A stretch of DNA of 63,865 bases, counting the filler, from Reclinomonas americana ATCC 50394 (Eukaryota), in NCBI GenBank assembly GCA_048213135.1. It is 9 parts of 4 records of this genome, joined end to end, with 100 filler letters (N's around TTAATTAATTAA, not from the genome) between each part and the next. Parts side by side here need not be neighbours in the genome. Positions count along the whole stretch, not along the records: positions 1 to 22,983 come from PS015452.1; positions 23,084 to 27,356 come from PS015453.1; positions 27,457 to 34,059 come from PS015453.1; positions 34,160 to 37,066 come from PS015453.1; positions 37,167 to 40,393 come from PS015453.1; positions 40,494 to 50,472 come from PS015453.1; positions 50,573 to 52,864 come from PS015456.1; positions 52,965 to 62,322 come from PS015456.1; 1 more part is not named here. One strand, given 5' to 3'. Every line of letters begins with the position of its first letter. Position 1 is the stretch's first letter. The notes beneath the pieces were generated by a model. The model had not been told where the DNA came from, searched no databases, and worked only from the letters and a program-made list of their open reading frames with translations. Both the position numbers and the translations under genes were made by a program. Shown here piece by piece: positions 1-63,865 of the stretch.

Positions 1-107
1 CGGTTCGGTCGTACGGACGGACGACGGCCGCGACGTACGGACGGACGTACGTACGTAACGAACGAACGGACGTACGTACGACGACGAGAGGACGAGGACG
101 GACGAAC

Positions 108-195
<88 letters not shown>
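108..195. repeat. (AC)n microsatellite
   Basis: Perfect AC dinucleotide run seen directly near the contig end. Confidence 0.95.
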
Positions 196-196
<1 letters not shown>

Positions 197-3100
197 CAGG
201 CAATCAATCCTCGAACCTTTCTTTTGTGACTCGGAGACCTCGGAAATCAGCAACGCCACATGCTGATCGAGAAGCACAATGAGGTCACGATACGTGTCGT
301 GCCGCGTAAAGTTCCACTGCATCTCCTTGGTGGCGATGAAATGGCCGACGGTGCGCGAGCGCTCGCGAGCTCCCCGTGACAGCGCACCCTCACGAGTTGG
401 CGCACCGTTCTCCTGCTCCATACGACTCCGCAAAGTCTCCAACAGCGCACGGTAGGGCATGCGTGCACGCGGCTGCACAACCTCCACCGACGGCATGTGG
501 CGCTTCACTGAGGCGTCGACCAGCGGCACCGCTGCGTTATTCGACTCCACCGCCAGCGTCCACGACCAGATGACAAAATCGTGCACCGTCTCGCCACCAA
601 ACAAATCCTCTGTGACAGTGCAATCGACTCGTTGTGAGATGGAACCGACGCACACACAGGCACGTGCACACCAATCGACGCAACCAAAGTCAAGCAAAAG
701 GTTGGCGCCCTCCACTAGCCGCTTGACAAACTTGTAGGGACTGGCCGTTTCCTCGTCCATGGGTGGCGGAGCGCGAATGACACCATTCTGCACAGTGGAC
801 GGTCAGCACATTGAAGCATAAGTGAGCGCATTGCAGGGAATCAATCGACACGAAACTCGCGACTGCGACAGCAGGTGCACAAGGTAGCCGATTTGCATGC
901 GCAGACGGAGCGCAAAGATGTAGCGGAAGAGCAGGCGCGTCAGCTCCTCCAACTCGGCCGCCGTGCCGGACACCGGCTGCGTTGGTGATGCCTCGTCGCC
1001 CACTGCGTATCATGCATGCGAAGTTAGTCACAGTTAAAAAAAAAATTGCGCGAGCATTCTCCAGTGCGCGCAACGTGACTGAATCCAGAAGCGCTTGATC
1101 AACGGCGGCAGCACCGGCAGCACCGAGTACAGGCAGAAACAAATGGAGGGCACTGCGGCACGGAGACTTCGGTCAAAGATCTCGTGCTGCATGCGCTCAA
1201 CCTCCGAGCAGCTCATCTGCACGCAGTCCGTCATAAATCAGATGCAAAAAAACGCGTGTTTGCTTGCCAATGGAACGCAACGGCGTCAAACTGCAGATTT
1301 TCCTGCGCGCAGAATGCCGACGTGCCACGGATGAGCAGCGTGATGAAGAACGTGTCGTCGTCCTCGTGCTCGCCATCTTGTCCGTGAGACTCGTAGTGAA
1401 TGCGCTGTTGCAGCAGGCGCTTCAAACTCTGGTTGACACTGGTGATGATCTGTGCAAGATAGGTATTGAGCACACTCAAGATGTAATCCTACACAATTGA
1501 CACGGCTCACGCACCGCTTTCAGCACTTCGTCCATGATGGCTTGCGGGAACTCGGCCAGCTTGAGAATGGCACACATCTTGAGAGCTGCGCCACGCATGC
1601 CGGCGGTCAGCAACAAATATACATCACAAGCACGTGTGCTCTTCCGGGAAAAACCGCACCCGCTGCATGATCGTTGCGCTCCAGTGCCGACTGAATGTGG
1701 CACGTGAATAGACGAACGATGCCTCGCAAGGTCTCCGGCGTGCGACGACAAGTGACGACCTGTGCCATTTTTCCCCGTCACGTTGAGAGACACAAACGCA
1801 TTACGGCGCGGCGCACATGGACGTGTCTCTCGATACGCACCACATTGAAGGCCTCGGACCACAACGAGAAATGCAGCAGCAACCGAATGGCTTCCAGGTA
1901 CTGACCGAGAAGCGTCCACAATGCAACGCACAGATACGGTCGCGAGAGTTGCGGCAAGAAGTTGAACGCCGACGTCTGCGTCTGCATCAGTACCTGCCGA
2001 AGAGCGCGCTTGCCGTCATCGTGATGGGCGGAGCGCGCATACACGCACAGCGAATCGACCCGTTGCTGTGTCGGCAATCTCTGTGTGAGGACACAAACGG
2101 CAGGCGCGACCACGTTTTTTTCCTCAGAGTAGCGTACCTGAAAGCACTCAGCAGGTGCCAACACGGTGTACTCGGTGTCGGTGATGCCGAGCACGAACAG
2201 TGACAGGATGCGCGCCAGCGTCTTCACAATGATGCGACTTTGCGAGTGATCTCGCAAGCTGCACCTCGTAATGAGACCCATTTTCCTCGCGCTCCCACAG
2301 CTCGCTGTTTCTTTCTGTCACGCAACATTAATGAAATGGACGAAGGGTCCTTGCGGAACTGCTGGAGCACGGTGGCAATCGGTGTGGTCCCAGTGCTCTG
2401 CAACTCTTGAACCTGCACCGACACGGAAGTTGGCAAAAGTGTCACGCTCACTCTCACGCACACGGACAGACACGCAAGCGATGACATGCCTGCGACAGGC
2501 CGAGATCGAGAGCCGACAACACGTCGCCGGCGGACAGCACCCACGAAAAGAGTGCCATGAGCCAGCCACGGTCGCTGTCGTGACGTGAACGGAACACCTC
2601 TTGCAGCTTGGACGGCAAATCATCGGGCGTGATGGCTACGTGCACATTGGGTGAGCATCGGTACAAGAAGCAATGTGTACGCGTACTGCAGCGGCAACAC
2701 ACCACCGAGCTGACAGTCCTGCGAGCATTGAATGAGATGGAACAGGGTCAACAGTGGATCCGTGTCGACTTGCGTATCCGCCAATCCACGAAGACGCGCG
2801 GCGCTGAGCAACGTCGCGCACTCCAAAAGGAACTTGCGTACTTTCGAGACATTGATGTGCCGCTGCGCAAAGGCTGTCAGCCACAGAAAAACAAAGGACA
2901 ACGACAACTCTCTTCCTCGATAGTGGTACACACCCGGAAGAGACGCAAGCTTGCCGTCCGCACGAGATCGAGCATCACCTGCAGACCGTAGTGCACATTG
3001 CGCGACACACGCCACACGTCGCACATGCACTCGAGCACTCGCAACACCAGTTCTGTGAATGCCGTCGACTGGCAACATACACGGAGCGGTGTCAGCAGGA

Positions 3101-5633
3101 GACAGTCATCGCACTGTCGTCACATCCACATACCATGCCAAGCTCCAGCGTCTGTTGCAGCAGAGCCGAACCGACAAGAGACATCCACGACGGCAGCGAG
3201 CGGTACGATGGCGTCAAATTCAGCAGTGAGAAGTACAAGCGCCACTTTTCCAGAATCACCAGCACCGCATCTACAAACACACACGCCCAACGAAAGAATG
3301 CAGTGAGAGATACGCTCGCCTATGCGGACGGAGCGAGCAACGCACCGGCATTGCGCGGCTCAATGGTGCGCCCCACCAGCATTTGATTCCAAAGATTGAT
3401 GGCGTCGTTCGAGAAGAACTGCGACTCGAAGAACGACGGCTTGCCAAGGGGCGCACTCAGAGAACTACTGGAGTTGAGGTCGGAGAAGAAGTAGCCGCTG
3501 GCATCGCCGACTTCACCAAAAATGCGCTGCCACTCCGAGTCGACACGAGAGGCGTCCCACTTGCGATGCGTAAAGTAGATGCGCAGCGTGCGACGAGAGA
3601 GTGTGGGCCGGTGCACCAGAGTGAACACAGAACCCATGTCGGAGATTGGCAGCTGCTGCTCCGGCAGAATGCTGAGGGTAGGAGAGAGAGAAAGAAAGAA
3701 AGAATGAGTTGCCACGCGAATTTCAAGCGCACACGGACGTGGATCGCTAACCCGGTGAGTCGCGGGGGTGGTCTGGTGAGCACCACCTCGCGTTCGAGCA
3801 CCTGCGAGTCGAGCAGCGGTGACTCGGACATGGGCATGTTGGCACCCAGAATGGCCTGCAATCGGTAGGCCGAGCTCATCTCGCCAATAAAGTGTCCGTT
3901 GGGCGAGAAGAAGAGGAGGCGGCCTGCGCACCAAAGTCGTCAGACAGTGGAATGTAGTTGTCGCCAAGCAAAAAAAAAAAAGAAAAGAGACGTACCCATG
4001 GAAGAAACAATCATGAGGCAGGCATCCTGCAAAAGCCACAGGAAGCCAATCACACGGTCGTCGCGCGAAATCTGCGCGCTCAGGTTGACCTCGCGAATGT
4101 TCAGACTGAGCGACACGTCATCGAATGCCACCAGATTCGGCGACGACGGTGACGATGGTGGTGTTCCCGGAGATGGAGTTTGCTGCCACGCGCCGCGACG
4201 ACGCGTAATACCCCAGCCGTCAAGATGGACCTATTGTTGTTGTTGTTGTCGTACGACGTGAGGAGACGGAGGGGGAGTTCACAGCAAAACATGAACCCAT
4301 AGACACGCAACCTCAAGGAACAGGCCGGCCGGCACCGGATGGCCGCTGCGCAGGAGGCCAGATGCACCGTCGGCCGCTGCGGGTGTGGCGGAGTAGTCGT
4401 CGTGCTCGGCAGACACGAGGAGAGGAATGGAGATGAAAAGCTCGTTGCCATGCGTGTTCCACGCGCATTTGATGCTCAGCGCCTCCAGCATATCCGAGCG
4501 TGCTCTGCCAACAACACAAAGGGCGGGTTGAGCGCAACGCAGCTCACTCAATCACACTCTTCCGCATCACCCACTCACCGATCCATGGCCACCACGCCGA
4601 GACAGGCTCCGCACGTGCTCGGCTGGCGCGCCAGATCAGAGTAGACGTGCGAGAAGCCGAGGCAGAGCAACTCGGAGTGCAGAATCGCTAGGTTCTGCCG
4701 CGGTTTGGCTACAACACACGAAAAATGCCCGTCAGCAACGAGAGAAAAGAGTCAATCGAAGCATGCCTGAACGAGACGAAACGAGGAGGAGCAGGATCCG
4801 ACAGGTTGCCAGGCACCAGCACCGGCTCCGGCAGCGGCTCGGGTTTGTGAATGGCCCAAATGTACGCCAGTGACCAACACCAGCCAGCGCCCTGCACGTC
4901 GAGCGATGAATACCATTGCTAATCAATCTCTCTCTCTCTCCTCACACACACACACACACAGACCTGATGGTACGAATACGAGGCCTCCAGGTGCGCCCTC
5001 ATGTGTACCGAGCTGAGGGTGCACCGCGACCAGCGTTCCGTCGACCGCGACCACCAGCACAGACATTCGCTCCAGAGGGAGTGACGCACGAGCACACTGT
5101 TGCCATCGTTGGATACCCACACCGTGGTCATTTGTACGGCTGCAACACGTCACCAACATCGAGTAAACAAACAAACAGCAGCGGTGCGGTACGGGCAGGC
5201 CGACAACAACAAACGCACGATCATCGGGGGCCGACACGCGACGCAGATTAAAGGCCTCCACCAGGTTGTACTCGCCGTGTGGCGACTGGAAGCGATGCAC
5301 AGGCTCCGGCACACTGGACCCTGCCGCGCCATTCTGACGTATCTTTTGCGACGAGGACGCCGTGGCGGTGGCCGCCGCCGCCGCCGCCGTGGTCGCACGA
5401 GAGCGCGGAATGCAACACAACGGAGGCACTGTGTGAGAGGTGAAGAACAATGAGCGGCACAAAGCGACACGAGAGAAAGAGAGAGGCCATCGCTCGCACC
5501 ACTGTGAGCATCGTCTTCTCGGATCGGCACTGTCCCGAGCCGAATGACTTGATTCTCGCTGAGGTCCCACAGCATGCAGTTGAGTGCCGGATCGCAAAAC
5601 ACAACGTGCGCCCCTGCGTACGCACTCGTGAGC

Positions 5634-5665
<32 letters not shown>

Positions 5666-6525
5666 CAAAACACACACACAGACTCACCGGACGATGAGAC
5701 TCCAATGGCACTCGGATTGCGCACAAACGACTTGAGCTGCTGCGGAATGCCCAGGTGCTCGTTGGAGAGCACTTGCACATACGGCACCGTGGGGTTCTGA
5801 ATGAGCAAGCTCTTGCCCCACTGTGACAGAGAGAGAGAGAGGCACAAGTGAGTGAGCGCGCCAAAAACATGTCGCAAAACACACACACGCGCGCGCACAC
5901 ACACGCATACGCACACGCCTACAGGATACACACAGCAACGGCGAGCGAGAGACGAGGAGAGACAGCGGGAAAGAGAGCGACACGCGTAATCATCATATGC
6001 ATCATCATCATCATCATCCCAACTCACACACTTTGCTCACACACACACACACTCACTCACCAGCGGGTAACACCTTCCCGGGCCAATGCTCGCCGCCATG
6101 GCAGCCTGTGCGTTCTCCGCACCCGAGTTCTGCATCAGCACACCCGCCGACACAGTCGACGAGGCCACCGCAGCCGCAGCCGCCGAAGCACCTCCCGCCG
6201 CACTTCCTCCATGGTGATGGCCGCCACTCGCAGCTGCGCCACTCGCACCCGACGCAGCAGACGGGGTCGCCGAGGACGCGCGGCCTCCTCCACTTCCCGC
6301 GCCACCTGAGGCGGTGGATGAGGCGCCTGAGGCGGAGGCAGCAGCAGCAGCAGCCGCGGCGCCTGAGGATGATGATAGTGGCAGCGAGGAGGAGGCGGAG
6401 GAGGAGGAGGCGGAGAGTGGAGTCGAGCCAGCGCCGGCGCCGCTGGAGGACGAGGTGCCAATGCCTGCATTGTTGAATCGCGTGGTCGCCACGATTTCAA
6501 CACTCCATTCTAGTGGTTCGGCCAT
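196..6525 (-). CDS. Large multi-exon gene, 3' end probably beyond the window; N-terminus resembles CPLANE1/JBTS17 (tentative)
   Basis: ATG at 6525 (MAEPLEWSVEIVATT). A chain of coding-like segments separated by GT-AG introns follows (WGKSLLIQNP..LGIPQQLKSFV, MLWDLSENQVIRLGTVPI, VWVSNDGNSVLV, AFDDVSLSLNIRE, ELTRLLFRYIFALRLR). Treating it as one gene is an inference, and the homology call rests on remembered motifs. Confidence 0.45.
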
Positions 6526-6855
6526 GGCGCGTACTGGGGAGTAGAAAGAGCAGTCAGCGCTCTCTCTTCCCTTCAGGCGGCGCGCTTTGTTGGAGTGAGT
6601 GATCCCGCCAATTCCCATGCTCGCGGGTGTACAATACGTTACTGTACCGCAGGAACCCGCTCCAACTCACTCTCTTTGCTGATTCACACGCGCACTCTCA
6701 CACACACGCGTGCAAGAACGACAGAGAGATACGCGCGTAGGCGCACGGCGAATACCCATCTCTCTCGCGCGCGCGCGTCTCGTGTGTGTGATTTTGAGAG
6801 GCGAGCATAGAACGCGAGATCATTGCCTTATTCAGTGAGAGAGCGAGACTGTATT

Positions 6856-9800
6856 ATGTCGTCGCCACGAGCGCGGAGCTCGACAGTTGCGTGTGGCGGC
6901 GCGCGTGCGTGATGACTGCGGAAGAGAGGAGGAGACTCACATATTTTTTCTTGATGTTCGATTGACTCAGATGAACAAGGCGCTCGGCTCGCCGCGCACG
7001 CCACCCGGTCTGTATCCACAGTCAATAACGCCGCCTTCGTCGGCGGGCACGAGCTCGGGGAAGTACTCGCGCTCCGGATCACGCACCAATGGCACCTCCA
7101 GTCGCTCCTCGACCGCTTCCGTCATTCTCCATCCAACGTCTAGCCGCGGATCGATGCCGACCTCTCCGCGCGGTAGTGGTGGTGGCGGAAGCAACGAGGC
7201 GCTGGCCAGTATTGCGGAGGCGCAGCGGAATCTGGTGGAGAGGGCCATCGAAGGCAACTCGGATTGGAGCGAGGAAGGCCGCACAGAGTTGCATCGAGCC
7301 GCCTACGACGGCGACATTGGCGTCGTGAATGCCCTGTTGCGCCAGCAGCAGTTCAGTGTCGACACACGAACCAAGACGAGCCTGTGGACGCCGCTGCATG
7401 AGGCAGCCTCACGCGGCAACGTGGATGTCATGCAGCTGCTCATCTCGCAGGGTGCGCAGGTCAACAGTCGCACCAAGAATCAGAGTACGCCGCTGCACAT
7501 TGCCGTGCGACGCGGTCGGTTCGCTGCGGCCACTCTGCTGCTGGCCAACAAGGCGTCGCTGGATGCCAAGGACGCATGGGGCGAGTCGGCACTGCACTGG
7601 GCCGGCAACTACGGCCAGGTGGAAATGCTGCGCCTGCTGTTGGATCGGCAGGCGGCGCTGGCGAACGAGCGCGACAACGAGGGCAAGACGGCGCTCCACA
7701 AGGCTGCCGCCAATGGTTTCGATGAGGCCGTCGCAGTGCTGTTGCAGTACGGAGCGCGTGCGTCACTGACCGACGACAAGGGCTGGAATGCGGCTCACGA
7801 AGCAGCGTTTCGCGGTCACGCCGCATGTCTGCGCGCCGTTGCCGCGTTCGACAGCGGCTGCTTCGGGGCGCGCACGGAGAGCAAGTCATCGTGCATGCAT
7901 CTGGCGGCTCGGTGTGGCAGCACCGACTGCGCCAGTGTGCTCATGGAGCACGGGCAGGTGGGCTCGATGGGCGCGGCCGACACGTGGGGCGAGACGCCAC
8001 TGCACTGGGCCGTCTACAATGGCCACGTCGGCATGACCAAGTTCCTCGTGGCCAACGACTCCGACACCGACACCATCAACCGCGGCTCGCAGATCGGCGT
8101 CACGCCACTGCATCTGGCCGCTCGCTACGGCAAGGTCGGCTGCATGGAGGTGCTGCTGCGCCGCGGCGCACTGTGGCAGCTGCCGGCCGAGAGCGGCTTC
8201 ACAGCCATGCACGAGGCCGCCATGCACGGCCAACTGCAGTGTCTCACGGTGCTGCTGGCTCACGGAGGCGCATTGGCGGCCAACGTCGAGGATGCCGACA
8301 AGAAGACTCCACTGCACCAGGTGCGTGAGAAGATGAGTGAGGTGGAGATGATGGAGAAACTGACCCTGGTTTGTTTTTTTGCAGGCGGCGTTCGGTGGAC
8401 ATGCCGAGTGCGCAGCCGTGCTGCTTGAACACCACGCCAACCCGAATCACCAGGGCAGCGACGGATGGACACCGTTGCACGAGGCCGCCACCCGTGGCAA
8501 GGATCAAGTGGCACGCATTCTCCTCCAGCTCGGCGCCGATCCCAGTTTCGTGCATCGGAACCGCCTCGCCGGTTTCTTTTTCCGTTTCTCACGCCTTCCT
8601 CCCTCCGCAGATGTGCACAACAGCATGGGATCGACACCATTGCATTTTGCGGCTCGTGCCGGTGCGCTCACAGTGATGCGCGTGCTGCTGAAGAACACCA
8701 CACCGGCCGACCCGAACAGCGTCGACAAGTGGCTGGAAACGCCGCTGCACTGGGCGGCCTTCTCCGGCAACCTCGATGCCGTGCGCTTGCTCGTCCGCCA
8801 CAACGCCTCAATGCACATGCGCAACTCGGTCGGCTCCATGCCCTTTCACATTGCCTGCCGATACGGGCACGCTCAGGTGCTTGCAGTTACCAGAAGGCAA
8901 TATCGATCATTTCCTCACTTCTCTCTCTCTTCCCAGGTGGTGGCCGAGTTGCTGGATCTCGGCCAGGACGTGGAAACACGCGGTGAAGACGGATGGACAG
9001 GCCTGCACGAGGCCGCCGCCAAGGGCCACGTCGACTGCGTCTCCACACTGCTGTCCCGCCAGGCTTTTGTCCTTCAGCCCGACGACGCCGGCAAGACACC
9101 CTTCCACATTGCCGCCTACAATGGCTGGCTGGAGGTGCTGCAAGTCATGGAACCCGCCGTGCTTCGGCACCGCACCGACTTTGACGCGGTAGACACCAAC
9201 GGATGGACGCCAGTGCACGAGACGTGCGTCAAGGGCATGCACAAGTGCACTGCGTGGCTGTTGCGACGCAGCAACCCCGACGCCGCCACTCTGCACGCCA
9301 GCACACCACTGCACTTTGCCGCGCGCTCAGGCATGGCCGCGTGCATCGACGTGCTGCTGAGCAACGCAGGACGCGCGGCGAATGCACAGGCGCGCGACGA
9401 GTGGGGCGCCATGCCTCTCCACTGGGCCTGCTTCAATGGGCATGCCGAGGCCACGCGTCGCCTGTTGCAAGTGGCGCCGCCTGATGTGCTAGACGCCGAC
9501 CAGTGCTCTCCGCTGCACAAGGCCGCCTTCCGCGGGCACGCCGAGTGCATTGAGGTGCTGTGTGGTCGCAGCAGCAAGCAGGCGCGCGCCAATGTCAACC
9601 TCGCCGGTCATCACGGGTGGATGCCGCTGCATGAGGCCGCCAGCAAAGGTGCGCATTTTTTTGATGCACAATGAGAGAGGCAGGCATTGACCAAAGTGTG
9701 TCGCGCAGGTCACGACAAGGCGGTGCTGACGCTGCTCAAGTACGACGCCAACATCAACGCGCAGACGGAGAAGCTCAGCACGAGTCTGCATCTGGCGGCA

Positions 9801-12800
9801 CGCGAGGGCCACTCGTCGACAGTGACGCTGCTGCTGGGCAAGGGCGCCAAGTGCAATGTGGCCGACTGCTGGGGCGAGACGCCGCTGCACTGGGCGGCCT
9901 TTCGTGGCCAGGACGACTGCCTGCTCGAGCTCGTCAACGCGCATGGAATTCAGTTGGAGGCCAAGGTAACTGCTACTAAAATGCACCACTGCTGGTGAAA
10001 GCAATCGCTCACTGCATGGTCGTGCGCAGGATATGGAGTCGAGCACGGCGCTGCACAAGGCGGCGTTCCGTGGCCACACGCGGTGCATTCACACGCTACT
10101 GGACAAGGAGGCTCTGGTGGACGCGCGTGACTCGGAGGGCAGCACACCGCTGCACAAGGCCGCCTACAAGGGTCACACCAAGTCGCTAGAGGCGCTGCTG
10201 GATCGCGGTGCCGTGGTGACGGCGGTGGACGAGCGGCGCATGACAGCGCTGCACAAGGCCAGCTTCCGGGGCAGTCTGTCGGCGTGTGTGCTGCTGGTCG
10301 ATCGTGGCGGAGCCGTCGATGCAGCGGCCGACAACAATGTGCAGCCGATCCACTTGGCGGCGCGCGCCGGTCACCAGCGCATTGTACAATTCCTCTTGGA
10401 GAAGGGTTGCTCGACAGAGGCGGCGGAGCTCGGCGGCGCCACTCCCCTCTTCGAGGCGGCGGCCAATGACCGCATCGAGGTCGCACGCTATCTTCTCAGT
10501 CGTGGCGCGCAGCTGGATGTGCGCACTCGCGACAATGAGTGGGTGCTGCATGCGGCGGCACGAGCGGCGAGCGGTGACATGATTCGCCTGCTGCACGCGG
10601 CCATGAACGAGCGACTGCGTCCTCGTCCCGGCCTCAACATGCGCGACCTCTCCGGCAACACACCATTCCTGGTGGCTGTCGACGCCGCCAATGTGGAGGT
10701 GGCCATGACGCTGTTGGAACTCGGCGCGCTGCTGACGGAGGACGACGTGGCGCACGCGCTTGTCGAGTCGGCACGTCAGGGCAATGTCGATCTGTGCCAC
10801 GCCATTATCCGCCACGTGCCACAACGACAGGACCTGCGCAACATTCTGGTGGAGGCCGCCCACGCTGCGGCGACGCACCGCGACACCAATTGCTTGGCGT
10901 ACCTACTGCGCGACTTCCCACACGTGGAGCGTGGCATCTCGGTGGCCGGTCGCACACTGATGGGAACGGCGGCGGCGCACGGCAGCCTGAACAATGTTCT
11001 CTTCCTGGCCGCGCGCAATCCCGACCTGGTCAATGCCGTCGACAGTCACTCGCGTGTTCCACTGCACTACGCCTGCGAGGCGCTCTCTATTGGTGCCTGG
11101 CGTAGCGATGGCGAGCCGACCGAGTCCACGTACGCAGAGATTGTGGCGGCGCTGCTGGCGCAGGGAGCGGTCACCAATGCGGCCGACAATTTCATGGACA
11201 TGCCGTTGCATGTGGCGTGTCGTCACAACCGCGCCATCAATGTGCACGCGCTGCTGATGCCGACGCAAGTCGGCACCATGGTTGACCCGCAGAATCGTGA
11301 AAATCGCACGCCACTGCACGACTGTGTGGATGCGCATGCTCTGGAATGTGCCACGCTCCTGCTGCAGTGCGGTGCCGATGCCGAGTTGTGCGACACATCC
11401 ATGTGCACGCCACTGCATTTGGCCGTGCGACACAACGACGTGGAGATGATCATGCTGCTGCTCGAGCGACGACCTGGCGGGCGTCTGCTCGGTTTGTGCG
11501 ACGGCAACGGTCTCACACCGCTGGAGTTGGCGTGCCAGATGCATCATCAGGAGGCGCTGGACGCTATTTTGCGTCCGCCATACGACCGCCTCGATGCGAA
11601 CGGCATGAAGCGGTTGGCGTTTGTGGCGGCACGCAGCGACAATGTGGTGGTGCTGAACCGGCTGCTGCGCCAGCTGCCTGACGACGAGGCGCAGTCGTGG
11701 TTGGAGCCCGACAATCTCGACAACTTGCTGCTCCACGCGTCTCGACACGGAGCCACCGAGGTGGTGAACGAGCTGCTCAACAGTGTGTCGACCAACGGTG
11801 TGGACTTGGCATGGGACACTCAGTTCCGCAACCGCAACGGCGAGAACGTGGCACACTTGGCAGCGCGCTCCAACAAGCCCGACTGCATGTCTGCACTGTT
11901 GCACCTGCCGCCGACGCGCCGGCCCGATTTCACGGCCGTCAACGAGCAAGGTCTGACGCCGCTGCTGCTGGCCATCTCTCTCGGACACACGGCCGTGGTG
12001 CGTGAAATGCTGCGTGGTGGCGGCAACGTGCCAGGCACCTCGCTGGCCGACATTCCGCCCGAGGAACTTGTGCGACGGGCGATTGAGGGTGGCCCAGAAA
12101 TGGTGGAGTACCTGGTGCGCGAACACAAGGTCAGCATCGCGCAGTTTACCGATGTCACCTCCGGCAACACGCCGCTACATTTGGCCGTGCTCGGCGAGAA
12201 TGTGGACAGGTGAGGGGCATGATGAGTGCGAGAGAGAGAGAGAGGCACGGTTGCGTATTGTGTCGTGTTACTCACTGATCACTGCATGGGCAGTTTGTTG
12301 CACCTGCTGGAAATGTGCAAGAACGACCCTTCGGTCGATGTGCGCTCGTTGCTGCGCATGCGCAACACCGAGGGCTACACGCCGGCCGAGCTGGCCATTC
12401 TTCACAAGCGCGCCGACATGCTGGATGCGCTGCTCAACTCGGACTGCTTGGATCCGTCGTCGCTGCCGGCGCTGCTGCACATGGCGTGCGAGATGGACTA
12501 CAACGACGGCGTGGCCACACTGTGTCTGCACCCGATTGACCTGAGCGCACCGAATGAGCGTGGCGAGACCGCCCTGCAAATCTGTGTGCGTCGCGGTTGC
12601 GTGGCCACCTGCGAGACGCTGCTGTCGGCCGACGCGTCCATGGAGGAGCGCAACGCCAACGGCCACACACCGATGCAGCAGGCAGTGGCTGAGGGCTTTG
12701 TTGACCTGGTGTTGCTCTTCAACGAGCGATTCCCGCACAAGCACATGGACGTGGACGACGATGGCCGCTCGCTGTTGCACTTGGCGGTGGAGCGCGGCGA

Positions 12801-15800
12801 CCGCAACATGATCACCGCGCTGCTTCGCCTCGGCTTGCAGATTGATGCGTACACGGATCTGCAGCCGCCGCCATTGCATTGTGTGGTGCGGCGACTGGCC
12901 GAGGCGCGCGACGATCCGCGCCAGCGGGCCGACCTTCTCAGTCTCATGCAGTTCCTCATCAACCAGTGCGGCGCGTCGGCCAACTCAATCGATCATCACG
13001 ACAAGAGCGCACTGCACACGGCGGCGGAGGCCGGCGACATTGAGGCCATTCGACTGCTGCTCGATCATGGCGCACTGGTGGACCAGGGGGTGGTCGACGA
13101 GGATGGCAACACGCCACTGCATGTGGCGTGTCGTGGCGGACATGACGAGTGCGCTCAGGCGCTGTGGTTTGCCGACGCGCAGTCGCTGCTCAACGAGAAA
13201 CAACAGACGCCGCTGTTAATGGCCGCCAAGTCCGGCAATGCCCACTTGGTGCGCTGGCTCGTGTCGGAGCCGGTCAACTCCGACTGCCTCGCGCAAGATC
13301 ACCGCGGGCGCTCGGCGCTGCACATTGTTGCCCACCGTGCCCACGTGGATGCGGCGGAGATTCTGGCCGACCTCACACCCATGCACCTCGAGGACATGGA
13401 CGCACAGACGGCCCTCGACATTGCGGAGAAGGAGCACGGGCAGGAGTCGGACATTTACCAAGTGCTGGCGCGCAAGGCGCCCATCATGGGCACCGACGAC
13501 ATTGACGACGCTCTGCAGGGCGCCGATGTGAATGGCGCCACTGGCGGCATGATGATGATGGAGGGCGAGGGCGGATTCGACGATATGCTGATGCCTGGTG
13601 GCGGCGGCGGTCGTCTCGGCCCGCGTGCCACCACCAACGACGATGCCTTTGATGAGGAGGCGCTGGCCGTGTCACTCCTGCAGGTAGCGGGACGTGCTGG
13701 TGCTGGCGGCGGTCTGGATGACGGCATGGTGGCGTCGCAGGCGCTCCTCGAGTACGACGACGATGGCGTGCTGGTCGACCTGTCGGCCTTCAATGCTGGC
13801 ATCGAGAAGGAGTTCACCGACCCCATTCACGCCCCGTCGTATCACAACGACGCCGCCGAAGTGCAGCGGCTGCTGCGTGCCGGCGCCAATGTGAACGAGC
13901 CAACCTCCACTGGCAACACACCGCTGCATCTGGCCATCCGTGGGCTCGCCCGCGACTCGTTCCGCGTGCTGCTGGAGGCCGGCGCGGACATTGATGCGCC
14001 GGGCAAGGATGAGCGCAGTCCGCTGCAGGATGCCTGTCGTGTGGGCAATCTGCCCATGGTGCAGGAGTTGCTGCGACGCGGCTGCGATCCGTCACATCGC
14101 GACGCCACGGGTCGCACGCCCGCACACGACGCCGCCATCGCCGGTGACCCTCGCATCATTGATGCGTTGGCGGCGGCCGGTGCGGTGCTCGAAGCGCAAG
14201 ACTGGGAAGGGCAGGCACCTATCCACTTGGCGGCCGGTCTCGGCAACCAAGCCGCAGTCAAGGCCCTCCTCCGTCATGGTGTGCAGGTGGACGTGCCGGG
14301 CTGTGTCGGCCACACCCCGCTGATGGAGGCCGTGCTGGGTGGTGCCGACGACAAGCATGCGGGAGTGGTGCGTGGTGTGGTCGCTGAGTGGTCGCCGGAT
14401 GTGAACAAGCAGGACGAGGCACTGGAGACGGTGTTGCATCACGCGGTGCGCGCCAACAACGAGGATATGACGCGCTACTTGCTCGAGAACGGGGCGAATC
14501 CGGATTTGCCGAACGAACAGGGTGTGACGCCACTGATCTTGGCCGTGCACGGCGGGAACCCAGCGTTGGTCAGCATGCTGCTCGACCACTCGCGCAATAT
14601 CAACGCTGTCACGGCACTCGGCACGTCGGCGCTTCACGAAGCCGTCGGCCGCAACGACACGGTCACCACCACGTTGCTGATTGATCATGGCGCTGATCTG
14701 AACGTGCAAGATCGCGACGGTCGCACGCCGTTGCATACGGGCGCGCGGCTACCGAACTGCACCGACGCTGCCATCCTGGTGGTGGATGCGGAGCCGACGG
14801 ACGGCCGTGCGCGCGCCCATCTCGATCGCACCGAAATGAACGGGTGGACGCCACTGCACCTGGCCTCCATCACCGGCGACGCTCGTCTGGTGACCCGTCT
14901 GCTGGAGCGTGGCGCTGCTGTCGATCCGGTCTCCGAGTATGGCAACACGCCGCTGCACTTTGCGTGCAAGCACGGACATGCGGCGGTCGCCGAGCTGCTG
15001 TTGCGCCATCGCGCCGATCCCAATGTGCGCAATCATCGCGAGGGCTGGACACCGCTGCTGGAGGCAGCCTCCAATGGGCACGCCGATTGCATCACGCTGT
15101 TGTTGCGCGACTGGAATGGCCGACGTGCCGACGTGAAGCATCGCGACAACACGACGACCACCGCACTCCACCTCAGCAGCAACCACGGTCACGAGGAGTG
15201 CGTGGATTTGCTGATTGCGGCTGGGGCGGAGCCGAATGCGCAAAACAACGACGCTCTCGCACCGCTGCATTGTGCCGCTCGCAACCAGCACGCCGGTGCG
15301 GTGCGGCGCCTGCTGGCGCAGGGTGCACAGGTGCGCCTGGCCGACAACGACGGGTGGACGCCGCTGCACTTTGCGGCGCAGGCCGGCTCGCCCGAGTGCG
15401 TCAAGGCGCTCCTCGACAAGGGTGCACGGCCGCAGGATGCCGACAAGGAGGGCACCATGCCACTGCATCTGGCCGCCCGCTGCGGCAAGGACGTGCTGCT
15501 GGATCGTCTGGTGGTGCCGCCGCCGCTGCCCAACGGCTCAACTGTGGCACCACTGGCGGGTGCAAGAGCAGCGGCCGCCGGTGCTGGCGTCGACTCCAAC
15601 ATTAATGCGCAGGGTCTGAACGGTTTGACAGCCTTGCACGAGGCCGTGCTGGCGGACTCGCCGTCGTGCGTCACCCGGTTGCTCGACATGGGTGCGAACA
15701 TTGATTCGCGGAATGCAGAGGTGAGGGGGGAAGGGAGAGGGAAGAAAGGGAAGGGGTGGGAGACGGGGAGAAGGGTGAAAGTTAGTGTGCAACGAGTGTG

Positions 15801-17690
15801 CAGCGAGTGTGAGAACGAGTGTGTAATGCCACAGGGGAGAGAGCGATTGAGAGACAGCGAGCGTTGACAGAGGCGCTCATCACTCTCCATTCGCAGGGAG
15901 CCACACCGGTGTGTCTGGCCGCCATCACCGGCAACTTGCAGTGTCTGGATCTCCTCGTCAAGCGCGGTTGCAATATCCACCTGGGCACCGAAGAGCGCAC
16001 CACACCGCTGCATCTGGCGGCTCGTGGCGGACACCTGGAGTGTGTGCGACGCCTGTGCCGTGCCGGTGCCGACACCAATGCACGTACCTACTATGGCGAC
16101 ACGCCGTTGCACGAGGCTGTGGATGCGTCGAGTCTCGACTGCATTCGGGAGTTGCTTGAGCATCGTGCCGACATCAAGGCCACCGACAACTGCAATGCGA
16201 CACCGCTGCACTTTGCCGTGCAGAATAGCGATGCCGATATTGTGGCGTACTTTTTGGATCGTGGTGCCACGGGTGCGCGTGTGTTGATGGAGCGTGGTGA
16301 TTCCGTGATGGCGCGTTGTCTCACTTGCCCTTGTGTGTGCAGGAGCCACGGATGAAATCAAGGACAACGACGGAAACTCGCTGGTCCACATTGTGGCACT
16401 CTCCGGCATGCATCGGCTGTTTGAGCAGCAGGTTGCCATCACCAAGGATGCTCTGCTGCTGACGAATAACAAGGGCCAGGTTCGTGATATGATTCAGGGT
16501 GGATGGGATACTCTGTCTCTCTCTTTCTCTCTCCCTACTGCTCATCTCACGCGCTCTGTGCCCTTCTTGTGTACATCCCAGTTGCCACTGCACATGGCAG
16601 CAATTGCCGGCAAGACCGACACGGTGGAATATCTGGTGCGCCGCATGAAGACACACGGACTGAGCATCGACATTCGCGACACAGACAACGCCACGGCCAT
16701 CTACTACGCGGCGCTCAGTGGCCACCCGGACACGGTGGATTTGTTGGCACGCGAGAAGGCCGATCTCGACAATGTGCGCGACAAGGGCGGCATGTTGCGT
16801 TATTATTTCCGCACCTCGTGCTCCCCCAAGTTTGGTGCTCATCTTTTTTTGTTGCGGCAGTCACGAACGCGCCGTGTCGCCACCGCTGAGTCCCATGTCG
16901 CCATCCGGCCGCAGCGGTCGCAGTCAGCCCCGTCGATCGACCTCGGTGCTCGGGCAGTCGGCCGCCGCCTCGCTTGATGCACGCAATCCTCTGTACGCCG
17001 CTGCTCTCGGTGGGCAAGCAGCGGTGGTGGCCGTGCTGCTGCACCACCGGGCCAGCATATTCAAGCTGGGCTCTGAGCAGCGCACGGCGTTGCACGCGGC
17101 GGCCATCGCAGGCAAGGTGGAAGCGCTGCAGCACTTTGCCGAGGTGGACGTACGACGGTGGATCAACGAGGGCGATTTGGAGAACGAGACACCGCTGCAC
17201 TACGCCTGCGTGCAGGGTCACGTGAATGTGGTGCGGTGGTTGGTGCAGCACGGAGCCGACGTCAATCGACTCGACTCGTACCTGTGCTCGCCACTGTACG
17301 AGGCGTGCTTGGAAGGTGAGAGTGTGTGTATGCACATGGAAAGTACGGAGTGAGAAGCGGTCGCTAATCATGCACGCACCAGGCAATGTGGACGTGGTGC
17401 GCTACCTTACGCAAGACCAGGACGTGCGCAACCTCGATCTAGATGTGCAGGATTGCAATGGGTACTCGGCGCTGCATGTGGCCGCCCAGCAGGGTCTCAC
17501 CGATGTGGCGCGCTTGTTGGTCGCCGCCGGTGCACGCACCGACATGCCCAACAAGGACAGGTTAACGCCGTTGGAGATTGCCAAGTCGCGCCAGCGGCAA
17601 GGTGTCATTCTGGTGCTGGAGAATCAACGCGGGCGCGGTACACCTGTGCCCACCACACCCTCCCGAGGCTCCTCCAGTCGAAGAAGATGA
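6856..17690 (+). CDS. Giant ankyrin-repeat protein (~3,290 aa, 13 exons by eye)
   Basis: Dozens of TPLHxAA/GxxxVxxLLxxGA repeats across ORFs 6887-17690. Approximate exons: 6856-6885, 6971-8320, 8385-8544, 8611-8876, 8937-9648, 9709-9965, 10030-12209, 12294-15720, 15896-16272, 16343-16478, 16582-16793, 16861-17315, 17383-17690, joined by GT-AG introns. Confidence 0.92.
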
Positions 17691-17805
17691 CACTAAAGAA
17701 AATGTACTTTAATGTGTTGCAATTTGTCAATGAAGGGGAAGGATGTGTGGGGCGGGCGCTACTAGAAAGTGCGCACAGGGCCCAGGGCGTAACGAGTGAG
17801 CATGC

Positions 17806-20536
<2,731 letters not shown>

Positions 20537-20899
20537 TGCGCGTACGTGCAGAGGGAGAGTGAGTGTCCGAATTCGTCGATCCAATTTTGGCGCATGCTGG
20601 ACGCACCGAACACCACCAGCAAACACGACGAGCGCGAGGCTGTTCTTGCTCGAATAACAGCGCAGACCACGCTGATGTGGGTATCAGCAGTGTAGGCCTC
20701 ACGAAATGATCTGGAATGGTTGAATTCGAATTGCCGCGATCTCGAGGGGTGTGACCATGACCGGCTGGCCGGCTGCGGCTGCGAGAACCACACTTTACAA
20801 TGCATCCACTGGCAAGCAACTTGATAGCCAAGTCTAAGTTCGGCGCTAGAAAACCGAGAACCGGACCCGCTTCATGTGATTGAAGCTTCATTTGTCTGG

Positions 20900-21220
20900 C
20901 TTGCAAAGCTTGCCTTTCCCGAAGATTGGATGTTCCACGTACGACCGCAGAAAACGCTGCGACCAACGAGACGCCTCCACTGCTTTGCTTACTCCACGGA
21001 TCTGGACCCGGCTTTGCTTTGTTTGCCTGGCTGGCCTTTCCCGAATTCGATGTGCCGTGTACGATCGCAGAAAACGACAACAACAAATTCATTCACCAAC
21101 AAACAAGCAACAGCTGTCTTGATGACCAAGTCTATGTGTCTATGCAAGTGTGTCAAATCCACTATTCAACCACGCTTTTGCGGTGAAGGTCACAGCTCTC
21201 GACCGCGAGATGTTCGAAGC
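20900..21220 (+). repeat. Dispersed repeat, copy 1, with an internal diverged duplication
   Basis: Shares ggacccggctttgctttgtttgcctggct...ttcgatgtgccgtgta.gatcgcag...atgcaagtg.gtcaaatccact..tcaaccacgctt.tgcggtgaag with 29785-29995. Confidence 0.85.
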
Positions 21221-21408
21221 TCCACAGCAGATGCCCAACAAGCGGAGTCGCTGCGACTTGCAACTGCAAATTCCGCTGATGCCGAAGCAGCGAGGCCTGC
21301 AGCAGCCGGCCCACCTGCATACACCCCGCTATAGGGTCAGTAAAAACAACTTCATGATCACGCGGCCAGAGGACACAATCCGTCCCACAGCGACTGACCC
21401 GAACGAGA

Positions 21409-22084
21409 ATGCGGCGCGAGTTGCAAAGTCGCTGCCGCACGGCTCTCATCGGCAGCCTGCTCCTCTGCATCCTGCTGATCCTCTGGTGGTACGCCCACAT
21501 GGCAGGCATCTGGGCGCGCATGGATTACTCCAAAGAACACGCAGGCACGAACACAACAACACGCGTCACTCTCCCACTCACACACTCACTCTCTCTCTCT
21601 CTCACATAGGCGTCACACTGAAGACCGTGGCCGACTACCTCTCATCACGTGAGGGCGCCGGCGACAGCGACTCGATACAACCGCAGCAAGTCGCGCCGGA
21701 TGCCAGTGAAGGCGAGGGCGATGACGACGCAGCACCTCCTCCCCGCGAAGAGATGCTGCTCTACTTTATCGACATGCCTACAGTGCCTCCACCGCCTCCG
21801 CGTCGTCGCGCAGCTGCACCGGCTGCGAGTGATGGGAAGAGTGCGCCCGAGTTCCCACCAGTGGTGCGAGTGGAGGCCATGCGACATGCGATGCAGGAGG
21901 CGCTGTGCTTGGCGCTGATCACCAATCGCCGCTTTGTCGAGCCGCTGATGCTGGTCGATGTGCCGCACCCCGATGCGTTGCGTGTCTTTCCCCTCGTGGG
22001 GTCTTCATCGTGTTGAATACCGAACTTGCACGTGGGGATGATATAGGTACAAGAGACCACCGGCACCTCGGGACGATCCGACGG
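21409..22084 (+). CDS. Type II membrane protein, possible glycosyltransferase (O-fucosyltransferase-like), 3' incomplete
   Basis: N-terminal TM segment (ALIGSLLLCILLILWWY), a stem region, then the motif ALCLALITNRRFVEP. Putative GC-AG intron 21545-21609 and donor at 21977. The gene runs toward a contig break. Confidence 0.5.
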
Positions 22085-22299
22085 GTGAGAAACGCGAGGC
22101 GTATTATAAGATGCTCAGCGAGTTGCCGTTTGCGCCGACGTCGGTGCGCTACGGTGCCATTTTTAATGAGTATGAGGTTTGTCACTAGAGAGTGAGCGGT
22201 TTCTTTCTGCAGCGCTCTTTCTGTTTCAACCATGGCGGTAGAAGACTGCGGAGTGAGCAGTAGCATCTCGCGATCATTGGAGAAGGAGGAGCAGTGGGC

Positions 22300-22760
22300 T
22301 GTTCATACTCTCCGTAGCCTTCTGCCCGACTCTGCAGCCCGATCTCTGCAAGTGAACGATCGGCACTTCGTTGTTGCAAAGCGTCAGCCTCTCTACGTCT
22401 CTCCGTGCATGTGTATCTGGCGGCAGCAGAAGAGCGAGCGTTAACAGTTCCAGCTGAACTACGAGCTTTGTGTTGTCTCTCTCATTCTGCAGCCTGTTCT
22501 TTGTGATATCTTGCAATTGAATGACAGGCGAACCCTCTGTCTTTCCGTGCGTATCTCATAAACAGCAACAGAAGAAGAGCGAGCGGAAGCAGTCTCAGCT
22601 GAACAACATGCACTGTGTTGTCTCTCTCTCCCTCACTCTGCAGCCCGTTGTTTTTTGATATCTTGCGTCTGAATGTTTCCTGTCATCTGTGTCTCTCCGT
22701 TCATGCGTCTCCGGCGGCAGAAGAAGAACCTCGCTTCTCCTCGAGCTTCCTTCATTTTCT
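22300..22760. repeat. Diverged ~150-bp tandem repeat (about 3 units)
   Basis: Repeated cagaagagcgagcg...cagctgaac...tgtgttgtctctctc...ctgcagcc...gatatcttgc...tgaatg. Confidence 0.65.
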
Positions 22761-22776
22761 TGCTTGTCTTGTGCGT

Positions 22777-23348
<572 letters not shown>

Positions 23349-23367
23349 GCTTCTCTTGTCCCCCCTC

Positions 23368-23640
23368 TCACTCTCCTTTGCTCATTCATGCACCTTGTCT
23401 TCTGTCTCGCGTTGTTGCACATCTGGTGTCTGCCTCTCTTCCTCTTTTGCCCTTTCACTCATCTTCTCTCTCCCTCTCTCTCTTCACTCTCCCCTCTGTT
23501 GTTGTCTCGCATCCGTTGTCTCACTCTCCTTTGCTCATTCATGCATGTCTTCTGTCTCACGTTGTTGCACATGTGGTGTCTGCCTCTCTTCCTCTTTCGC
23601 CCTTTTACTCATCTTCTCTCTCTCTCTCTCTCGTTTTCTC
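23368..23640. repeat. ~153-bp tandem duplication, intronic
   Basis: tcactctcctttgctcattcatgca...gttgttgcacat.tggtgtctgcctctcttcctcttt occurs at 23368 and 23521. Confidence 0.85.
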
Positions 23641-23729
23641 GCTTCCTCTGCCCTCTCTCTCACTCTCCTATCTCCGTCTCCTCTCCCCACTCCTCTCCTT
23701 CTCCCTTCTCACTTTGAGCGATTCCTCAG

Positions 23730-24596
23730 GCGTGGTGATCACCGATGCGGAGATTGCGGAGGCCGTGGAGCGCGTGTTGACTTCGCACCGTGCCGAGTTG
23801 CTCGAGATGCGATACAGTGCACCGCTGGGCCAGTGGACGGCTGGAGTTGCGTGTGTGCACTCGCACCTACGTCGAGTTTGAATGGTTATTGACCTCTGTG
23901 TATGTGTTGTTGTGATGCAGTTGCGCAAGGATCGGCGGCTGCGCTTTGCCGATGGCCGCAAGTTGAAGGATGAGTGCGATCGCCAGGTGGCGGCGCTGCT
24001 GGGACCCAAGACCGAGGCCGACTTGAAGCCGAAGAAGCCGGGCAAGAAGGTGCGTCTTTGCAGCAATTTTGAAGTGTGGCGACTGGCATGCTCACGAGCG
24101 ACTGGTAGGCACCGGCTGCTGGTGCGTCGGGCTCTGCTGCACCTGCTGCCACTGCCGCGGCGACGGCTGCTGCGTCGTCGGCGGAGGAAGCGGCACCGGA
24201 GAAGATTCGTGATTTTGTCGGCCGTGATCTGCTCGAGGCTCGCAACTCGCCGGCCGCGATTGCGAAGCATGAGGCGGCTGTCGGCACCATGGTGGTCACT
24301 CGGTTCCCGCCGGAGCCCAATGTGCGTTACAGGGAAAGGGGGAAGGGAGAGGGAGGGGGAAGGAGAAGAGAATGGGAAGAGGGAGAGGGGGAGCGAGAAG
24401 GAAAGGGAGGGGAAAGGAGAGGATAAAGGAAGGAGGGAATGGGATAGAAAGAAAGTAAGACTGAAAGAAAGAGAGAGGTTGGAAAGCAAAGGGAGGTGAG
24501 AGCGAATGGAGGGAGACAATGTTTGATGGTGGAATTAGGAAGGATGAGCGCTGGTCGTGAGTATTGGAACGATGGTCGTGAGATGTTGAGGATGGG

Positions 24597-24629
<33 letters not shown>

Positions 24630-27212
24630 CGAGAGAGGGAGATGCAGACAGGCAGGCACGCACATACAGATGCTTGATGCAGGATCAGGAGGAGTGAGAG
24701 ATTAGTGTTCGTGTGCGACAAATGGGAGAGGAGGTGTTGTGGGTGTAAAATGTGAGCCAGATATCCACTCTATAAATTACTCATCCTTCTCCCCTCGCCA
24801 GGGTTTCCTGCATCTCGGTCACGCCAAGGCGATGCATCTCGATTTTGGTTACGCGCTGGAGACTGGAGGCATGTGCATTTTGCGGTACGACGACACGAAC
24901 CCCGAGGCGGAGAAGACGAGCTACATTGAGTCGATTGCTGAGGTGCGTGCGTGCGTGCGTGCGTGGTGGAGAGAGCTCAGCCTTTTCCACACATCCGTTT
25001 CTCATCCGTGCGCGCAGAACGTCACATGGATGGGCTGGCACCCTGTGCGCACCACACACTCGTCGGACTATTTTGACCAGCTGTACGATTTCGCGGTGGA
25101 GCTCATTCGCCGCGGCAAGGCGTTTGTGTGCCACCAGAGTGCCCCCGAGATGAAGGCCACTCGTGATGCGCGCCAGCCGAGTCCGTATCGCGATCGCACG
25201 GTGGAGGAGAATCTCCAGTTGTTCGAGGACATGAAGAACGGCGTCTTCAAGGAGGGCGAGTGCACGCTGCGCTGCAAGATTGATCACACGCACGATAATC
25301 CAAGTTGCGGCAGAGGAGGAGGAGGAGTGAATGGCACAGGGTGATTGTCGGGCTGTGTGTGCTCATTCGCCTCGTGCGCAGACATGCGTGACTTTGTGGC
25401 GTACCGCATCAAGTTCACGCCGCATCCGGTCGTCGGCGACAAGTGGTGCATCTACCCGACCTACGACTACACACATTGCCTGTGCGACTCGCTGGAGGAC
25501 GTGACGCACTCGCTGTGCACGCTGGAGTTTGAGAATCGCCGCGAGTCATACTTTTGGCTGCTCGATGCGCTGGATCTGTGGAAGCCCAAGGTGTGGGAGA
25601 TGAGCCGGCTGAACATGACGCACAATGTGATGTCGAAGCGCAAGCTGCTGGCCATGGTCAATGAGGGTAAGTTTGTAAGAAGGGAGAGGGAGGGGGATTG
25701 GAGAGAAGGGGAGAGAGAGGGAGAGAATAATACGTCGTGTTGTGTGTTGGTCGAGATGATGGGTCAGTGTGATCTGTTGAGTGCGCGAGGGAGAAGACGA
25801 GTGAGCGAGAATGTGTCTGTGGAAGCTGGGTGTACGATGTGGCGAGCAGTGAGTGCGAGTGAGCGAGATCGGCCATCTCTATTCTGAGTGCGTGAGATGG
25901 CATGAATGGGCAAGGCTAGTCAGTAATTAGCAGAGTGGGGTGCACGAACTGACATGCGGTGAGTGAGTGAGCGAGCTGTGGAAGCTGGGTGCGCGAAGTG
26001 AAGAGCTGTGAGTGCAAGAACAAGCGAGCATTGACTTTTGTGTGAGCTAGATTGCTTGTCATTAGAAGCTGGGTGCACGTACTGCCGAGCAGTGAGTGAG
26101 CGAGATTGTTGTCTGTGGATGCAGGGAGCACGAAGTGGCGAGCAGTGAGTGCGAGTGAGCGAGATCGGCCATCTCGATATGACGGAGTGCATGAAATGGC
26201 ACGAGCACTCAGGGATTAGAAGTGGTTGTCTCTGGAAGTTGGTGCACCAAGTGGCAAGCAACCCGTCTCTGTCATCAAGCGCAATTAGTCTTCGTATGAG
26301 TGTTTTTACTGGAAGGCAGTGAGCACTGAAAGAACACCTCTCTTCTCCTTCAGCTCTTCCCCTTCAGCTCTTCCCCTTCAGCTCTTCCCCTTCAGCTCTT
26401 CCCCTTCCGCACTTCCCCTTTTCCTTCTCTCATCACCGCCTTCGCAACAGGCCTGGTGCGCGGCTGGGACGACCCGCGCATGCTGACCCTCAACGGTCTG
26501 CGACGACGCGGCTACCACCCCGACGCCATCAACGCTCTCTGCCGCATTGTGAGTGCCACGCGCAGCCCGAATCGTCTGCACATGAATGTGCTGGAGCATT
26601 GCTGCCGCACCTACATGGACGAGCATGCGCCGCGTGCGTTTGCCGTGCTGAACCCGCTGCGTGTGGTGCTGCTGGATGTGCCGGAGGAGCATGTGGAGAT
26701 GGTGGAGATGCCGAACCACCCGAAGAATGCGACATTTGGCGCACGCCAGGTGCCACTCTCGCGCGTGATCTACATTGAGCGCAGTGATTTCCGGCTGCAG
26801 GACTCCAAGGTTTGGTTGGGGGGTTGAAGCAAAGACAAGACAGCGTCGCGTCACGCAAGCTGATGATTCTCCTTTTCTCCCTCCCTCCTTGTGCAGGACT
26901 ATTACGGTCTGGCACCCGGCAAGGAGGTGGGCCTGCGCTACGCCTTCAACATCAAGTGCGAGGAGGTGGTGATGAATGGCGAGGAGGTGGCCGAGCTGCG
27001 CTGCAGTGTGGACCGCGCCAAGACGCGCAAGTGCAAGGGTCACATTCACTGGGTGGCCGAGCCGCGGCCAGGACAGGCGCCGACGACGGTGGAAGTGCGC
27101 TTGTACGAGTACTTGTTTACCGTGGAGGTGCGTGTTGGGGAGGGGTAGAGGGGGAAGGGTAGAGGGGTAAGGGAGGGAGGGAGAGAGAAAGAGGGCAGAG
27201 GGTATCAGAGAG

Positions 27213-27248
<36 letters not shown>

Positions 27249-28016
27249 AGAGAGAAGAACAGAGACGACGAGAGAGAAGAAGAGAGAGAAGAGAGAGAGA
27301 GTACTACACGACGACGTAGTTCGACTACGTTTCCCCGTTTTCCCCCTACCGACCGTNNNNNNNNNNNNNNNNNNNNNNNNNNNNNNNNNNNNNNNNNNNN
27401 TTAATTAATTAANNNNNNNNNNNNNNNNNNNNNNNNNNNNNNNNNNNNNNNNNNNNAGAGGAGAGAGAGAGAGAGGGAGAGGGAGAGAGAAAGGAGCAAG
27501 TCAGGAAAAGTGAGACACGAAGAAACACAGCACAGAGAGCGAGAGAGGACACACACACAAGGAGCACTTCAGCAAGCAAGACAATGGAGAAGGAGCTGGA
27601 TTGAGAGAGAAAGGATAATCTCTCATTCGCATGTCGACTGCTCACTGATATCTCCTCCCTCTTGCTCCCTTCGAGGGAGCGCGAGGGGGAAACGAGAGCA
27701 ACTGCTCAATGATAGTCGCTGCCTCGCTCACTTCATTGCTTCTCTTTCTCTCTTCTCTCTTGCTCCTTCGAAGGAGCGCGAGCGAGAAACAGGTAACTGT
27801 TGACAGTCCCTTTTCATTACTTCTCTCGATCTCTCTCGCCTTCTTGCGTTCCTATCGGGTTCTCTTGACGTTGCTCTTTCTCTCTCACTCTCTCTCTCTC
27901 TCTCTCTGACTCGCTCCTTTTCGTGAGGCGTGAGGGGGAAACATGCAACTGCTGATAGTCTCTGCCTCTTAGTTCTCTCTCTTTCTCCTCGCTCGCGTCA
28001 TTGTTTCTCTCGTTCT

Positions 28017-28069
<53 letters not shown>

Positions 28070-28779
28070 CTCTTCTCTCTCCTCCTCCTCCTCCTCCTNN
28101 NNNNNNNNNNNNNNNNNNNNNNNNNNNNNNNNNNNNNNNNNNNNNNNNNNNNNNNNNNNNNNNNNNNNNNNNNNNNNNNNNNNNNNNNNNNNNNNNNNNN
28201 NNNNNNNNNNNNNNNNNNNNNNNNNNNNNNNNNNNNNNNNNNNNNNNNNNNNNNNNNNNNNNNNNNNNNNNNNNNNNNNNNNNNNNNNNNNNNNNNNNNN
28301 NNNNNNNNNNNNNNNNNNNNNNNNNNNNNNNNNNNNNNNNNNNNNNNNNNNNNNNNNNNNNNNNNNNNNNNNNNNNNNNNNNNNNNNNNNNNNNNNNNNN
28401 NNNNNNNNNNNNNNNNNNNNNNNNNNNNNNNNNNNNNNNNNNNNNNNNNNNNNNNNNNNNNNNNNNNNNNNNNNNNNNNNNNNNNNNNNNNNNNNNNNNN
28501 NNNNNNNNNNNNNNNNNNNNNNNNNNNNNNNNNNNNNNNNNNNNNNNNNNNNNNNNNNNNNNNNNNNNNNNNNNNNNNNNNNNNNNNNNNNNCGACGTAC
28601 GACCTTCCTTCCTTCTTACGTTCGTTCGTTCGTTCGTCGTCGTAGTACGTCGTCGTTCGTGTGTGTCGTCTCTCTCTCTCTCTCGTCGTCGTGTTCGTTT
28701 CGTTCGTTCGTCTCTCTCTTCTCTCTCTCTCTCTCTCCTCCTCCTCCTCTCTCTCTCTCCTCCTCTCTCTCTCTCTCTC

Positions 28780-28820
<41 letters not shown>

Positions 28821-29092
28821 CTTATCGCTCCCCCCCTCAGGACCCGGAGGACGAAGAGGCCGTCAAGGACTGGCGTGCGGCACTGAACCCGCACTCGGAG
28901 GTCGTGCTGCACGGATGCATGGTGGAGCCGGCGCTGGCATCGGTGGCGCCCAACTCACTAGCCCGTTTCCAGTTCGAGCGCATCGGTTTCTTTGTGGTGG
29001 ACTCGGACTCGACACCCGACAGGTTGGTCTTCAACCGCACCGTCGAGCTGAAGGAGTCGTACCCGAGGGGCAGCGTGGGCACGTCAGCTTGA
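23730..29092 (+). CDS. QARS: Glutaminyl-tRNA synthetase, eukaryotic type; 5' exons missing in the gap
   Basis: [27 protein letters not shown] (HIGH motif), [46 protein letters not shown] (KMSKS-like), [19 protein letters not shown] and [20 protein letters not shown]. Confidence 0.96.
25740..26280. repeat. Degenerate tandem repeat in a GlnRS intron
   Basis: gtggcgagcagtgagtgcgagtgagcgagatcggccatctc at ~25839 and ~26135, plus repeated gaagctgggtg units. Confidence 0.75.
26345..26410. repeat. 15-bp minisatellite (cttcagctcttcccc)n
   Basis: About 4 tandem copies seen directly. Confidence 0.85.
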
Positions 29093-29207
29093 ATGTGGTG
29101 GTGATGAGTAGAGAGAGTTTGTGGATGGCAATGAAAATGAATGCAGAAGAAAGGCGAGTTGGTTGTTGTTGAGCTTTCTGTGAAGAGAGAATGCAGTCGA
29201 TGAAGCA

Positions 29208-29346
29208 GCAGTTCTTCCGCGCGTGGAGGCCATCGGCTGTTTCGGATCAAGCTCGACCTGCAAAAGGCGTTTCTGCCTCGCAGTGAAAGAGAGCAGCGGC
29301 GCCACCGGCTATTCCGGAGCAGTGAATGTGTGGGGCGTCTAGCTCA
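29208..29346 (+). pseudogene. Degenerate partial copy of the tRNA-Ala upstream unit, ending in the tRNA 5' fragment ggggcgtctagctca
   Basis: Matches 29393-29468 (cagttcttccgcgcg, gcagcggcgcc, ggctatt..ggag, gaatgtgtg, ggggcgtctagctca) but breaks off in the D arm. Confidence 0.75.
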
Positions 29347-29394
29347 CCCGTTCTGATGAAGCAACACGGTGTGCGACCTCAGGGAAAGAGAACA

Positions 29395-29538
29395 GTTCTT
29401 CCGCGCGCGGAGGGCAGCGGCGCCGTCGGCTATTTTGGAGTAGAGAATGTGTGAGGGGCGTCTAGCTCAGTTGGTAGAGCGCTTGCTTAGCATGCATGAG
29501 GTCACCGGTTCAATTCCGGTGTCGTCCACTCCTTTTTT
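29395..29538 (+). repeat. Left arm of a 144-bp inverted repeat (partner 33754-33897)
   Basis: Reverse-complement match with one visible mismatch (tagagaatgt vs cagagaatgt). Covers about 60 bp of leader, the tRNA and the oligo-T terminator. Confidence 0.93.
29456..29528 (+). tRNA. tRNA-Ala(AGC)
   Basis: Cloverleaf with acceptor GGGCGTC/GTCGTCC-A carrying the G3:U70 Ala identity pair, A-box TAGCTCAGTTGG, anticodon AGC at 29489-29491, B-box GGTTCAATTCC and a downstream oligo-T Pol III terminator. Two U-U stem mismatches. Confidence 0.93.
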
Positions 29539-29784
29539 GTTTTTTGTTTTTTTCCTTCTCTCTTCTTCTTGCACACGCATGTGGGTTCGTTGGACTGGTG
29601 GTATGTATATATGAGCAGAACCTGTGAGTGGATGGATGATGGAAAGGCGATGAGCAATTTTCCGATTTTCGATTTCGATCGATCGCGGTATCGAAATGAG
29701 TTTTTGCTGTTTCTTGACGGGAGGCCCTCGGCATTATCACCCCAAGACAGAAGATCTAAGTCTTGACACGCTGAGGAGAATGAT

Positions 29785-30092
29785 GCCTCCACTGCATGCG
29801 TACGCTTTGCAATCGCTTGCTTCATAATCACGGATGCGGACCCGGCTTTGCTTTGTTTGCCTGGCTTATGGCCTTTCCCCAAATTCGATGTGCCGTGTAT
29901 GATCGCAGGATACGCTACGCGTCAATGCAAGTGCGTCAAATCCACTGGTCAACCACGCTTATGCGGTGAAGATCCTCGACTTGTTCGGAGTTCCGAGAGC
30001 GAACACAAGGAACCTGCTGCTGTCTCAAGATTGGTGTTTGTGTTGATGTTTTGAATACGGTTGAACTTGGTCATCAAGACAGGTGTTGCTTG
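29785..30092 (+). repeat. Dispersed repeat, copy 2 (rearranged)
   Basis: Same-strand similarity to ~20973-21220. The segment caagcaaca.ctgtcttgatgaccaagt (21104-21132) appears inverted at ~30064-30092. Confidence 0.8.
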
Positions 30093-30260
30093 TCGTGGCG
30101 GGGAAAGCTGCGGGCTGCAAAGCAAAACCAAACGTACATTTTGCATCACATTCATACATAAGATCATAAGAGAGAACGCAACAAGACACGAGACGAGAAC
30201 GTCTTGCCTCTCCATCCAACAACAACAACGCAAACACAAAACATCCACCTCCACCACCAC

Positions 30261-33094
30261 TTACTCTTCCTCTCCCTGCCCCTCTCCCTCCCCTCCCCCC
30301 ATGCTCCTCGGCAGCTTGACGCCCGTCATATTCGCACCCGTAAAATCCGCCTCCTTCGCAAACGCCAGGCTGATATTCACCCCTCGTAGATCCGCCCCGC
30401 GCCACACCGTCCTGTGCATCACCGCATCCCTCATATCCGCACCGCGCACTCGCACACCCGACAGATCGCGCCCACCGAATGACACCTGCGCCAGGCACAA
30501 CACCGTCGCCGCATTTGCTGCGGCCGTCACCACGCGCTCCTCGTCCACTGCCCGCGACATCTCAATCACCTCCCACAGCCTCGCCTGCAGTCGAGAGGAC
30601 CAGCGCACCACCTCGGCTAATTGCCGCAACAGTGACGGTCGGTCGTTGAGCAGTCGCACGGCCAGCACGTGCTGCTGCACGTCTTGCATCGTCAGCCGCC
30701 GCCCGTCGTCCCACACCTTCCACGCGTAGATGTAGCGCACCAGACAGTGCTCCAGCAACGACAGGTGCACGAAACCCCACTGGTCGGTGCCGAATCGGCG
30801 CACAATCGGGCAGCACACTCGCACATGCTGGTTCTTGGGGCCGAGGAACTTGTCGAACGGGCCCTCGACTCGTCGACTGGCAAGCGGCGCGCCGCCGAAA
30901 TCATCCTCTTCCGCGCCGCCGTCACCCGACTGACTGTCCCGCACAGACACACGCACCATATTTTGCTCGTGCATCAAGCGTGCCAATCCCTCGCAGAAGG
31001 AGAGGCACGTCTGCTCGTTCGGCACACGCTCGGCGCCAAGGCGCATCTGCCTCTCCTGCTCCCGCTCAATCCACAGTCGAATGAAGCGGTCGAATACGTC
31101 GTACTGCGTCACTCGATCACCTGCCACCAACTGCGGCAGCACACGGGCCACCACTGAGAGGAGGTACGGATTCGACACCAAGGCCTCCAATCCGCCAACG
31201 CCCTCGAGTGCGCGCATGTACTCTGCGGCTGTCGACCAGTGCGTCGCACCGTCACCATCACCGTCACCATCGCCGGCCACTTGCACCAGCCGTTCAAAGT
31301 ACTCCTCAATCTGCTCCTTGCTGAACGGTGCAATGTATCGCTCGACAAGCTGCTGCATGCACAACTGTCCGCGTGCATCCACCGGTGCAAAGTATTGTCG
31401 GTACTGCGTCGCGCCACCCAGCGCCGTCAGTGCGAAATCGCTGCGGCAAGTGATAATCATCTTCACGTCGCGGCAGCTGTCCAGCCGGTTCTTGACGAAC
31501 AGATTCACACCACGATGCAACTCGTCGTACCCGTCCAGCAGCAACAGGAGCGGCTGCTCCTTCAGCCGTCGCACATCATCATCGATGCATCCCATCTCGG
31601 GCGACAGTCGCTCCACTGCCTCCTCCAGCAGTCGCTCGTCGGCATTGTGCAGAGCGCCAAGAGGCACACGCAGAGGCACTCGTCGACTCTCCCTCGTCTG
31701 CCACTGTCGCCACGCTCGCTCGGCCACAATGGACATGGTGGTGGTCTTGCCGGTGCCACTGTTGCCAAACAGCACCAGTACGCGGTGAGTGCTGTTGGCG
31801 TCAGAGAGGAATGCATCGACTTCCGTCAATAGATCCACGGTTTCACCAGGATCGCGCTCTCGCGAGCACAGCAGTGGCACATACATCTGCATGTCCTTGC
31901 GTGCACTCTCGTCGTGCTCGTAGAACGAGAGCTCACGCACAGCCAGTCGATGCAGTCGCTCCTCGAATGTGTCCATGCCATGCTGGAAATCACGTGCCTC
32001 ACGAATGCGAGCGGCAAACTGCACGTACTCGTCGGCCGTCAAGCGCAGTCGAGCAAGGCTGGAGAGGAAGACGCCCTCGTCACCCAAGAAGCGCTCCACG
32101 TTGATGTCTGACAACTCGTTGTGGAACACCAGCTCGTTTCGAGCGTGTCGCAGATGCTCTATCGCCTTGCGCTCGTCTGCGTCGTCCAGCAGCAGCAGTT
32201 TGCGACCGTCATCCTCAACAAAGCCGCCGTACAGCAGGATCGACGCCATGGCCGTCACATCGAGACCGTCACACGGAGGGTCGGAGGAGGGGTCGGTGTC
32301 AAAGGCTGCGCGCCACGCAAGCACCTGCACATGCACCTCCTTGAACAGCTTGACTCGCGCGGGGTAATGTGGTGCATGCCGATCACGCCACGCCTTGACT
32401 GCCACCGCATCCATGTCGGCGGGCCCGAAGCTCGACACCCACGCCCGCACGTCAAAGGCGGGGTGATCGCGACTGAATTGCGCCAGTGCGCGCTGGCAGC
32501 GCAGACGCACGGCTTCGAGGACGACCTCGAAGACCATGAGGTGGCGGACGTAGTTCATCATCCTGCAGTGTGTGCACAAGCAGACTATTTCAGTACACGC
32601 GGTGGGGGCGGGGGGCGGGGGGGAAGGAAGTAGGGGAGGGAAACGAACTGAGCGGTTCGGTCCGTGGCACTGCATGCAAGGCAATGTTGGAGAGTCAGAA
32701 AATACTCTCTCCTCTCTCATCCAATGCACGCACCTTCCACTCGGCGCCGCTGCTGCTGCGCCACCAAGCGTCAGACGGACAACGAGATGAGTCGCCGAGT
32801 TGATGCCGAGTGCATGCAGCGGCACATCCGTGGCTCCCATGTCGAACGGCGCAGGCTTCTCCACTGCCACAATCTCCACCCCCTCATCTCCACTCTTCTC
32901 ACGCAGCAAGCGAGTGGCCTCGCGAAGCAGCTCGGCTAAAGTGGACGCGGCCGACAGGCCCTCCACCATCACCGACAGCGACGAATCATGCGCCGCACTC
33001 ACGTGCACAGAGAACTGTGGGGTGTGCGTGAAATATGAGCATGGAAAAAAGAAGGGGAGAGTGCGGGGTGAGGGGCGGAAGAACTCACCGACAT
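30261..33094 (-). CDS. NLR-like protein: ubiquitin-like N-terminus, HEPN-like domain, NACHT NTPase, pentapeptide repeats
   Basis: ATG at 33094 with intron 33088-33015, two further short introns, then a 2.3-kb exon 32562-30261. Walker A LFGNSGTGKTT, Walker B LLLLLDGYDE, IITCR, NPYLL. AAANAATVL precedes pentapeptides (RDLSG/ADMRD/ADLRG/ADFTG). HEPN-type motif LDVT..RNELVFH. Ubl-like segment ends LVVRLTLGG. Confidence 0.85.
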
Positions 33095-33413
33095 GGTGTG
33101 TGTGTGTGTGTTCTGAAGCAGTCTTCTCTCACGAACGAATGCAAGGGAAAAAGCAGTGTGTTGTCGGCCGGGTTTCGTGTGAGAAGCTGTCATCGCAGTG
33201 GCGGAATTCGATTGCTGTCGTCGGACAGGCGTGGCTTGCGCGTGGAGCAGACGACGCACGGGGCTGATGTCGGGAAGGAAATGCGCAGACGCATAGCAGC
33301 ACGACAAGTGGGGGACGATTTGGGGGACGCCTTCAAACTCGATCGCGACGCGACTGCAGTAAGTCGAACTCCGGCGACCATCTTTTTTCTTGTCGCGCCT
33401 GCGAGCGAAGAAC

Positions 33414-33707
33414 ATGTCTCACGGCAATGCTGGATATCGCATCAAGAACCTCCGAGGAACTTCTGGCTGTACGCATTATCGTGGCCTCGAGGCCTCATCA
33501 GTCAGCACGACAAAGTGCGCTGTCAACGGATGCAATCGCGATGCGACCCGGGCGTGCCACGTGATCGCAGCGAACCAGAGCGCTGCGTCCGGCCGTCGCA
33601 AGATCGTGTACATGTGCCCGAGTCACAATGGGCTCTACGAAATCCACAACATCCGAGCGAATGCTTTGACATACGAGCTGGATGACTGCGGCTGTGGTGA
33701 CGAGTAG
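33414..33707 (+). CDS. Small Cys/His-rich protein (97 aa), possible His-Me finger/HNH-like zinc-binding fold
   Basis: ORF MSHGNAGYRIKNLRGTSG...CAVNGCNRDATRACHV...IVYMCPSHN, with a Cx4C...HV...CxxHN pattern. Confidence 0.55.
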   Translation: MSHGNAGYRIKNLRGTSGCTHYRGLEASSVSTTKCAVNGCNRDATRACHVIAANQSAASGRRKIVYMCPSHNGLYEIHNIRANALTYELDDCGCGDE

Positions 33708-33753
33708 CGCTGCGTTCATCTCTGTCAGTGAAGAAAAAGAAAATAAAAAACCA

Positions 33754-33897
33754 AAAAAAGGAGTGGACGACACCGGAATTGAACCGGTGACCTCATGCAT
33801 GCTAAGCAAGCGCTCTACCAACTGAGCTAGACGCCCCTCACACATTCTCTGCTCCAAAATAGCCGACGGCGCCGCTGCCCTCCGCGCGCGGAAGAAC
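33754..33897 (-). repeat. Right arm of the 144-bp inverted repeat
   Basis: Reverse complement of 29395-29538. Confidence 0.93.
33764..33836 (-). tRNA. tRNA-Ala(AGC), identical second copy in inverted orientation
   Basis: Exact reverse complement of 29456-29528, followed by an oligo-T terminator on the minus strand. Confidence 0.93.
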
Positions 33898-34318
33898 AGT
33901 GCTGCTCCTTGCGAGGCCTCCAGCGCCAAGAGCAGCACGTCCAGCGAGGCAGAAAGGTCTCTTGCAGAGTGTCATGATCAGTTGCATCAGATACTAACTG
34001 GTATTCTCTGCATTCTTGCGTTCATTGGTCAGTGCGTTTGCAGTTCGCGTGCACGTAAGNNNNNNNNNNNNNNNNNNNNNNNNNNNNNNNNNNNNNNNNN
34101 NNNTTAATTAATTAANNNNNNNNNNNNNNNNNNNNNNNNNNNNNNNNNNNNNNNNNNNNAGGAGTCGGGAGAGGGCATTGGTGGTGTGGAGCAGGATTCA
34201 TTCACCACACCGACCTCCAAGGGCGGCAATCGCGGCAAGCCTGGGGTTCGTCTTGATGTTGTGCATTGTGGCGTTCTGCTGTTCCTTGCATTCATCACAA
34301 TGATTCATCCGTACGCAG

Positions 34319-37300
34319 CCCACCAGCGCTGTCGCCAAGGCCGAGCAGCGCAGGCAGACGCGTGAGATGTTCAAGGCCAAGTACGAGGCCCTGGAGGCAC
34401 GTCGACCAGGCGAAGAGTTGAGTCCTCTCTTTGTTTGTCAACCAGTGTGTGTGGGCGGCAGTGAGCTTATACAGTGGTGGCGCTGCGCAGCTACGAGGAT
34501 CCGCGCGATGCCACAGCCATTGCCTACGCAGAGCGTAACAAGGGCGATTTCAAGCTGAAGGAGGATCCGGCGTATGTGGTGCCCGAGCATCTGCGTGTGA
34601 ACGCCGAGAAGAAGCTGCGACAGATGATTCTGTTGGAGGAGAGCATTTACACACTCAAGATGGTACGCTGTGCCTGCCGCATGTGTGTACGTGTGCATGT
34701 TGCTCATGTAGAAATTCGTGCAGGATTTCAATGAGCGCTTCCTGGCGTTGCGTGATCTGAAGGAGCGCATGATCCGACACATCCAAGACGACATGAAGGA
34801 GATTCAGCGCATCAACGAAGAACTCGGTTTGCCGTCGGATGCTCCGCTGCTGGAGACCACCGAGTCACACGATGATGAGTATCCCGAGCGCCGCACCGAC
34901 TACACGCGCGACGACCTCGTGAAATTCGAGAAGCGCCGTGCTCGTGAGCAGAAGGCTGCGGCCCGTGCTGCACGCTCGGGCGGTGGTCTTGGCCTTGGCG
35001 GTGGCGGCGGACACGAGAGTGACGAAGAGGACGACCACGAAGAGGAGCAGGATCAGGCCGGCAAGTCGGGCGCGGCGGCCGCGGGTGCCGCTGGCACTGC
35101 AGGCGCCGGTGCTCCGTCCGTCACTGGCACAGGGCCAGTGGCCTCGATGGCGGGTTCGGCGGCTCAGACGGGCGGCACGGGCCAGCCACCACCACTGCTC
35201 AAGACACTTGGCGATGCCGGATCGATGCTGGGCTCGTCTGCCAGTTTCACACTCAATCGCTGTGCGTTACCACACCACTCTGCATGATTCGGCCATCTCG
35301 CGTGTGACTCACACGTGTTCTCTTTGTGTTCTGCAGCGGGTACGCAGCGCAGCTTGCGATCCAACAAAAAGGCCACCACCAAGAAGGAGATCACGAGGCT
35401 GCATAACCTCGAAGCCCTTCGTCGAGAGCGATTGACGCGTGTGGAGACTTCAGAGCTGGAGAAGGTCGAGCGCACCGTGTACGTCTCCACGTTGATCAAC
35501 AAGAAGGAGCGCCTGATTAGCGTTGCGTCTCATGCTTTCTTGTTCACTTGAACGCTGAGTGCAACTGCGCTCACTTCGGCTGTGTTCGAATAACAGAAAA
35601 CCAAACGCACCATCACCACGTTTGACACGGCGCTCGAGGAGCTGTACGTGGAGAAGCTGAAGTTGGAGGCTGGTACGTAAGCCACCAGTCGAACAAGATA
35701 CACACACTCTCACCCACGAGCAGGCACTGACTTGAGAGTTTCTTTTTTTGGCAGATCTCAAGACCACTGACCTCAAGATCCTTCTCTTGTACCGCGAGCT
35801 GGTGCTGCTGAAGGATTTGGAGAAGAATGACCGCGAGTTGGCCATGTTGTTCGAGAAGCAACGACAGGAGAAGCTCAACCTGAGCCTCAAGGTGTGTGCT
35901 GCTGCCAAAACGATTACAACAGTTCTTCAGTTCTCAAACCTCTCTCCAGATGGCCGACTGCGACGACCGCCTCATGGACAAGAAGCGTGAGCTGGAGGAC
36001 ATTTTGTCACGCGAAAAGTCGATCATCTCGGAGATGACTCGGTTGACGGAGAAGGATGCGGAGAGCGAAGGCAGCTTGTCACTGTGGAAGATCTTCCGCA
36101 AGAAGGTGAAGCGCGTGAAGAAGACCGAGGGTGGCGACGTGGACGAAGAGGAGGACGACGACGACTTTGACTTTGACAACTTTGACGACTTTGAGGACGA
36201 GGACGAGGAGGAAGAGGAGCACTGCCCGGATGGTGTGTCGGAGGAGACGTACCAGCGTGTGCTGCAGCTACGCGAGCAGAAGCTCGATGAGGAGGAGCGA
36301 CTGGCCGAGTTCTACACGTCGATGCAGGGTCTCAAGCGTGAGCACGATGACTATGTCAAGAGAGACACGGCGGTCGACGCGGCTCTGCAGGAGACCGAGG
36401 CCAAGATCCAAAAGTTCCAGACTCAGAAGCAGAAGAAGCTCAACGAGCTCTTTATTACGGTGTGTGTGTGCTGCTGCTTTGTTTTTGCGTCTTGCCACTG
36501 CTGACACTCCTGCTTCCCACATAACAGGTGCCACTGAAGATCGATCAAGTGCAAAATCTGATGGAGGGCAAGTTCCCATCCAAGGACCTCAGCACATCGA
36601 TTGTGTTTACGCGCAATGCCCTGCAGGCACTGCACCAGAGAATACGAGACCTGGTCAAGGTACACCACACACGCTTTGCAATGCTTCTCCATCATCGCTT
36701 CGCTCTCGTACTCACCTGCCTCTCTCTAACAGGAAAAAGTCGAGTTGATGCGTCTGCAGAAGCGGTTGGTTCGCGAGTACCGAGCCAACCTCAAGGTGCA
36801 GGAGGAGAAGCAGCGTGAAGTCGAAGCGTTGCGTCTCTTTTGTCATGTGTTTGTGTACTCCTGCTCCAATAGTCTGACTGACCGTCACCACAGAATCGAA
36901 GCCAAGGTGGTGGAGGTGCAGCTGATGCGCTTTGGCCAAACTGTGAATCTCGAGGACCTCGACAAGGCCGAGTTGGACAGTGCGTCGGAGGATCTGCGTG
37001 CAGAGATTTCTGAGCTTGAAAAGGCGCAGCAACGGCAGCTGCAAAAGTGGGAGGTGAGTTCCCCCCNNNNNNNNNNNNNNNNNNNNNNNNNNNNNNNNNN
37101 NNNNNNNNNNTTAATTAATTAANNNNNNNNNNNNNNNNNNNNNNNNNNNNNNNNNNNNNNNNNNNNACTGGAGAAGGACTTGCAGACGAGCGAAGTCTCA
37201 GTGGTTCGTGATTCTTCTCCTCTCCGTGAGCGAGTGACGCAAAAGAGAACTGACCCGTCGCTCCGCGCAGATGAAGAAGCTGTTTGGCGATCGCGAGCCT

Positions 37301-37497
37301 CACCGCGACGAGCGCGACGCAGTCAAGAACGAAGTCGTGGGCCGTGCGCAGCTCATGGAGCAACTACGCGGCGAAATCGAGATGCTTCGGCGGAAATGTT
37401 GCGTCTCCGTCACACCCTATCCTGTCGTGGTGTCTGTACTCACCAGTACCACCACAAAACAGCCGGTCAAATCTACACACCAATGCCGGGCACGTGA
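34319..37497 (+). CDS. CFAP44: Cilia- and flagella-associated protein 44 (WDR52), C-terminal coiled-coil part
   Basis: RPGEDYEDPRD...GDFKLKEDPAYVVPEHLRVNAEKK, FNERFLALRDLK, ADLKTTDLKILLLYREL, LWKIFRKKVKR, FQTQKQKKLNEL..VPLK, QLMRFGQTVNLEDL and terminal LRRKSGQIY. The 5' WD40 part lies in or before the gap. Confidence 0.88.
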
Positions 37498-37615
37498 GCC
37501 TGCTTGCCCGCGTGCTCTCGCTTTTCTTTCATAGCTTTTTTCCGCCCGCGCGAATGACAACTGTGTAAAACTCACGCGCGCGCTGTGCTTGTGTACACTC
37601 CCTCGTATCGCCCAG

Positions 37616-38162
37616 TTACTTGCTCTTGTCGACAGCAGCAGCAGCAGCTCCAGAGGCCTTGGCATGGCACGCCACCGATCCCATGTTCCAGGCGACAAAC
37701 AGCATTGGAACATACCGCAGACCAATGTCAAGCACTGCAGCAATAGGATTGCGTGAGACATGGATGACACGCTGCCAGTAGCATGTGCATGCGTAACTGT
37801 AGTCAACGACTGTGGCATGATGCGAGAGGAACGGCACGAGGATGAGAAGATCGAGGCCCCAATTCACCGTCAACATGACGACGCCCACCAAGAATCCCCT
37901 GCGCGCGCTGACCAGTCGCATAATGCGCGCCACAGCCCATGCCCCGACCGACCCACCAATCTGCTCTCACACACGCACAAGTGAGAGACATGAAGCGCGC
38001 ACACACAGCGAAAGAGAGAGAGACCATGATCATGCATGTTTTGAATGTGCGTTCCTCCACCGCCAGCTTGCCTTCCGGTGTGAAGAAGGCAAAGGCGGCC
38101 AAGAAGGGCACCAGCCAAGAGACAAACGACCACCACAACACGCTGAGAAGCACTCGCGCCAT
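37616..38162 (-). CDS. Small four-TM membrane protein of unknown function
   Basis: MARVLLSVLWWSFVSWLVPFLAAFAFFTPEGKL..FKTCMIM|IGGSVG..VNWGLDLLILVP|..IGLRYVPMLFVAW. Hydrophobic helices, two introns. Confidence 0.65.
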
Positions 38163-38215
38163 CACACACAAGAACGACGAAAGACTGTCCCGTGATCGTC
38201 CTCTCTCGTGATTGC

Positions 38216-40273
38216 ATGTCGAGCAAGAAGCACTACCACCACCGTGGAGGTGGGCGAGGTGGAGGACGAGGAGGAGGACGCGGTGGAGGTGGCCGTGGAG
38301 GTGGAGGAGGAGGAGGAGGAGGAGGAGGAGGAGGAGGACCTGTTGCCATGTGTCGCAACATTCAGGAGACTGGGCAGTGCTCGTACGGCCCACGATGCAA
38401 GTTGCGCTCCCTCTGTGTATGTGCGGGTGCGTGTGTGAGAGAGAGTGAGACTGACTGTGTGCGCGCAGGTTCTTGCATCCGTATGAGGAGACGGAAGGAT
38501 CGCGAATGGGTGAGTTGGCGTGAGGAGCAAGTTGTGAGTTGCTGCGCAGCTACTCAGTGCTCTCTGTGTGTGGCAGCTGCGCAACAAGGCGGTGGTGGAC
38601 GCGGTGGTGGGCGTGGTGGTGGTGGTGGCGGTGGCGGCGGCAACTGGAGCACGCTGGTGAGTGAGTGTGATCCACTGGCGCGCGCGCTTTTTCTTACATA
38701 CTCTCATTGAGGAGCGCAGCCGAGTACAGGAGCTGGTGAGTAAGTGTGTGCGGTGCGATGGGGAATGCACTGTTGCTGATGCAGCAGCGGTGGCGTGCAG
38801 GGCTGAAGACGGCGTGGAACACCAGCAGCATGTCGACTGGAGGAGGCAGCGGCGGTCGATGGGATCAAGGACCGGCGTCGAACAGCTGGGGTGGTGGGGG
38901 TGGTGGTGGTGGTGGCTGGAATAGTGGCGCAGGTCGAGGCAGTGGAGGAGGAGGTGGCTGGGGTGGTGGTGGTGGTCGTGGGAATACGGGCGGCGGAGGA
39001 GGAGGCGGATGGAACAGTGGTGCAGGTCGAGGCACTGGTAGCGGTTGGAATGCAGGAAGAGGCAGCAACACTGGAGGCGGTGGCGGTGGCTGGGGTGGTG
39101 GTGGTCGTGGTACTGGCGGAGGCGGCGGATGGAATTCGGGAAAGACCACTGGTGGTGGTGGTGTTGGAGGCGGTGGTTGGGGTGCTGGGCGTGGAGGTGG
39201 GGGAGGTGGTGGTTGGGGCACGCAAAGCACGGGCGGTGGCGCATCGAGCACCGGCAGTGGCTGGGGACGTGGGTCAAGTACGGGAGGTGGCTGGGGCACC
39301 TCCTCTACCACCAACACGGGCGGCGGTGGGTGGGGCAGTCCGAGCACTGGCAGTGGATGGAACAAGGGTGCGGTTGCGAAAAAAATACTGCACTCGCTGC
39401 GACCTCCTCCTCTCACTCACCAAGCCGTTGTGATGCAGGTGGCGCCGGTGCTGCTGGGAGTCCACCGGGCATGGGTGGCGGTGACGGCGGAGCAGATAGC
39501 TCCAATCCGGCGGCCAAGGCGCTGAAGGAGATGAAGTTGCTGAAGACGAGCTTGGAGGAGGAGACGCTGATGTGGAAGCTGTCGTCGTGTGGTCCGGCGA
39601 ACGGGGCCGCACTCATTGTGAACGACGTTAGTCCGGAGGAGCTGCGCTACGAGTTGTACAAGAATTTTGTGTCGGATCCGACGGCATATGTTGCGTGTGG
39701 TGGCATTTAGCTGGGGATGCGCACCATGTTACCGTTCTCCTCTTTGTTGCTCATGCGTGTGTGCGTACATTGTGTGCAGGTGCGTATGGAGAGTCAGCTC
39801 ATCCAGGATCAACAGAAGCAGTACGAGGAGTTGTTGCACTATGTGCGGCAGCAGGTGGTGGAGATGGAGCAGGAAGTGGCTCAGGGTGGCGGTGGTGGTG
39901 GTGGCGCGTCTTCTTCTGCAGCTGCCTCCTCTGGCGGTGAGTTGCTGATCTTGCATCGCGCTCGCGCCACCGCTGACATTGTGTAGTTGCAGGCATGGCA
40001 TCGTCTGGAATGGCAGCATCTGGGTCCGGTATAACAGCGCCCTCCTTTACGAAACCCCTCGGCAGCGTGTCGTCCCTCCCGAAAAGCACACTGCCAGCGC
40101 TGGCCGGCACCACCATCGGCGGTCGACCGGCTCCTGCCGCCACGCAAGCCGCGACCGCCGCTCCCGGTGCGGCAGGTGGCATTCCCGCCTGGGCAGAAGC
40201 AGAATTCGCCGCCGCCACATTCACTGTCGGCAAGATCCCACTGAACGAGCCCCCACCGCACTTGCGGTTTTGA
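38216..40273 (+). CDS. NUP42: Nucleoporin NUP42/NUPL2 (CG1) homologue with RGG box, CCCH zinc finger and GW repeats
   Basis: CRNIQETGQCSYGPRCK|FLHP (CCCH), WKLSSCGP...DVSPEELRYELY, and the C-terminal Gle1-binding-type motif EFAAATFTVGKIPLNEPPP. Confidence 0.8.
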
Positions 40274-40494
40274 GAAAAATGTAAAGTGTTATTGGCGCGA
40301 AAAAAGCTGTCTCCCGCCAAAAAATCTCATTATCGCGCACATGCGGGGGGGAACTTTGCTCTCAGTGGCACTGCCACTGCTGTTGCTGTTGTTNNNNNNN
40401 NNNNNNNNNNNNNNNNNNNNNNNNNNNNNNNNNNNNNTTAATTAATTAANNNNNNNNNNNNNNNNNNNNNNNNNNNNNNNNNNNNNNNNNNNNG

Positions 40495-42063
40495 CTGTCG
40501 AGTGTGTCAGTGAGTGGCAACTCCGATGCCAACTGGCGGTCACTCTCTGTGGACACACTTCTGCGCACGGAGCTGGCCGCACGCAAACAGTGGGACGAGT
40601 CGCGTCTTGCACCCATTGTTGCCGCCCTCCGCGCCGAAGTTGAGTGTGTGTGTGGCGACACACAGAGAGGAGCTCCACTCGCAAGTGCTGACTGTGCGTG
40701 AGAGAGCAGTTCATCACACAAGCAGGGCATTTGGTCGACAATGCAGATGTGGTCGATCGTGTGTTGATGGAGCAGTGGCCTGTGGTGCGTCGCGCTCTGC
40801 AGCGCTACGTGCAGGAGAAAGGGTGGACGAGTGCATTCGCTCCGCCCGTGGTGCCTGTCAACTCGGTGCGACAGACNNNNNNNNNNNNNNNNNNNNGCGC
40901 ACGCAGTGGCATCGTGCGCTCGACATGTTTGGGGTGAGTGAGTGTGTGTGCGCGAGAGACGCAGAGTGTGATGCGCGTGGCCACTGATGTGTGGGAGTCG
41001 TGCGTAGCGCCCAGCACTGCACCTGCGCATGAGCGCCACCAAGCCGTCGTTCATTCTTGCTGTGCCGCCCACTGGCAAGTTCAGCAAGGTGCGAGTAATG
41101 CATCTCCTCGCTCCTGTGCTGTTGACCCGTTGTTGCTCAACGGCAGGGATGGTGCAGTGGATTACGCGCAGTGGCATGTGGGATCCGGAGACTTCGGCTG
41201 TGGCGCACACGATCTTCAGCAAGGGCTGCAGCAAGCGTTTGCCCAACGGCAAGGCACCCCTCGTGGTCGATGTGGGAGTTTCGTGCTTGCAGCTGACCAG
41301 CTTTCGTTGTGTGCTTGTCACTCACCGCGGCCATTCTCTCTACGTGTGCATTGTGCAGCCGTTTGCCGGCTTCACGGCACTGATGGCGGCCTCGCACGGT
41401 TGCCGTGTGTTGGTGTTCGAGCCGAGTGCGAAGCAGGCACTGCTGGTGCGCATCAATGCTGACCTCAATGACTTGAGCGAGCTGATCGAGGTGCACAACA
41501 ACCTGCCGTACATGAACACCGGAACCTCCATCAAATACGAGACTCCCGTTGCGTCTCTCTCTCTCTTTCTTGTTCTTGCGCTGATGTGTTGGCGCTCACG
41601 TCCTTGGCGCCGTGAAGGACGACTTGAACTTCTTTGGCGACGACTGGCTGCCTCAGCCGGGCCACACACGCTCAGTGGCCATTCACGAGTACGTGGACGA
41701 GGATGTGCTGTTGGTGCGATTGCACGCTGCGGGATTCGCCACAACTGCTCTGCAGGGCGTGCTGCCGCTGCTGGAGAGGCGGCGAGTGGAGAATTTCATC
41801 ATGTTCTCGGCGCTGGTTCGTGTGGTGGTGGCAAGAGGGTGAAAACGCGGGGGGAGAGAGGGACTCACGCTTGTCGCTCGCCACAGGATGCGGTGCCGGA
41901 GGCTCTGTCGCTGCTGCGAGAGGCGTACGCGGCGCAGGGCCAGTACGACAGCATGCGATGGAATCCGTCGACGACGGGTGGTGAGCTGCGCTCAATCTCT
42001 TCTGATCCGTGCGATCCAGCCTACGGAGTTGCGTACGTTGTGTATGAGGTGCTGCGGCGATAG
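40495..42063 (+). CDS. FkbM-family SAM-dependent methyltransferase, 5' incomplete
   Basis: SGMWDPETS..., VVDVG|PFAGFTALMAASHGCRVLVFEP, ..VRINADLN. Multi-exon. Confidence 0.7.
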
Positions 42064-42490
42064 CAGTGTCATGCTGAAGGAGTTGTTCTCGTGGCCCAGT
42101 TTTACGAGACCAAGGCTGGCTCCACACCAATATCAGCACAAGAAACGTCGCTGTTCACGCTGGATACGGAGATGGTAGAGCAATGGCGTCGGTGTCGCGC
42201 GGCGCACGTGGCCAAGGCTGCGGCATCCGCCACGAACGCGCAGTAAACGCAGAANNNNNNNNNNNNNNNNNNNNNNNNNNNNNNNNNNNNNNNNNNNNNN
42301 NNNNNNNNNNNNNNNNNNNNNNNNNNNNNNNNNNNNNNNNNNNNNNNNNNNNNNNNNNNNNNNNNNNNNNNNNNNNNNNNNNNNNNNNNNNNNNNNNNNN
42401 NNNNNNNNNNNNNNNNNNNNNNNNNNNNNNNNNNNNNNNNNNNNNNNNNNNNNNNNNNNNNNNNNNNNNNNNNNNNNNNNNNNNNNNNNN

Positions 42491-45400
42491 GATGGCGATC
42501 GAAGAAGGTCAACAGCGAGTTGCGGGACAAGCTTCCACTTGCAATTCTCAATCACCTTTGCGCGTCGTTGCTGCTGTTCTCGTGCACTCGCCATCGCGCG
42601 AACAGCGCACGCTTCCATCACCTTTGCGAGCGTGCCTGGCCCACGCATCACACCGATCGCAGACGACCGCGTGACACTCTGTGTGCGCGCGCGCTTGCGT
42701 GTATAGAGTACGATGAGCGAGCACGTGCGCGAGGCCCTGGATGCCAGCAGCGACAGTGGCGACGACACGATCCATGTGCTGTGGTGGCGCTCTCATCGAC
42801 TCGCAGCGCGCGCCAACCGCATCATGGCACTGCATGTCAGTTGCGCGCATTCATTCATTCATTCACACAAGAGAGAGAGAGACAGAGAGAAATGCCCAGA
42901 CTCACGCTTGACGCACACAGCACCCGACGACACACGTGCCGACTCACTCAGTGAGAAGCGCGGCGTGGCCAACCTCGCTGTCAGCGTCATGTCGCCACCG
43001 AGTGAAGTTGCATTCAATGATGATCAACAACGCTTTTGGCGCTTGGGCTCTTCCTGACAGCACCATCGCCGCAGAGTTCACTGGACGAGTGTCTGCGCGC
43101 ATGCGAAGCGTACGTGGAGACCAGTGTGACGTGTGGCGCACTGGCGCGCTTGACCTACCGGCGGGCGTGGCTGGAGAGCGAGTTTGAACGACTGATGCGA
43201 TGGCTGGCCTCGTGTGTGCCCACGCGCGGTCACAGCGCCGGCGCAGTGACACTGGAGGATGATGAGTCGTTCCAGATGAGCAAAGAGCGTTGCGTTTGTT
43301 GCACGCTCCACGCACTCCACGTTCCCTGTCTGCAGATTCCCTCCCTCACATCGCCATTGACAGACGATGAAATGGATCGTGTGGAGATGGTGAGGCTGAT
43401 GGCCTCGGCGCGTCTCGAGTTCCCCGCTCTGTCGCCATCGGCGGTGCCATTGTCGTCATCGCCGCTGGCGCCCATGTTCCAGTCGACGGAGACGGTGATT
43501 GGTGCGATTCGACCTTGCCTGCTGAGTGCATGCGATGGCGTGTTGCGGGAGCAGGTTGTCGAGTTTCTGCTCGAGGTGGCGGCCATGGTGAGTCGTGACG
43601 GCATGATGAGCCAGGCGATCGAGGCGGTGTGGGGCGAGTTGCACGAAAGTTGCGCGTGCGACAGCTGCTATCCGTGATTTTCGATATCGCTGACTTGTTA
43701 CTTCTTGCAGAGGTCGATTCGGATCCAGTCGCTGTGCGACGGTCAGCGCGTCTATTGCTGGCCGACGGCGACACCGACACCGCCACCACGCTGTACCGCA
43801 AGGCACTGGAGTTGTTTGATCATAATTTGGGTGGGGCGAATATCGAGACACTGCGCACGGCAGAGGAGCTGGCAGACGACGTGTGGCGCAGATTACGGCG
43901 GTTCGATGAGGTGAGTGGATGGAGGGAGAGAAAGGGGAGAGAAAGAATGGCTGTGTCACTTTCTCCACCATGATGGCAGTGTCTCGCACTGGATACGACG
44001 TCGGCACGCATTCGTCATGTTGCGTGCACTGCCACCCCGTGCTGTGCGCATTGTTCCTCACTGTCGACTCTATGTGTGCCACGCACAGCAACTCTTTGGT
44101 GACATGCATCCGTCGACGCTGAATCGCATGTACCATCTCGGCAACGACCAGTTGAATCTTGGTGCTGCAGAGGACGCTCTCCAGATTCACGGTGCGACTG
44201 CTGCGCGATCCATGCACTCTCTTGTGTGATTCGCGCTCTCTCATCGCGTGTCAAATATCACCTGTCGCAGAGTCGACGCTGCGTGCACGTCGAGAGGTGC
44301 TGGGTCCCAAGCATCGCGACACACTGCGCTCGGTCCACGCAGTGGGCTCTGTGTACATGCGCCTCGACGACTACTCGCAGGCGATATCCTACTTTGAGGA
44401 ATGTGTGCAGGGCCGAATCGAGGTTCTCGGCAGCGATGCAGTCGGTGCGTGGTCGCCCGGCTCCCGTGGGAAAAGTACAGGGGTCTGCTGACACTGTGTA
44501 CACAGAGACGCTCGGTGCCATGTGCAATCTGGCCAATTGTTTGGATATGATGGGTGTGCACGAACGTGCTGCCGATCTGCATCGTCATGTGTGTACAGTT
44601 CGACAGCAAACGCTGGGTGACGATGATCCACTGACTATTGCTGCCATGCACAACCTGGCACTGGCACTCACGCGGGCGTCGCCACACGAGGCCGCTGCGC
44701 TGCATGCCGCCGTGCTGGAGACGTACGACAAGTCGTTTGGCGTCGACAGCGACGAGTATCTGGCCGAGGCCACGTCGCTCGCCAACGTTCTCTCGCTGCT
44801 CAACCGGCACCAGTGCGTGTTCGAGATGGAGTCTTTTCTTTTCTCTCTCCCGCCACGTCCTCAAGCGTGTGCTTGGCGATGCAGGGACGCGTTTGCGTTG
44901 CACACCAAGGTCTACGACTCCATGATTCGTACGCGCGGTGTCGACCATCCGTGGACATGTGGCGCCCTCAACAACCGTGCCCTGGCTCTGGATGCCATGT
45001 CACGCCACGAGGAAGCAGTGGTACTTCATCGCGAGTGTCTCGAACGACGACAGCGACTGTTGGGGCTGGAGGCGCCGGACACGCTTTGGTGGGTATTGTG
45101 TGTGTGTGGCTTCTGAGTTGTCGTCCTGTGTTGACACTTTTGCGGCGCGCAGGTCCATGGCAAACCTGGTTCGCTTGTCGAACTACACGTTCATTCTCTG
45201 TGCACACATGCAATGCTAATCATGGTGGCACGCTGCAGGGTAATTCATTATTTGCACTTGGACGGTATGACGAGGCTGCCGAATTGTACGACGCATGCCT
45301 GTCGGAGCGGAAACGGCAACTTGGCCCGCGACATGAGCACACGTGAGCATACATTTTGCTGTCGTTTTGTTGTTGGAGCACATGTCGGACTGATTCCACT

Positions 45401-46505
45401 TCTTCTCAGGTTGTGGTCCATGAACAACTGTGCTGCTGGTGCGTGTGTGTGCGTGTCCGTGCTCTATTGTTCGATATGTACACTCACATTCTCGGCACGC
45501 AGCAATGTACGCTCAGGGCAAGGTGGGCGAGGCGTTTGTCATGTTTGAGCAGACGTTTGACATTCAAAAGGTGGAGTTGGGACCGGAGCATCCGCACAGT
45601 TGCGTGTCGATCCGCGTGTCGCTGGCGAGGACACCTGCGCACTGACGTCCGCGCGCCCCTGTTTGTAGCCATGGTGTCGGCGCATAATATCGCCAACTGC
45701 CTGAGCAGCATCAACTGCATGGGCGAGGCTGTGGAGCGTCACGAGAAGAACCTACAAATGCGTCGGCGAATTCTGGGATCCGGTACATATGCTAGCTATG
45801 CTTCCTGCCTCTTTGTAGCTCTTATCCCCAGCACTGCGTAGAACATCACGACACGGTGGAGAGTGCCAAGGCGCTGGCCTCGCTGCTGCCGTTCGTGAAC
45901 CGCACCGCCGATGCGCTGGAGCTTGCACAGTTCTGCTTGCTGGCGCAGCGCACATCGCTGGGCGAAGAGCACCCCGAGTATGTGGATACGCTGCACCTGT
46001 TCAACGCGATCAGTGCTGCTGTGTGCGAGTTGTCGGTGCCGTCGCCACCGCAATCGGCGCGCTCGCCACTGTTGAAAGCGAAGCCCCCGATGCCGGAGGT
46101 GCGCGGCCCGCTGCATGCGTCGCCACCGCAGAATGCCACCACGGCAGCGCCGACCAACGGACGGGCTGGAGGTCGGCGTAATTCGTTGCCCTCCAGCGCC
46201 GAGGGCGGCAAGACCCATGCACACCAGCGAGTGACGTCGTCCTCGTCAGAAGACGACGACACGGCACAGCCGGTGCGCGCTGACAGCGCATCGCTGACGG
46301 ATCAGGGACCCAGCACGCCGACGTCGTCGCAGCAGGCGTTGAAAGAGCACCTGCGTGCCAAGATGCTGCAACTGCCGCGACTCAATCGAGGGTCTGTAAG
46401 TTGTCTGGGGGCAGGTCTTTTTGTGATTTTCTTGGTTGACTGACAACGACTCCTCTCGTGCACAGCGCGGCAGCATCGGCGCCCATGCGGATTGTTTTTG
46501 CCTAG
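42491..46505 (+). CDS. TPR-repeat protein (kinesin-light-chain-like 42-aa TPRs), 5' incomplete
   Basis: Repeated LGxxHxxTLxxxxNLA motifs (LGPKHRDTL, LGDDDPLTIAAMHNLA, GVDHPWTCGALNN, LGPRHEHTL, LGPEHPHT). Confidence 0.8.
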
Positions 46506-46666
46506 GATGTTTGTGTGTTTTGCATGTGCCTGTTTGTCTGCTTGTTGTTGTTGTGTGTAGAGCGCGAATCGCCAATGAAGAGAAGAGAAGTTGCTATTAT
46601 GAAACTGCCAGTGGACGGGCGAGAGTTTCACGCAACCAAACCACACACGTGCACTCGCTGGGAGAG

Positions 46667-47860
46667 ATGAGCACTCCCCATGACAACAGCTACGTGCGCC
46701 TGTCCATGTCGGCCGAGGCAGCGGCGGCGAGCAACGTGCCAGTGGTACGCAAGACGTCGTGGCCGCCGCGTGTGCTCTTCATGCACGGGCTGGAGAGCCG
46801 ACCAGGAGGTGGCAAGCATCGACTGCTGACCAACCTGTGCGGAACACAGCGCGTCGTCTGTCGCAGCATGCAGGTGTGTGTCTCTGTGAGTCGATGTGCA
46901 TGCGTCTGCATGCGATGATTTATCTGACTGATGAGCAGTGTTCTGTCAACGCGCGCCTGCTGCGCATTCGGTACTTTGCCATGCTTGGTGGTCTTGTGGC
47001 CTACAACATTGTGTCTATCGGGTGAGACGCACACATCTCGCATTCTCTCGTGTCTGTGTGAGTGATTCACGGATTGATCGCCATCGTCATCATTGCAGCA
47101 TGTTTGCGGGAACCGGAATAATCCGACAAGCGGCTGTGTTGGTGGTCGCTGGTCTACAACTGTTGGCGTCGGCGTTTCTCGGTCGTTGGCTCTTTTGTCG
47201 CGGTGTGCGGGAGGTTCTTGATCGCGCTGCTCGTATCCAAACGGAAGTCATTCGCGAATTCCAGCCTGATGTGGTCGTCGCCTCGTCGTTTGGTGGCGCG
47301 GTCGCTTGCCGCCTGCTGGCCACGGTGCGCGCGAAACGGACGGTGCCACCTCAAGTGTACTTGCTCTCTCACGCCAGTGGTGCGCAGGGTCAATGGCGGG
47401 GACCGACAGTGTTGCTGGCGCCAGCGGGCGAGAAGGCCTTTGGGATTGCCAACTGCAGCGACGACTACTGGATGCCAAAGTCTGTGGCCACGATGACACC
47501 TCACCTGGCGTGTGTCTGCGTTGCTTACATTGGTGTTCCTCGCTCTCTATGTGTGTGTGCGTGCAGGCTTCTGTCCAAGACCGTGGCGGTGCTGATCGTG
47601 CATGGCGAACACGATGCCACGATTCCGATGTCTCATTCCGAGCGATTAGTTGCCAGAGTCACCAGAGCGGGTGCGTGGTGGTGACTGCATGGCAGGCGCT
47701 CACCAAACTGACTGACATTCATGTTTCTGTCTTGTGTGTGGATGTAGGGGCTCGTGCTGCGCGACTGATCAAGGTCAACGACACACACGCTCTGCGCGGA
47801 GTCACCACGGTGGACTCGCTGAGGGAATGGATTCAGTGGGCCATTGACTCGGCATTGTAA
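46667..47860 (+). CDS. Alpha/beta hydrolase with an inserted hydrophobic segment
   Basis: VLFMHGLES, nucleophile motif VVVASSFGGAVA, LIVHGEHDATIP, and catalytic His region DTHAL. Confidence 0.75.
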
Positions 47861-48037
47861 CGCAAGACATCGAGTACATTCTCCACACGGAATAGGGGGC
47901 AAGGACTACAATCAGAAAACCCCACCGCGCAAGAGGTGCACTCTTTCTAGTGATAAACAACAACAGCAACAACAACAACAAGGCAAAATTGGGATCGCAC
48001 AGACTGTGACATGGAGAGGAAAGGTAGGGCGACGCGC

Positions 48038-48817
48038 TTATTCATCGGTCTCCGAGGGCAGCACGCACTCGTACGTCATCTCCAACAGGTACTTGGTGGA
48101 GGGTGACGGGCACTTGGTGACGAACTCCAGGTCCGGTCGGAACTGGCAGTTGGTACGACCGTCACACATGCGCATGACGTCCTCGCGCACGTCGAACGTG
48201 AGGCAGCGAGCCTGAGCAATCGGGCGCGTCAGGTGGCTCTTGTTGTACTTGTCCTGCTGGCCAGTGAGGAAGTTGAGCGGATGCTTGGTCAGCAGCTTGT
48301 TGTTGAGCGGCTGGTTCTTGGGCGGCGAGGTGGTGTACTCGGTGCGGTGGAGGCGGTCGAGCAGCGGTGCGGAGCGACCGGTCTGCGGCACCGTGGCGTG
48401 GAGCCAGTTGACGTCGCGCTGGAACGCCGACACCTTGTGGTTGTTGAAGACGGGCGACGCCGGCACAGCGAGGTTGTCGCTGCACTCGAGGTTCTGCGCC
48501 GGGCGGTACGAGGCCTGCTTGACTTGCAGCACCAGCTTGCCATTGCACGACGGCACCACCTGCTGGCTCATGCACTTGCTGACGCTCAGCGTGCGCGTCG
48601 ATTTCTGCGTCCGGCGCTCCGGGTGCAACCGGAGGTTCTCCACGCGGTTGTGGAACGTCTCGAGCAGCTTGTTCTGGCGCTTCTCCGTCGCCTGTCGCGT
48701 CGTCGACGCCACCAAATGTCGGTACGCCGGATTAACCGTCGGATGTTGATTCTTGGGCTCGGCGGCGACCGTCACCGCCAGCAGCACTACCATCGCCATC
48801 GCCACCATCGCCACCAT
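48038..48817 (-). CDS. Secreted SUEL/rhamnose-binding (Gal_Lectin)-type lectin protein, intronless
   Basis: Signal peptide MVAMVAMAMVVLLAVTVAA. Cys pattern C...SC....LQVKQASY...C / C..DV...MRMCDGRTNC......CPSPSTKYLLEMTYEC. Confidence 0.65.
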   Translation of the reverse strand: MVAMVAMAMVVLLAVTVAAEPKNQHPTVNPAYRHLVASTTRQATEKRQNKLLETFHNRVENLRLHPERRTQKSTRTLSVSKCMSQQVVPSCNGKLVLQVKQASYRPAQNLECSDNLAVPASPVFNNHKVSAFQRDVNWLHATVPQTGRSAPLLDRLHRTEYTTSPPKNQPLNNKLLTKHPLNFLTGQQDKYNKSHLTRPIAQARCLTFDVREDVMRMCDGRTNCQFRPDLEFVTKCPSPSTKYLLEMTYECVLPSETDE

Positions 48818-49254
48818 TAGCGATACTCGTGGGCTGAGGAGGGGAAGGCGAGAGGAGCTGCGAGTGAGCGGAACCTCGGACAACCCGTCGTCCCAAGTAC
48901 GGGGGGAAGCATGCCAACAACAACAAGACAGCAGCACGCACCTCATCGTCAATCTCGAAATCCGACGGGTGTGGGAGAGGGAAGACGCCACAAAGAAGAA
49001 AAGACAAGCGCGAAAAAAACGACACAAAACGATGAGGGTGCCGGTCTCTGCGCGACAAGAGAACTTTTCGATGATGTACGGCGGTGATTAGTGTAAATGC
49101 AACAAACCGTAAGATGTCACTGCGGCACACCATCATCCGACCAAAAAATCATCATTGTAGGTAAATGAGCTCGCCACGCACCGGTCTCGCCGCCTCCTTT
49201 GCCGCCGCCTCTCTGTCCTCCTCCTCAGCAGGAGCAGCAGGGAACCCCGTGGCC

Positions 49255-49820
49255 ATGTCATCTTCTCCTTCGTCATCATCGTCGGCGTTTTCGGTGCTGT
49301 GCACGGGGCACACGCGGCCGATTATGAACTTTGCGTACTCGCCACTGGTGGAGGGAAGCTTCTGGATGGTGTCGGCATCGCTGGATGGCTTGCCGATGCT
49401 GAGGAATGGAGAGAGTGGAGTTGCGGACAACGTTGCATGCACATGCATCCTGTGTGTGCGTGCATGCGAGAGAGCGTTGCATGCACACACTGCGTCATAG
49501 TGCGCGTCTCTGCACGTGAAGGAGAGAGAGAGAGAATAGGAGAGCGCGCAGAGTGAGGCGTGCAAGACGCGACGAGGAAAAATGTCCACTTGTGCACACA
49601 CGCACTCTCTCTGTGCCTCACACGCGCGTGTGTGCAGGACTGGGTGGGCACCTTCGAGGGACACAAGGGCGCCGTGTGGGATGCGGCCATCAACCGACAG
49701 GCGCTGCTGGTGGCGACGGCCAGTGCCGACTACACGGCACGCGTGTGGGACGCCCTTGGTGGCACGGAGAAGGAGAGCTTTGAGCACGAGCATGTGGTCA
49801 AGGCCGTGGGCTTTTCTCAT
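49255..49820 (+). CDS. STRAP: STRAP/UNRIP WD40 protein, exons 1-2
   Basis: LCTGHTRPI..., SASLDGLPMLRNGESG|DWVGTFEGHKGAVW, ATASADYTARVWDA, FEHEHVVKAVGFS. Confidence 0.9.
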
Positions 49821-50069
49821 GTTGCGCACGCAGAGTGGTTGNNNNNNNNNNNNNNNNNNNNNNNNNNNNNNNNNNNNNNNNNNNNNNNNNNNNNNNNNNN
49901 NNNNNNNNNNNNNNNNNNNNNNNNNNNNNNNNNNNNNNNNNNNNNNNNNNNNNNNNNNNNNNNNNNNNNNNNNNNNNNNNNNNNNNNNNNNNNNNNNNNN
50001 NNNNNNNNNNNNNNNNNNNNNNNNNNNNNNNNNNNNNNNNNNNNNNNNNNNNNNNNNNNNNNNNNNNNN

Positions 50070-50413
50070 TCGTCACTACTCCCAATGACAACACGACGCA
50101 ACGTGGATGCATCGAGGAAGCGTACACGGCGACCGGCGACCGTGACCAGCACGTCGTCGACCAGCTCCACACTGGTGATGGGTCCGTCGGCGGTGTGGTC
50201 GACAGTGCGCACCACGCGCCCTGTTCTTGTGTCCCACCCGCGCAGCACGGCATCCTGCCCGCCCGACACCAACGCATTCGCCGCCGGCTCCAGGAACAGC
50301 GCCTTCTCAATCGACTTGGTGTGCCCGTCAAAGCGCGTCACCTCCTCCGCCGACTCCAAGTCAAACACGCGCACGTGGCAGTCGCGGGCGCCCGTCACAA
50401 GCCTTGTTGAATC
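50070..50413 (-). CDS. STRAP: STRAP next exon, on the opposite strand across an N gap
   Basis: DSTRLVTGARDCHVRVFDL...GHTKSIEKALF...VLRGWDTRTG...ITSVEL continues the STRAP WD40 series. Confidence 0.8.
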
Positions 50414-50572
50414 CTGCACATGCATGCATGAAATGATGAGTTGAAGATGGAAAATCATCATGGCCTTTGTCGNNNNNNNNNNNNNNNNNNNNNNNNNNNN
50501 NNNNNNNNNNNNNNNNTTAATTAATTAANNNNNNNNNNNNNNNNNNNNNNNNNNNNNNNNNNNNNNNNNNNN

Positions 50573-53500
50573 GTCCTGCTGCTGTCCGGGCGCGGAATAC
50601 GGCACAGCGACATGCTCAGCCGCTGTAGCAGTGGTCGTTACCGCTGTGGCAGTTGTCCCACCCACGGAAGCTGTTGATGCACCGGCAACTGGTTGAGAAG
50701 GCGGAGGAGTGTGTGCGACCGCAGCCGCACTCGCCAAATCGGCGACATCTTGCGCGTCGACATCAGTCCGCGAGTGAAGCGGCATTGCCGATTCCACCGC
50801 CGTCGTGCTGCCAGCTGCAACGCGCGCGTTTCCAATCGTCACCGGGTGAGCAGTTGCCGACGCAGGCGGAACAGTTGACGCAGTTGCTGATCCGATGGCA
50901 AAGTGAGAATCACTGCCAGTCACAGCATGTGACACTGCAGTCACAGTCGAAGTTGTCTTGGAGGCATCGCTTGCTTGTGAGGGCGCGGTAGCAGGCAACC
51001 CAGAGCCCATCGCACCTCCATCACTCACAGAGTGCACAGTCACGGCAGCGGTCGATGATGCAGCAGTCGCAGCAGGCCGCACTGAGCCAGTTCCAGAACG
51101 GGAAGCCACCGTAGTAGCTGACGGAGCGGTGACATGCGTCACATCGACGGAGACGTGGTCGTCGTCACTGCCAGCTGCTGGAGGGGCGATATGCACCCCG
51201 TCGACGACCGTCGATCGTGACGCGGTAGTCGTAGTAGTCAACACGGAGCCAGTCACAGAATGGGAAGCCACTGCAGCGGATGACGGAGCGGTGGTGGTGT
51301 GCGTCACACCGGGAGAGTCGCGAACGTCGTCAGCAGCTGAATGTAGCACCGCAGAGTGAGCGACGTGCACTTGTTCATCTCGCAGGGAGTGAGACGCGGC
51401 TGCTGACGACATCGCGGAATGTGCCACATCGGTGGAGACGTCACCAGCTGCTGAAGAAGCGACATGCGACATGTTGCCATCCAGAGAATGAGAGGCCGCA
51501 GTTGCAACAGGCAGCGCCGACCGAATGGCTGCGGCCGGTGGCACGGTGGTGTGCGTCACACCGGCAACGGCACGTACGTCACCAGGAGCATGCAGAGTTG
51601 CTGAGGGATCAACGTGCATCTCGTTGCCACTCACGGAATGGGACACGGCAGTTGCAGTAGACAGCACAGAGCCAGTCACGGAATGGGAAGCCACCGCATT
51701 GGATGACGGAGTGGTGGTGTGCGTCACACCGGCACTGGCATGCACGTCATCAACAGCCGCAGAGGAAGTGACGTGGTGAGACGCAGCAGTCGCAGCAGTC
51801 AACACAGAGCCAGTCGCAGAGCGGGAAGATACTGCAGCGGAATGTGGCACACCGGCGGAGGCATGGATGTTGTCACCGGCAGCAGCAGGAGGAGCGACAT
51901 GCACCCCGTCGACAACCGTCGATCGTGACCCAGCAATCGTAGCAGTCAACACAGAGCTGGTTGCAGAGTGGGAAGGCACTGCACCGGATGATGGAGTGGT
52001 GGTATGCGTCGCGCTGGCGGCGACGAAAATATCGCTGCCAACCGCATGTACCGCAGAGGCAGCCACACGCGTCTCGCCGCCATTCGGTGGGCGAGACGCC
52101 GCAGTGGTTGCTGCGAGCTGCGCAGACCGACTGGTTGCTGCCGGTGGCACGGCGGTATGCGTCACACCAGCACTGGCATGCACGTCAGCAACAGCCGCGG
52201 AGGAAGCGACGTGGTGAGACGCAGCAGTAGCGCCGGGCAGCACAGAGCCAGTCGCAGAGCGGGAAGATACTGCAGCGGACTGTGGCACACCGGCGGAGGC
52301 ATGGATGTTGTCACCGGCAGCAGCAAGAGGAGCGACATGCACCCCGTCGACAACCACTGATCGTGACGCGTCAGTCGTAGCGGTCAACACAGAGCTGGTT
52401 GCAGAGTGGGAAGGCACTACAGCTGACGGAGCGGTAGTATGCGTCGCGTTGGCGGCGACGAAAATTTCGCTGCCAACCGCATGTACCGCAGAGGCATCCA
52501 CACGCGTCTCGCCGCCATTCGGTGGGAGAGAAGCCGCAGTGGTTGCTGCGGGCTGCGCAGACCGAATGGTTGCGGCCGGTGGCACGGTGGTATGCGTCAC
52601 ATCGGCACTGGCATGCACGTCAGCAACAGCCGCGGAGGAAGCGACGTGGTGAGACGCAGTAGTCCCAGCAGTCAACACAGAGCCAGTCACAGAATGGAAA
52701 GATGGTGCAGCGGAATGTGGCACATCGGCGGAGGCATTGATGTCGTCACCACCAGCTGCTGAAGGAGCGACATGCGACATGTTGCCATCCAGAGACTGAG
52801 AGGCCGCAGTTGCAACAGGCAGCGTCGACCGAATGGCTGCGGTCGGTGGCACGGTGGTATGCGTNNNNNNNNNNNNNNNNNNNNNNNNNNNNNNNNNNNN
52901 NNNNNNNNTTAATTAATTAANNNNNNNNNNNNNNNNNNNNNNNNNNNNNNNNNNNNNNNNNNNNACATGCACCGCAGAAGAAGCGACGTGGTGAGACGCA
53001 GAAGCAGTAGCGCCGGGCAGCGCAGAACCAGACACAGAATGGGAGGCAACCACAGCAGATGACGGCGCCGCATTGGCGGAGATGTGAACGTCATCAACAG
53101 CCGCGACGTGCGCCACGTCATCACTTGCCACATGAGACACCGCAGTTGCAACAGGCAACGCAGAGTCGCTTGCAAGTCCAGCAACGAGAAGAGAGTCACG
53201 TCCATTCACGGAGTGCGGCGGCACGACAGCAACACTGTCTGCACTGGCGGCCGAGTGCATCGTAGCCAGCGGCGCATACCCAACGGATGATGCAGAGCCA
53301 TCCGCCGGCAGCGACGGAGGCCGTGCGAGTTCACCAGTGTGGCGGTCTCCTCCAGGCACAACCGCAACCGTCGGTGCACGCGGATGAGCATCGCCAATAT
53401 CTCCTGCCAGTGCCGAAGGCACGCCATCCACATTACGTTCGACAGCACTGCATGTGCGATGTGGAGCACAGATCAGTAACGTACTACGCGATAAAAACAA

Positions 53501-55796
53501 GCGGGAGTAACACACACCGTTCAGTGGGCGGGCGCGGCGCAACCGGAAGACGCGGATCCACCGAGACCGTATGCGCGCTGGGGTCGCTGTGCACGATCGG
53601 CGAGCCGCCGGACAGTGAGTGCATGATATTGCCGAAGAAGAGAGACAGAAGACACGTGGCGCAACTTGGCACGCAGAATCGAAGAGTCGAAGACAAGGTC
53701 GGCGGGTGACAGGGGAGGTGATTGAGGACTGTGAGCCGAAGACGATCGACGCAGGCTTCCGCTGGACTCGCGAGTGGGTGCCGTGGTGGCTCCCGTGACG
53801 GGATCCACAATACGCACACGCGGCGACGATACCAGTGTCCCGTCGTCGCCGACAACGGACAAGCGACCAATCCCCGATAATCTTGGCGACGAGCGTGCCC
53901 GTACTGTCCTGCCAATGCCTTCCGAACCGTCACTGTCCGTGTGTTCGTGGACCAAAACAGATGTCACCTGGCGTCGACTGCCACCGGCCTCACCAGAATC
54001 ATCGGTTACCGTCCGCGTACCACCACCATCCTTTGGTACAGTTTCGATTGTCCTTTCGTCCACAGCCTTGTTGGTATCATCACCAGCAGATGACCCACGA
54101 GTCCTTTGTACGGGATGCGAACCACCCACAATAGCCGCATGCACCGATGCTGATCTCCCATCAGCCACACCAACACCATTGTCCAACGTCGTCGCCACAG
54201 GCGAGACATCGTGAAGCTGCGTTGCAGCCGGGGTATCTTGCACGGACGTGGCGAGCACCACTGGCTCGGCTGACTCGATTCTGTCATGGCCGGCATACAC
54301 ACCGTCACCATTACCGCCAGCGTACCCACCATTCGCTCGATGCTCATTGTGCTGCGCGGAGCCTGCGACAGCCGTCACAGCTGACTTTTGCAACACGCTC
54401 TCAACACCGTCGACTCCAACTGGTGATGCAGGATCACGCAGATGTGCAGCGGTTACAGCCGGAGTCACCGCCGAATCACGATGCGACAATTGTGCTGGAG
54501 GCGCTGCATCACGCATACGTTCATACGCGAGGTCAGTGATGCACGGCGCACGGCACGAAACACGAAACGCACCTGCGGATAGCGTAGCTGCTCTTCCGTG
54601 TTCGTCATCACCTCGCGGGACAGCATGATGATGACCGTTTACGAGCTGTGGTTGTTGTTGTTGTTGTACAGACGCATCCGCCGCTTGGCGCGATGCAGAG
54701 GAATCGTTTTGATTGCCTCCAGCCAGACCGAAAGGAGCGAACTCGATCGCTGCTGCCTTGCTTCCCAATGAGCCATTCGGCGCAGTCGGCTGTAAGGCAC
54801 GGTCACACATTCCAGCGATGAGAGTCGAAAAGGGAGGACCTCACAAGGCAGAGATAAACGCAACATTGTGCGTCACGCTTGCCGCCGTAGGCGAGTCCGA
54901 AACCTGACTTGACGCGCCGCCGGCAGACTGTTGTCGTGGTGACTGCTTTCCGCCGCTGCTTCGTGGTGATGAGCCGATCATACGATCCAGTAGTTTCGGG
55001 CGGTTGCTGCTGCTGGGCGGCGACTGCGGTGTGCTGAGAAGCGCCATTTGTTGTTGCAGACCCAGCAGATGTGCTGGTGCTGTCATGCGTCGCCGCATGC
55101 CACTACCGTCCGTAGGCGATGCGGTTGCATCGGCTGCCGTCGACCCTGCTGCCGCTGCGGCTGCCGAAGTATCTCGGGCAACACCAATCACGGTCGCCGC
55201 CTTGCCATCGTCCTCCCATTCACCGTCCTCGTCTGACGAGTAGTCCTCGTCGTCCTCGTGACCTCCACCATCACCGCCACCCGTGTGAGAGGCAGCTCGA
55301 CGACGTCGCCGCCGACTTCCGTAGCGGAATGGACTGCCAGCGCCTCGGTTGAACACCTCTCGGATCTCCTCAAACGTAAGGTTGCCACCGCTCACTCGCT
55401 TCCGGGCCTCCACCCGAGCATTCTGCGAGAGCAGCGTATGCGAGCGCTGCGCCAGCAACTCGCGGTGCTTGAGAAACGTCTGCGACACCGGTCGCAATCG
55501 CGCGTCGCCGCCATCATCGTCGGTACGCAGCGGACTGTTTCCGCCACTGGCCGACCCTGTGCGCGTGTGCGTGTGCGTGTGCGTGTGTGTGTGTGAGTCG
55601 ACCAATTCATGATGACGCACACGAGCATAATCGCATCATCACACTCTGGCGTGTCATCGAACACATAACACACACACACACGCAGAGGGAGAGCACACAC
55701 AACAAGACAGAGGAAGAGAGAGATGGTCACCAACGACAAACCTCGCACAGGAGACGAGGGCGACGCAGTCCGATCCACAACGGGCCCACTGCTCAT
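50573..55796 (-). CDS. Large low-complexity Ala/Ser/Thr/Val/His-rich protein with ~145-aa tandem repeats, 3' incomplete
   Basis: ORFs 55392-55838, 54841-55620, 53521-54810, 52913-53542 and 50525-52852 linked by putative introns or a gap. DNA repeat period 435-438 bp (gacgtggtgagacgcag at 51770, 52208, 52643). Confidence 0.6.
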
Positions 55797-55953
55797 TTCG
55801 GCAAGCACAATCCGACAGCGACTCGCAACGAAACACACACACGCTTATCACTCTGTCTCTCTCTCACACTCACTCACACTCACACACACGCGCACACACA
55901 ACTGTTTGAGCACAAGAGGAGAGCGATGAAACGAAACTTAGACGGCGGGGACA

Positions 55954-57790
55954 ATGATGCGTCACCCTCTCTGTCACCTTCCTTCGTCAATGACTGGGAA
56001 CGGCGGCGACGTGGGGCTCTCTGGCACGACTGTGCGCTGCCCGTTGCACTCCTTAGGGTGTCCGTGGGAGGGCGGTGCAGAAGAGTACTCGCAACATCGG
56101 ACAGCGTGTGGATTCTCCATATTGGAGCGCTTTCAACGAGGAGTCGATGCCACCGTGCACCACCTGCAGCGAGTTGCGTGCATGTGTATGCATGAATGAG
56201 AGGCAACGCACTGACTGTGTGTGTGTGTGTGGTGCATCAGCATGTGGAGTCGCGAGTATTGTGGTCACAAGGAGACGATGATCATGCAACGATGTCGCAG
56301 CAGGATCGCATTGCGGCTCGATCGCGGGCGACCAGCATGGAGGCCTATGCCAAGAGCAATGCCACAGTGTCGGCCATCCATGCACGTCTCATGGAGCTGG
56401 AGCTTGATGTGCTTCGTTTGCGCGGTCTGCAGCCACCGTCGCCTCCGGCTCCGCCACCACCGCCGCCGGAGAAGCGACTGCGTGCGGTGCAGTTGCCGGT
56501 GTTTCGATGGACCGAGGCCGGTGATCACGTGCGTCTCAGCGACGAGGGACGCGTGGCGAGTGGTGTCGCAGGGCCACCGGCTGGCGTCGGTACGCCCAGT
56601 TGGGCGTTTGGCGTCTTGACACAGCCGCCGTTGATGGCCGGGTACGAGTGCCGTAGGCGACTTGCCTGCAGTACCGTGTGCTCACTGTGTGTGTGCGTGT
56701 GTGTGCGTAGGACGCGGTACGAGTTTCGTGTCTTGTGGGAGCAGCAGGAGAGATTAGCTGTCACGGCAGAGTCGGCTCAACGTCCACCCGGCTTCGCGTT
56801 GGTGCCCGTCGGCAGCAACGAGGAGCTCATTCTCATTCCGCGCGTGGTCAAGGATCGAGTGGATATTGAGGAGGAGAAGGCGCGAAAGGAGAGCCGACGA
56901 CGGCGAGCGACCTCGGTTGGTGCGTGAGCAGAAGGAATTTGCTTCGATATCTTGCTTACAAGAACACTCACTATTGTTGCGCGCTGGCACAGCCAACTTG
57001 GCACACGCGCGTGCCATGCAGCAGGCGTCGGAACAGGCGGCTCTCCGACAACGGCGGTTAACGCATTTGCACGGTGGTGAGTGGTGTCACGCATCGTGTC
57101 GGCGTGATCCTCGCACTGACTGCCCCCGCGCCCAGTGATGCACGACCTGACGCCAGTGGGAGACTCCGACGACGAGGACGAAGACGAGGATGGAGGCGGT
57201 CGCGGCGATGGCGAAACCGACACAGATGGGGGCAGCTACGCGCAAAAGGGCAGCACGTATCGCACCGACGCCACCACCACCCTCACTCCCTCGTCGTCGG
57301 CCGCAGGTTCGATCGTGACAGTGTAAGAAGAAAGTGCTTTTTGGGCATTCCCCTCTCACACACATTCGCTGCGTGCACAGGCACACCCGAACCCGGCATG
57401 GCATCTGGCGCACCATTACCACCGCCACTCGAGCAGCAGTCGCCACCAACATCACCTCGCGTCACGCCACCCTCCGGTGCCACGCCGGGTTTCCCCTTCT
57501 CCACTGGCTGCTTTGAGGGCAACTTTTACGTCAAAGGCTGGTGGTCACAGCAGTTTCTGGTGTTGTGGCCGCCACATCAGCGTCGTGCCGAGCTGACCGT
57601 CATGATTGACCGAGGCACTGGGGACTTTGCGGTACGCGCCGAGGATCCAAACACTGGCGCACTAATCGCAGAGAGCACTGCGTCGCATTGCATCTCCACG
57701 GAGCCGGGAGTCACTCTCCGTTTGGCCGCCGTGGTGCGGCAGGGTGAATCCATTCGAGTCCTCAACGGGACTCGCTACGACCTCGAGTGA
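55954..57790 (+). CDS. Protein with a TRAF-type zinc finger, coiled coil and a SPRY-like C-terminal region
   Basis: VRCPLHSLGCPWEG...QHRTACGF zinc finger, LMELELDVLRL coiled coil, and beta-rich segments. The SPRY assignment is tentative. Confidence 0.5.
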
Positions 57791-57937
57791 AGCACTCGCT
57801 GCTCTATGTTTCACTCCACTCACAGTTCTTCGTACAACAGAAAACACACACACACATACACATACACAGATAGTATTCGGTACACACGCACACGCGCACA
57901 CACAGATACAAACACGTGAGCTCTCGTCGCCCACGAA

Positions 57938-59877
57938 TCATAGGCCGCCAGAATCGTCGTAAATGTCGATGCTGGATCGTCGCAGAACCGGACCGCCACC
58001 GTAGATTTCGTGCAGGAACGTCCACACCTGTTCACCGTCAGCGCCAACAACAGGGGAGCGCAAGGTAATCGCAACGCAACTTCCCGATTGATTCCACGAT
58101 AGTGCGTCACTTTTTTCAGATCCTTCTTGGGTCGACCATTCGCCTGCAGGAGCTCGTCGTTTCTAATCGGTCCCGGAGGTTCGGCGCGCGTCTCTGCACG
58201 GCGGCCAAGTGCGTCAGCAACAAAAAAAGAAAGAAAGATGCGGAAGTGAAATAAAAGTGGCGGTAACCAACCTTGCAGCGCCCAATCCTTCCACTCCTGT
58301 AGCCAGCCAGCGGTAATAATGTACCACTCATCCGTGTCGTGCTTTCGGTCGGCGTTCATGACAAACACACGCTCGTTTAGCCGCCGCTCGGCCAGCAACG
58401 CAGCGCGTGACAAGTCGTCGCCGCTGCCGTTGACTGCCATGGCCACCGTGTCGGCGGGACCCTTCTTGCCCCGCACTGTCGACGACAGCGAGCCGAGAGC
58501 CGCAGCGGCCGCCGACGACGTTGAGGAGGCCGCCAGCGTGGTTGCACCGTTGGAGCCACGACCGACGCCGTGGTGGCGCGCCGCGTTCTCCATCTCCAAC
58601 ATGGTCTTCTCCAGCTGTTCCACGGCACTCATCAACATTTGCGAGCGATGCTGCTCCTCCGACAGCAGCCGTGCAGTCTTGTTGTGCGCGGCTCGTTCGC
58701 GCTCCAGCTGTGAATCGCGCGAGTGAGACGTTGACCACACGGAACCAGGTGGAATGGTGAGGCGCGACACACACACACACACACCTCGGTTTGCAAGCTG
58801 CGCACGACTGGCGCCGCCAGCTTGAACGCACACTTGGCCTCGTGCTCGTCTCTGCCGCCCGCCAGCCCCTTCCACTCGCAGCCGATCTCATTCCACTCAC
58901 ACGTCACTAATCGCTGCGCACACTCACTCTCCGTGTGCACCAGCAGCTGCCGTCGTGGCACCTTGGCACCACACCCGAGTGGGCAGTCGTGCAAACACTC
59001 CTGCTTGTGCGCCGCGTGATACGACGATATCGTGCCCGTCCACGCGCATCCACTCACCCTGTGCTGCAGGCAGCGTATCTGGGCAGAGCACAGAGTCAAC
59101 CTCAGTTGTCAACGCGGAGGAAATCGCCGGCACACACCGTCAAGTTCTGATACTGTCGCTTCAGTGGCGGCTGCGGCTCGACCTGGTTGTTCACGTGCAT
59201 CTCACCACATCCGCACAGATTCGAGGGCCGCTCAGTGCAGTGAACTGTCGTCGACACGCATGAGGGAGGGAGGAGGGAGGGAGGAGGGAGGAAGGAGGAG
59301 AAAATAATGACTCGATTCGGAACATTGGCATCGCCCGCGCTCACGCGTGCACATTGCCACCTCTCTCTCTCTCTCTTCTTCTCACATGTGGTCGACAGAG
59401 TACGCATAGCAACAGCGACAGCACAGCGATGGAACAATGTGTGTTGTGTGGGTATATGCGCAACATTGGCACAGCAAGTGCGACTGCGCAGGAGAGCAAA
59501 GTGAGCACACAGAGACACACGAGCACATACACGAACAGTTGTGCGTCACTCACCGACGTACAACACAACACAAAGGGATCGCTGACAAGGTCCAAACACT
59601 GAGTGTATGTGTGCGCGCACGCATTCAGATAGCGCTTTCACACACAAGAGAGAGAGAGAGAGAGAGGGAGAGAGGAACGCAACGACAGGGCACGTGTACA
59701 TGGACTCGGCGATCGACTTGGCCACACCCTCCTGTGTGTCGCGTGTGTGTCAAGACAAGTAATATACTTGCGCGCATATGCATTGTACACACTCACCTCC
59801 ACATCATCAAAGGTCACTCGAGGTGAACGCGGTGGCAACACAGACGACGCCAGTGCGCCGTTTGCGCAAAATGCCAT
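57938..59877 (-). CDS. RING/TRAF-zinc-finger protein with coiled coil and C-terminal DUSP domain
   Basis: RCLQHRVSGCAWTG..HKQEC, CPLGCG..HTESECAQRLVTCEWNEIGCEW..HEAKC. DUSP region WYIITAGWLQEWKDW..PPGPIRNDELL..HYRGINRE|VWTFLHEIYGGGP. The 5' RING exons are placed approximately. Confidence 0.75.
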
Positions 59878-60079
59878 CTCTTTCGCTCGAGTGCGCTCTC
59901 TCCGCAACAAAACAAACGATTCACACAATCCGTGTTCGTTGTTCCGAACAGAGGGGGGCGCGCGGACGCGGGACTTCTTTTTCTCTCCGTCTCTCTCTCT
60001 GTTATCTCCCTCCCTCCGTCCTCTCACATTCTTGTTCGGCGTAGTTTATGCGATAGGAGGAACGGAGATTTTTGTTCTT

Positions 60080-62259
60080 CTACGAGGAGAGCGATGGAAT
60101 CAGCTGGCGATCGAAGCTGAGAGGGTTCGGCGATGGTGGTCGCCACGCGTTCAGCTGTGCCATGAGATCGGTCAGGTGCGCCACTTTGGCTTCCACCAGC
60201 CGGCACTGTTGTGCATCGGGTGAGTACGTTGGACTGAGGAGGCGACGCTGGCATAAGCGTACCGACACAAAGGAATGTGGTCGACCGCCCTTCCGCCGCT
60301 GCCCGCTTGTGGCGTCCACGACACTCTCCCGGTGCAGCACGCCAGTCTCCTCTAGCATGGACAGCACGTTTTTGGCCGTTTCCTGTGAGCGACTCTCACT
60401 GAAGCAGAGCATGCCCTGCGGAACCAATTGCTCAGCGCCACTCGTGACACACGCGCACAAGCAGATGACACGCTCACGCAACCTTGTCGTACAGGAAACC
60501 CGACGTTGCTTGTATCTGCCGCAGCAGGCGCCCTTCCGGCAACCCACCATCCACCTCCCGCGGCACCACACCGTCGACGACATACGTCGCACACCAGTAG
60601 GCCTCCACAAATGGCGCCACCAGCGAGCACAAAAAGTCAAACAGGTGGCGCTCCGATTTCGCCGTTGGCGGCCTCACAACCCTGCATACAACGTCAGTGC
60701 GAGGGACTCTTGCAATAAAGGAGAAAAGAACCAAACACACCACGCCGAGGGCGGTCGAGAAGAAAAGTTGCCATCACCACCAAGAATGCCATCGTGGCAC
60801 ATTCGCCGCGCCACGTTAGTGGTCGCGTCAGCCAGCTCGTCCTCACTCGGCAACACAAACTCATTCCTGAGAGTGTCGGCCAAGCTTCGAACCTCGCTCA
60901 CCACCGTTGTGAACTCCGTGACACCGTTCGAGCTTCGACACCGCGCCTGCACCGCCAGCGCAATCAAGGCCTCCAAGGCGAATACGTGAATAAGCTGGTT
61001 GCGACCGAAGCTGATCGCCAAATGGTGCACGGGTGCGGCGCCGACTTGAATCTTTCCCCGACTCAATTGCTCAGCGTCCAAATGCTGCGACCAGGCGGCA
61101 GGAGTGAGGATCGACATTCATAACAGAAAACAACTCAGACTTCAAAGAACGGACCTTGTTGAGAATCGCCAGTGTCTGCTCGAGTTGATCGACCACGTCA
61201 CTCGCCACCACCGCGTTGCGTTTCCGCAACTCGTTGCTCAGCAGCACAAACTCGTCGCACAACTCCGCCCTGTCAATCGGTTCACCTGTCGTACGTCATC
61301 AGCACACGTCACAGTGAAAGGTAAAACGCGCAGATGTGCTACCGTTGCGCATGGCCAGCACAGCCGACACAATGGCGGTTCCAGTTACGGTCCGCACGCT
61401 GTTAATGTCGCTCACTACGCGATGCGCGAGCGCCGAGACTCGCGCACGGTGCTGGTGTGCGGAGCCAGCCGCAGCATCCTTGGCGGCCAGCGCCTCCAGG
61501 TATTCTCGCAGGCGGAACGGCTTGGCGAATCTGTCGTGTGGCGATAAGGTGAGAAGCGCGGCCCTGCACACCGTCCCTCTCACGTTCCCACGCACCGCAC
61601 ATGCACTCGACCGAGATTGGTGCGCAGCAGGCTCACCGCACTCTTCAGCAGGTGCCACAGCGACTCGCGACGCTTCTGCACGCCGGTGATTTCGTTGAGG
61701 AAGGCCTCCGATTCGAGCACATTGTCGTACTGAATGGAGCACGGGCACACAAACGCATCGGTAAACTCGCCCGCCAGGCACGCATCAACCGTGTCGGCCA
61801 GCAGACCCATTCGCGGCCGCAACAGCTGGAACGATGGCGCCTGTCAGAGCACACAAACGCAAAGAGCTAGACACGCAGGCATACGTGCACATACCTTGCC
61901 GGCGCGCGACCGACCGCCCTCCACAAAGTACTCGAGAATGTGCCCGTCGCGCACAATCAACGACAGGTACTCACGCAACACGGCCTTGTACAGCGCATCG
62001 CCCGAGTACGAACGGCGAATGAAGAAGGCGCCGGAGTGCCGCAGTACGTAGCCGACACCCGCAAAGTTGAGGTTGTTGCCGGCGGCCACATGCGGTGGCT
62101 CCATGCCATTCAGGACCATTGTGTACGTCAGCACCTGCTCAGTGGCCATGAGAAACGCGACGACATGATCCTCCGCAGCCACTGCCTCACCATGTAATCC
62201 ATGTGCGAGTTGTGGCTCGGCAACAAGATCAGCGGCGCCTGCTTGTACGCCTCACGCAG
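60080..62259 (-). CDS. Glycerol-3-phosphate / dihydroxyacetone-phosphate acyltransferase (GPAT/GNPAT family), 5' incomplete
   Basis: Acyltransferase blocks PLILLPSHNSHMDY (HxxxxD), AAGNNL, GAFFIRRS, EYFVEGGRSRAGK, CPCSIQYDNVLE and LGRVHV. Confidence 0.9.
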
Positions 62260-62422
62260 CTGCAGCGGAGAGAGACATGAGAGGGGCAACAGGTCAAAGA
62301 AGCATCGATCGACAAGAGCCCGNNNNNNNNNNNNNNNNNNNNNNNNNNNNNNNNNNNNNNNNNNNNTTAATTAATTAANNNNNNNNNNNNNNNNNNNNNN
62401 NNNNNNNNNNNNNNNNNNNNNN

Positions 62423-62600
62423 CAAGGGGAACACAAGGAGAACACAACGGGAACACAAGAGGGGAACACAAAGGGAACACAAAGGGAACACAAGGGGAGC
62501 ACAAGGGGAGCACAAAGGGAAAGGGAACACAAAGGGAGCACAAGGGGAACACAAGGGGAACGCGAGGAGAACACGAGGGAAAACACGAGGGAGAACACGA
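62423..62600. repeat. ~11-bp minisatellite (aggggaacaca)n
   Basis: Degenerate tandem copies seen directly next to the gap. Confidence 0.85.
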
Positions 62601-62644
62601 CAGCACAAGTCACTCTATCTCTCTCCCTCTTTCGCACACACATA

Positions 62645-63681
62645 CCTTCAATCGATCAGACACGCGCACCAGTGGCGCGCGGTCGGCAATCACCGGCTCC
62701 TGGGCACGGCCGCCAGAGCGCAGGTTAAAGTTGATCTTTGGGATCTTTCCAATGGCAAAGGCGAGCGTGGAGCCCAGTCGACTGGTGGCCTGTTCCGCTC
62801 ATCGCATGAGAATGACATGAGAGACAAGTGGAACACATCCTCTGGAGGAAGAAGACCCACCGCCATGGCCGGTTGCGGCGCTGCCTCCTCACTCGTCGCC
62901 AACCCCAGCTCCACCTCCATCTGCCTCTGAATATCCTCCGACAACAGTCGATATCGCACACCCGTCATCGGCAGATCCTCCAACCGCTTCAGCAGCGCCT
63001 TCGGACTGGACCGGCGATGCGGATACGCATGCGGCAAGCGGGTGCCCTCACGACGAAAGATCTTTTGCACCTCCTTCCCGTCCAACACCAGCGGAACCTC
63101 CTCCAACGTCAGCTTCTTGTTGGTCTTGCGCGCGGCCTCAAATTGCACATCACGGTCTCGCTTCTGCTTCCACTCGTAGATCACTGCTGTGCATGTCAGC
63201 GCACAGTGACCAGTGACAATCGTTGTGTTGCAATTAGAGACGCAACGCAATTGGCGATCCTCTGCCAACGTCCACGCCGTTGGATCGTACTGTACTCCGT
63301 CCAATCCGCGTCCATACTCGGTCGGCAATTGCAAGTTGAGCTCGGCACGGTGCGTTCGATCTGTGTTTGCCATCAGTCAACGCTCTTTGTATGTGTGTGT
63401 ATAATGATCGAGTGTGACTCACCGGCAATCGACAGCGACAACTCATGCATCGGCCGTTGCTCTCTGACCGGCACTGCCACGCCTTGCGCGTCGTCGAGCA
63501 CAGAGAGAAAGGCGGCGGCCGCCGAGTTGACAGCAGAAGCCGTTGCTGATACATTGGCCAGTCCTGCTGCTGCAGCAGTCGGTTGCTTCCCAGCTGCTGC
63601 TGTAGCAGTCGTTGTAGTGGTTGTGGAGGACGAGGAGGCGGGCTTGGTGGCCGGCCGAGCAGAGGTCGGTCGCGAGGACAT
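62645..63681 (-). CDS. Uncharacterised protein, 3' incomplete; contains a Myb/SANT-like WTxxED..L motif
   Basis: MSSRPTSARPATK... low-complexity start, then WTLAEDRQL|LIYEWKQ. Short introns. Confidence 0.5.
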
Positions 63682-63865
63682 TGCTGCGAGTGAATGAGAA
63701 AACGGACACAATGCGCGCGAGTCTGTCCTCATCTGTCCTTAGTTATTCCCTTCGCGCGCGAAAAACACACCATGGCGTTGCGTGATCTCTCTGCACTTCT
63801 CTTGCTGTGTCTGTTGCCGCGTGCTCTGTGTGTCTTTGCGTGTGTGTTTGTTTGTGTGCGTGTGC

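Follow-up and report, generated by a model that had tools for sequence, protein, structure and literature searches.

Introns and donor classes in the window

The window, a stretch of 63,865 nucleotides (64 kb) joined from nine parts of four records of the Reclinomonas americana ATCC 50394 genome (GCA_048213135.1), carries GlnRS and MetAP2 genes together with STRAP-like, CCCH zinc-finger, TPR, DUSP/TRAF, ankyrin and GPAT-like genes. Introns were predicted with a motif-free gene finder, which combines a 3-periodic coding model with an acceptor and branch score and allows any GT as donor, and with a second pass to which two donor profiles were added. The most frequent donor hexamer of the motif-free pass is GTTGCG, found in 19 of 128 predicted introns. 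Its usual form is GTTGCGT after a non-G exon end, as against the ordinary G^GTGCGT (the caret marks the exon–intron boundary); GTTTCGT is scarcer and GTTGAGT is rare. In the same pass, this shifted class comprises GTTGCG (19), GTTTCG (2) and GTTTTG (1), with no GTTGTG or GTTGAG, and ordinary-class 5-mers include GTGCG (13), GTGAG (11) and GTGTG (11). The shifted share of the introns in the window lies between 17% (22/128) and 25% (35/139), or approximately one in five to one in four of the short introns. We found no publication that describes a GTTGCG-type donor class.

Shifted and neighboring introns share the CT[C/G]A[C/T] branch motif and the YAG acceptor. Both classes have a median length of 75 nt. 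The branch motif occurs in 18 of 22 shifted introns and 43 of 51 ordinary ones (p = 0.75), and the two classes are interspersed within single genes, for example GlnRS and MetAP2. U12-type introns, which have the donor [AG]TATCCTT and the branch site TCCTTAAC, are similar in that a distinct, strict donor motif marks a minority of introns. A U12-type identity of the shifted introns was rejected, as the U12 donor and branch site are absent and the 3′ signals are those of the majority class.

The shifted introns placed by protein or domain evidence are as follows:
25304..25381, + strand, GlnRS gene: caa^GTTGCGGC...GCGCAG, 78 nt; motif-free pass
23846..23920, + strand, GlnRS gene: gga^GTTGCGTG...ATGCAG, 75 nt; motif-free pass
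19019..19091, − strand, MetAP2 gene: cga^GTTGCGCA...GTGCAG, 73 nt; motif-free pass
49420..49637, + strand, STRAP-like gene: gga^GTTGCGGA...GTGCAG, 218 nt; STRAP profile
38401..38468, + strand, CCCH zinc-finger gene: caa^GTTGCGCT...GCGCAG, 68 nt; missed by the gene finder
45599..45668, + strand, TPR gene: aca^GTTGCGTG...TTGTAG, 70 nt; motif-free pass
58028..58080, − strand, DUSP/TRAF gene: gaa^GTTGCGTT...GAACAG, 53 nt; motif-free pass

Introns with ordinary donors, placed by GlnRS and MetAP2 profile scans, serve as comparators:
24943..25017, + strand, GlnRS gene: gag^GTGCGTGC, 75 nt; 151.0 bits against a top score of 151.9, rank 5/1679
24322..24801, + strand, GlnRS gene, ordinary register after a non-G exon end: aat^GTGCGTTA, 480 nt; rank 1/1765
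18351..18420, − strand, MetAP2 gene: ccg^GTGCGTAT, 70 nt; 0/1247 pairs higher

The motif-free pass also gave these shifted introns ("additional" marks donors beyond the 25 of the original prediction):
16794..16860, + strand, ankyrin gene: cat^GTTGCGTT, 67 nt
21977..22046, + strand: tgc^GTTGCGTG, 70 nt; TAG acceptor
35522..35596, + strand: agc^GTTGCGTC, 75 nt
37398..37462, + strand: aat^GTTGCGTC, 65 nt
39690..39779, + strand: tat^GTTGCGTG, 90 nt
41548..41617, + strand: ccc^GTTGCGTC, 70 nt; AAG acceptor
42840..42920, + strand, additional: tca^GTTGCGCG, 81 nt
43289..43363, + strand: agc^GTTGCGTT, 75 nt
43649..43710, + strand: aaa^GTTGCGCG, 62 nt
63187..63246, − strand, GPAT-like gene: tgc^GTTGCGTC, 60 nt
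4231..4311, − strand, one of few with G at −1: gag^GTTGCGTG, 81 nt
1217..1281, − strand, additional: gcc^GTTGCGTT, 65 nt
1003..1074, − strand, additional: cac^GTTGCGCG, 72 nt
788..856, − strand, GTTTCG form, additional: cga^GTTTCGTG, 69 nt
4709..4782, − strand, GTTTCG form, additional: ctc^GTTTCGTC, 74 nt
59245..59464, − strand, additional donor: aat^GTTGCGCA; acceptor uncertain, differing between the passes

Others were returned by the donor-profile pass only:
6886..6970, + strand: aca^GTTGCGTG, 85 nt
8545..8610, + strand, GTTTCG form: cca^GTTTCGTG, 66 nt
34417..34490, + strand, GTTGAG form: aga^GTTGAGTC, 74 nt; placed at 34422 in the motif-free pass
36828..36893, + strand: agc^GTTGCGTC, 66 nt
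41278..41358, + strand, GTTTCG form: gga^GTTTCGTG, 81 nt
2259..2326, − strand, additional: aat^GTTGCGTG, 68 nt
610..684, − strand, G at −1, additional: ttg^GTTGCGTC, 75 nt
59484..59683, − strand, weak candidate, additional: gtc^GTTGCGTT, 200 nt

The remaining sites are candidates:
60383..60482, − strand, candidate with G at −1, additional: aag^GTTGCGTG; the passes disagree
56173..56240, + strand, putative shifted intron: cga^GTTGCGTG...CACTGAC...CATCAG, 68 nt; in neither pass
40639..40645, + strand, candidate GTTGAGT donor; both passes took the rival 40646 (agt^GTGTGTGT)
49821..49841, + strand, candidate GTTGCGC donor; the intron would enter the N run 49842–50069

At 60482, a rival ordinary donor (60477, GTGAGC) lies 5 nt downstream, and the exon to 60483 matches GPAT_C positions 257–307. 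The site at 56173 has a donor, a branch motif and an acceptor, and the upstream open reading frame lacks GC3 periodicity and is not coding-like; this intron may lie in a 5′UTR. At 49821, the STRAP profile match reads past the donor, through to 49826. Five shifted introns (35522, 36828, 37398, 41548 and 63246) have GTTGCGTCTC in common.

Evidence that the sites are donors

The original prediction described an abundant shifted donor class on the basis of 25 sites, and the class is real. All 25 donor strings are present at their coordinates and strands, 24 of them after A, C or T as claimed. The motif-free pass recovered 15 of the 25 and the two-profile pass 20; with 49420 from the STRAP profile scan and 38401 from the CCCH finger, 22 are backed as intron starts by the two passes, the profile junction scans and the completed zinc finger. 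About ten further shifted donors were found, six by the motif-free pass and four by the profile pass. When the same finder was run on the reversed sequence, it returned 20 introns, one of them of shifted type, and GTTGCG was absent among the five commonest donor hexamers listed.

An excess over chance, also predicted, is evident both with and without a gene model. In the motif-free pass, 19 of 84 GTTGCG sites were taken as donors compared with 128 of 8115 GT sites overall (1.6%), so that GTTGCG was picked 14 times more often than the average GT site. Independently of any gene model, 30 of 81 GTTGCG sites have a branch motif and YAG 40–125 nt downstream, compared with a rate of 20.8% over all GT sites (p = 5.5e-4); the corresponding figure for GTGCGT is 43 of 105, and the sister hexamers GTTGCT, GTTGCC and GTTGGC stand at 18–21%.

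Four of the 12 GT-AG junctions pinned by protein profiles belong to the shifted class. Against the GlnRS profile, 25304 ranks first among 1730 unconstrained donor/acceptor pairs (159.1 bits; next GT-AG pair, 116.4), and 23846 forms the best GT-AG pair at 54.2 bits, with its rival 23855/23929 at 52.9 and 87 of 1641 unconstrained pairs higher. The MetAP2 donor 19091 likewise gives the best GT-AG pair (59.4 bits; next, 48.5), with 104 of 1524 unconstrained pairs higher and a top score of 61.7. The STRAP profile scores 49420 at 149.2 bits, a value that none of 1751 pairs exceeds, compared with 139.0 for the finder's choice of 49432. Splicing of 38401–38468 completes a C-x8-C-x5-C-x3-H finger (..CK^FLH..), and the Pfam zf-CCCH_4 match, covering positions 2–19 of 22, ends at the donor. 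At 45599, the TPR_10 match of the upstream exon reaches position 42 of 42, and in the next exon the profile is picked up again at position 4, following a split codon and two residues; at 58080, DUSP profile positions 2–57 run up to the donor and positions 57–75 begin with residue 1 of the downstream exon. The finder misplaced two donors (49432 and 38427), and both corrections moved towards GTTGCG donors. Retention would break the frame or introduce an in-frame stop for 26 of 33 shifted and 68 of 78 ordinary introns.

The exon-final base and the one-base displacement

The predicted tie to a non-G exon end is strong. Among introns of up to 300 nt in the motif-free pass, G occupies −1 in 42 of 51 ordinary (+5G) donors and in 2 of 22 shifted donors (Fisher test, p = 3.8e-9); the two-profile pass gives 67 of 78 and 4 of 33 (p = 1.3e-13). 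Across the two passes, −1 G thus stands at 82–86% in the ordinary and 9–12% in the shifted class. The shifted figure falls below the 28% seen before exonic GT (2/22, p = 0.03; 1/25, p = 0.003; 4/35, p = 0.017), a depletion that a shifted-pairing model does not predict. The caveat that the ordinary register can follow a non-G exon end is borne out at 24322, placed by the GlnRS profile.

When the classes are aligned on the TGCGT block, no difference is detected between shifted −1 and ordinary −2 (chi-square p = 0.36) or between shifted −2 and ordinary −3 (p = 0.43). Among non-defining positions, each of +7 to +10 matches the ordinary profile better after a one-base displacement, a downstream fit partly confounded by GT-rich intron starts with two-base periodicity (a shift of −1 does about as well as +1 if +4 is included). 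Shifted +4 is G in 86% and T in 14%, and ordinary +3 is G in 73%, T in 14% and A in 10%; T is found at +7 in 68% of the shifted class and at +6 in 61% of the ordinary class. The shifted class is nevertheless not a simple displaced copy of ordinary donors, being far stricter: C occupies +5 in 95%, compared with 37% C, 33% T and 24% A at ordinary +4.

Pairing with canonical U1 separates the classes sharply. Ordinary donors pair with a mean of −6.6 kcal/mol, and shifted donors with −0.4 in the canonical, −0.8 in the shifted and −0.9 in the bulged register; for many of them, shifted-register pairing is 0.0 kcal/mol. In unconstrained duplex folding with canonical U1 against random GT sites, the AUC is 0.89 for ordinary donors and 0.32, worse than random, for shifted ones. 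The hypothetical U1 ends ACGCAC and ACGUAC separate shifted donors poorly from GC-rich decoys (AUC 0.64 and 0.59). Because canonical U1 pairs shifted donors negligibly, an altered U1 or another reader is a necessary part of the shifted-register model, which turns the original prediction's suggestion of a changed U1, U6 or U5 into a requirement. No snRNA genes were found within the 64-kb window. The shifted-register reading of the original prediction is supported in part: the class is real, abundant and tied to a non-G exon end, and its profiles are displaced; the pairing with canonical U1 and the strictness of the motif do not support it.

The ordinary class has close counterparts. Ostreococcus and Micromonas use AG^GTGCGT(G) donors and a (GA)CTGAC(G) branch site (PMC2483917, PMC3879977), corresponding to the ordinary donors here, in which GTGCG is the commonest 5-mer and −1 G is frequent, and to the CTGAC or CTCAC branch motif. 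The available text of these two papers makes no mention of a GTTGCG class. The present organism is not close to these algae, its best GlnRS match being 56% identical and green algae about 50%. At +4, ordinary donors here follow the order C > U > A >> G, as would be expected for G, rather than pseudouridine, opposite that position. Since Micromonas and Thecamonas favor a pyrimidine at +4 and keep a canonical U1 (bioRxiv 10.1101/2022.06.08.495308), a C at +4 is not in itself a sign of an altered U1.

Possible readers of the shifted donors

The N^GTTGCGT sites are true 5′ ends of short introns of the ordinary GT-AG kind, removed by the major spliceosome. The U(G/U)CGU block is common to both classes and lies one base deeper in shifted introns, with the exon-final G of ordinary donors becoming the first intron base. 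The best explanation, to which we would give slightly less than an even chance, is that one reader, the U1 5′ end, reads both classes, the shifted one in a +1 register. The U1 snRNA 5′ end would recognize the 7-mer G(G/U)UGCGU in either case, and U6, U5 and Prp8 would then place the cut at the only GU; as the GTT form has this GU one base earlier, the cut would move by one base. The U1 of this lineage would differ opposite +3 and +4, for instance with a G facing the invariant C, or else a protein or second RNA would supply the added specificity.

A shifted register has been established experimentally in human cells (PMC4856993); the class here is predicted from sequence. As in the human shifted (+1) sites of Roca and Krainer (2009, described in PMC4856993), the intronic block is displaced by one base away from the cut, G+1 replaces G−1 opposite U1 C9, the exon-final base replaces −2 and the cut remains at GU. 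The human model site, however, has a long block that pairs canonical U1 perfectly, and the UGCGU block here pairs poorly; all validated noncanonical registers together make up 1.5% of 201,541 human sites (PMC4856993), against 17–25% of predicted introns for the shifted class. The bulge +2/+3 register (Roca et al. 2012, tabulated in PMC4856993 with 68 predicted human sites) is similar in that GUU precedes a displaced consensus block and either U could bulge. It is disfavored by the low −1 G of shifted donors, because −1 would face U1 C9 there as it does in ordinary donors. Precedent for U1 changing with the donor consensus, as the shifted model needs, comes from Archamoebae, in which Entamoeba combines a U1 end of ACAAAC with GUUUGU and Mastigamoeba combines ACGUAC with GUGCGC donors, placing G opposite +4C (bioRxiv 10.1101/2022.06.08.495308). 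Those lineages are described with one grammar and one register, whereas the window would have two registers side by side.

An unlikely alternative is a separate reader with complementarity to GUUGCGU in the ordinary register, which might be a second variant of U1, another small RNA or a protein; one genome would then have two donor grammars, and the resemblance to GGUGCGU would be coincidental or historical. Seven near-invariant bases, with C at +5 almost throughout, are what continuous pairing to a dedicated guide would give; among 256 hypothetical U1 ends, the complement of GUUGCG in the ordinary register best separates shifted donors from decoys (AUC 0.84), and humans possess variant U1 genes (PMC3561869). 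Such a guide, however, with C8 on G+1, would set −1 opposite C9 and favor the G that is depleted there, and the shared branch motif, acceptor and length, as well as the alternation of both classes inside GlnRS and MetAP2, also argue against it.

We consider it similarly improbable that there is no special recognition, with U1-poor donors being tolerated, 75-nt introns being set by branch, acceptor and U6/U5/Prp8 at GU, and the TGCGT likeness arising from intron-start composition or the preference of a U1-associated protein. Negligible canonical U1 pairing in every register and strong, uniform 3′ signals are consistent with this, as are the atypical donors with unchanged U1 in yeasts, Giardia, Trichomonas, Micromonas and Thecamonas (bioRxiv 10.1101/2022.06.08.495308). 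Tolerance predicts diffuse donors, however, rather than a near-invariant seven-base motif; branch and acceptor modules are not enriched downstream of GTTGCT, GTTGCC and GTTGGC, the 14-fold preference for GTTGCG stands against it, and the −1 G depletion requires something that reads that position.

It is very unlikely that the class is a gene-model artefact with true junctions elsewhere, for instance five bases on, at the second GT of GTTGC^GT. For 13 of 33 shifted introns, a different GT..AG pair that preserves the frame exists no more than 8 nt from the donor and 15 nt from the acceptor, and the finder did err twice; no such pair exists for the other 20 of the 33, most of the alternatives rely on AAG or GAG acceptors, the profile scans place 25304 and 49420 exactly, and both errors were corrected towards GTTGCG. 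There is scarcely any likelihood that GTTGCGT introns derive from a mobile introner-like element that carries its own donor, the non-G exon end marking the insertion site, for although several have GTTGCGTCTC in common and Micromonas has introners that bring donor forms of their own (PMC3879977), all-against-all blastn of predicted introns of up to 400 nt gave dinucleotide-repeat matches only and no family, and lengths and 3′ signals match those of other introns.

If a single U1 5′ end does read both classes, a register that is rare in humans would serve about one intron in every four or five here.

Gene content and sequence gaps

The window, 63,865 bases in all, is eukaryotic nuclear DNA of approximately 57% G+C, dense with genes that are interrupted by short introns. 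We read its gene content from a Pfam run on stop-to-stop ORFs, which also identified a CCCH finger gene, a TPR gene, a STRAP-like WD40 gene, a DUSP/TRAF gene, and a GPAT-like gene. The features with mapped extents are as follows.

6856-17690 (≈6.9-17.7 kb), plus strand: giant ankyrin-repeat gene
17.8-19.2 kb, minus strand: MetAP2 gene
23.1-29.1 kb, plus strand: GlnRS gene
29456-29529, plus strand: tRNA-Ala(AGC) gene
30264-33128, minus strand: NACHT/pentapeptide-repeat gene
33763-33836, minus strand: tRNA-Ala(AGC) gene
49276-50449: STRAP-like gene
22984-23083, 27357-27456, 34060-34159, 37067-37166, 40394-40493, 50473-50572, 52865-52964, and 62323-62422: paired N runs

The ankyrin-repeat gene carries ≈9.9 kb of coding sequence, and its single exons of 3.4 and 2.2 kb far exceed those of neighboring genes. 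The two tRNA-Ala(AGC) genes form an inverted pair with equal Rfam scores that flanks the NACHT/pentapeptide-repeat gene. Rfam returned both at the gathering threshold and no snRNA gene in the window at either gathering or E ≤ 1; the relaxed threshold added only weak, chance-like matches to miRNA families. Protein searches found no near-identical proteins, the best matches being 56% identity for GlnRS and 68% for STRAP, and a search of metagenome contigs with a GlnRS exon yielded 80 loci, all at ≤53% identity, and no relative.

The 1,682 N of the window fall into 20 runs, comprising eight pairs of 44-base runs with 12 readable bases between the members of each pair and four single runs of 20, 228, 236, and 494 bases. 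Such regularity resembles masking more than gaps in the assembly. One run, at 49842-50069, interrupts the STRAP-like gene: profile positions 7-54 match at 49276-49419 and positions 54-117 at 49635-49826, both on the plus strand, and positions 104-223 are matched immediately past the run, at 50093-50449, in minus-strand orientation. The strand switch could stem from inversion of the segment, from misjoining at the gap, or from a paralogous fragment lying in reverse.

GTTGCG sites as splice donors

Introns in the window usually start as G/GTGCGT (ordinary donors; the slash marks the cut). The original prediction listed 25 sites of a second, shifted class that reads N/GTTGCGT, less often GTTTCGT and rarely GTTGAGT. 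All 25 strings are present, and a base other than G precedes 24 of them. Their status as donors was checked in four independent ways: profile scans, domain continuity, a gene finder free of any donor motif, and a test free of gene models.

For the profile scans, homologues of GlnRS, MetAP2, and STRAP were made into profiles against which all frame-preserving donor/acceptor pairs in each gap separating two exon matches were scored, whatever their dinucleotides. The pair 25304/25381 ranked first of 1730 with GlnRS, none of 1751 pairs scored above 49420/49637 with STRAP, and donors 19091 (MetAP2) and 23846 (GlnRS) gave the top GT-AG pairs, the latter with a close rival (54.2 versus 52.9 bits). 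Four of the 12 GT-AG junctions pinned in this way have GTTGCG donors. Another pinned intron, in MetAP2 (18751-18818, minus strand), starts atg/GTATCTAG without G at +5 or +6 and lies outside both donor classes (+1 being the first intron base and -1 the last exon base).

Protein domains are likewise continuous across several of the listed junctions. Splicing of 38401-38468 completes a C-x8-C-x5-C-x3-H finger in the CCCH gene, splicing at 45599 links position 42 of TPR_10 to the first part of the repeat that follows, and splicing at 58080 links DUSP positions 2-57 with 57-75. The CCCH gene also contains a 37-nt micro-exon (38469-38505, plus strand; ..FLHPYEETEG..) that the gene finder skipped; the shifted-class intron 38401-38468 lies upstream of it and an ordinary donor (atgg/GTGAGTTG) downstream.

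The gene finder combined 3-periodic Markov coding, intron content, and acceptor-plus-branch scores and allowed any GT as donor. This motif-free pass yielded 128 predicted introns, most of them within 55-90 nt, and the commonest donor hexamer was GTTGCG, with 19 donors among 84 GTTGCG sites. By comparison, 128 of all 8115 GT sites and 11 of 109 GTGCGT sites were chosen, and on the reversed sequence the finder predicted 20 introns, one of them shifted-type. Fifteen of the 25 listed sites were recovered in the motif-free pass and 20 in a second run with two donor profiles (the profile pass), which leans to the two donor classes by construction. The gene finder misplaced two shifted junctions (49432 and 38427) that protein evidence puts at 49420 and 38401. 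The gene-model-free test, which sought a branch motif and YAG 40-125 nt after each site, was positive for 30 of 81 GTTGCG and 11 of 23 GTTTCG sites, compared with 20.8% of all GT, 41% of GTGCGT, and 18-21% of GTTGCT, GTTGCC, and GTTGGC sites.

Taken together, the passes, profiles, and domains recover or pin most of the listed sites. Three are candidates: 40639 has a rival donor at 40646, the putative intron at 49821 is obscured by an N run, and 56173 shows the signals of a 68-nt intron, with an upstream part that is not coding-like. We also found ≈10 further shifted-class donors beyond the original 25, and the observation of a GTTGCG donor class is confirmed and extended.

Between 34 and 42 kb and between 0.2 and 6.5 kb, Pfam assigned no family to the exons, and many shifted-class junctions there are predictions of the purpose-built gene finder only. 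A GPAT exon has two weak matches among protein representatives, and the junctions at 63246 and at 60482 versus 60477 are candidates. Very long minus-strand ORFs at 50528-54840 (795, 439, and 338 aa) are without GC3 periodicity or a Pfam match, in which they differ from all parts of the window confirmed as coding; gene-finder calls there are doubtful, including four GTTGCG/GTTTTG "donors" at 49030, 50102, 54864, and 56095.

The predicted shifted-class introns resemble U2-type introns. The listed introns all run from GT to AG, with a branch motif before the AG: CT[CG]A[CT] occurs in 18 of 22 shifted and 43 of 51 ordinary introns. Acceptors are similar across classes, with C or T at -3 in 19 of 22 shifted introns, and the median length is 75 nt in both. 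Removal restores frame and homology at the four profile-pinned donors (25304, 23846, 19091, and 49420) and domain or motif continuity at 38401, 45599, and 58080; retention would disrupt the frame for 26 of 33 shifted and 68 of 78 ordinary introns. Shifted and ordinary introns are interspersed inside single genes. U12-type introns have a [AG]TATCCTT donor and a TCCTTAAC branch site; the class is ruled out as U12-type on these motifs, having GTTGCGT donors and the CTCAC, CTGAC, or CTCAT branch sites of the other introns. Mobile, introner-like elements are also rejected, since an all-against-all blastn of the predicted introns gave low-complexity dinucleotide matches only and hence no mobile family.

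The exon end and the register of the shifted class

Defining ordinary donors by G at +5 and shifted donors by T at +3, G at +6, and non-G at +5, we counted 59 ordinary and 22 shifted introns in the motif-free pass, along with 47 others that are mostly noise, as the finder ignores donor motifs; the corresponding counts in the profile pass are 90, 35, and 14. From the counts of 22 and 35, the shifted class makes up 17% to 25% of predicted introns, and its members are spread over at least eight genes and both strands.

The proposed tie between shifted donors and a non-G exon end held firmly. Among introns of ≤300 nt, G occupies -1 in 42 of 51 ordinary and 2 of 22 shifted cases in the motif-free pass (Fisher p = 3.8e-9) and in 67 of 78 and 4 of 33 in the profile pass (p = 1.3e-13). 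Because G precedes 28% of non-donor GT within exons, G at -1 is mildly depleted in the shifted class, beyond what an unselected position would show (p = 0.03, 0.003, and 0.017 for three lists). The accompanying caveat, that some ordinary donors also follow a non-G exon end, is borne out by examples such as 24322, ranked first of 1765 in the GlnRS scan. Compensation within the ordinary class, that is, a fuller GTGCGT where -1 is not G, was not seen (2 of 9 versus 8 of 42, p = 1.0).

Three alignments of a donor with the U1 5′ end were considered, namely canonical, shifted by one base (+1), and bulged at +2/+3. When aligned on TGCGT, the two classes are the 7-mers GGTGCGT (ordinary) and GTTGCGT (shifted). 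For the base preceding the 7-mer, the shifted -1 profile (A36 C36 G9 T18) matches the ordinary -2 (A41 C20 G22 T18; p = 0.36), and the next position outward agrees likewise (p = 0.43). Positions +4 and +7 of shifted donors mirror ordinary +3 and +6. Shifted donors have T at +7 in 68-79%, G at +4 in 82-86%, and G at -1 in 9-12% of cases. The block is thus displaced and the requirement for G at -1 lost, in line with a shifted register; G at +6 is there by definition. Each position from +7 to +10 also fits the ordinary profile better when displaced by one, a support weakened by the fact that GT-rich intron starts have a period of two bases.

A bulged register would be expected to keep G at -1, opposite C9 of U1, and is disfavored by how seldom G stands there (2 of 22 shifted donors in the motif-free pass and 4 of 33 in the profile pass, compared with 42 of 51 and 67 of 78 ordinary ones). 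Cleavage after the G, with introns that start with TT and an acceptor moved by one base, is rejected because its introns would have to end in AGN, and G is no more frequent than usual as the base that opens the downstream exon (6 of 22).

The one-base-shifted reading itself, as originally proposed, stands on its displaced profiles and lost G-1 and falls short on two other counts. First, the class is too strict. In the motif-free pass it consists of GTTGCG (19), GTTTCG (2), and GTTTTG (1), with C at +5 in 95%, and it spans far fewer forms than the broad ordinary class (GTGCG 13, GTGAG 11, GTGTG 11) would if displaced. Second, predicted pairing with canonical U1 is negligible. Against the canonical U1 5′ end as given in PMC4856993, which may not be that of this organism, the mean energy of ordinary donors is -6.6 kcal/mol in the canonical register, and the means for shifted donors are -0.4 (canonical), -0.8 (shifted), and -0.9 kcal/mol (bulged). 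Many shifted donors reach 0.0 kcal/mol, with no stable pairing, and 12 of 33 pair best in the shifted register, again relative to a canonical U1 from which the organism's own may differ. In unconstrained duplex folding against 600 random GT sites, ordinary donors gave an AUC of 0.89 and shifted donors one of 0.32, below random. A simple shift on canonical U1 is not energetically credible.

An altered U1 might reconcile these observations. Over the whole window, position +4 of ordinary donors is C in 37-47%, T in 28-33%, A in 21-24%, and G in 4-6%, an order (C > T > A >> G) that would suit G, rather than pseudouridine, opposite +4 in U1. If positions 5-6 of U1 were G and C, or G and U, the block could form five contiguous pairs with it, and such a U1 would explain both the GCG-only tolerance and the ordinary +4 preference (C > U > A >> G). 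In this G+C-rich sequence, these two hypothetical U1 variants separate shifted donors from decoys weakly (AUC 0.64 and 0.59, respectively). The shifted register is the best available interpretation of the GTTGCG class. The window holds no snRNA gene, and the reader of these donors is inferred.

Precedents and implications

To our knowledge, co-evolution of snRNA 5′ ends and donors has so far been reported for Entamoeba and Mastigamoeba among the Archamoebae and, more tentatively, for Physarum. Published precedents point both ways on an altered U1: Mastigamoeba (ACGUAC) and Entamoeba (ACAAAC) have U1 sequences each matched to their own donors, and Micromonas and Thecamonas favor a pyrimidine at +4 with U1 unchanged (bioRxiv 10.1101/2022.06.08.495308). 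The ordinary class of the window, AG/GTGCGT with a CTGAC-type branch site, equals the consensus given for Ostreococcus and Micromonas (PMC2483917, PMC3879977). Shifted and bulged registers are established in humans, where all validated noncanonical registers amount to 1.5% of 201,541 sites; for the +2/+3 bulge, 68 sites are predicted (PMC4856993). In the openly accessible literature we found no description of a GTTGCG/GUUGCG donor class and no genome with a shifted register as a major mode; the work found on shifted base-pairing is confined to human, yeast, and C. elegans.

It is conceivable, though we judge it somewhat improbable as a whole, that approximately a quarter of introns are read in a one-base shifted register by a co-evolved 5′ splice-site reader, such as a U1 with G opposite the invariant C, and that this is the first genome with a noncanonical register as a major, stable mode.

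Splice-site models and gene finders assume a single register, with G at +5 and six to eight intron bases scored. A genome with the signal one base deeper in a quarter or a fifth of its introns would be systematically mis-annotated. If the shifted register is true, the lineage would provide thousands of naturally occurring substrates, which could show how U1 binding is uncoupled from the later choice of cut (by U6, U5, and Prp8) and could test co-evolution of snRNA 5′ ends and donors in an intron-rich genome. Because any one substitution that turns a donor of one class into the other displaces the cut by a base and so disrupts the frame, introns would be locked into their own class over evolution, and such frame-locking of two donor classes is a testable prediction for intron evolution.

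Follow-up and report, generated by a model that had tools for sequence, protein, structure and literature searches.

In Reclinomonas americana, two nearly identical tRNA-Ala(AGC) genes in inverted orientation enclose a gene for an NLR-like protein and a small gene for a Cys/His protein, an arrangement that raises the question of whether the tRNA genes mark the edges of a mobile immunity island or came to bracket their neighbors in another way. We addressed this question in a window of 63,865 nucleotides, by which we mean the whole stretch of DNA that was analyzed. Our results make it rather probable that the locus reflects the birth and death of tRNA genes, accompanied by gene conversion or by a recent copying event in inverted orientation. 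The repeat comprises the following elements:

29395-29538, plus strand: left arm, with a 61-nt upstream region, a TATTTT element at 29431-29436, the tRNA-Ala(AGC) gene at 29456-29528 and the first T6 run at 29533-29538
29456-29529, plus strand: left tRNA-Ala(AGC) gene (ARAGORN and Rfam)
33754-33897, minus strand: right arm, the same tRNA unit inverted, with the tRNA-Ala(AGC) gene at 33764-33836, TATTTT at 33856-33861 and a T7 run at 33753-33759
33763-33836, minus strand: right tRNA-Ala(AGC) gene (ARAGORN and Rfam)

Alignment of the arms bears out the preliminary description, which had reported 144-bp inverted repeats with one mismatch: they measure 144 nt each and are identical at 143/144 positions, the sole mismatch being position 29441, where the left arm has T and the right arm C, and they also differ in the lengths of their T runs. 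The spacing between them is 4215 bp. Identity is lost abruptly on either side of the 144 nt, with looser complementarity reaching 29389-29552 and 33740-33903 (164 nt, 95%). Both arms lie within one unbroken contig (28593-34059) and are flanked by unique sequence. The two tRNA genes are convergent, as previously claimed; each scores 60.4 bits against the Rfam model RF00005 (gathering score 29), and ARAGORN assigns the anticodon agc to both copies, in which G3-T70 (the G3:U70 pair) is visible in the sequence. Since each arm combines a TATTTT element (-25 to -20) with A and B boxes and, 4 nt past the tRNA, a T6 or T7 run, it represents a whole transcription unit, which would be served by RNA polymerase III. 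The 61-nt leader is identical in both arms but for one base, and the 64-kb window contains no further copies of the unit beyond the arms and the relics described below. In line with the preliminary description, no target-site duplication was found, the sequences directly outside the two arms being different, and Pfam searches detected no recombinase or transposase domain in the NLR-like gene, where they matched NACHT and pentapeptide repeats alone, and no domain of any kind in the small gene or in five other open reading frames of the interval. A terminal-inverted-repeat or composite transposon was rejected on these two grounds.

The history of the tRNA unit can be traced further in the flanks of the arms, which contain these features:

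28838-29092, plus strand: last exon of the GlnRS gene with its TGA stop (PF20974, tRNA-synt_1c_C2, E 5.3e-10), on the contig of the left arm
29204-29237, plus strand: relic A, the decayed remains of a direct copy, covering the initial part of the tRNA leader
29289-29346, plus strand: relic B, a decayed direct copy of the remaining leader and the first 14-15 nt of the tRNA
33944-33967, minus strand: outer-flank box of the right unit, recurring in the relic region at 29258-29281 (21/24 nt)

The upstream exons of GlnRS match PF00749 and PF04557. Relic A, whose similarity to the right unit includes 7 nt of flank outside the arm, aligns locally with the right unit (33906-33871) at a score of 45, compared with a maximum of 23 in 200 shuffles, and relic B does so (33882-33823) at a score of 78, compared with a shuffle maximum of 27. 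Because it is truncated inside the A box, relic B can be regarded as a dead gene. The alignment scores and the recurring 24-nt box together point to a layered history of unit copying at this locus. While relics A and B are ~85-88% identical to the tRNA unit, the two intact arms agree at all positions but one, which substantiates the earlier suggestion of recent duplication or ongoing homogenization. At the position of the arm mismatch, relic B has a C like the right arm; the left copy, with its T, would hold the derived base.

We propose that the tRNA-Ala(AGC) locus was copied locally several times, as DNA, and that the copied unit was a complete polymerase III unit of ~145-165 bp, made up of a TATA-like element, a tRNA gene containing A and B boxes and a T-run terminator. 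Of the resulting copies, two old direct ones immediately 3' of GlnRS would have decayed, with one intact copy adjoining them, and a second intact copy would have come to lie 4.2 kb away in inverted orientation. The similarity of the intact copies may then stem from recent copying of one from the other or from gene conversion. Both the direction and the mechanism of copying are what we infer from the locus. The two enclosed protein genes would be resident nuclear genes bracketed by chance, rather than the cargo of a mobile element. They are organized as follows:

30261-33094, minus strand: NLR-like STAND NTPase gene, modeled from open reading frames and splice sites
33089-33094, minus strand: predicted exon 1
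33015-33088, minus strand: predicted intron 1
32734-33014, minus strand: predicted exon 2
32563-32733, minus strand: predicted intron 2 (171 nt, in frame)
30261-32562, minus strand: predicted exon 3, including the TAA stop
32121-32141, minus strand: RNELVFH (Rx5H), candidate HEPN active-site motif in the N-terminal 250-residue region
31290-31784, minus strand: NACHT domain (PF05729, E 3e-10, 40.6 bits; cut-off 26.7)
31743-31766, minus strand: Walker A motif GNSGTGKT in the NACHT domain
31530-31550, minus strand: Walker B motif LLLLLDG in the NACHT domain
30312-30488, minus strand: short C-terminal pentapeptide-repeat region (PF00805, E 6.7e-8; NCBIfam pentapeptide models)
33414-33707, plus strand: conserved, intronless gene for the 97-aa Cys/His protein

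The two genes are divergent, with 319 bp between them, as the preliminary description had stated. Each points outward, toward an inward-pointing tRNA gene, a symmetric layout that is tidy for pure chance. For the NACHT gene, GT-AG sites and the reading frame were read from the genomic sequence alone. The gene had been described as intron-poor relative to its neighbors, together with the small gene, a trait that proved undistinctive, since a 3.6-kb open exon also occurs in the ankyrin gene of this window. Pfam upholds two parts of the Ubl-HEPN-NACHT-pentapeptide architecture originally proposed, namely the NACHT domain and the pentapeptide repeats. The N-terminal region has no Pfam match at E<=10, HEPN and Ubl included, and a PDB sequence search returned no ubiquitin-like chain. 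The Ubl domain, a candidate judged by eye, with an exon-2 peptide that ends in ...HLVVRLTLGG, thus finds no support in the sequence searches. The Rx5H motif, along with Atlas feature matches of the N-terminal region to the HEPN_Swt1 (0.81) and HEPN_DZIP3 (0.79) clusters, a weak lead below the 0.9 level, suggests that the gene may possibly carry a HEPN effector domain.

The search for relatives of the NACHT gene returned 5112 proteins at E<=0.001, chiefly Mortierellaceae fungal proteins and metagenomic proteins annotated in prokaryote style. Of the named relatives, a jakobid EST is the closest, and a relative with 81% identity is expressed in Reclinomonas americana, as an EST-derived open reading frame. 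Among the 20 relatives scanned, at least 16 contain WD40 and at least 8 pentapeptide repeats, and three of the relatives (P0003, P0026 and P0043) resemble the protein studied here in that they lack a beta-propeller and end behind a short run of pentapeptide repeats. A tblastn search with 16 WD40-bearing relatives as queries found no WD40 downstream of the pentapeptide region, in 29530-30260.

The smaller gene had been called HNH-like. It is indeed a real and conserved gene for a 97-aa Cys/His protein, with 18 homologs at 50-72% identity on eukaryote-like and bacterium-like contigs and 14 invariant positions in the family (C35, N38, C40, R46, A47, C48, H49, N54, G60, R62, Y66, C68, N72 and C92). 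The HNH assignment was not confirmed: none of the 19 family members matches an HNH model of Pfam or PHROGs, and Foldseek found no fold match at E<=0.001 in the pdb and viral libraries. The AF2 model (pLDDT 77.8) shows strands at 49-53 and 62-66 and a helix at 69-72, which carry the invariant C48-H49 and N72, so that the protein may still be HNH-like; the highest Z across VIA, 3.1, comes from small barrels that are unrelated. At none of the gene's nine other metagenomic loci does a tRNA gene lie within ~6 kb (the scan covered ten loci, one of them a weak viral match), and a scan of 17 neighboring open reading frames at six of the nine loci turned up no NACHT gene. In locus L004, it occupies a bacterial-looking operon, and in an unrelated metagenomic contig it sits beside two genes for GBP-like GTPases. 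Given these affinities outside the lineage, both of the NACHT relatives and of the small gene in L004, an old acquisition of either enclosed gene may hold. We also observed that, on the plus strand, the right unit's T-rich tail gives the sequence AATAAA (33742-33747), 35 nt after the stop codon of the small gene.

Instead of reflecting the birth and death of tRNA genes, the locus could be an invertible segment, in which recombination between the 144-bp arms flips the 4.2-kb interval and gene conversion keeps the arms alike. The near-perfect inverted arms and the restriction of identity to the unit, while older copies have decayed, would fit such ongoing exchange. Flipping would cost nothing, since both tRNA genes are restored in either orientation, and it would swap the protein gene that faces GlnRS. 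Moreover, short-read drafts leave the orientation between inverted repeats unresolved, and this assembly is fragmentary, with 20 N runs in 64 kb. However, no functional difference between the two orientations is visible in the sequence, the shared promoter region travels with both genes, and arms of this length are short for efficient recombination, which leads us to regard inversion as unlikely.

We consider it quite unlikely that the two units act as a tDNA boundary pair, that is, as chromatin barriers or polymerase II roadblocks that would insulate the divergent NLR-like pair from GlnRS and the right-hand neighbor and help to terminate the outward mRNAs. This idea is attractive in that both protein genes are read in the direction of a tRNA gene that points inward, the AATAAA supplied by the right tRNA terminator lies on the mRNA strand of the small gene, and the intact A and B boxes offer predicted TFIIIC sites. 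Yet the argument is purely positional, the 3' UTR of the NACHT gene would extend over ~730 nt without AATAAA or ATTAAA, and the small gene does without a tRNA gene at its other loci.

The state of the assembly bears on the remaining readings of the locus, in particular because of two features beyond the right arm:

34060-34159, no strand: scaffold join N44-TTAATTAATTAA-N44, 163 bp past the right arm, following the end of the cassette contig
34769-36504, plus strand: C-terminal third of CFAP44/FAP44, based on PDB sequence matches

This join had been overlooked in the preliminary description, as had relics A and B. PDB matches cover CFAP44 residues 1214-1292 (E 1.4e-4) and Chlamydomonas FAP44 residues 1729-1922 (E 7.1e-25), and the first ~1200 residues of CFAP44 are absent upstream of 34769; the join is a gap that lies within the CFAP44 gene. 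As the sequence past the join starts in the last third of CFAP44, at least ~3.6 kb of coding sequence is either absent or wrongly placed. In such a fragmentary draft, mis-joining at a multi-copy tRNA repeat might have produced the inverted arm or put the interval where it now lies, considering that 16 of the N runs form eight 44-N pairs, 12 nt apart, that the TTAATTAATTAA pair resembles a contig-join linker and that the right arm ends so close to it. Nevertheless, we judge an artefact very unlikely, because both arms lie in uninterrupted sequence, differ by one base and in their T-run lengths, and are set in unique surroundings, with the right flank showing an old, diverged similarity to the relic region that an artefact would not create.

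It is tempting to speculate that the whole arrangement forms a functional module, in which two polymerase III units insulate, and occasionally flip, a divergent pair consisting of a HEPN-NACHT sensor and a widely conserved 97-aa zinc protein that serves NTPase-type immune sensors. If true, the module would stand as the equivalent, in eukaryotes, of a compact two-gene defense system with tDNA boundaries, a scenario that we deem very improbable.

In prokaryotes, the hallmarks of tRNA-anchored islands are an integrase of the tyrosine or serine type and direct repeats that consist of the tRNA 3' end. An integrative island of this type found no support here, given that the interval has neither an integrase nor a direct repeat of the tRNA 3' end (att) and that the sole partial tRNA copy is a 5' fragment. 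The broader proposal put forward originally, in which an immunity island that is mobile or came by horizontal transfer entered at a tRNA-Ala gene, is extremely improbable and was not sustained. In its favor, relic B ends within the tRNA (position 14-15), as a disrupted older tRNA gene would, relatives of both enclosed genes occur in bacterial-type contexts, and several transfers of NACHT genes from bacteria to eukaryotes are reported (bioRxiv 10.1101/2022.07.19.500537). Against it, the repeats consist of whole units in inverted orientation, no 3' remnant of a disrupted tRNA was seen in the 163 bp up to the contig end, integrase, transposase and target-site duplication are all lacking, codon GC3 is native-like (NACHT gene 0.74, small gene 0.66; GlnRS 0.67-0.71, ankyrin gene 0.74-0.78), the NACHT gene has predicted spliceosomal introns and an expressed relative in the same species, and the two genes are unlinked elsewhere, no NACHT gene being among the 17 open reading frames scanned next to the small gene at six other loci.

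Local copying of the tRNA unit thus remains our preferred reading, and the locus would provide a clean case of tRNA genes being born, dying and evolving in concert, from a protist lineage that has been sampled poorly, as well as a caution against seeing prokaryote-style islands in eukaryotic tRNA pairs. Two by-products may outweigh the repeat in value: an NLR-like NACHT-pentapeptide gene with a possible HEPN effector, of a kind hardly described in this lineage, and a small Cys/His family with 14 invariant positions that has neither a family assignment nor a recognizable fold.

The locus shares with prokaryotic tRNA-anchored defense islands the adjacency of an immunity-type STAND NTPase gene to tRNA genes, but it differs from them in its inverted whole genes, its eukaryotic host, the predicted introns of its gene and the absence of a recombinase. 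NACHT STAND NTPases combine repeat sensors with enzymatic effectors, among which HEPN RNases are listed (Kibby et al., bioRxiv 10.1101/2022.07.19.500537; Kaur et al., 2020, PMC7159879). Like the members of this group described there, the gene studied here encodes a NACHT core with Walker A and B motifs, followed by pentapeptide repeats, and an N-terminal region of the variable kind; unlike most of the relatives scanned, it ends just after a short pentapeptide stretch, with no beta-propeller, and its N-terminal region lacks a profile match. As for the tRNA genes, the tRNA-Ala gene at cen1 of S. pombe is described as a chromatin barrier with orientation-independent activity (Scott et al., 2007, PMC2040200). 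What the two cases share is a tRNA-Ala gene whose internal promoter elements are intact, located at a domain edge, a likeness that is positional only: the heterochromatin and centromere context belongs to cen1, whereas the arms reported here are known from their sequence. Homogeneous tDNA pairs, parallel and antiparallel, have been described across eukaryotes (Bermudez-Santana et al., 2010, PMC2888827). Unlike the clusters of that study, defined at <1 kb, the genes analyzed here lie 4.2 kb apart, beyond the 1-kb threshold, and, unlike its pairs, they enclose two protein genes and were copied as a unit that includes 61 nt of upstream sequence. What they have in common with those pairs is a single isoacceptor family, two genes located close together, and pseudogene fragments beside functional copies.

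Exactly two tRNA genes were detected by ARAGORN in the 63,865-nt window, and both encode tRNA-Ala(AGC), scoring 60.4 bits in Rfam against a gathering score of 29:

29456-29529, + strand, left tRNA-Ala(AGC)
33763-33836, - strand, right tRNA-Ala(AGC)

They converge across 4215 bp and reside in inverted arms of 144 nt each (29395-29538 and 33754-33897), whose sole difference lies at position 29441 (T in the left arm, C in the right); when mismatches are allowed, the complementarity covers 164 nt at 95% (29389-29552 and 33740-33903). Each arm is predicted to be a complete polymerase III unit: TATTTT occupies -25 to -20, the A box reads TAGCTCAGTTGG and the B box GGTTCAATTCC, and T6 or T7 runs begin 4 nt past the tRNA. 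ARAGORN, Rfam and the arm alignment, with one mismatch in 144 nt, hence bear out the near-identical inverted arms with converging tRNA-Ala(AGC) genes reported in the preliminary description, and the inverted pair is real and non-random. No further copy of the arm is present elsewhere in the window. A comparison of the sequences directly flanking both arms showed that the bases immediately outside stop matching, so there is no target-site duplication.

The preliminary description overlooked two decayed direct copies of the tRNA unit, situated between the stop codon of the GlnRS gene (29090-29092) and the left arm:

29204-29237, relic A, matching the leader start plus 7 nt that lie past the arm in the flank of the right unit
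29289-29346, relic B, matching the remaining leader and the tRNA up to nt 14-15, with its end within the A box

Their alignment scores of 45 (relic A) and 78 (relic B) compare with maxima of 23 and 27, respectively, among 200 shuffles. In addition, the right unit has a box of 24 nt in its outer flank (33944-33967) that reappears at 29258-29281 with 21/24 identical nucleotides. At the position of the single arm mismatch, both the right arm and relic B carry a C, so that the derived base sits in the left arm.

The simplest account of this locus would be that tRNA-Ala units are repeatedly born and lost at one place. Old direct copies of the unit would have decayed, with one intact copy persisting beside them, and the intact inverted copy 4.2 kb away would reflect either recent copying or a pair homogenized by gene conversion. 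Recent duplication or homogenization, as proposed initially, is indeed favored by arms that differ at one position in 144 nt next to decayed older copies. Alternatively, the interval between the arms may flip through recombination. The two tDNAs may also serve as boundaries or roadblocks, by analogy with cen1 of S. pombe, where a tDNA-Ala acts in this manner (PMC2040200).

The assembly is a fragmentary draft. The window contains 20 N runs; 16 of them are 44 N long and fall into eight pairs, with 12 nt between the two halves of each pair:

22984-23083, 27357-27456, 34060-34159, 37067-37166, 40394-40493, 50473-50572, 52865-52964 and 62323-62422, paired 44-N sites

The 12 nt were read at 34060-34159 only, where the halves enclose TTAATTAATTAA, which looks like a contig-join linker of the six-frame-stop type. 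Sequences on opposite sides of such a site are putative neighbors. The cassette, i.e., the interval with its NACHT gene and its small gene, therefore sits in a contig spanning 28593-34059, with 163 bp between the right arm and the contig end. Its left anchor is solid, as the same contig includes the last GlnRS exon:

28838-29089, last GlnRS exon (PF20974, E 5.3e-10)

Earlier GlnRS exons are found upstream. Beyond the join, by contrast, positions 34160-36504 code for the C-terminal third of CFAP44/FAP44 only, matching residues about 1214-1292 of a 1843-residue CFAP44 chain (E 1.4e-4) and residues 1729-1922 of Chlamydomonas FAP44 (E 7.1e-25). The N-terminal ~1200 residues of CFAP44 are absent from the scaffold here, and at least about 3.6 kb of its coding sequence is in the gap or misplaced. 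Because only the last third of CFAP44 follows the join, the right-hand neighbor of the cassette is uncertain, CFAP44 lying across the join.

Several other features of the surroundings were noted. Long CT/TC microsatellites at 28006-28096 and 28653-28820 lie on either side of a 494-N gap in the last GlnRS intron and probably caused the assembly break at this site. A very large ankyrin-repeat gene occupies 6839-16977 (+), its open exons of 529, 436, 747 and 1213 codons packed with Ank repeats. TPR_10/TPR_12 repeats of the NPHP3 type are located at 44103-45346 (+); such repeats are often found after STAND NTPases, and no NTPase domain was found among the upstream ORFs scanned.

The larger gene of the cassette occupies a frame (30261-33128, - strand) that is open along its entire length. 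Based on GT-AG sites and reading frame, that is, on the sequence alone, its predicted structure is as follows:

33089-33094, - strand, predicted exon 1
33015-33088, - strand, predicted intron 1
32734-33014, - strand, predicted exon 2
32563-32733, - strand, predicted intron 2 (171 nt, in frame)
30261-32562, - strand, predicted exon 3

With Pfam matches to NACHT (E 3e-10) and Pentapeptide (E 6.7e-8), a Walker A motif (GNSGTGKT) and a Walker B motif (LLLLLDG), the product is a NACHT-pentapeptide STAND NTPase, a known kind of protein. When the NACHT exon served as query in a word-indexed protein search, nothing matched. Full HMMER searching against 1.84 billion representatives then recovered 5112 relatives with E<=0.001, of which 1222 reach E<=1e-10 and 265 reach E<=1e-30. 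The top match is a 178-aa EST-derived ORF from Reclinomonas americana (81% identity over ~147 residues), followed by proteins from Mortierellaceae fungi and metagenomic contigs that are ~30-37% identical. Among 20 relatives scanned for domains, out of the 150 matches listed, at least 16 contain WD40 propellers and at least eight pentapeptide repeats, and their N-terminal modules include ARM_5, TIR and protein kinase domains. The protein in the window ends directly after a short pentapeptide stretch, and three relatives (P0003, P0026 and P0043) also lack WD40 repeats. No WD40 remnant was found downstream of the gene, nor any NACHT paralog or WD40 remnant near it, nor a second NACHT copy within the window. 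A WD40 signal at 49.6-50.5 kb was considered and rejected as NACHT-related, since it belongs to a generic WD40 gene.

The N-terminal domains initially assigned to this protein fared less well. For HEPN, the N-terminal 250 residues include an Rx5H motif (RNELVFH) and show weak similarity to the Atlas feature clusters HEPN_Swt1 (0.81) and HEPN_DZIP3 (0.79), the nearest ones, but this region has no Pfam match at E<=10; by Atlas calibration, a HEPN domain is thus a lead only. As for the proposed Ubl domain, the end of the exon-2 peptide (...HLVVRLTLGG) is by eye reminiscent of a ubiquitin tail, and this peptide has no supporting profile or PDB sequence match. Searches of PDB sequences, run with this peptide and with the N-terminal 260 residues, gave chance matches only, mostly to designed helical proteins.

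The second gene of the cassette encodes a genuine conserved protein:

33414-33707, + strand, small gene (97-aa Cys/His protein)

At E<=0.01, 18 of 21 candidates qualified as relatives (50-72% identical, 93-134 aa), and 14 positions are invariant, including C35, C40, C48-H49, C68, N72 and C92. No credible family was found in Pfam, PADLOC, NCBIfam or PHROGs, and the sole match of the family profile to PDB sequences arose by chance (E 0.63). An AlphaFold model built on the alignment (pLDDT 77.8) predicts a small beta-rich domain, for which fold searches returned nothing significant in Foldseek pdb, Foldseek viral or VIA-wide (best Z 3.1, VIA-wide). The modeled strand-strand-helix segment 49-72 holds the invariant His and Asn and would be compatible with a His-Me finger, yet none of 19 family members matches the HNH models of Pfam or PHROGs. 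While the Cys/His-rich character of the protein stands, the label 'HNH-like' is therefore a guess. The window contains no second copy of the gene. An AATAAA at 33742-33747, 35 nt past its stop codon, is supplied by the polymerase III terminator of the right tRNA, whose complementary strand is A-rich; a single stretch may therefore end the transcripts of both strands.

In a metagenome scan, 33 stretches matched, nine of which (L001-L009) encode a relative of the small protein. Grouping those that share both protein sequence and ORF layout leaves six distinct loci (L001; L002=L003; L004=L005=L006; L007; L008; L009). Ten loci, one of them a weak viral match, were scanned for tRNA genes over ~6 kb on each side, and none was found; no NACHT protein was found among 17 neighboring ORFs scanned in L001, L003, L004, L007, L008 and L009. 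The neighbors include:

L001, TPR protein
L003:1837-6275 (identical to L002), a pair of adjoining ORFs of 670 and 810 aa for GBP-like GTPases (PF02263) on a 112-kb metagenomic contig
L004, HlyD-ABC-MacB operon and amidase, with GGAGG ahead of the small gene
L007, HAD hydrolase

A first scan of 185,579 prokaryote species genomes yielded no family member, and a second scan of the same genomes with a bacterial-type member as query gave only two spurious matches of 13-16 residues. The small protein defines an uncharacterized family that occurs in eukaryote-like contigs and a bacterial-looking operon. Beside the NACHT gene of the window, the GBP-like GTPases of L003 represent another NTPase-type immune-like neighbor, the only further case in which the small-protein family occurs together with immune genes of the NTPase type. 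We consider this co-occurrence and the small-protein family itself the most interesting outcome of the analysis.

The interval shows no codon or GC3 anomaly: the GC3 values of the NACHT exon (0.74) and the small gene (0.66) fall within the range that GlnRS (0.67-0.71) and the ankyrin gene (0.74-0.78) span; two control frames, GlnRS_last and ORF50525, were left out of this comparison for being out of frame. The NACHT gene does have a long exon, but the supposed paucity of introns in the two genes relative to their neighbors is not special, given a 3.6-kb open exon in the ankyrin gene. A domain search of the interval, covering its two genes and five further ORFs, revealed no recombinase or transposase, which, together with the arm-flank comparison, confirms the initial report that neither a transposase nor a target-site duplication is visible. 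The idea of a mobile immunity island inserted at tRNA genes is not supported, as the locus differs from prokaryotic tRNA-anchored islands in lacking a recombinase, a direct 3' tRNA repeat and a target-site duplication and in its native-range composition. It is probably a locally duplicated tDNA pair, a known kind of arrangement: a previous survey reports homogeneous tDNA pairs from across the eukaryotes, both parallel and antiparallel and accompanied by debris of pseudogenes (PMC2888827), and the pair studied here resembles them in its antiparallel orientation and in the pseudogene debris alongside.
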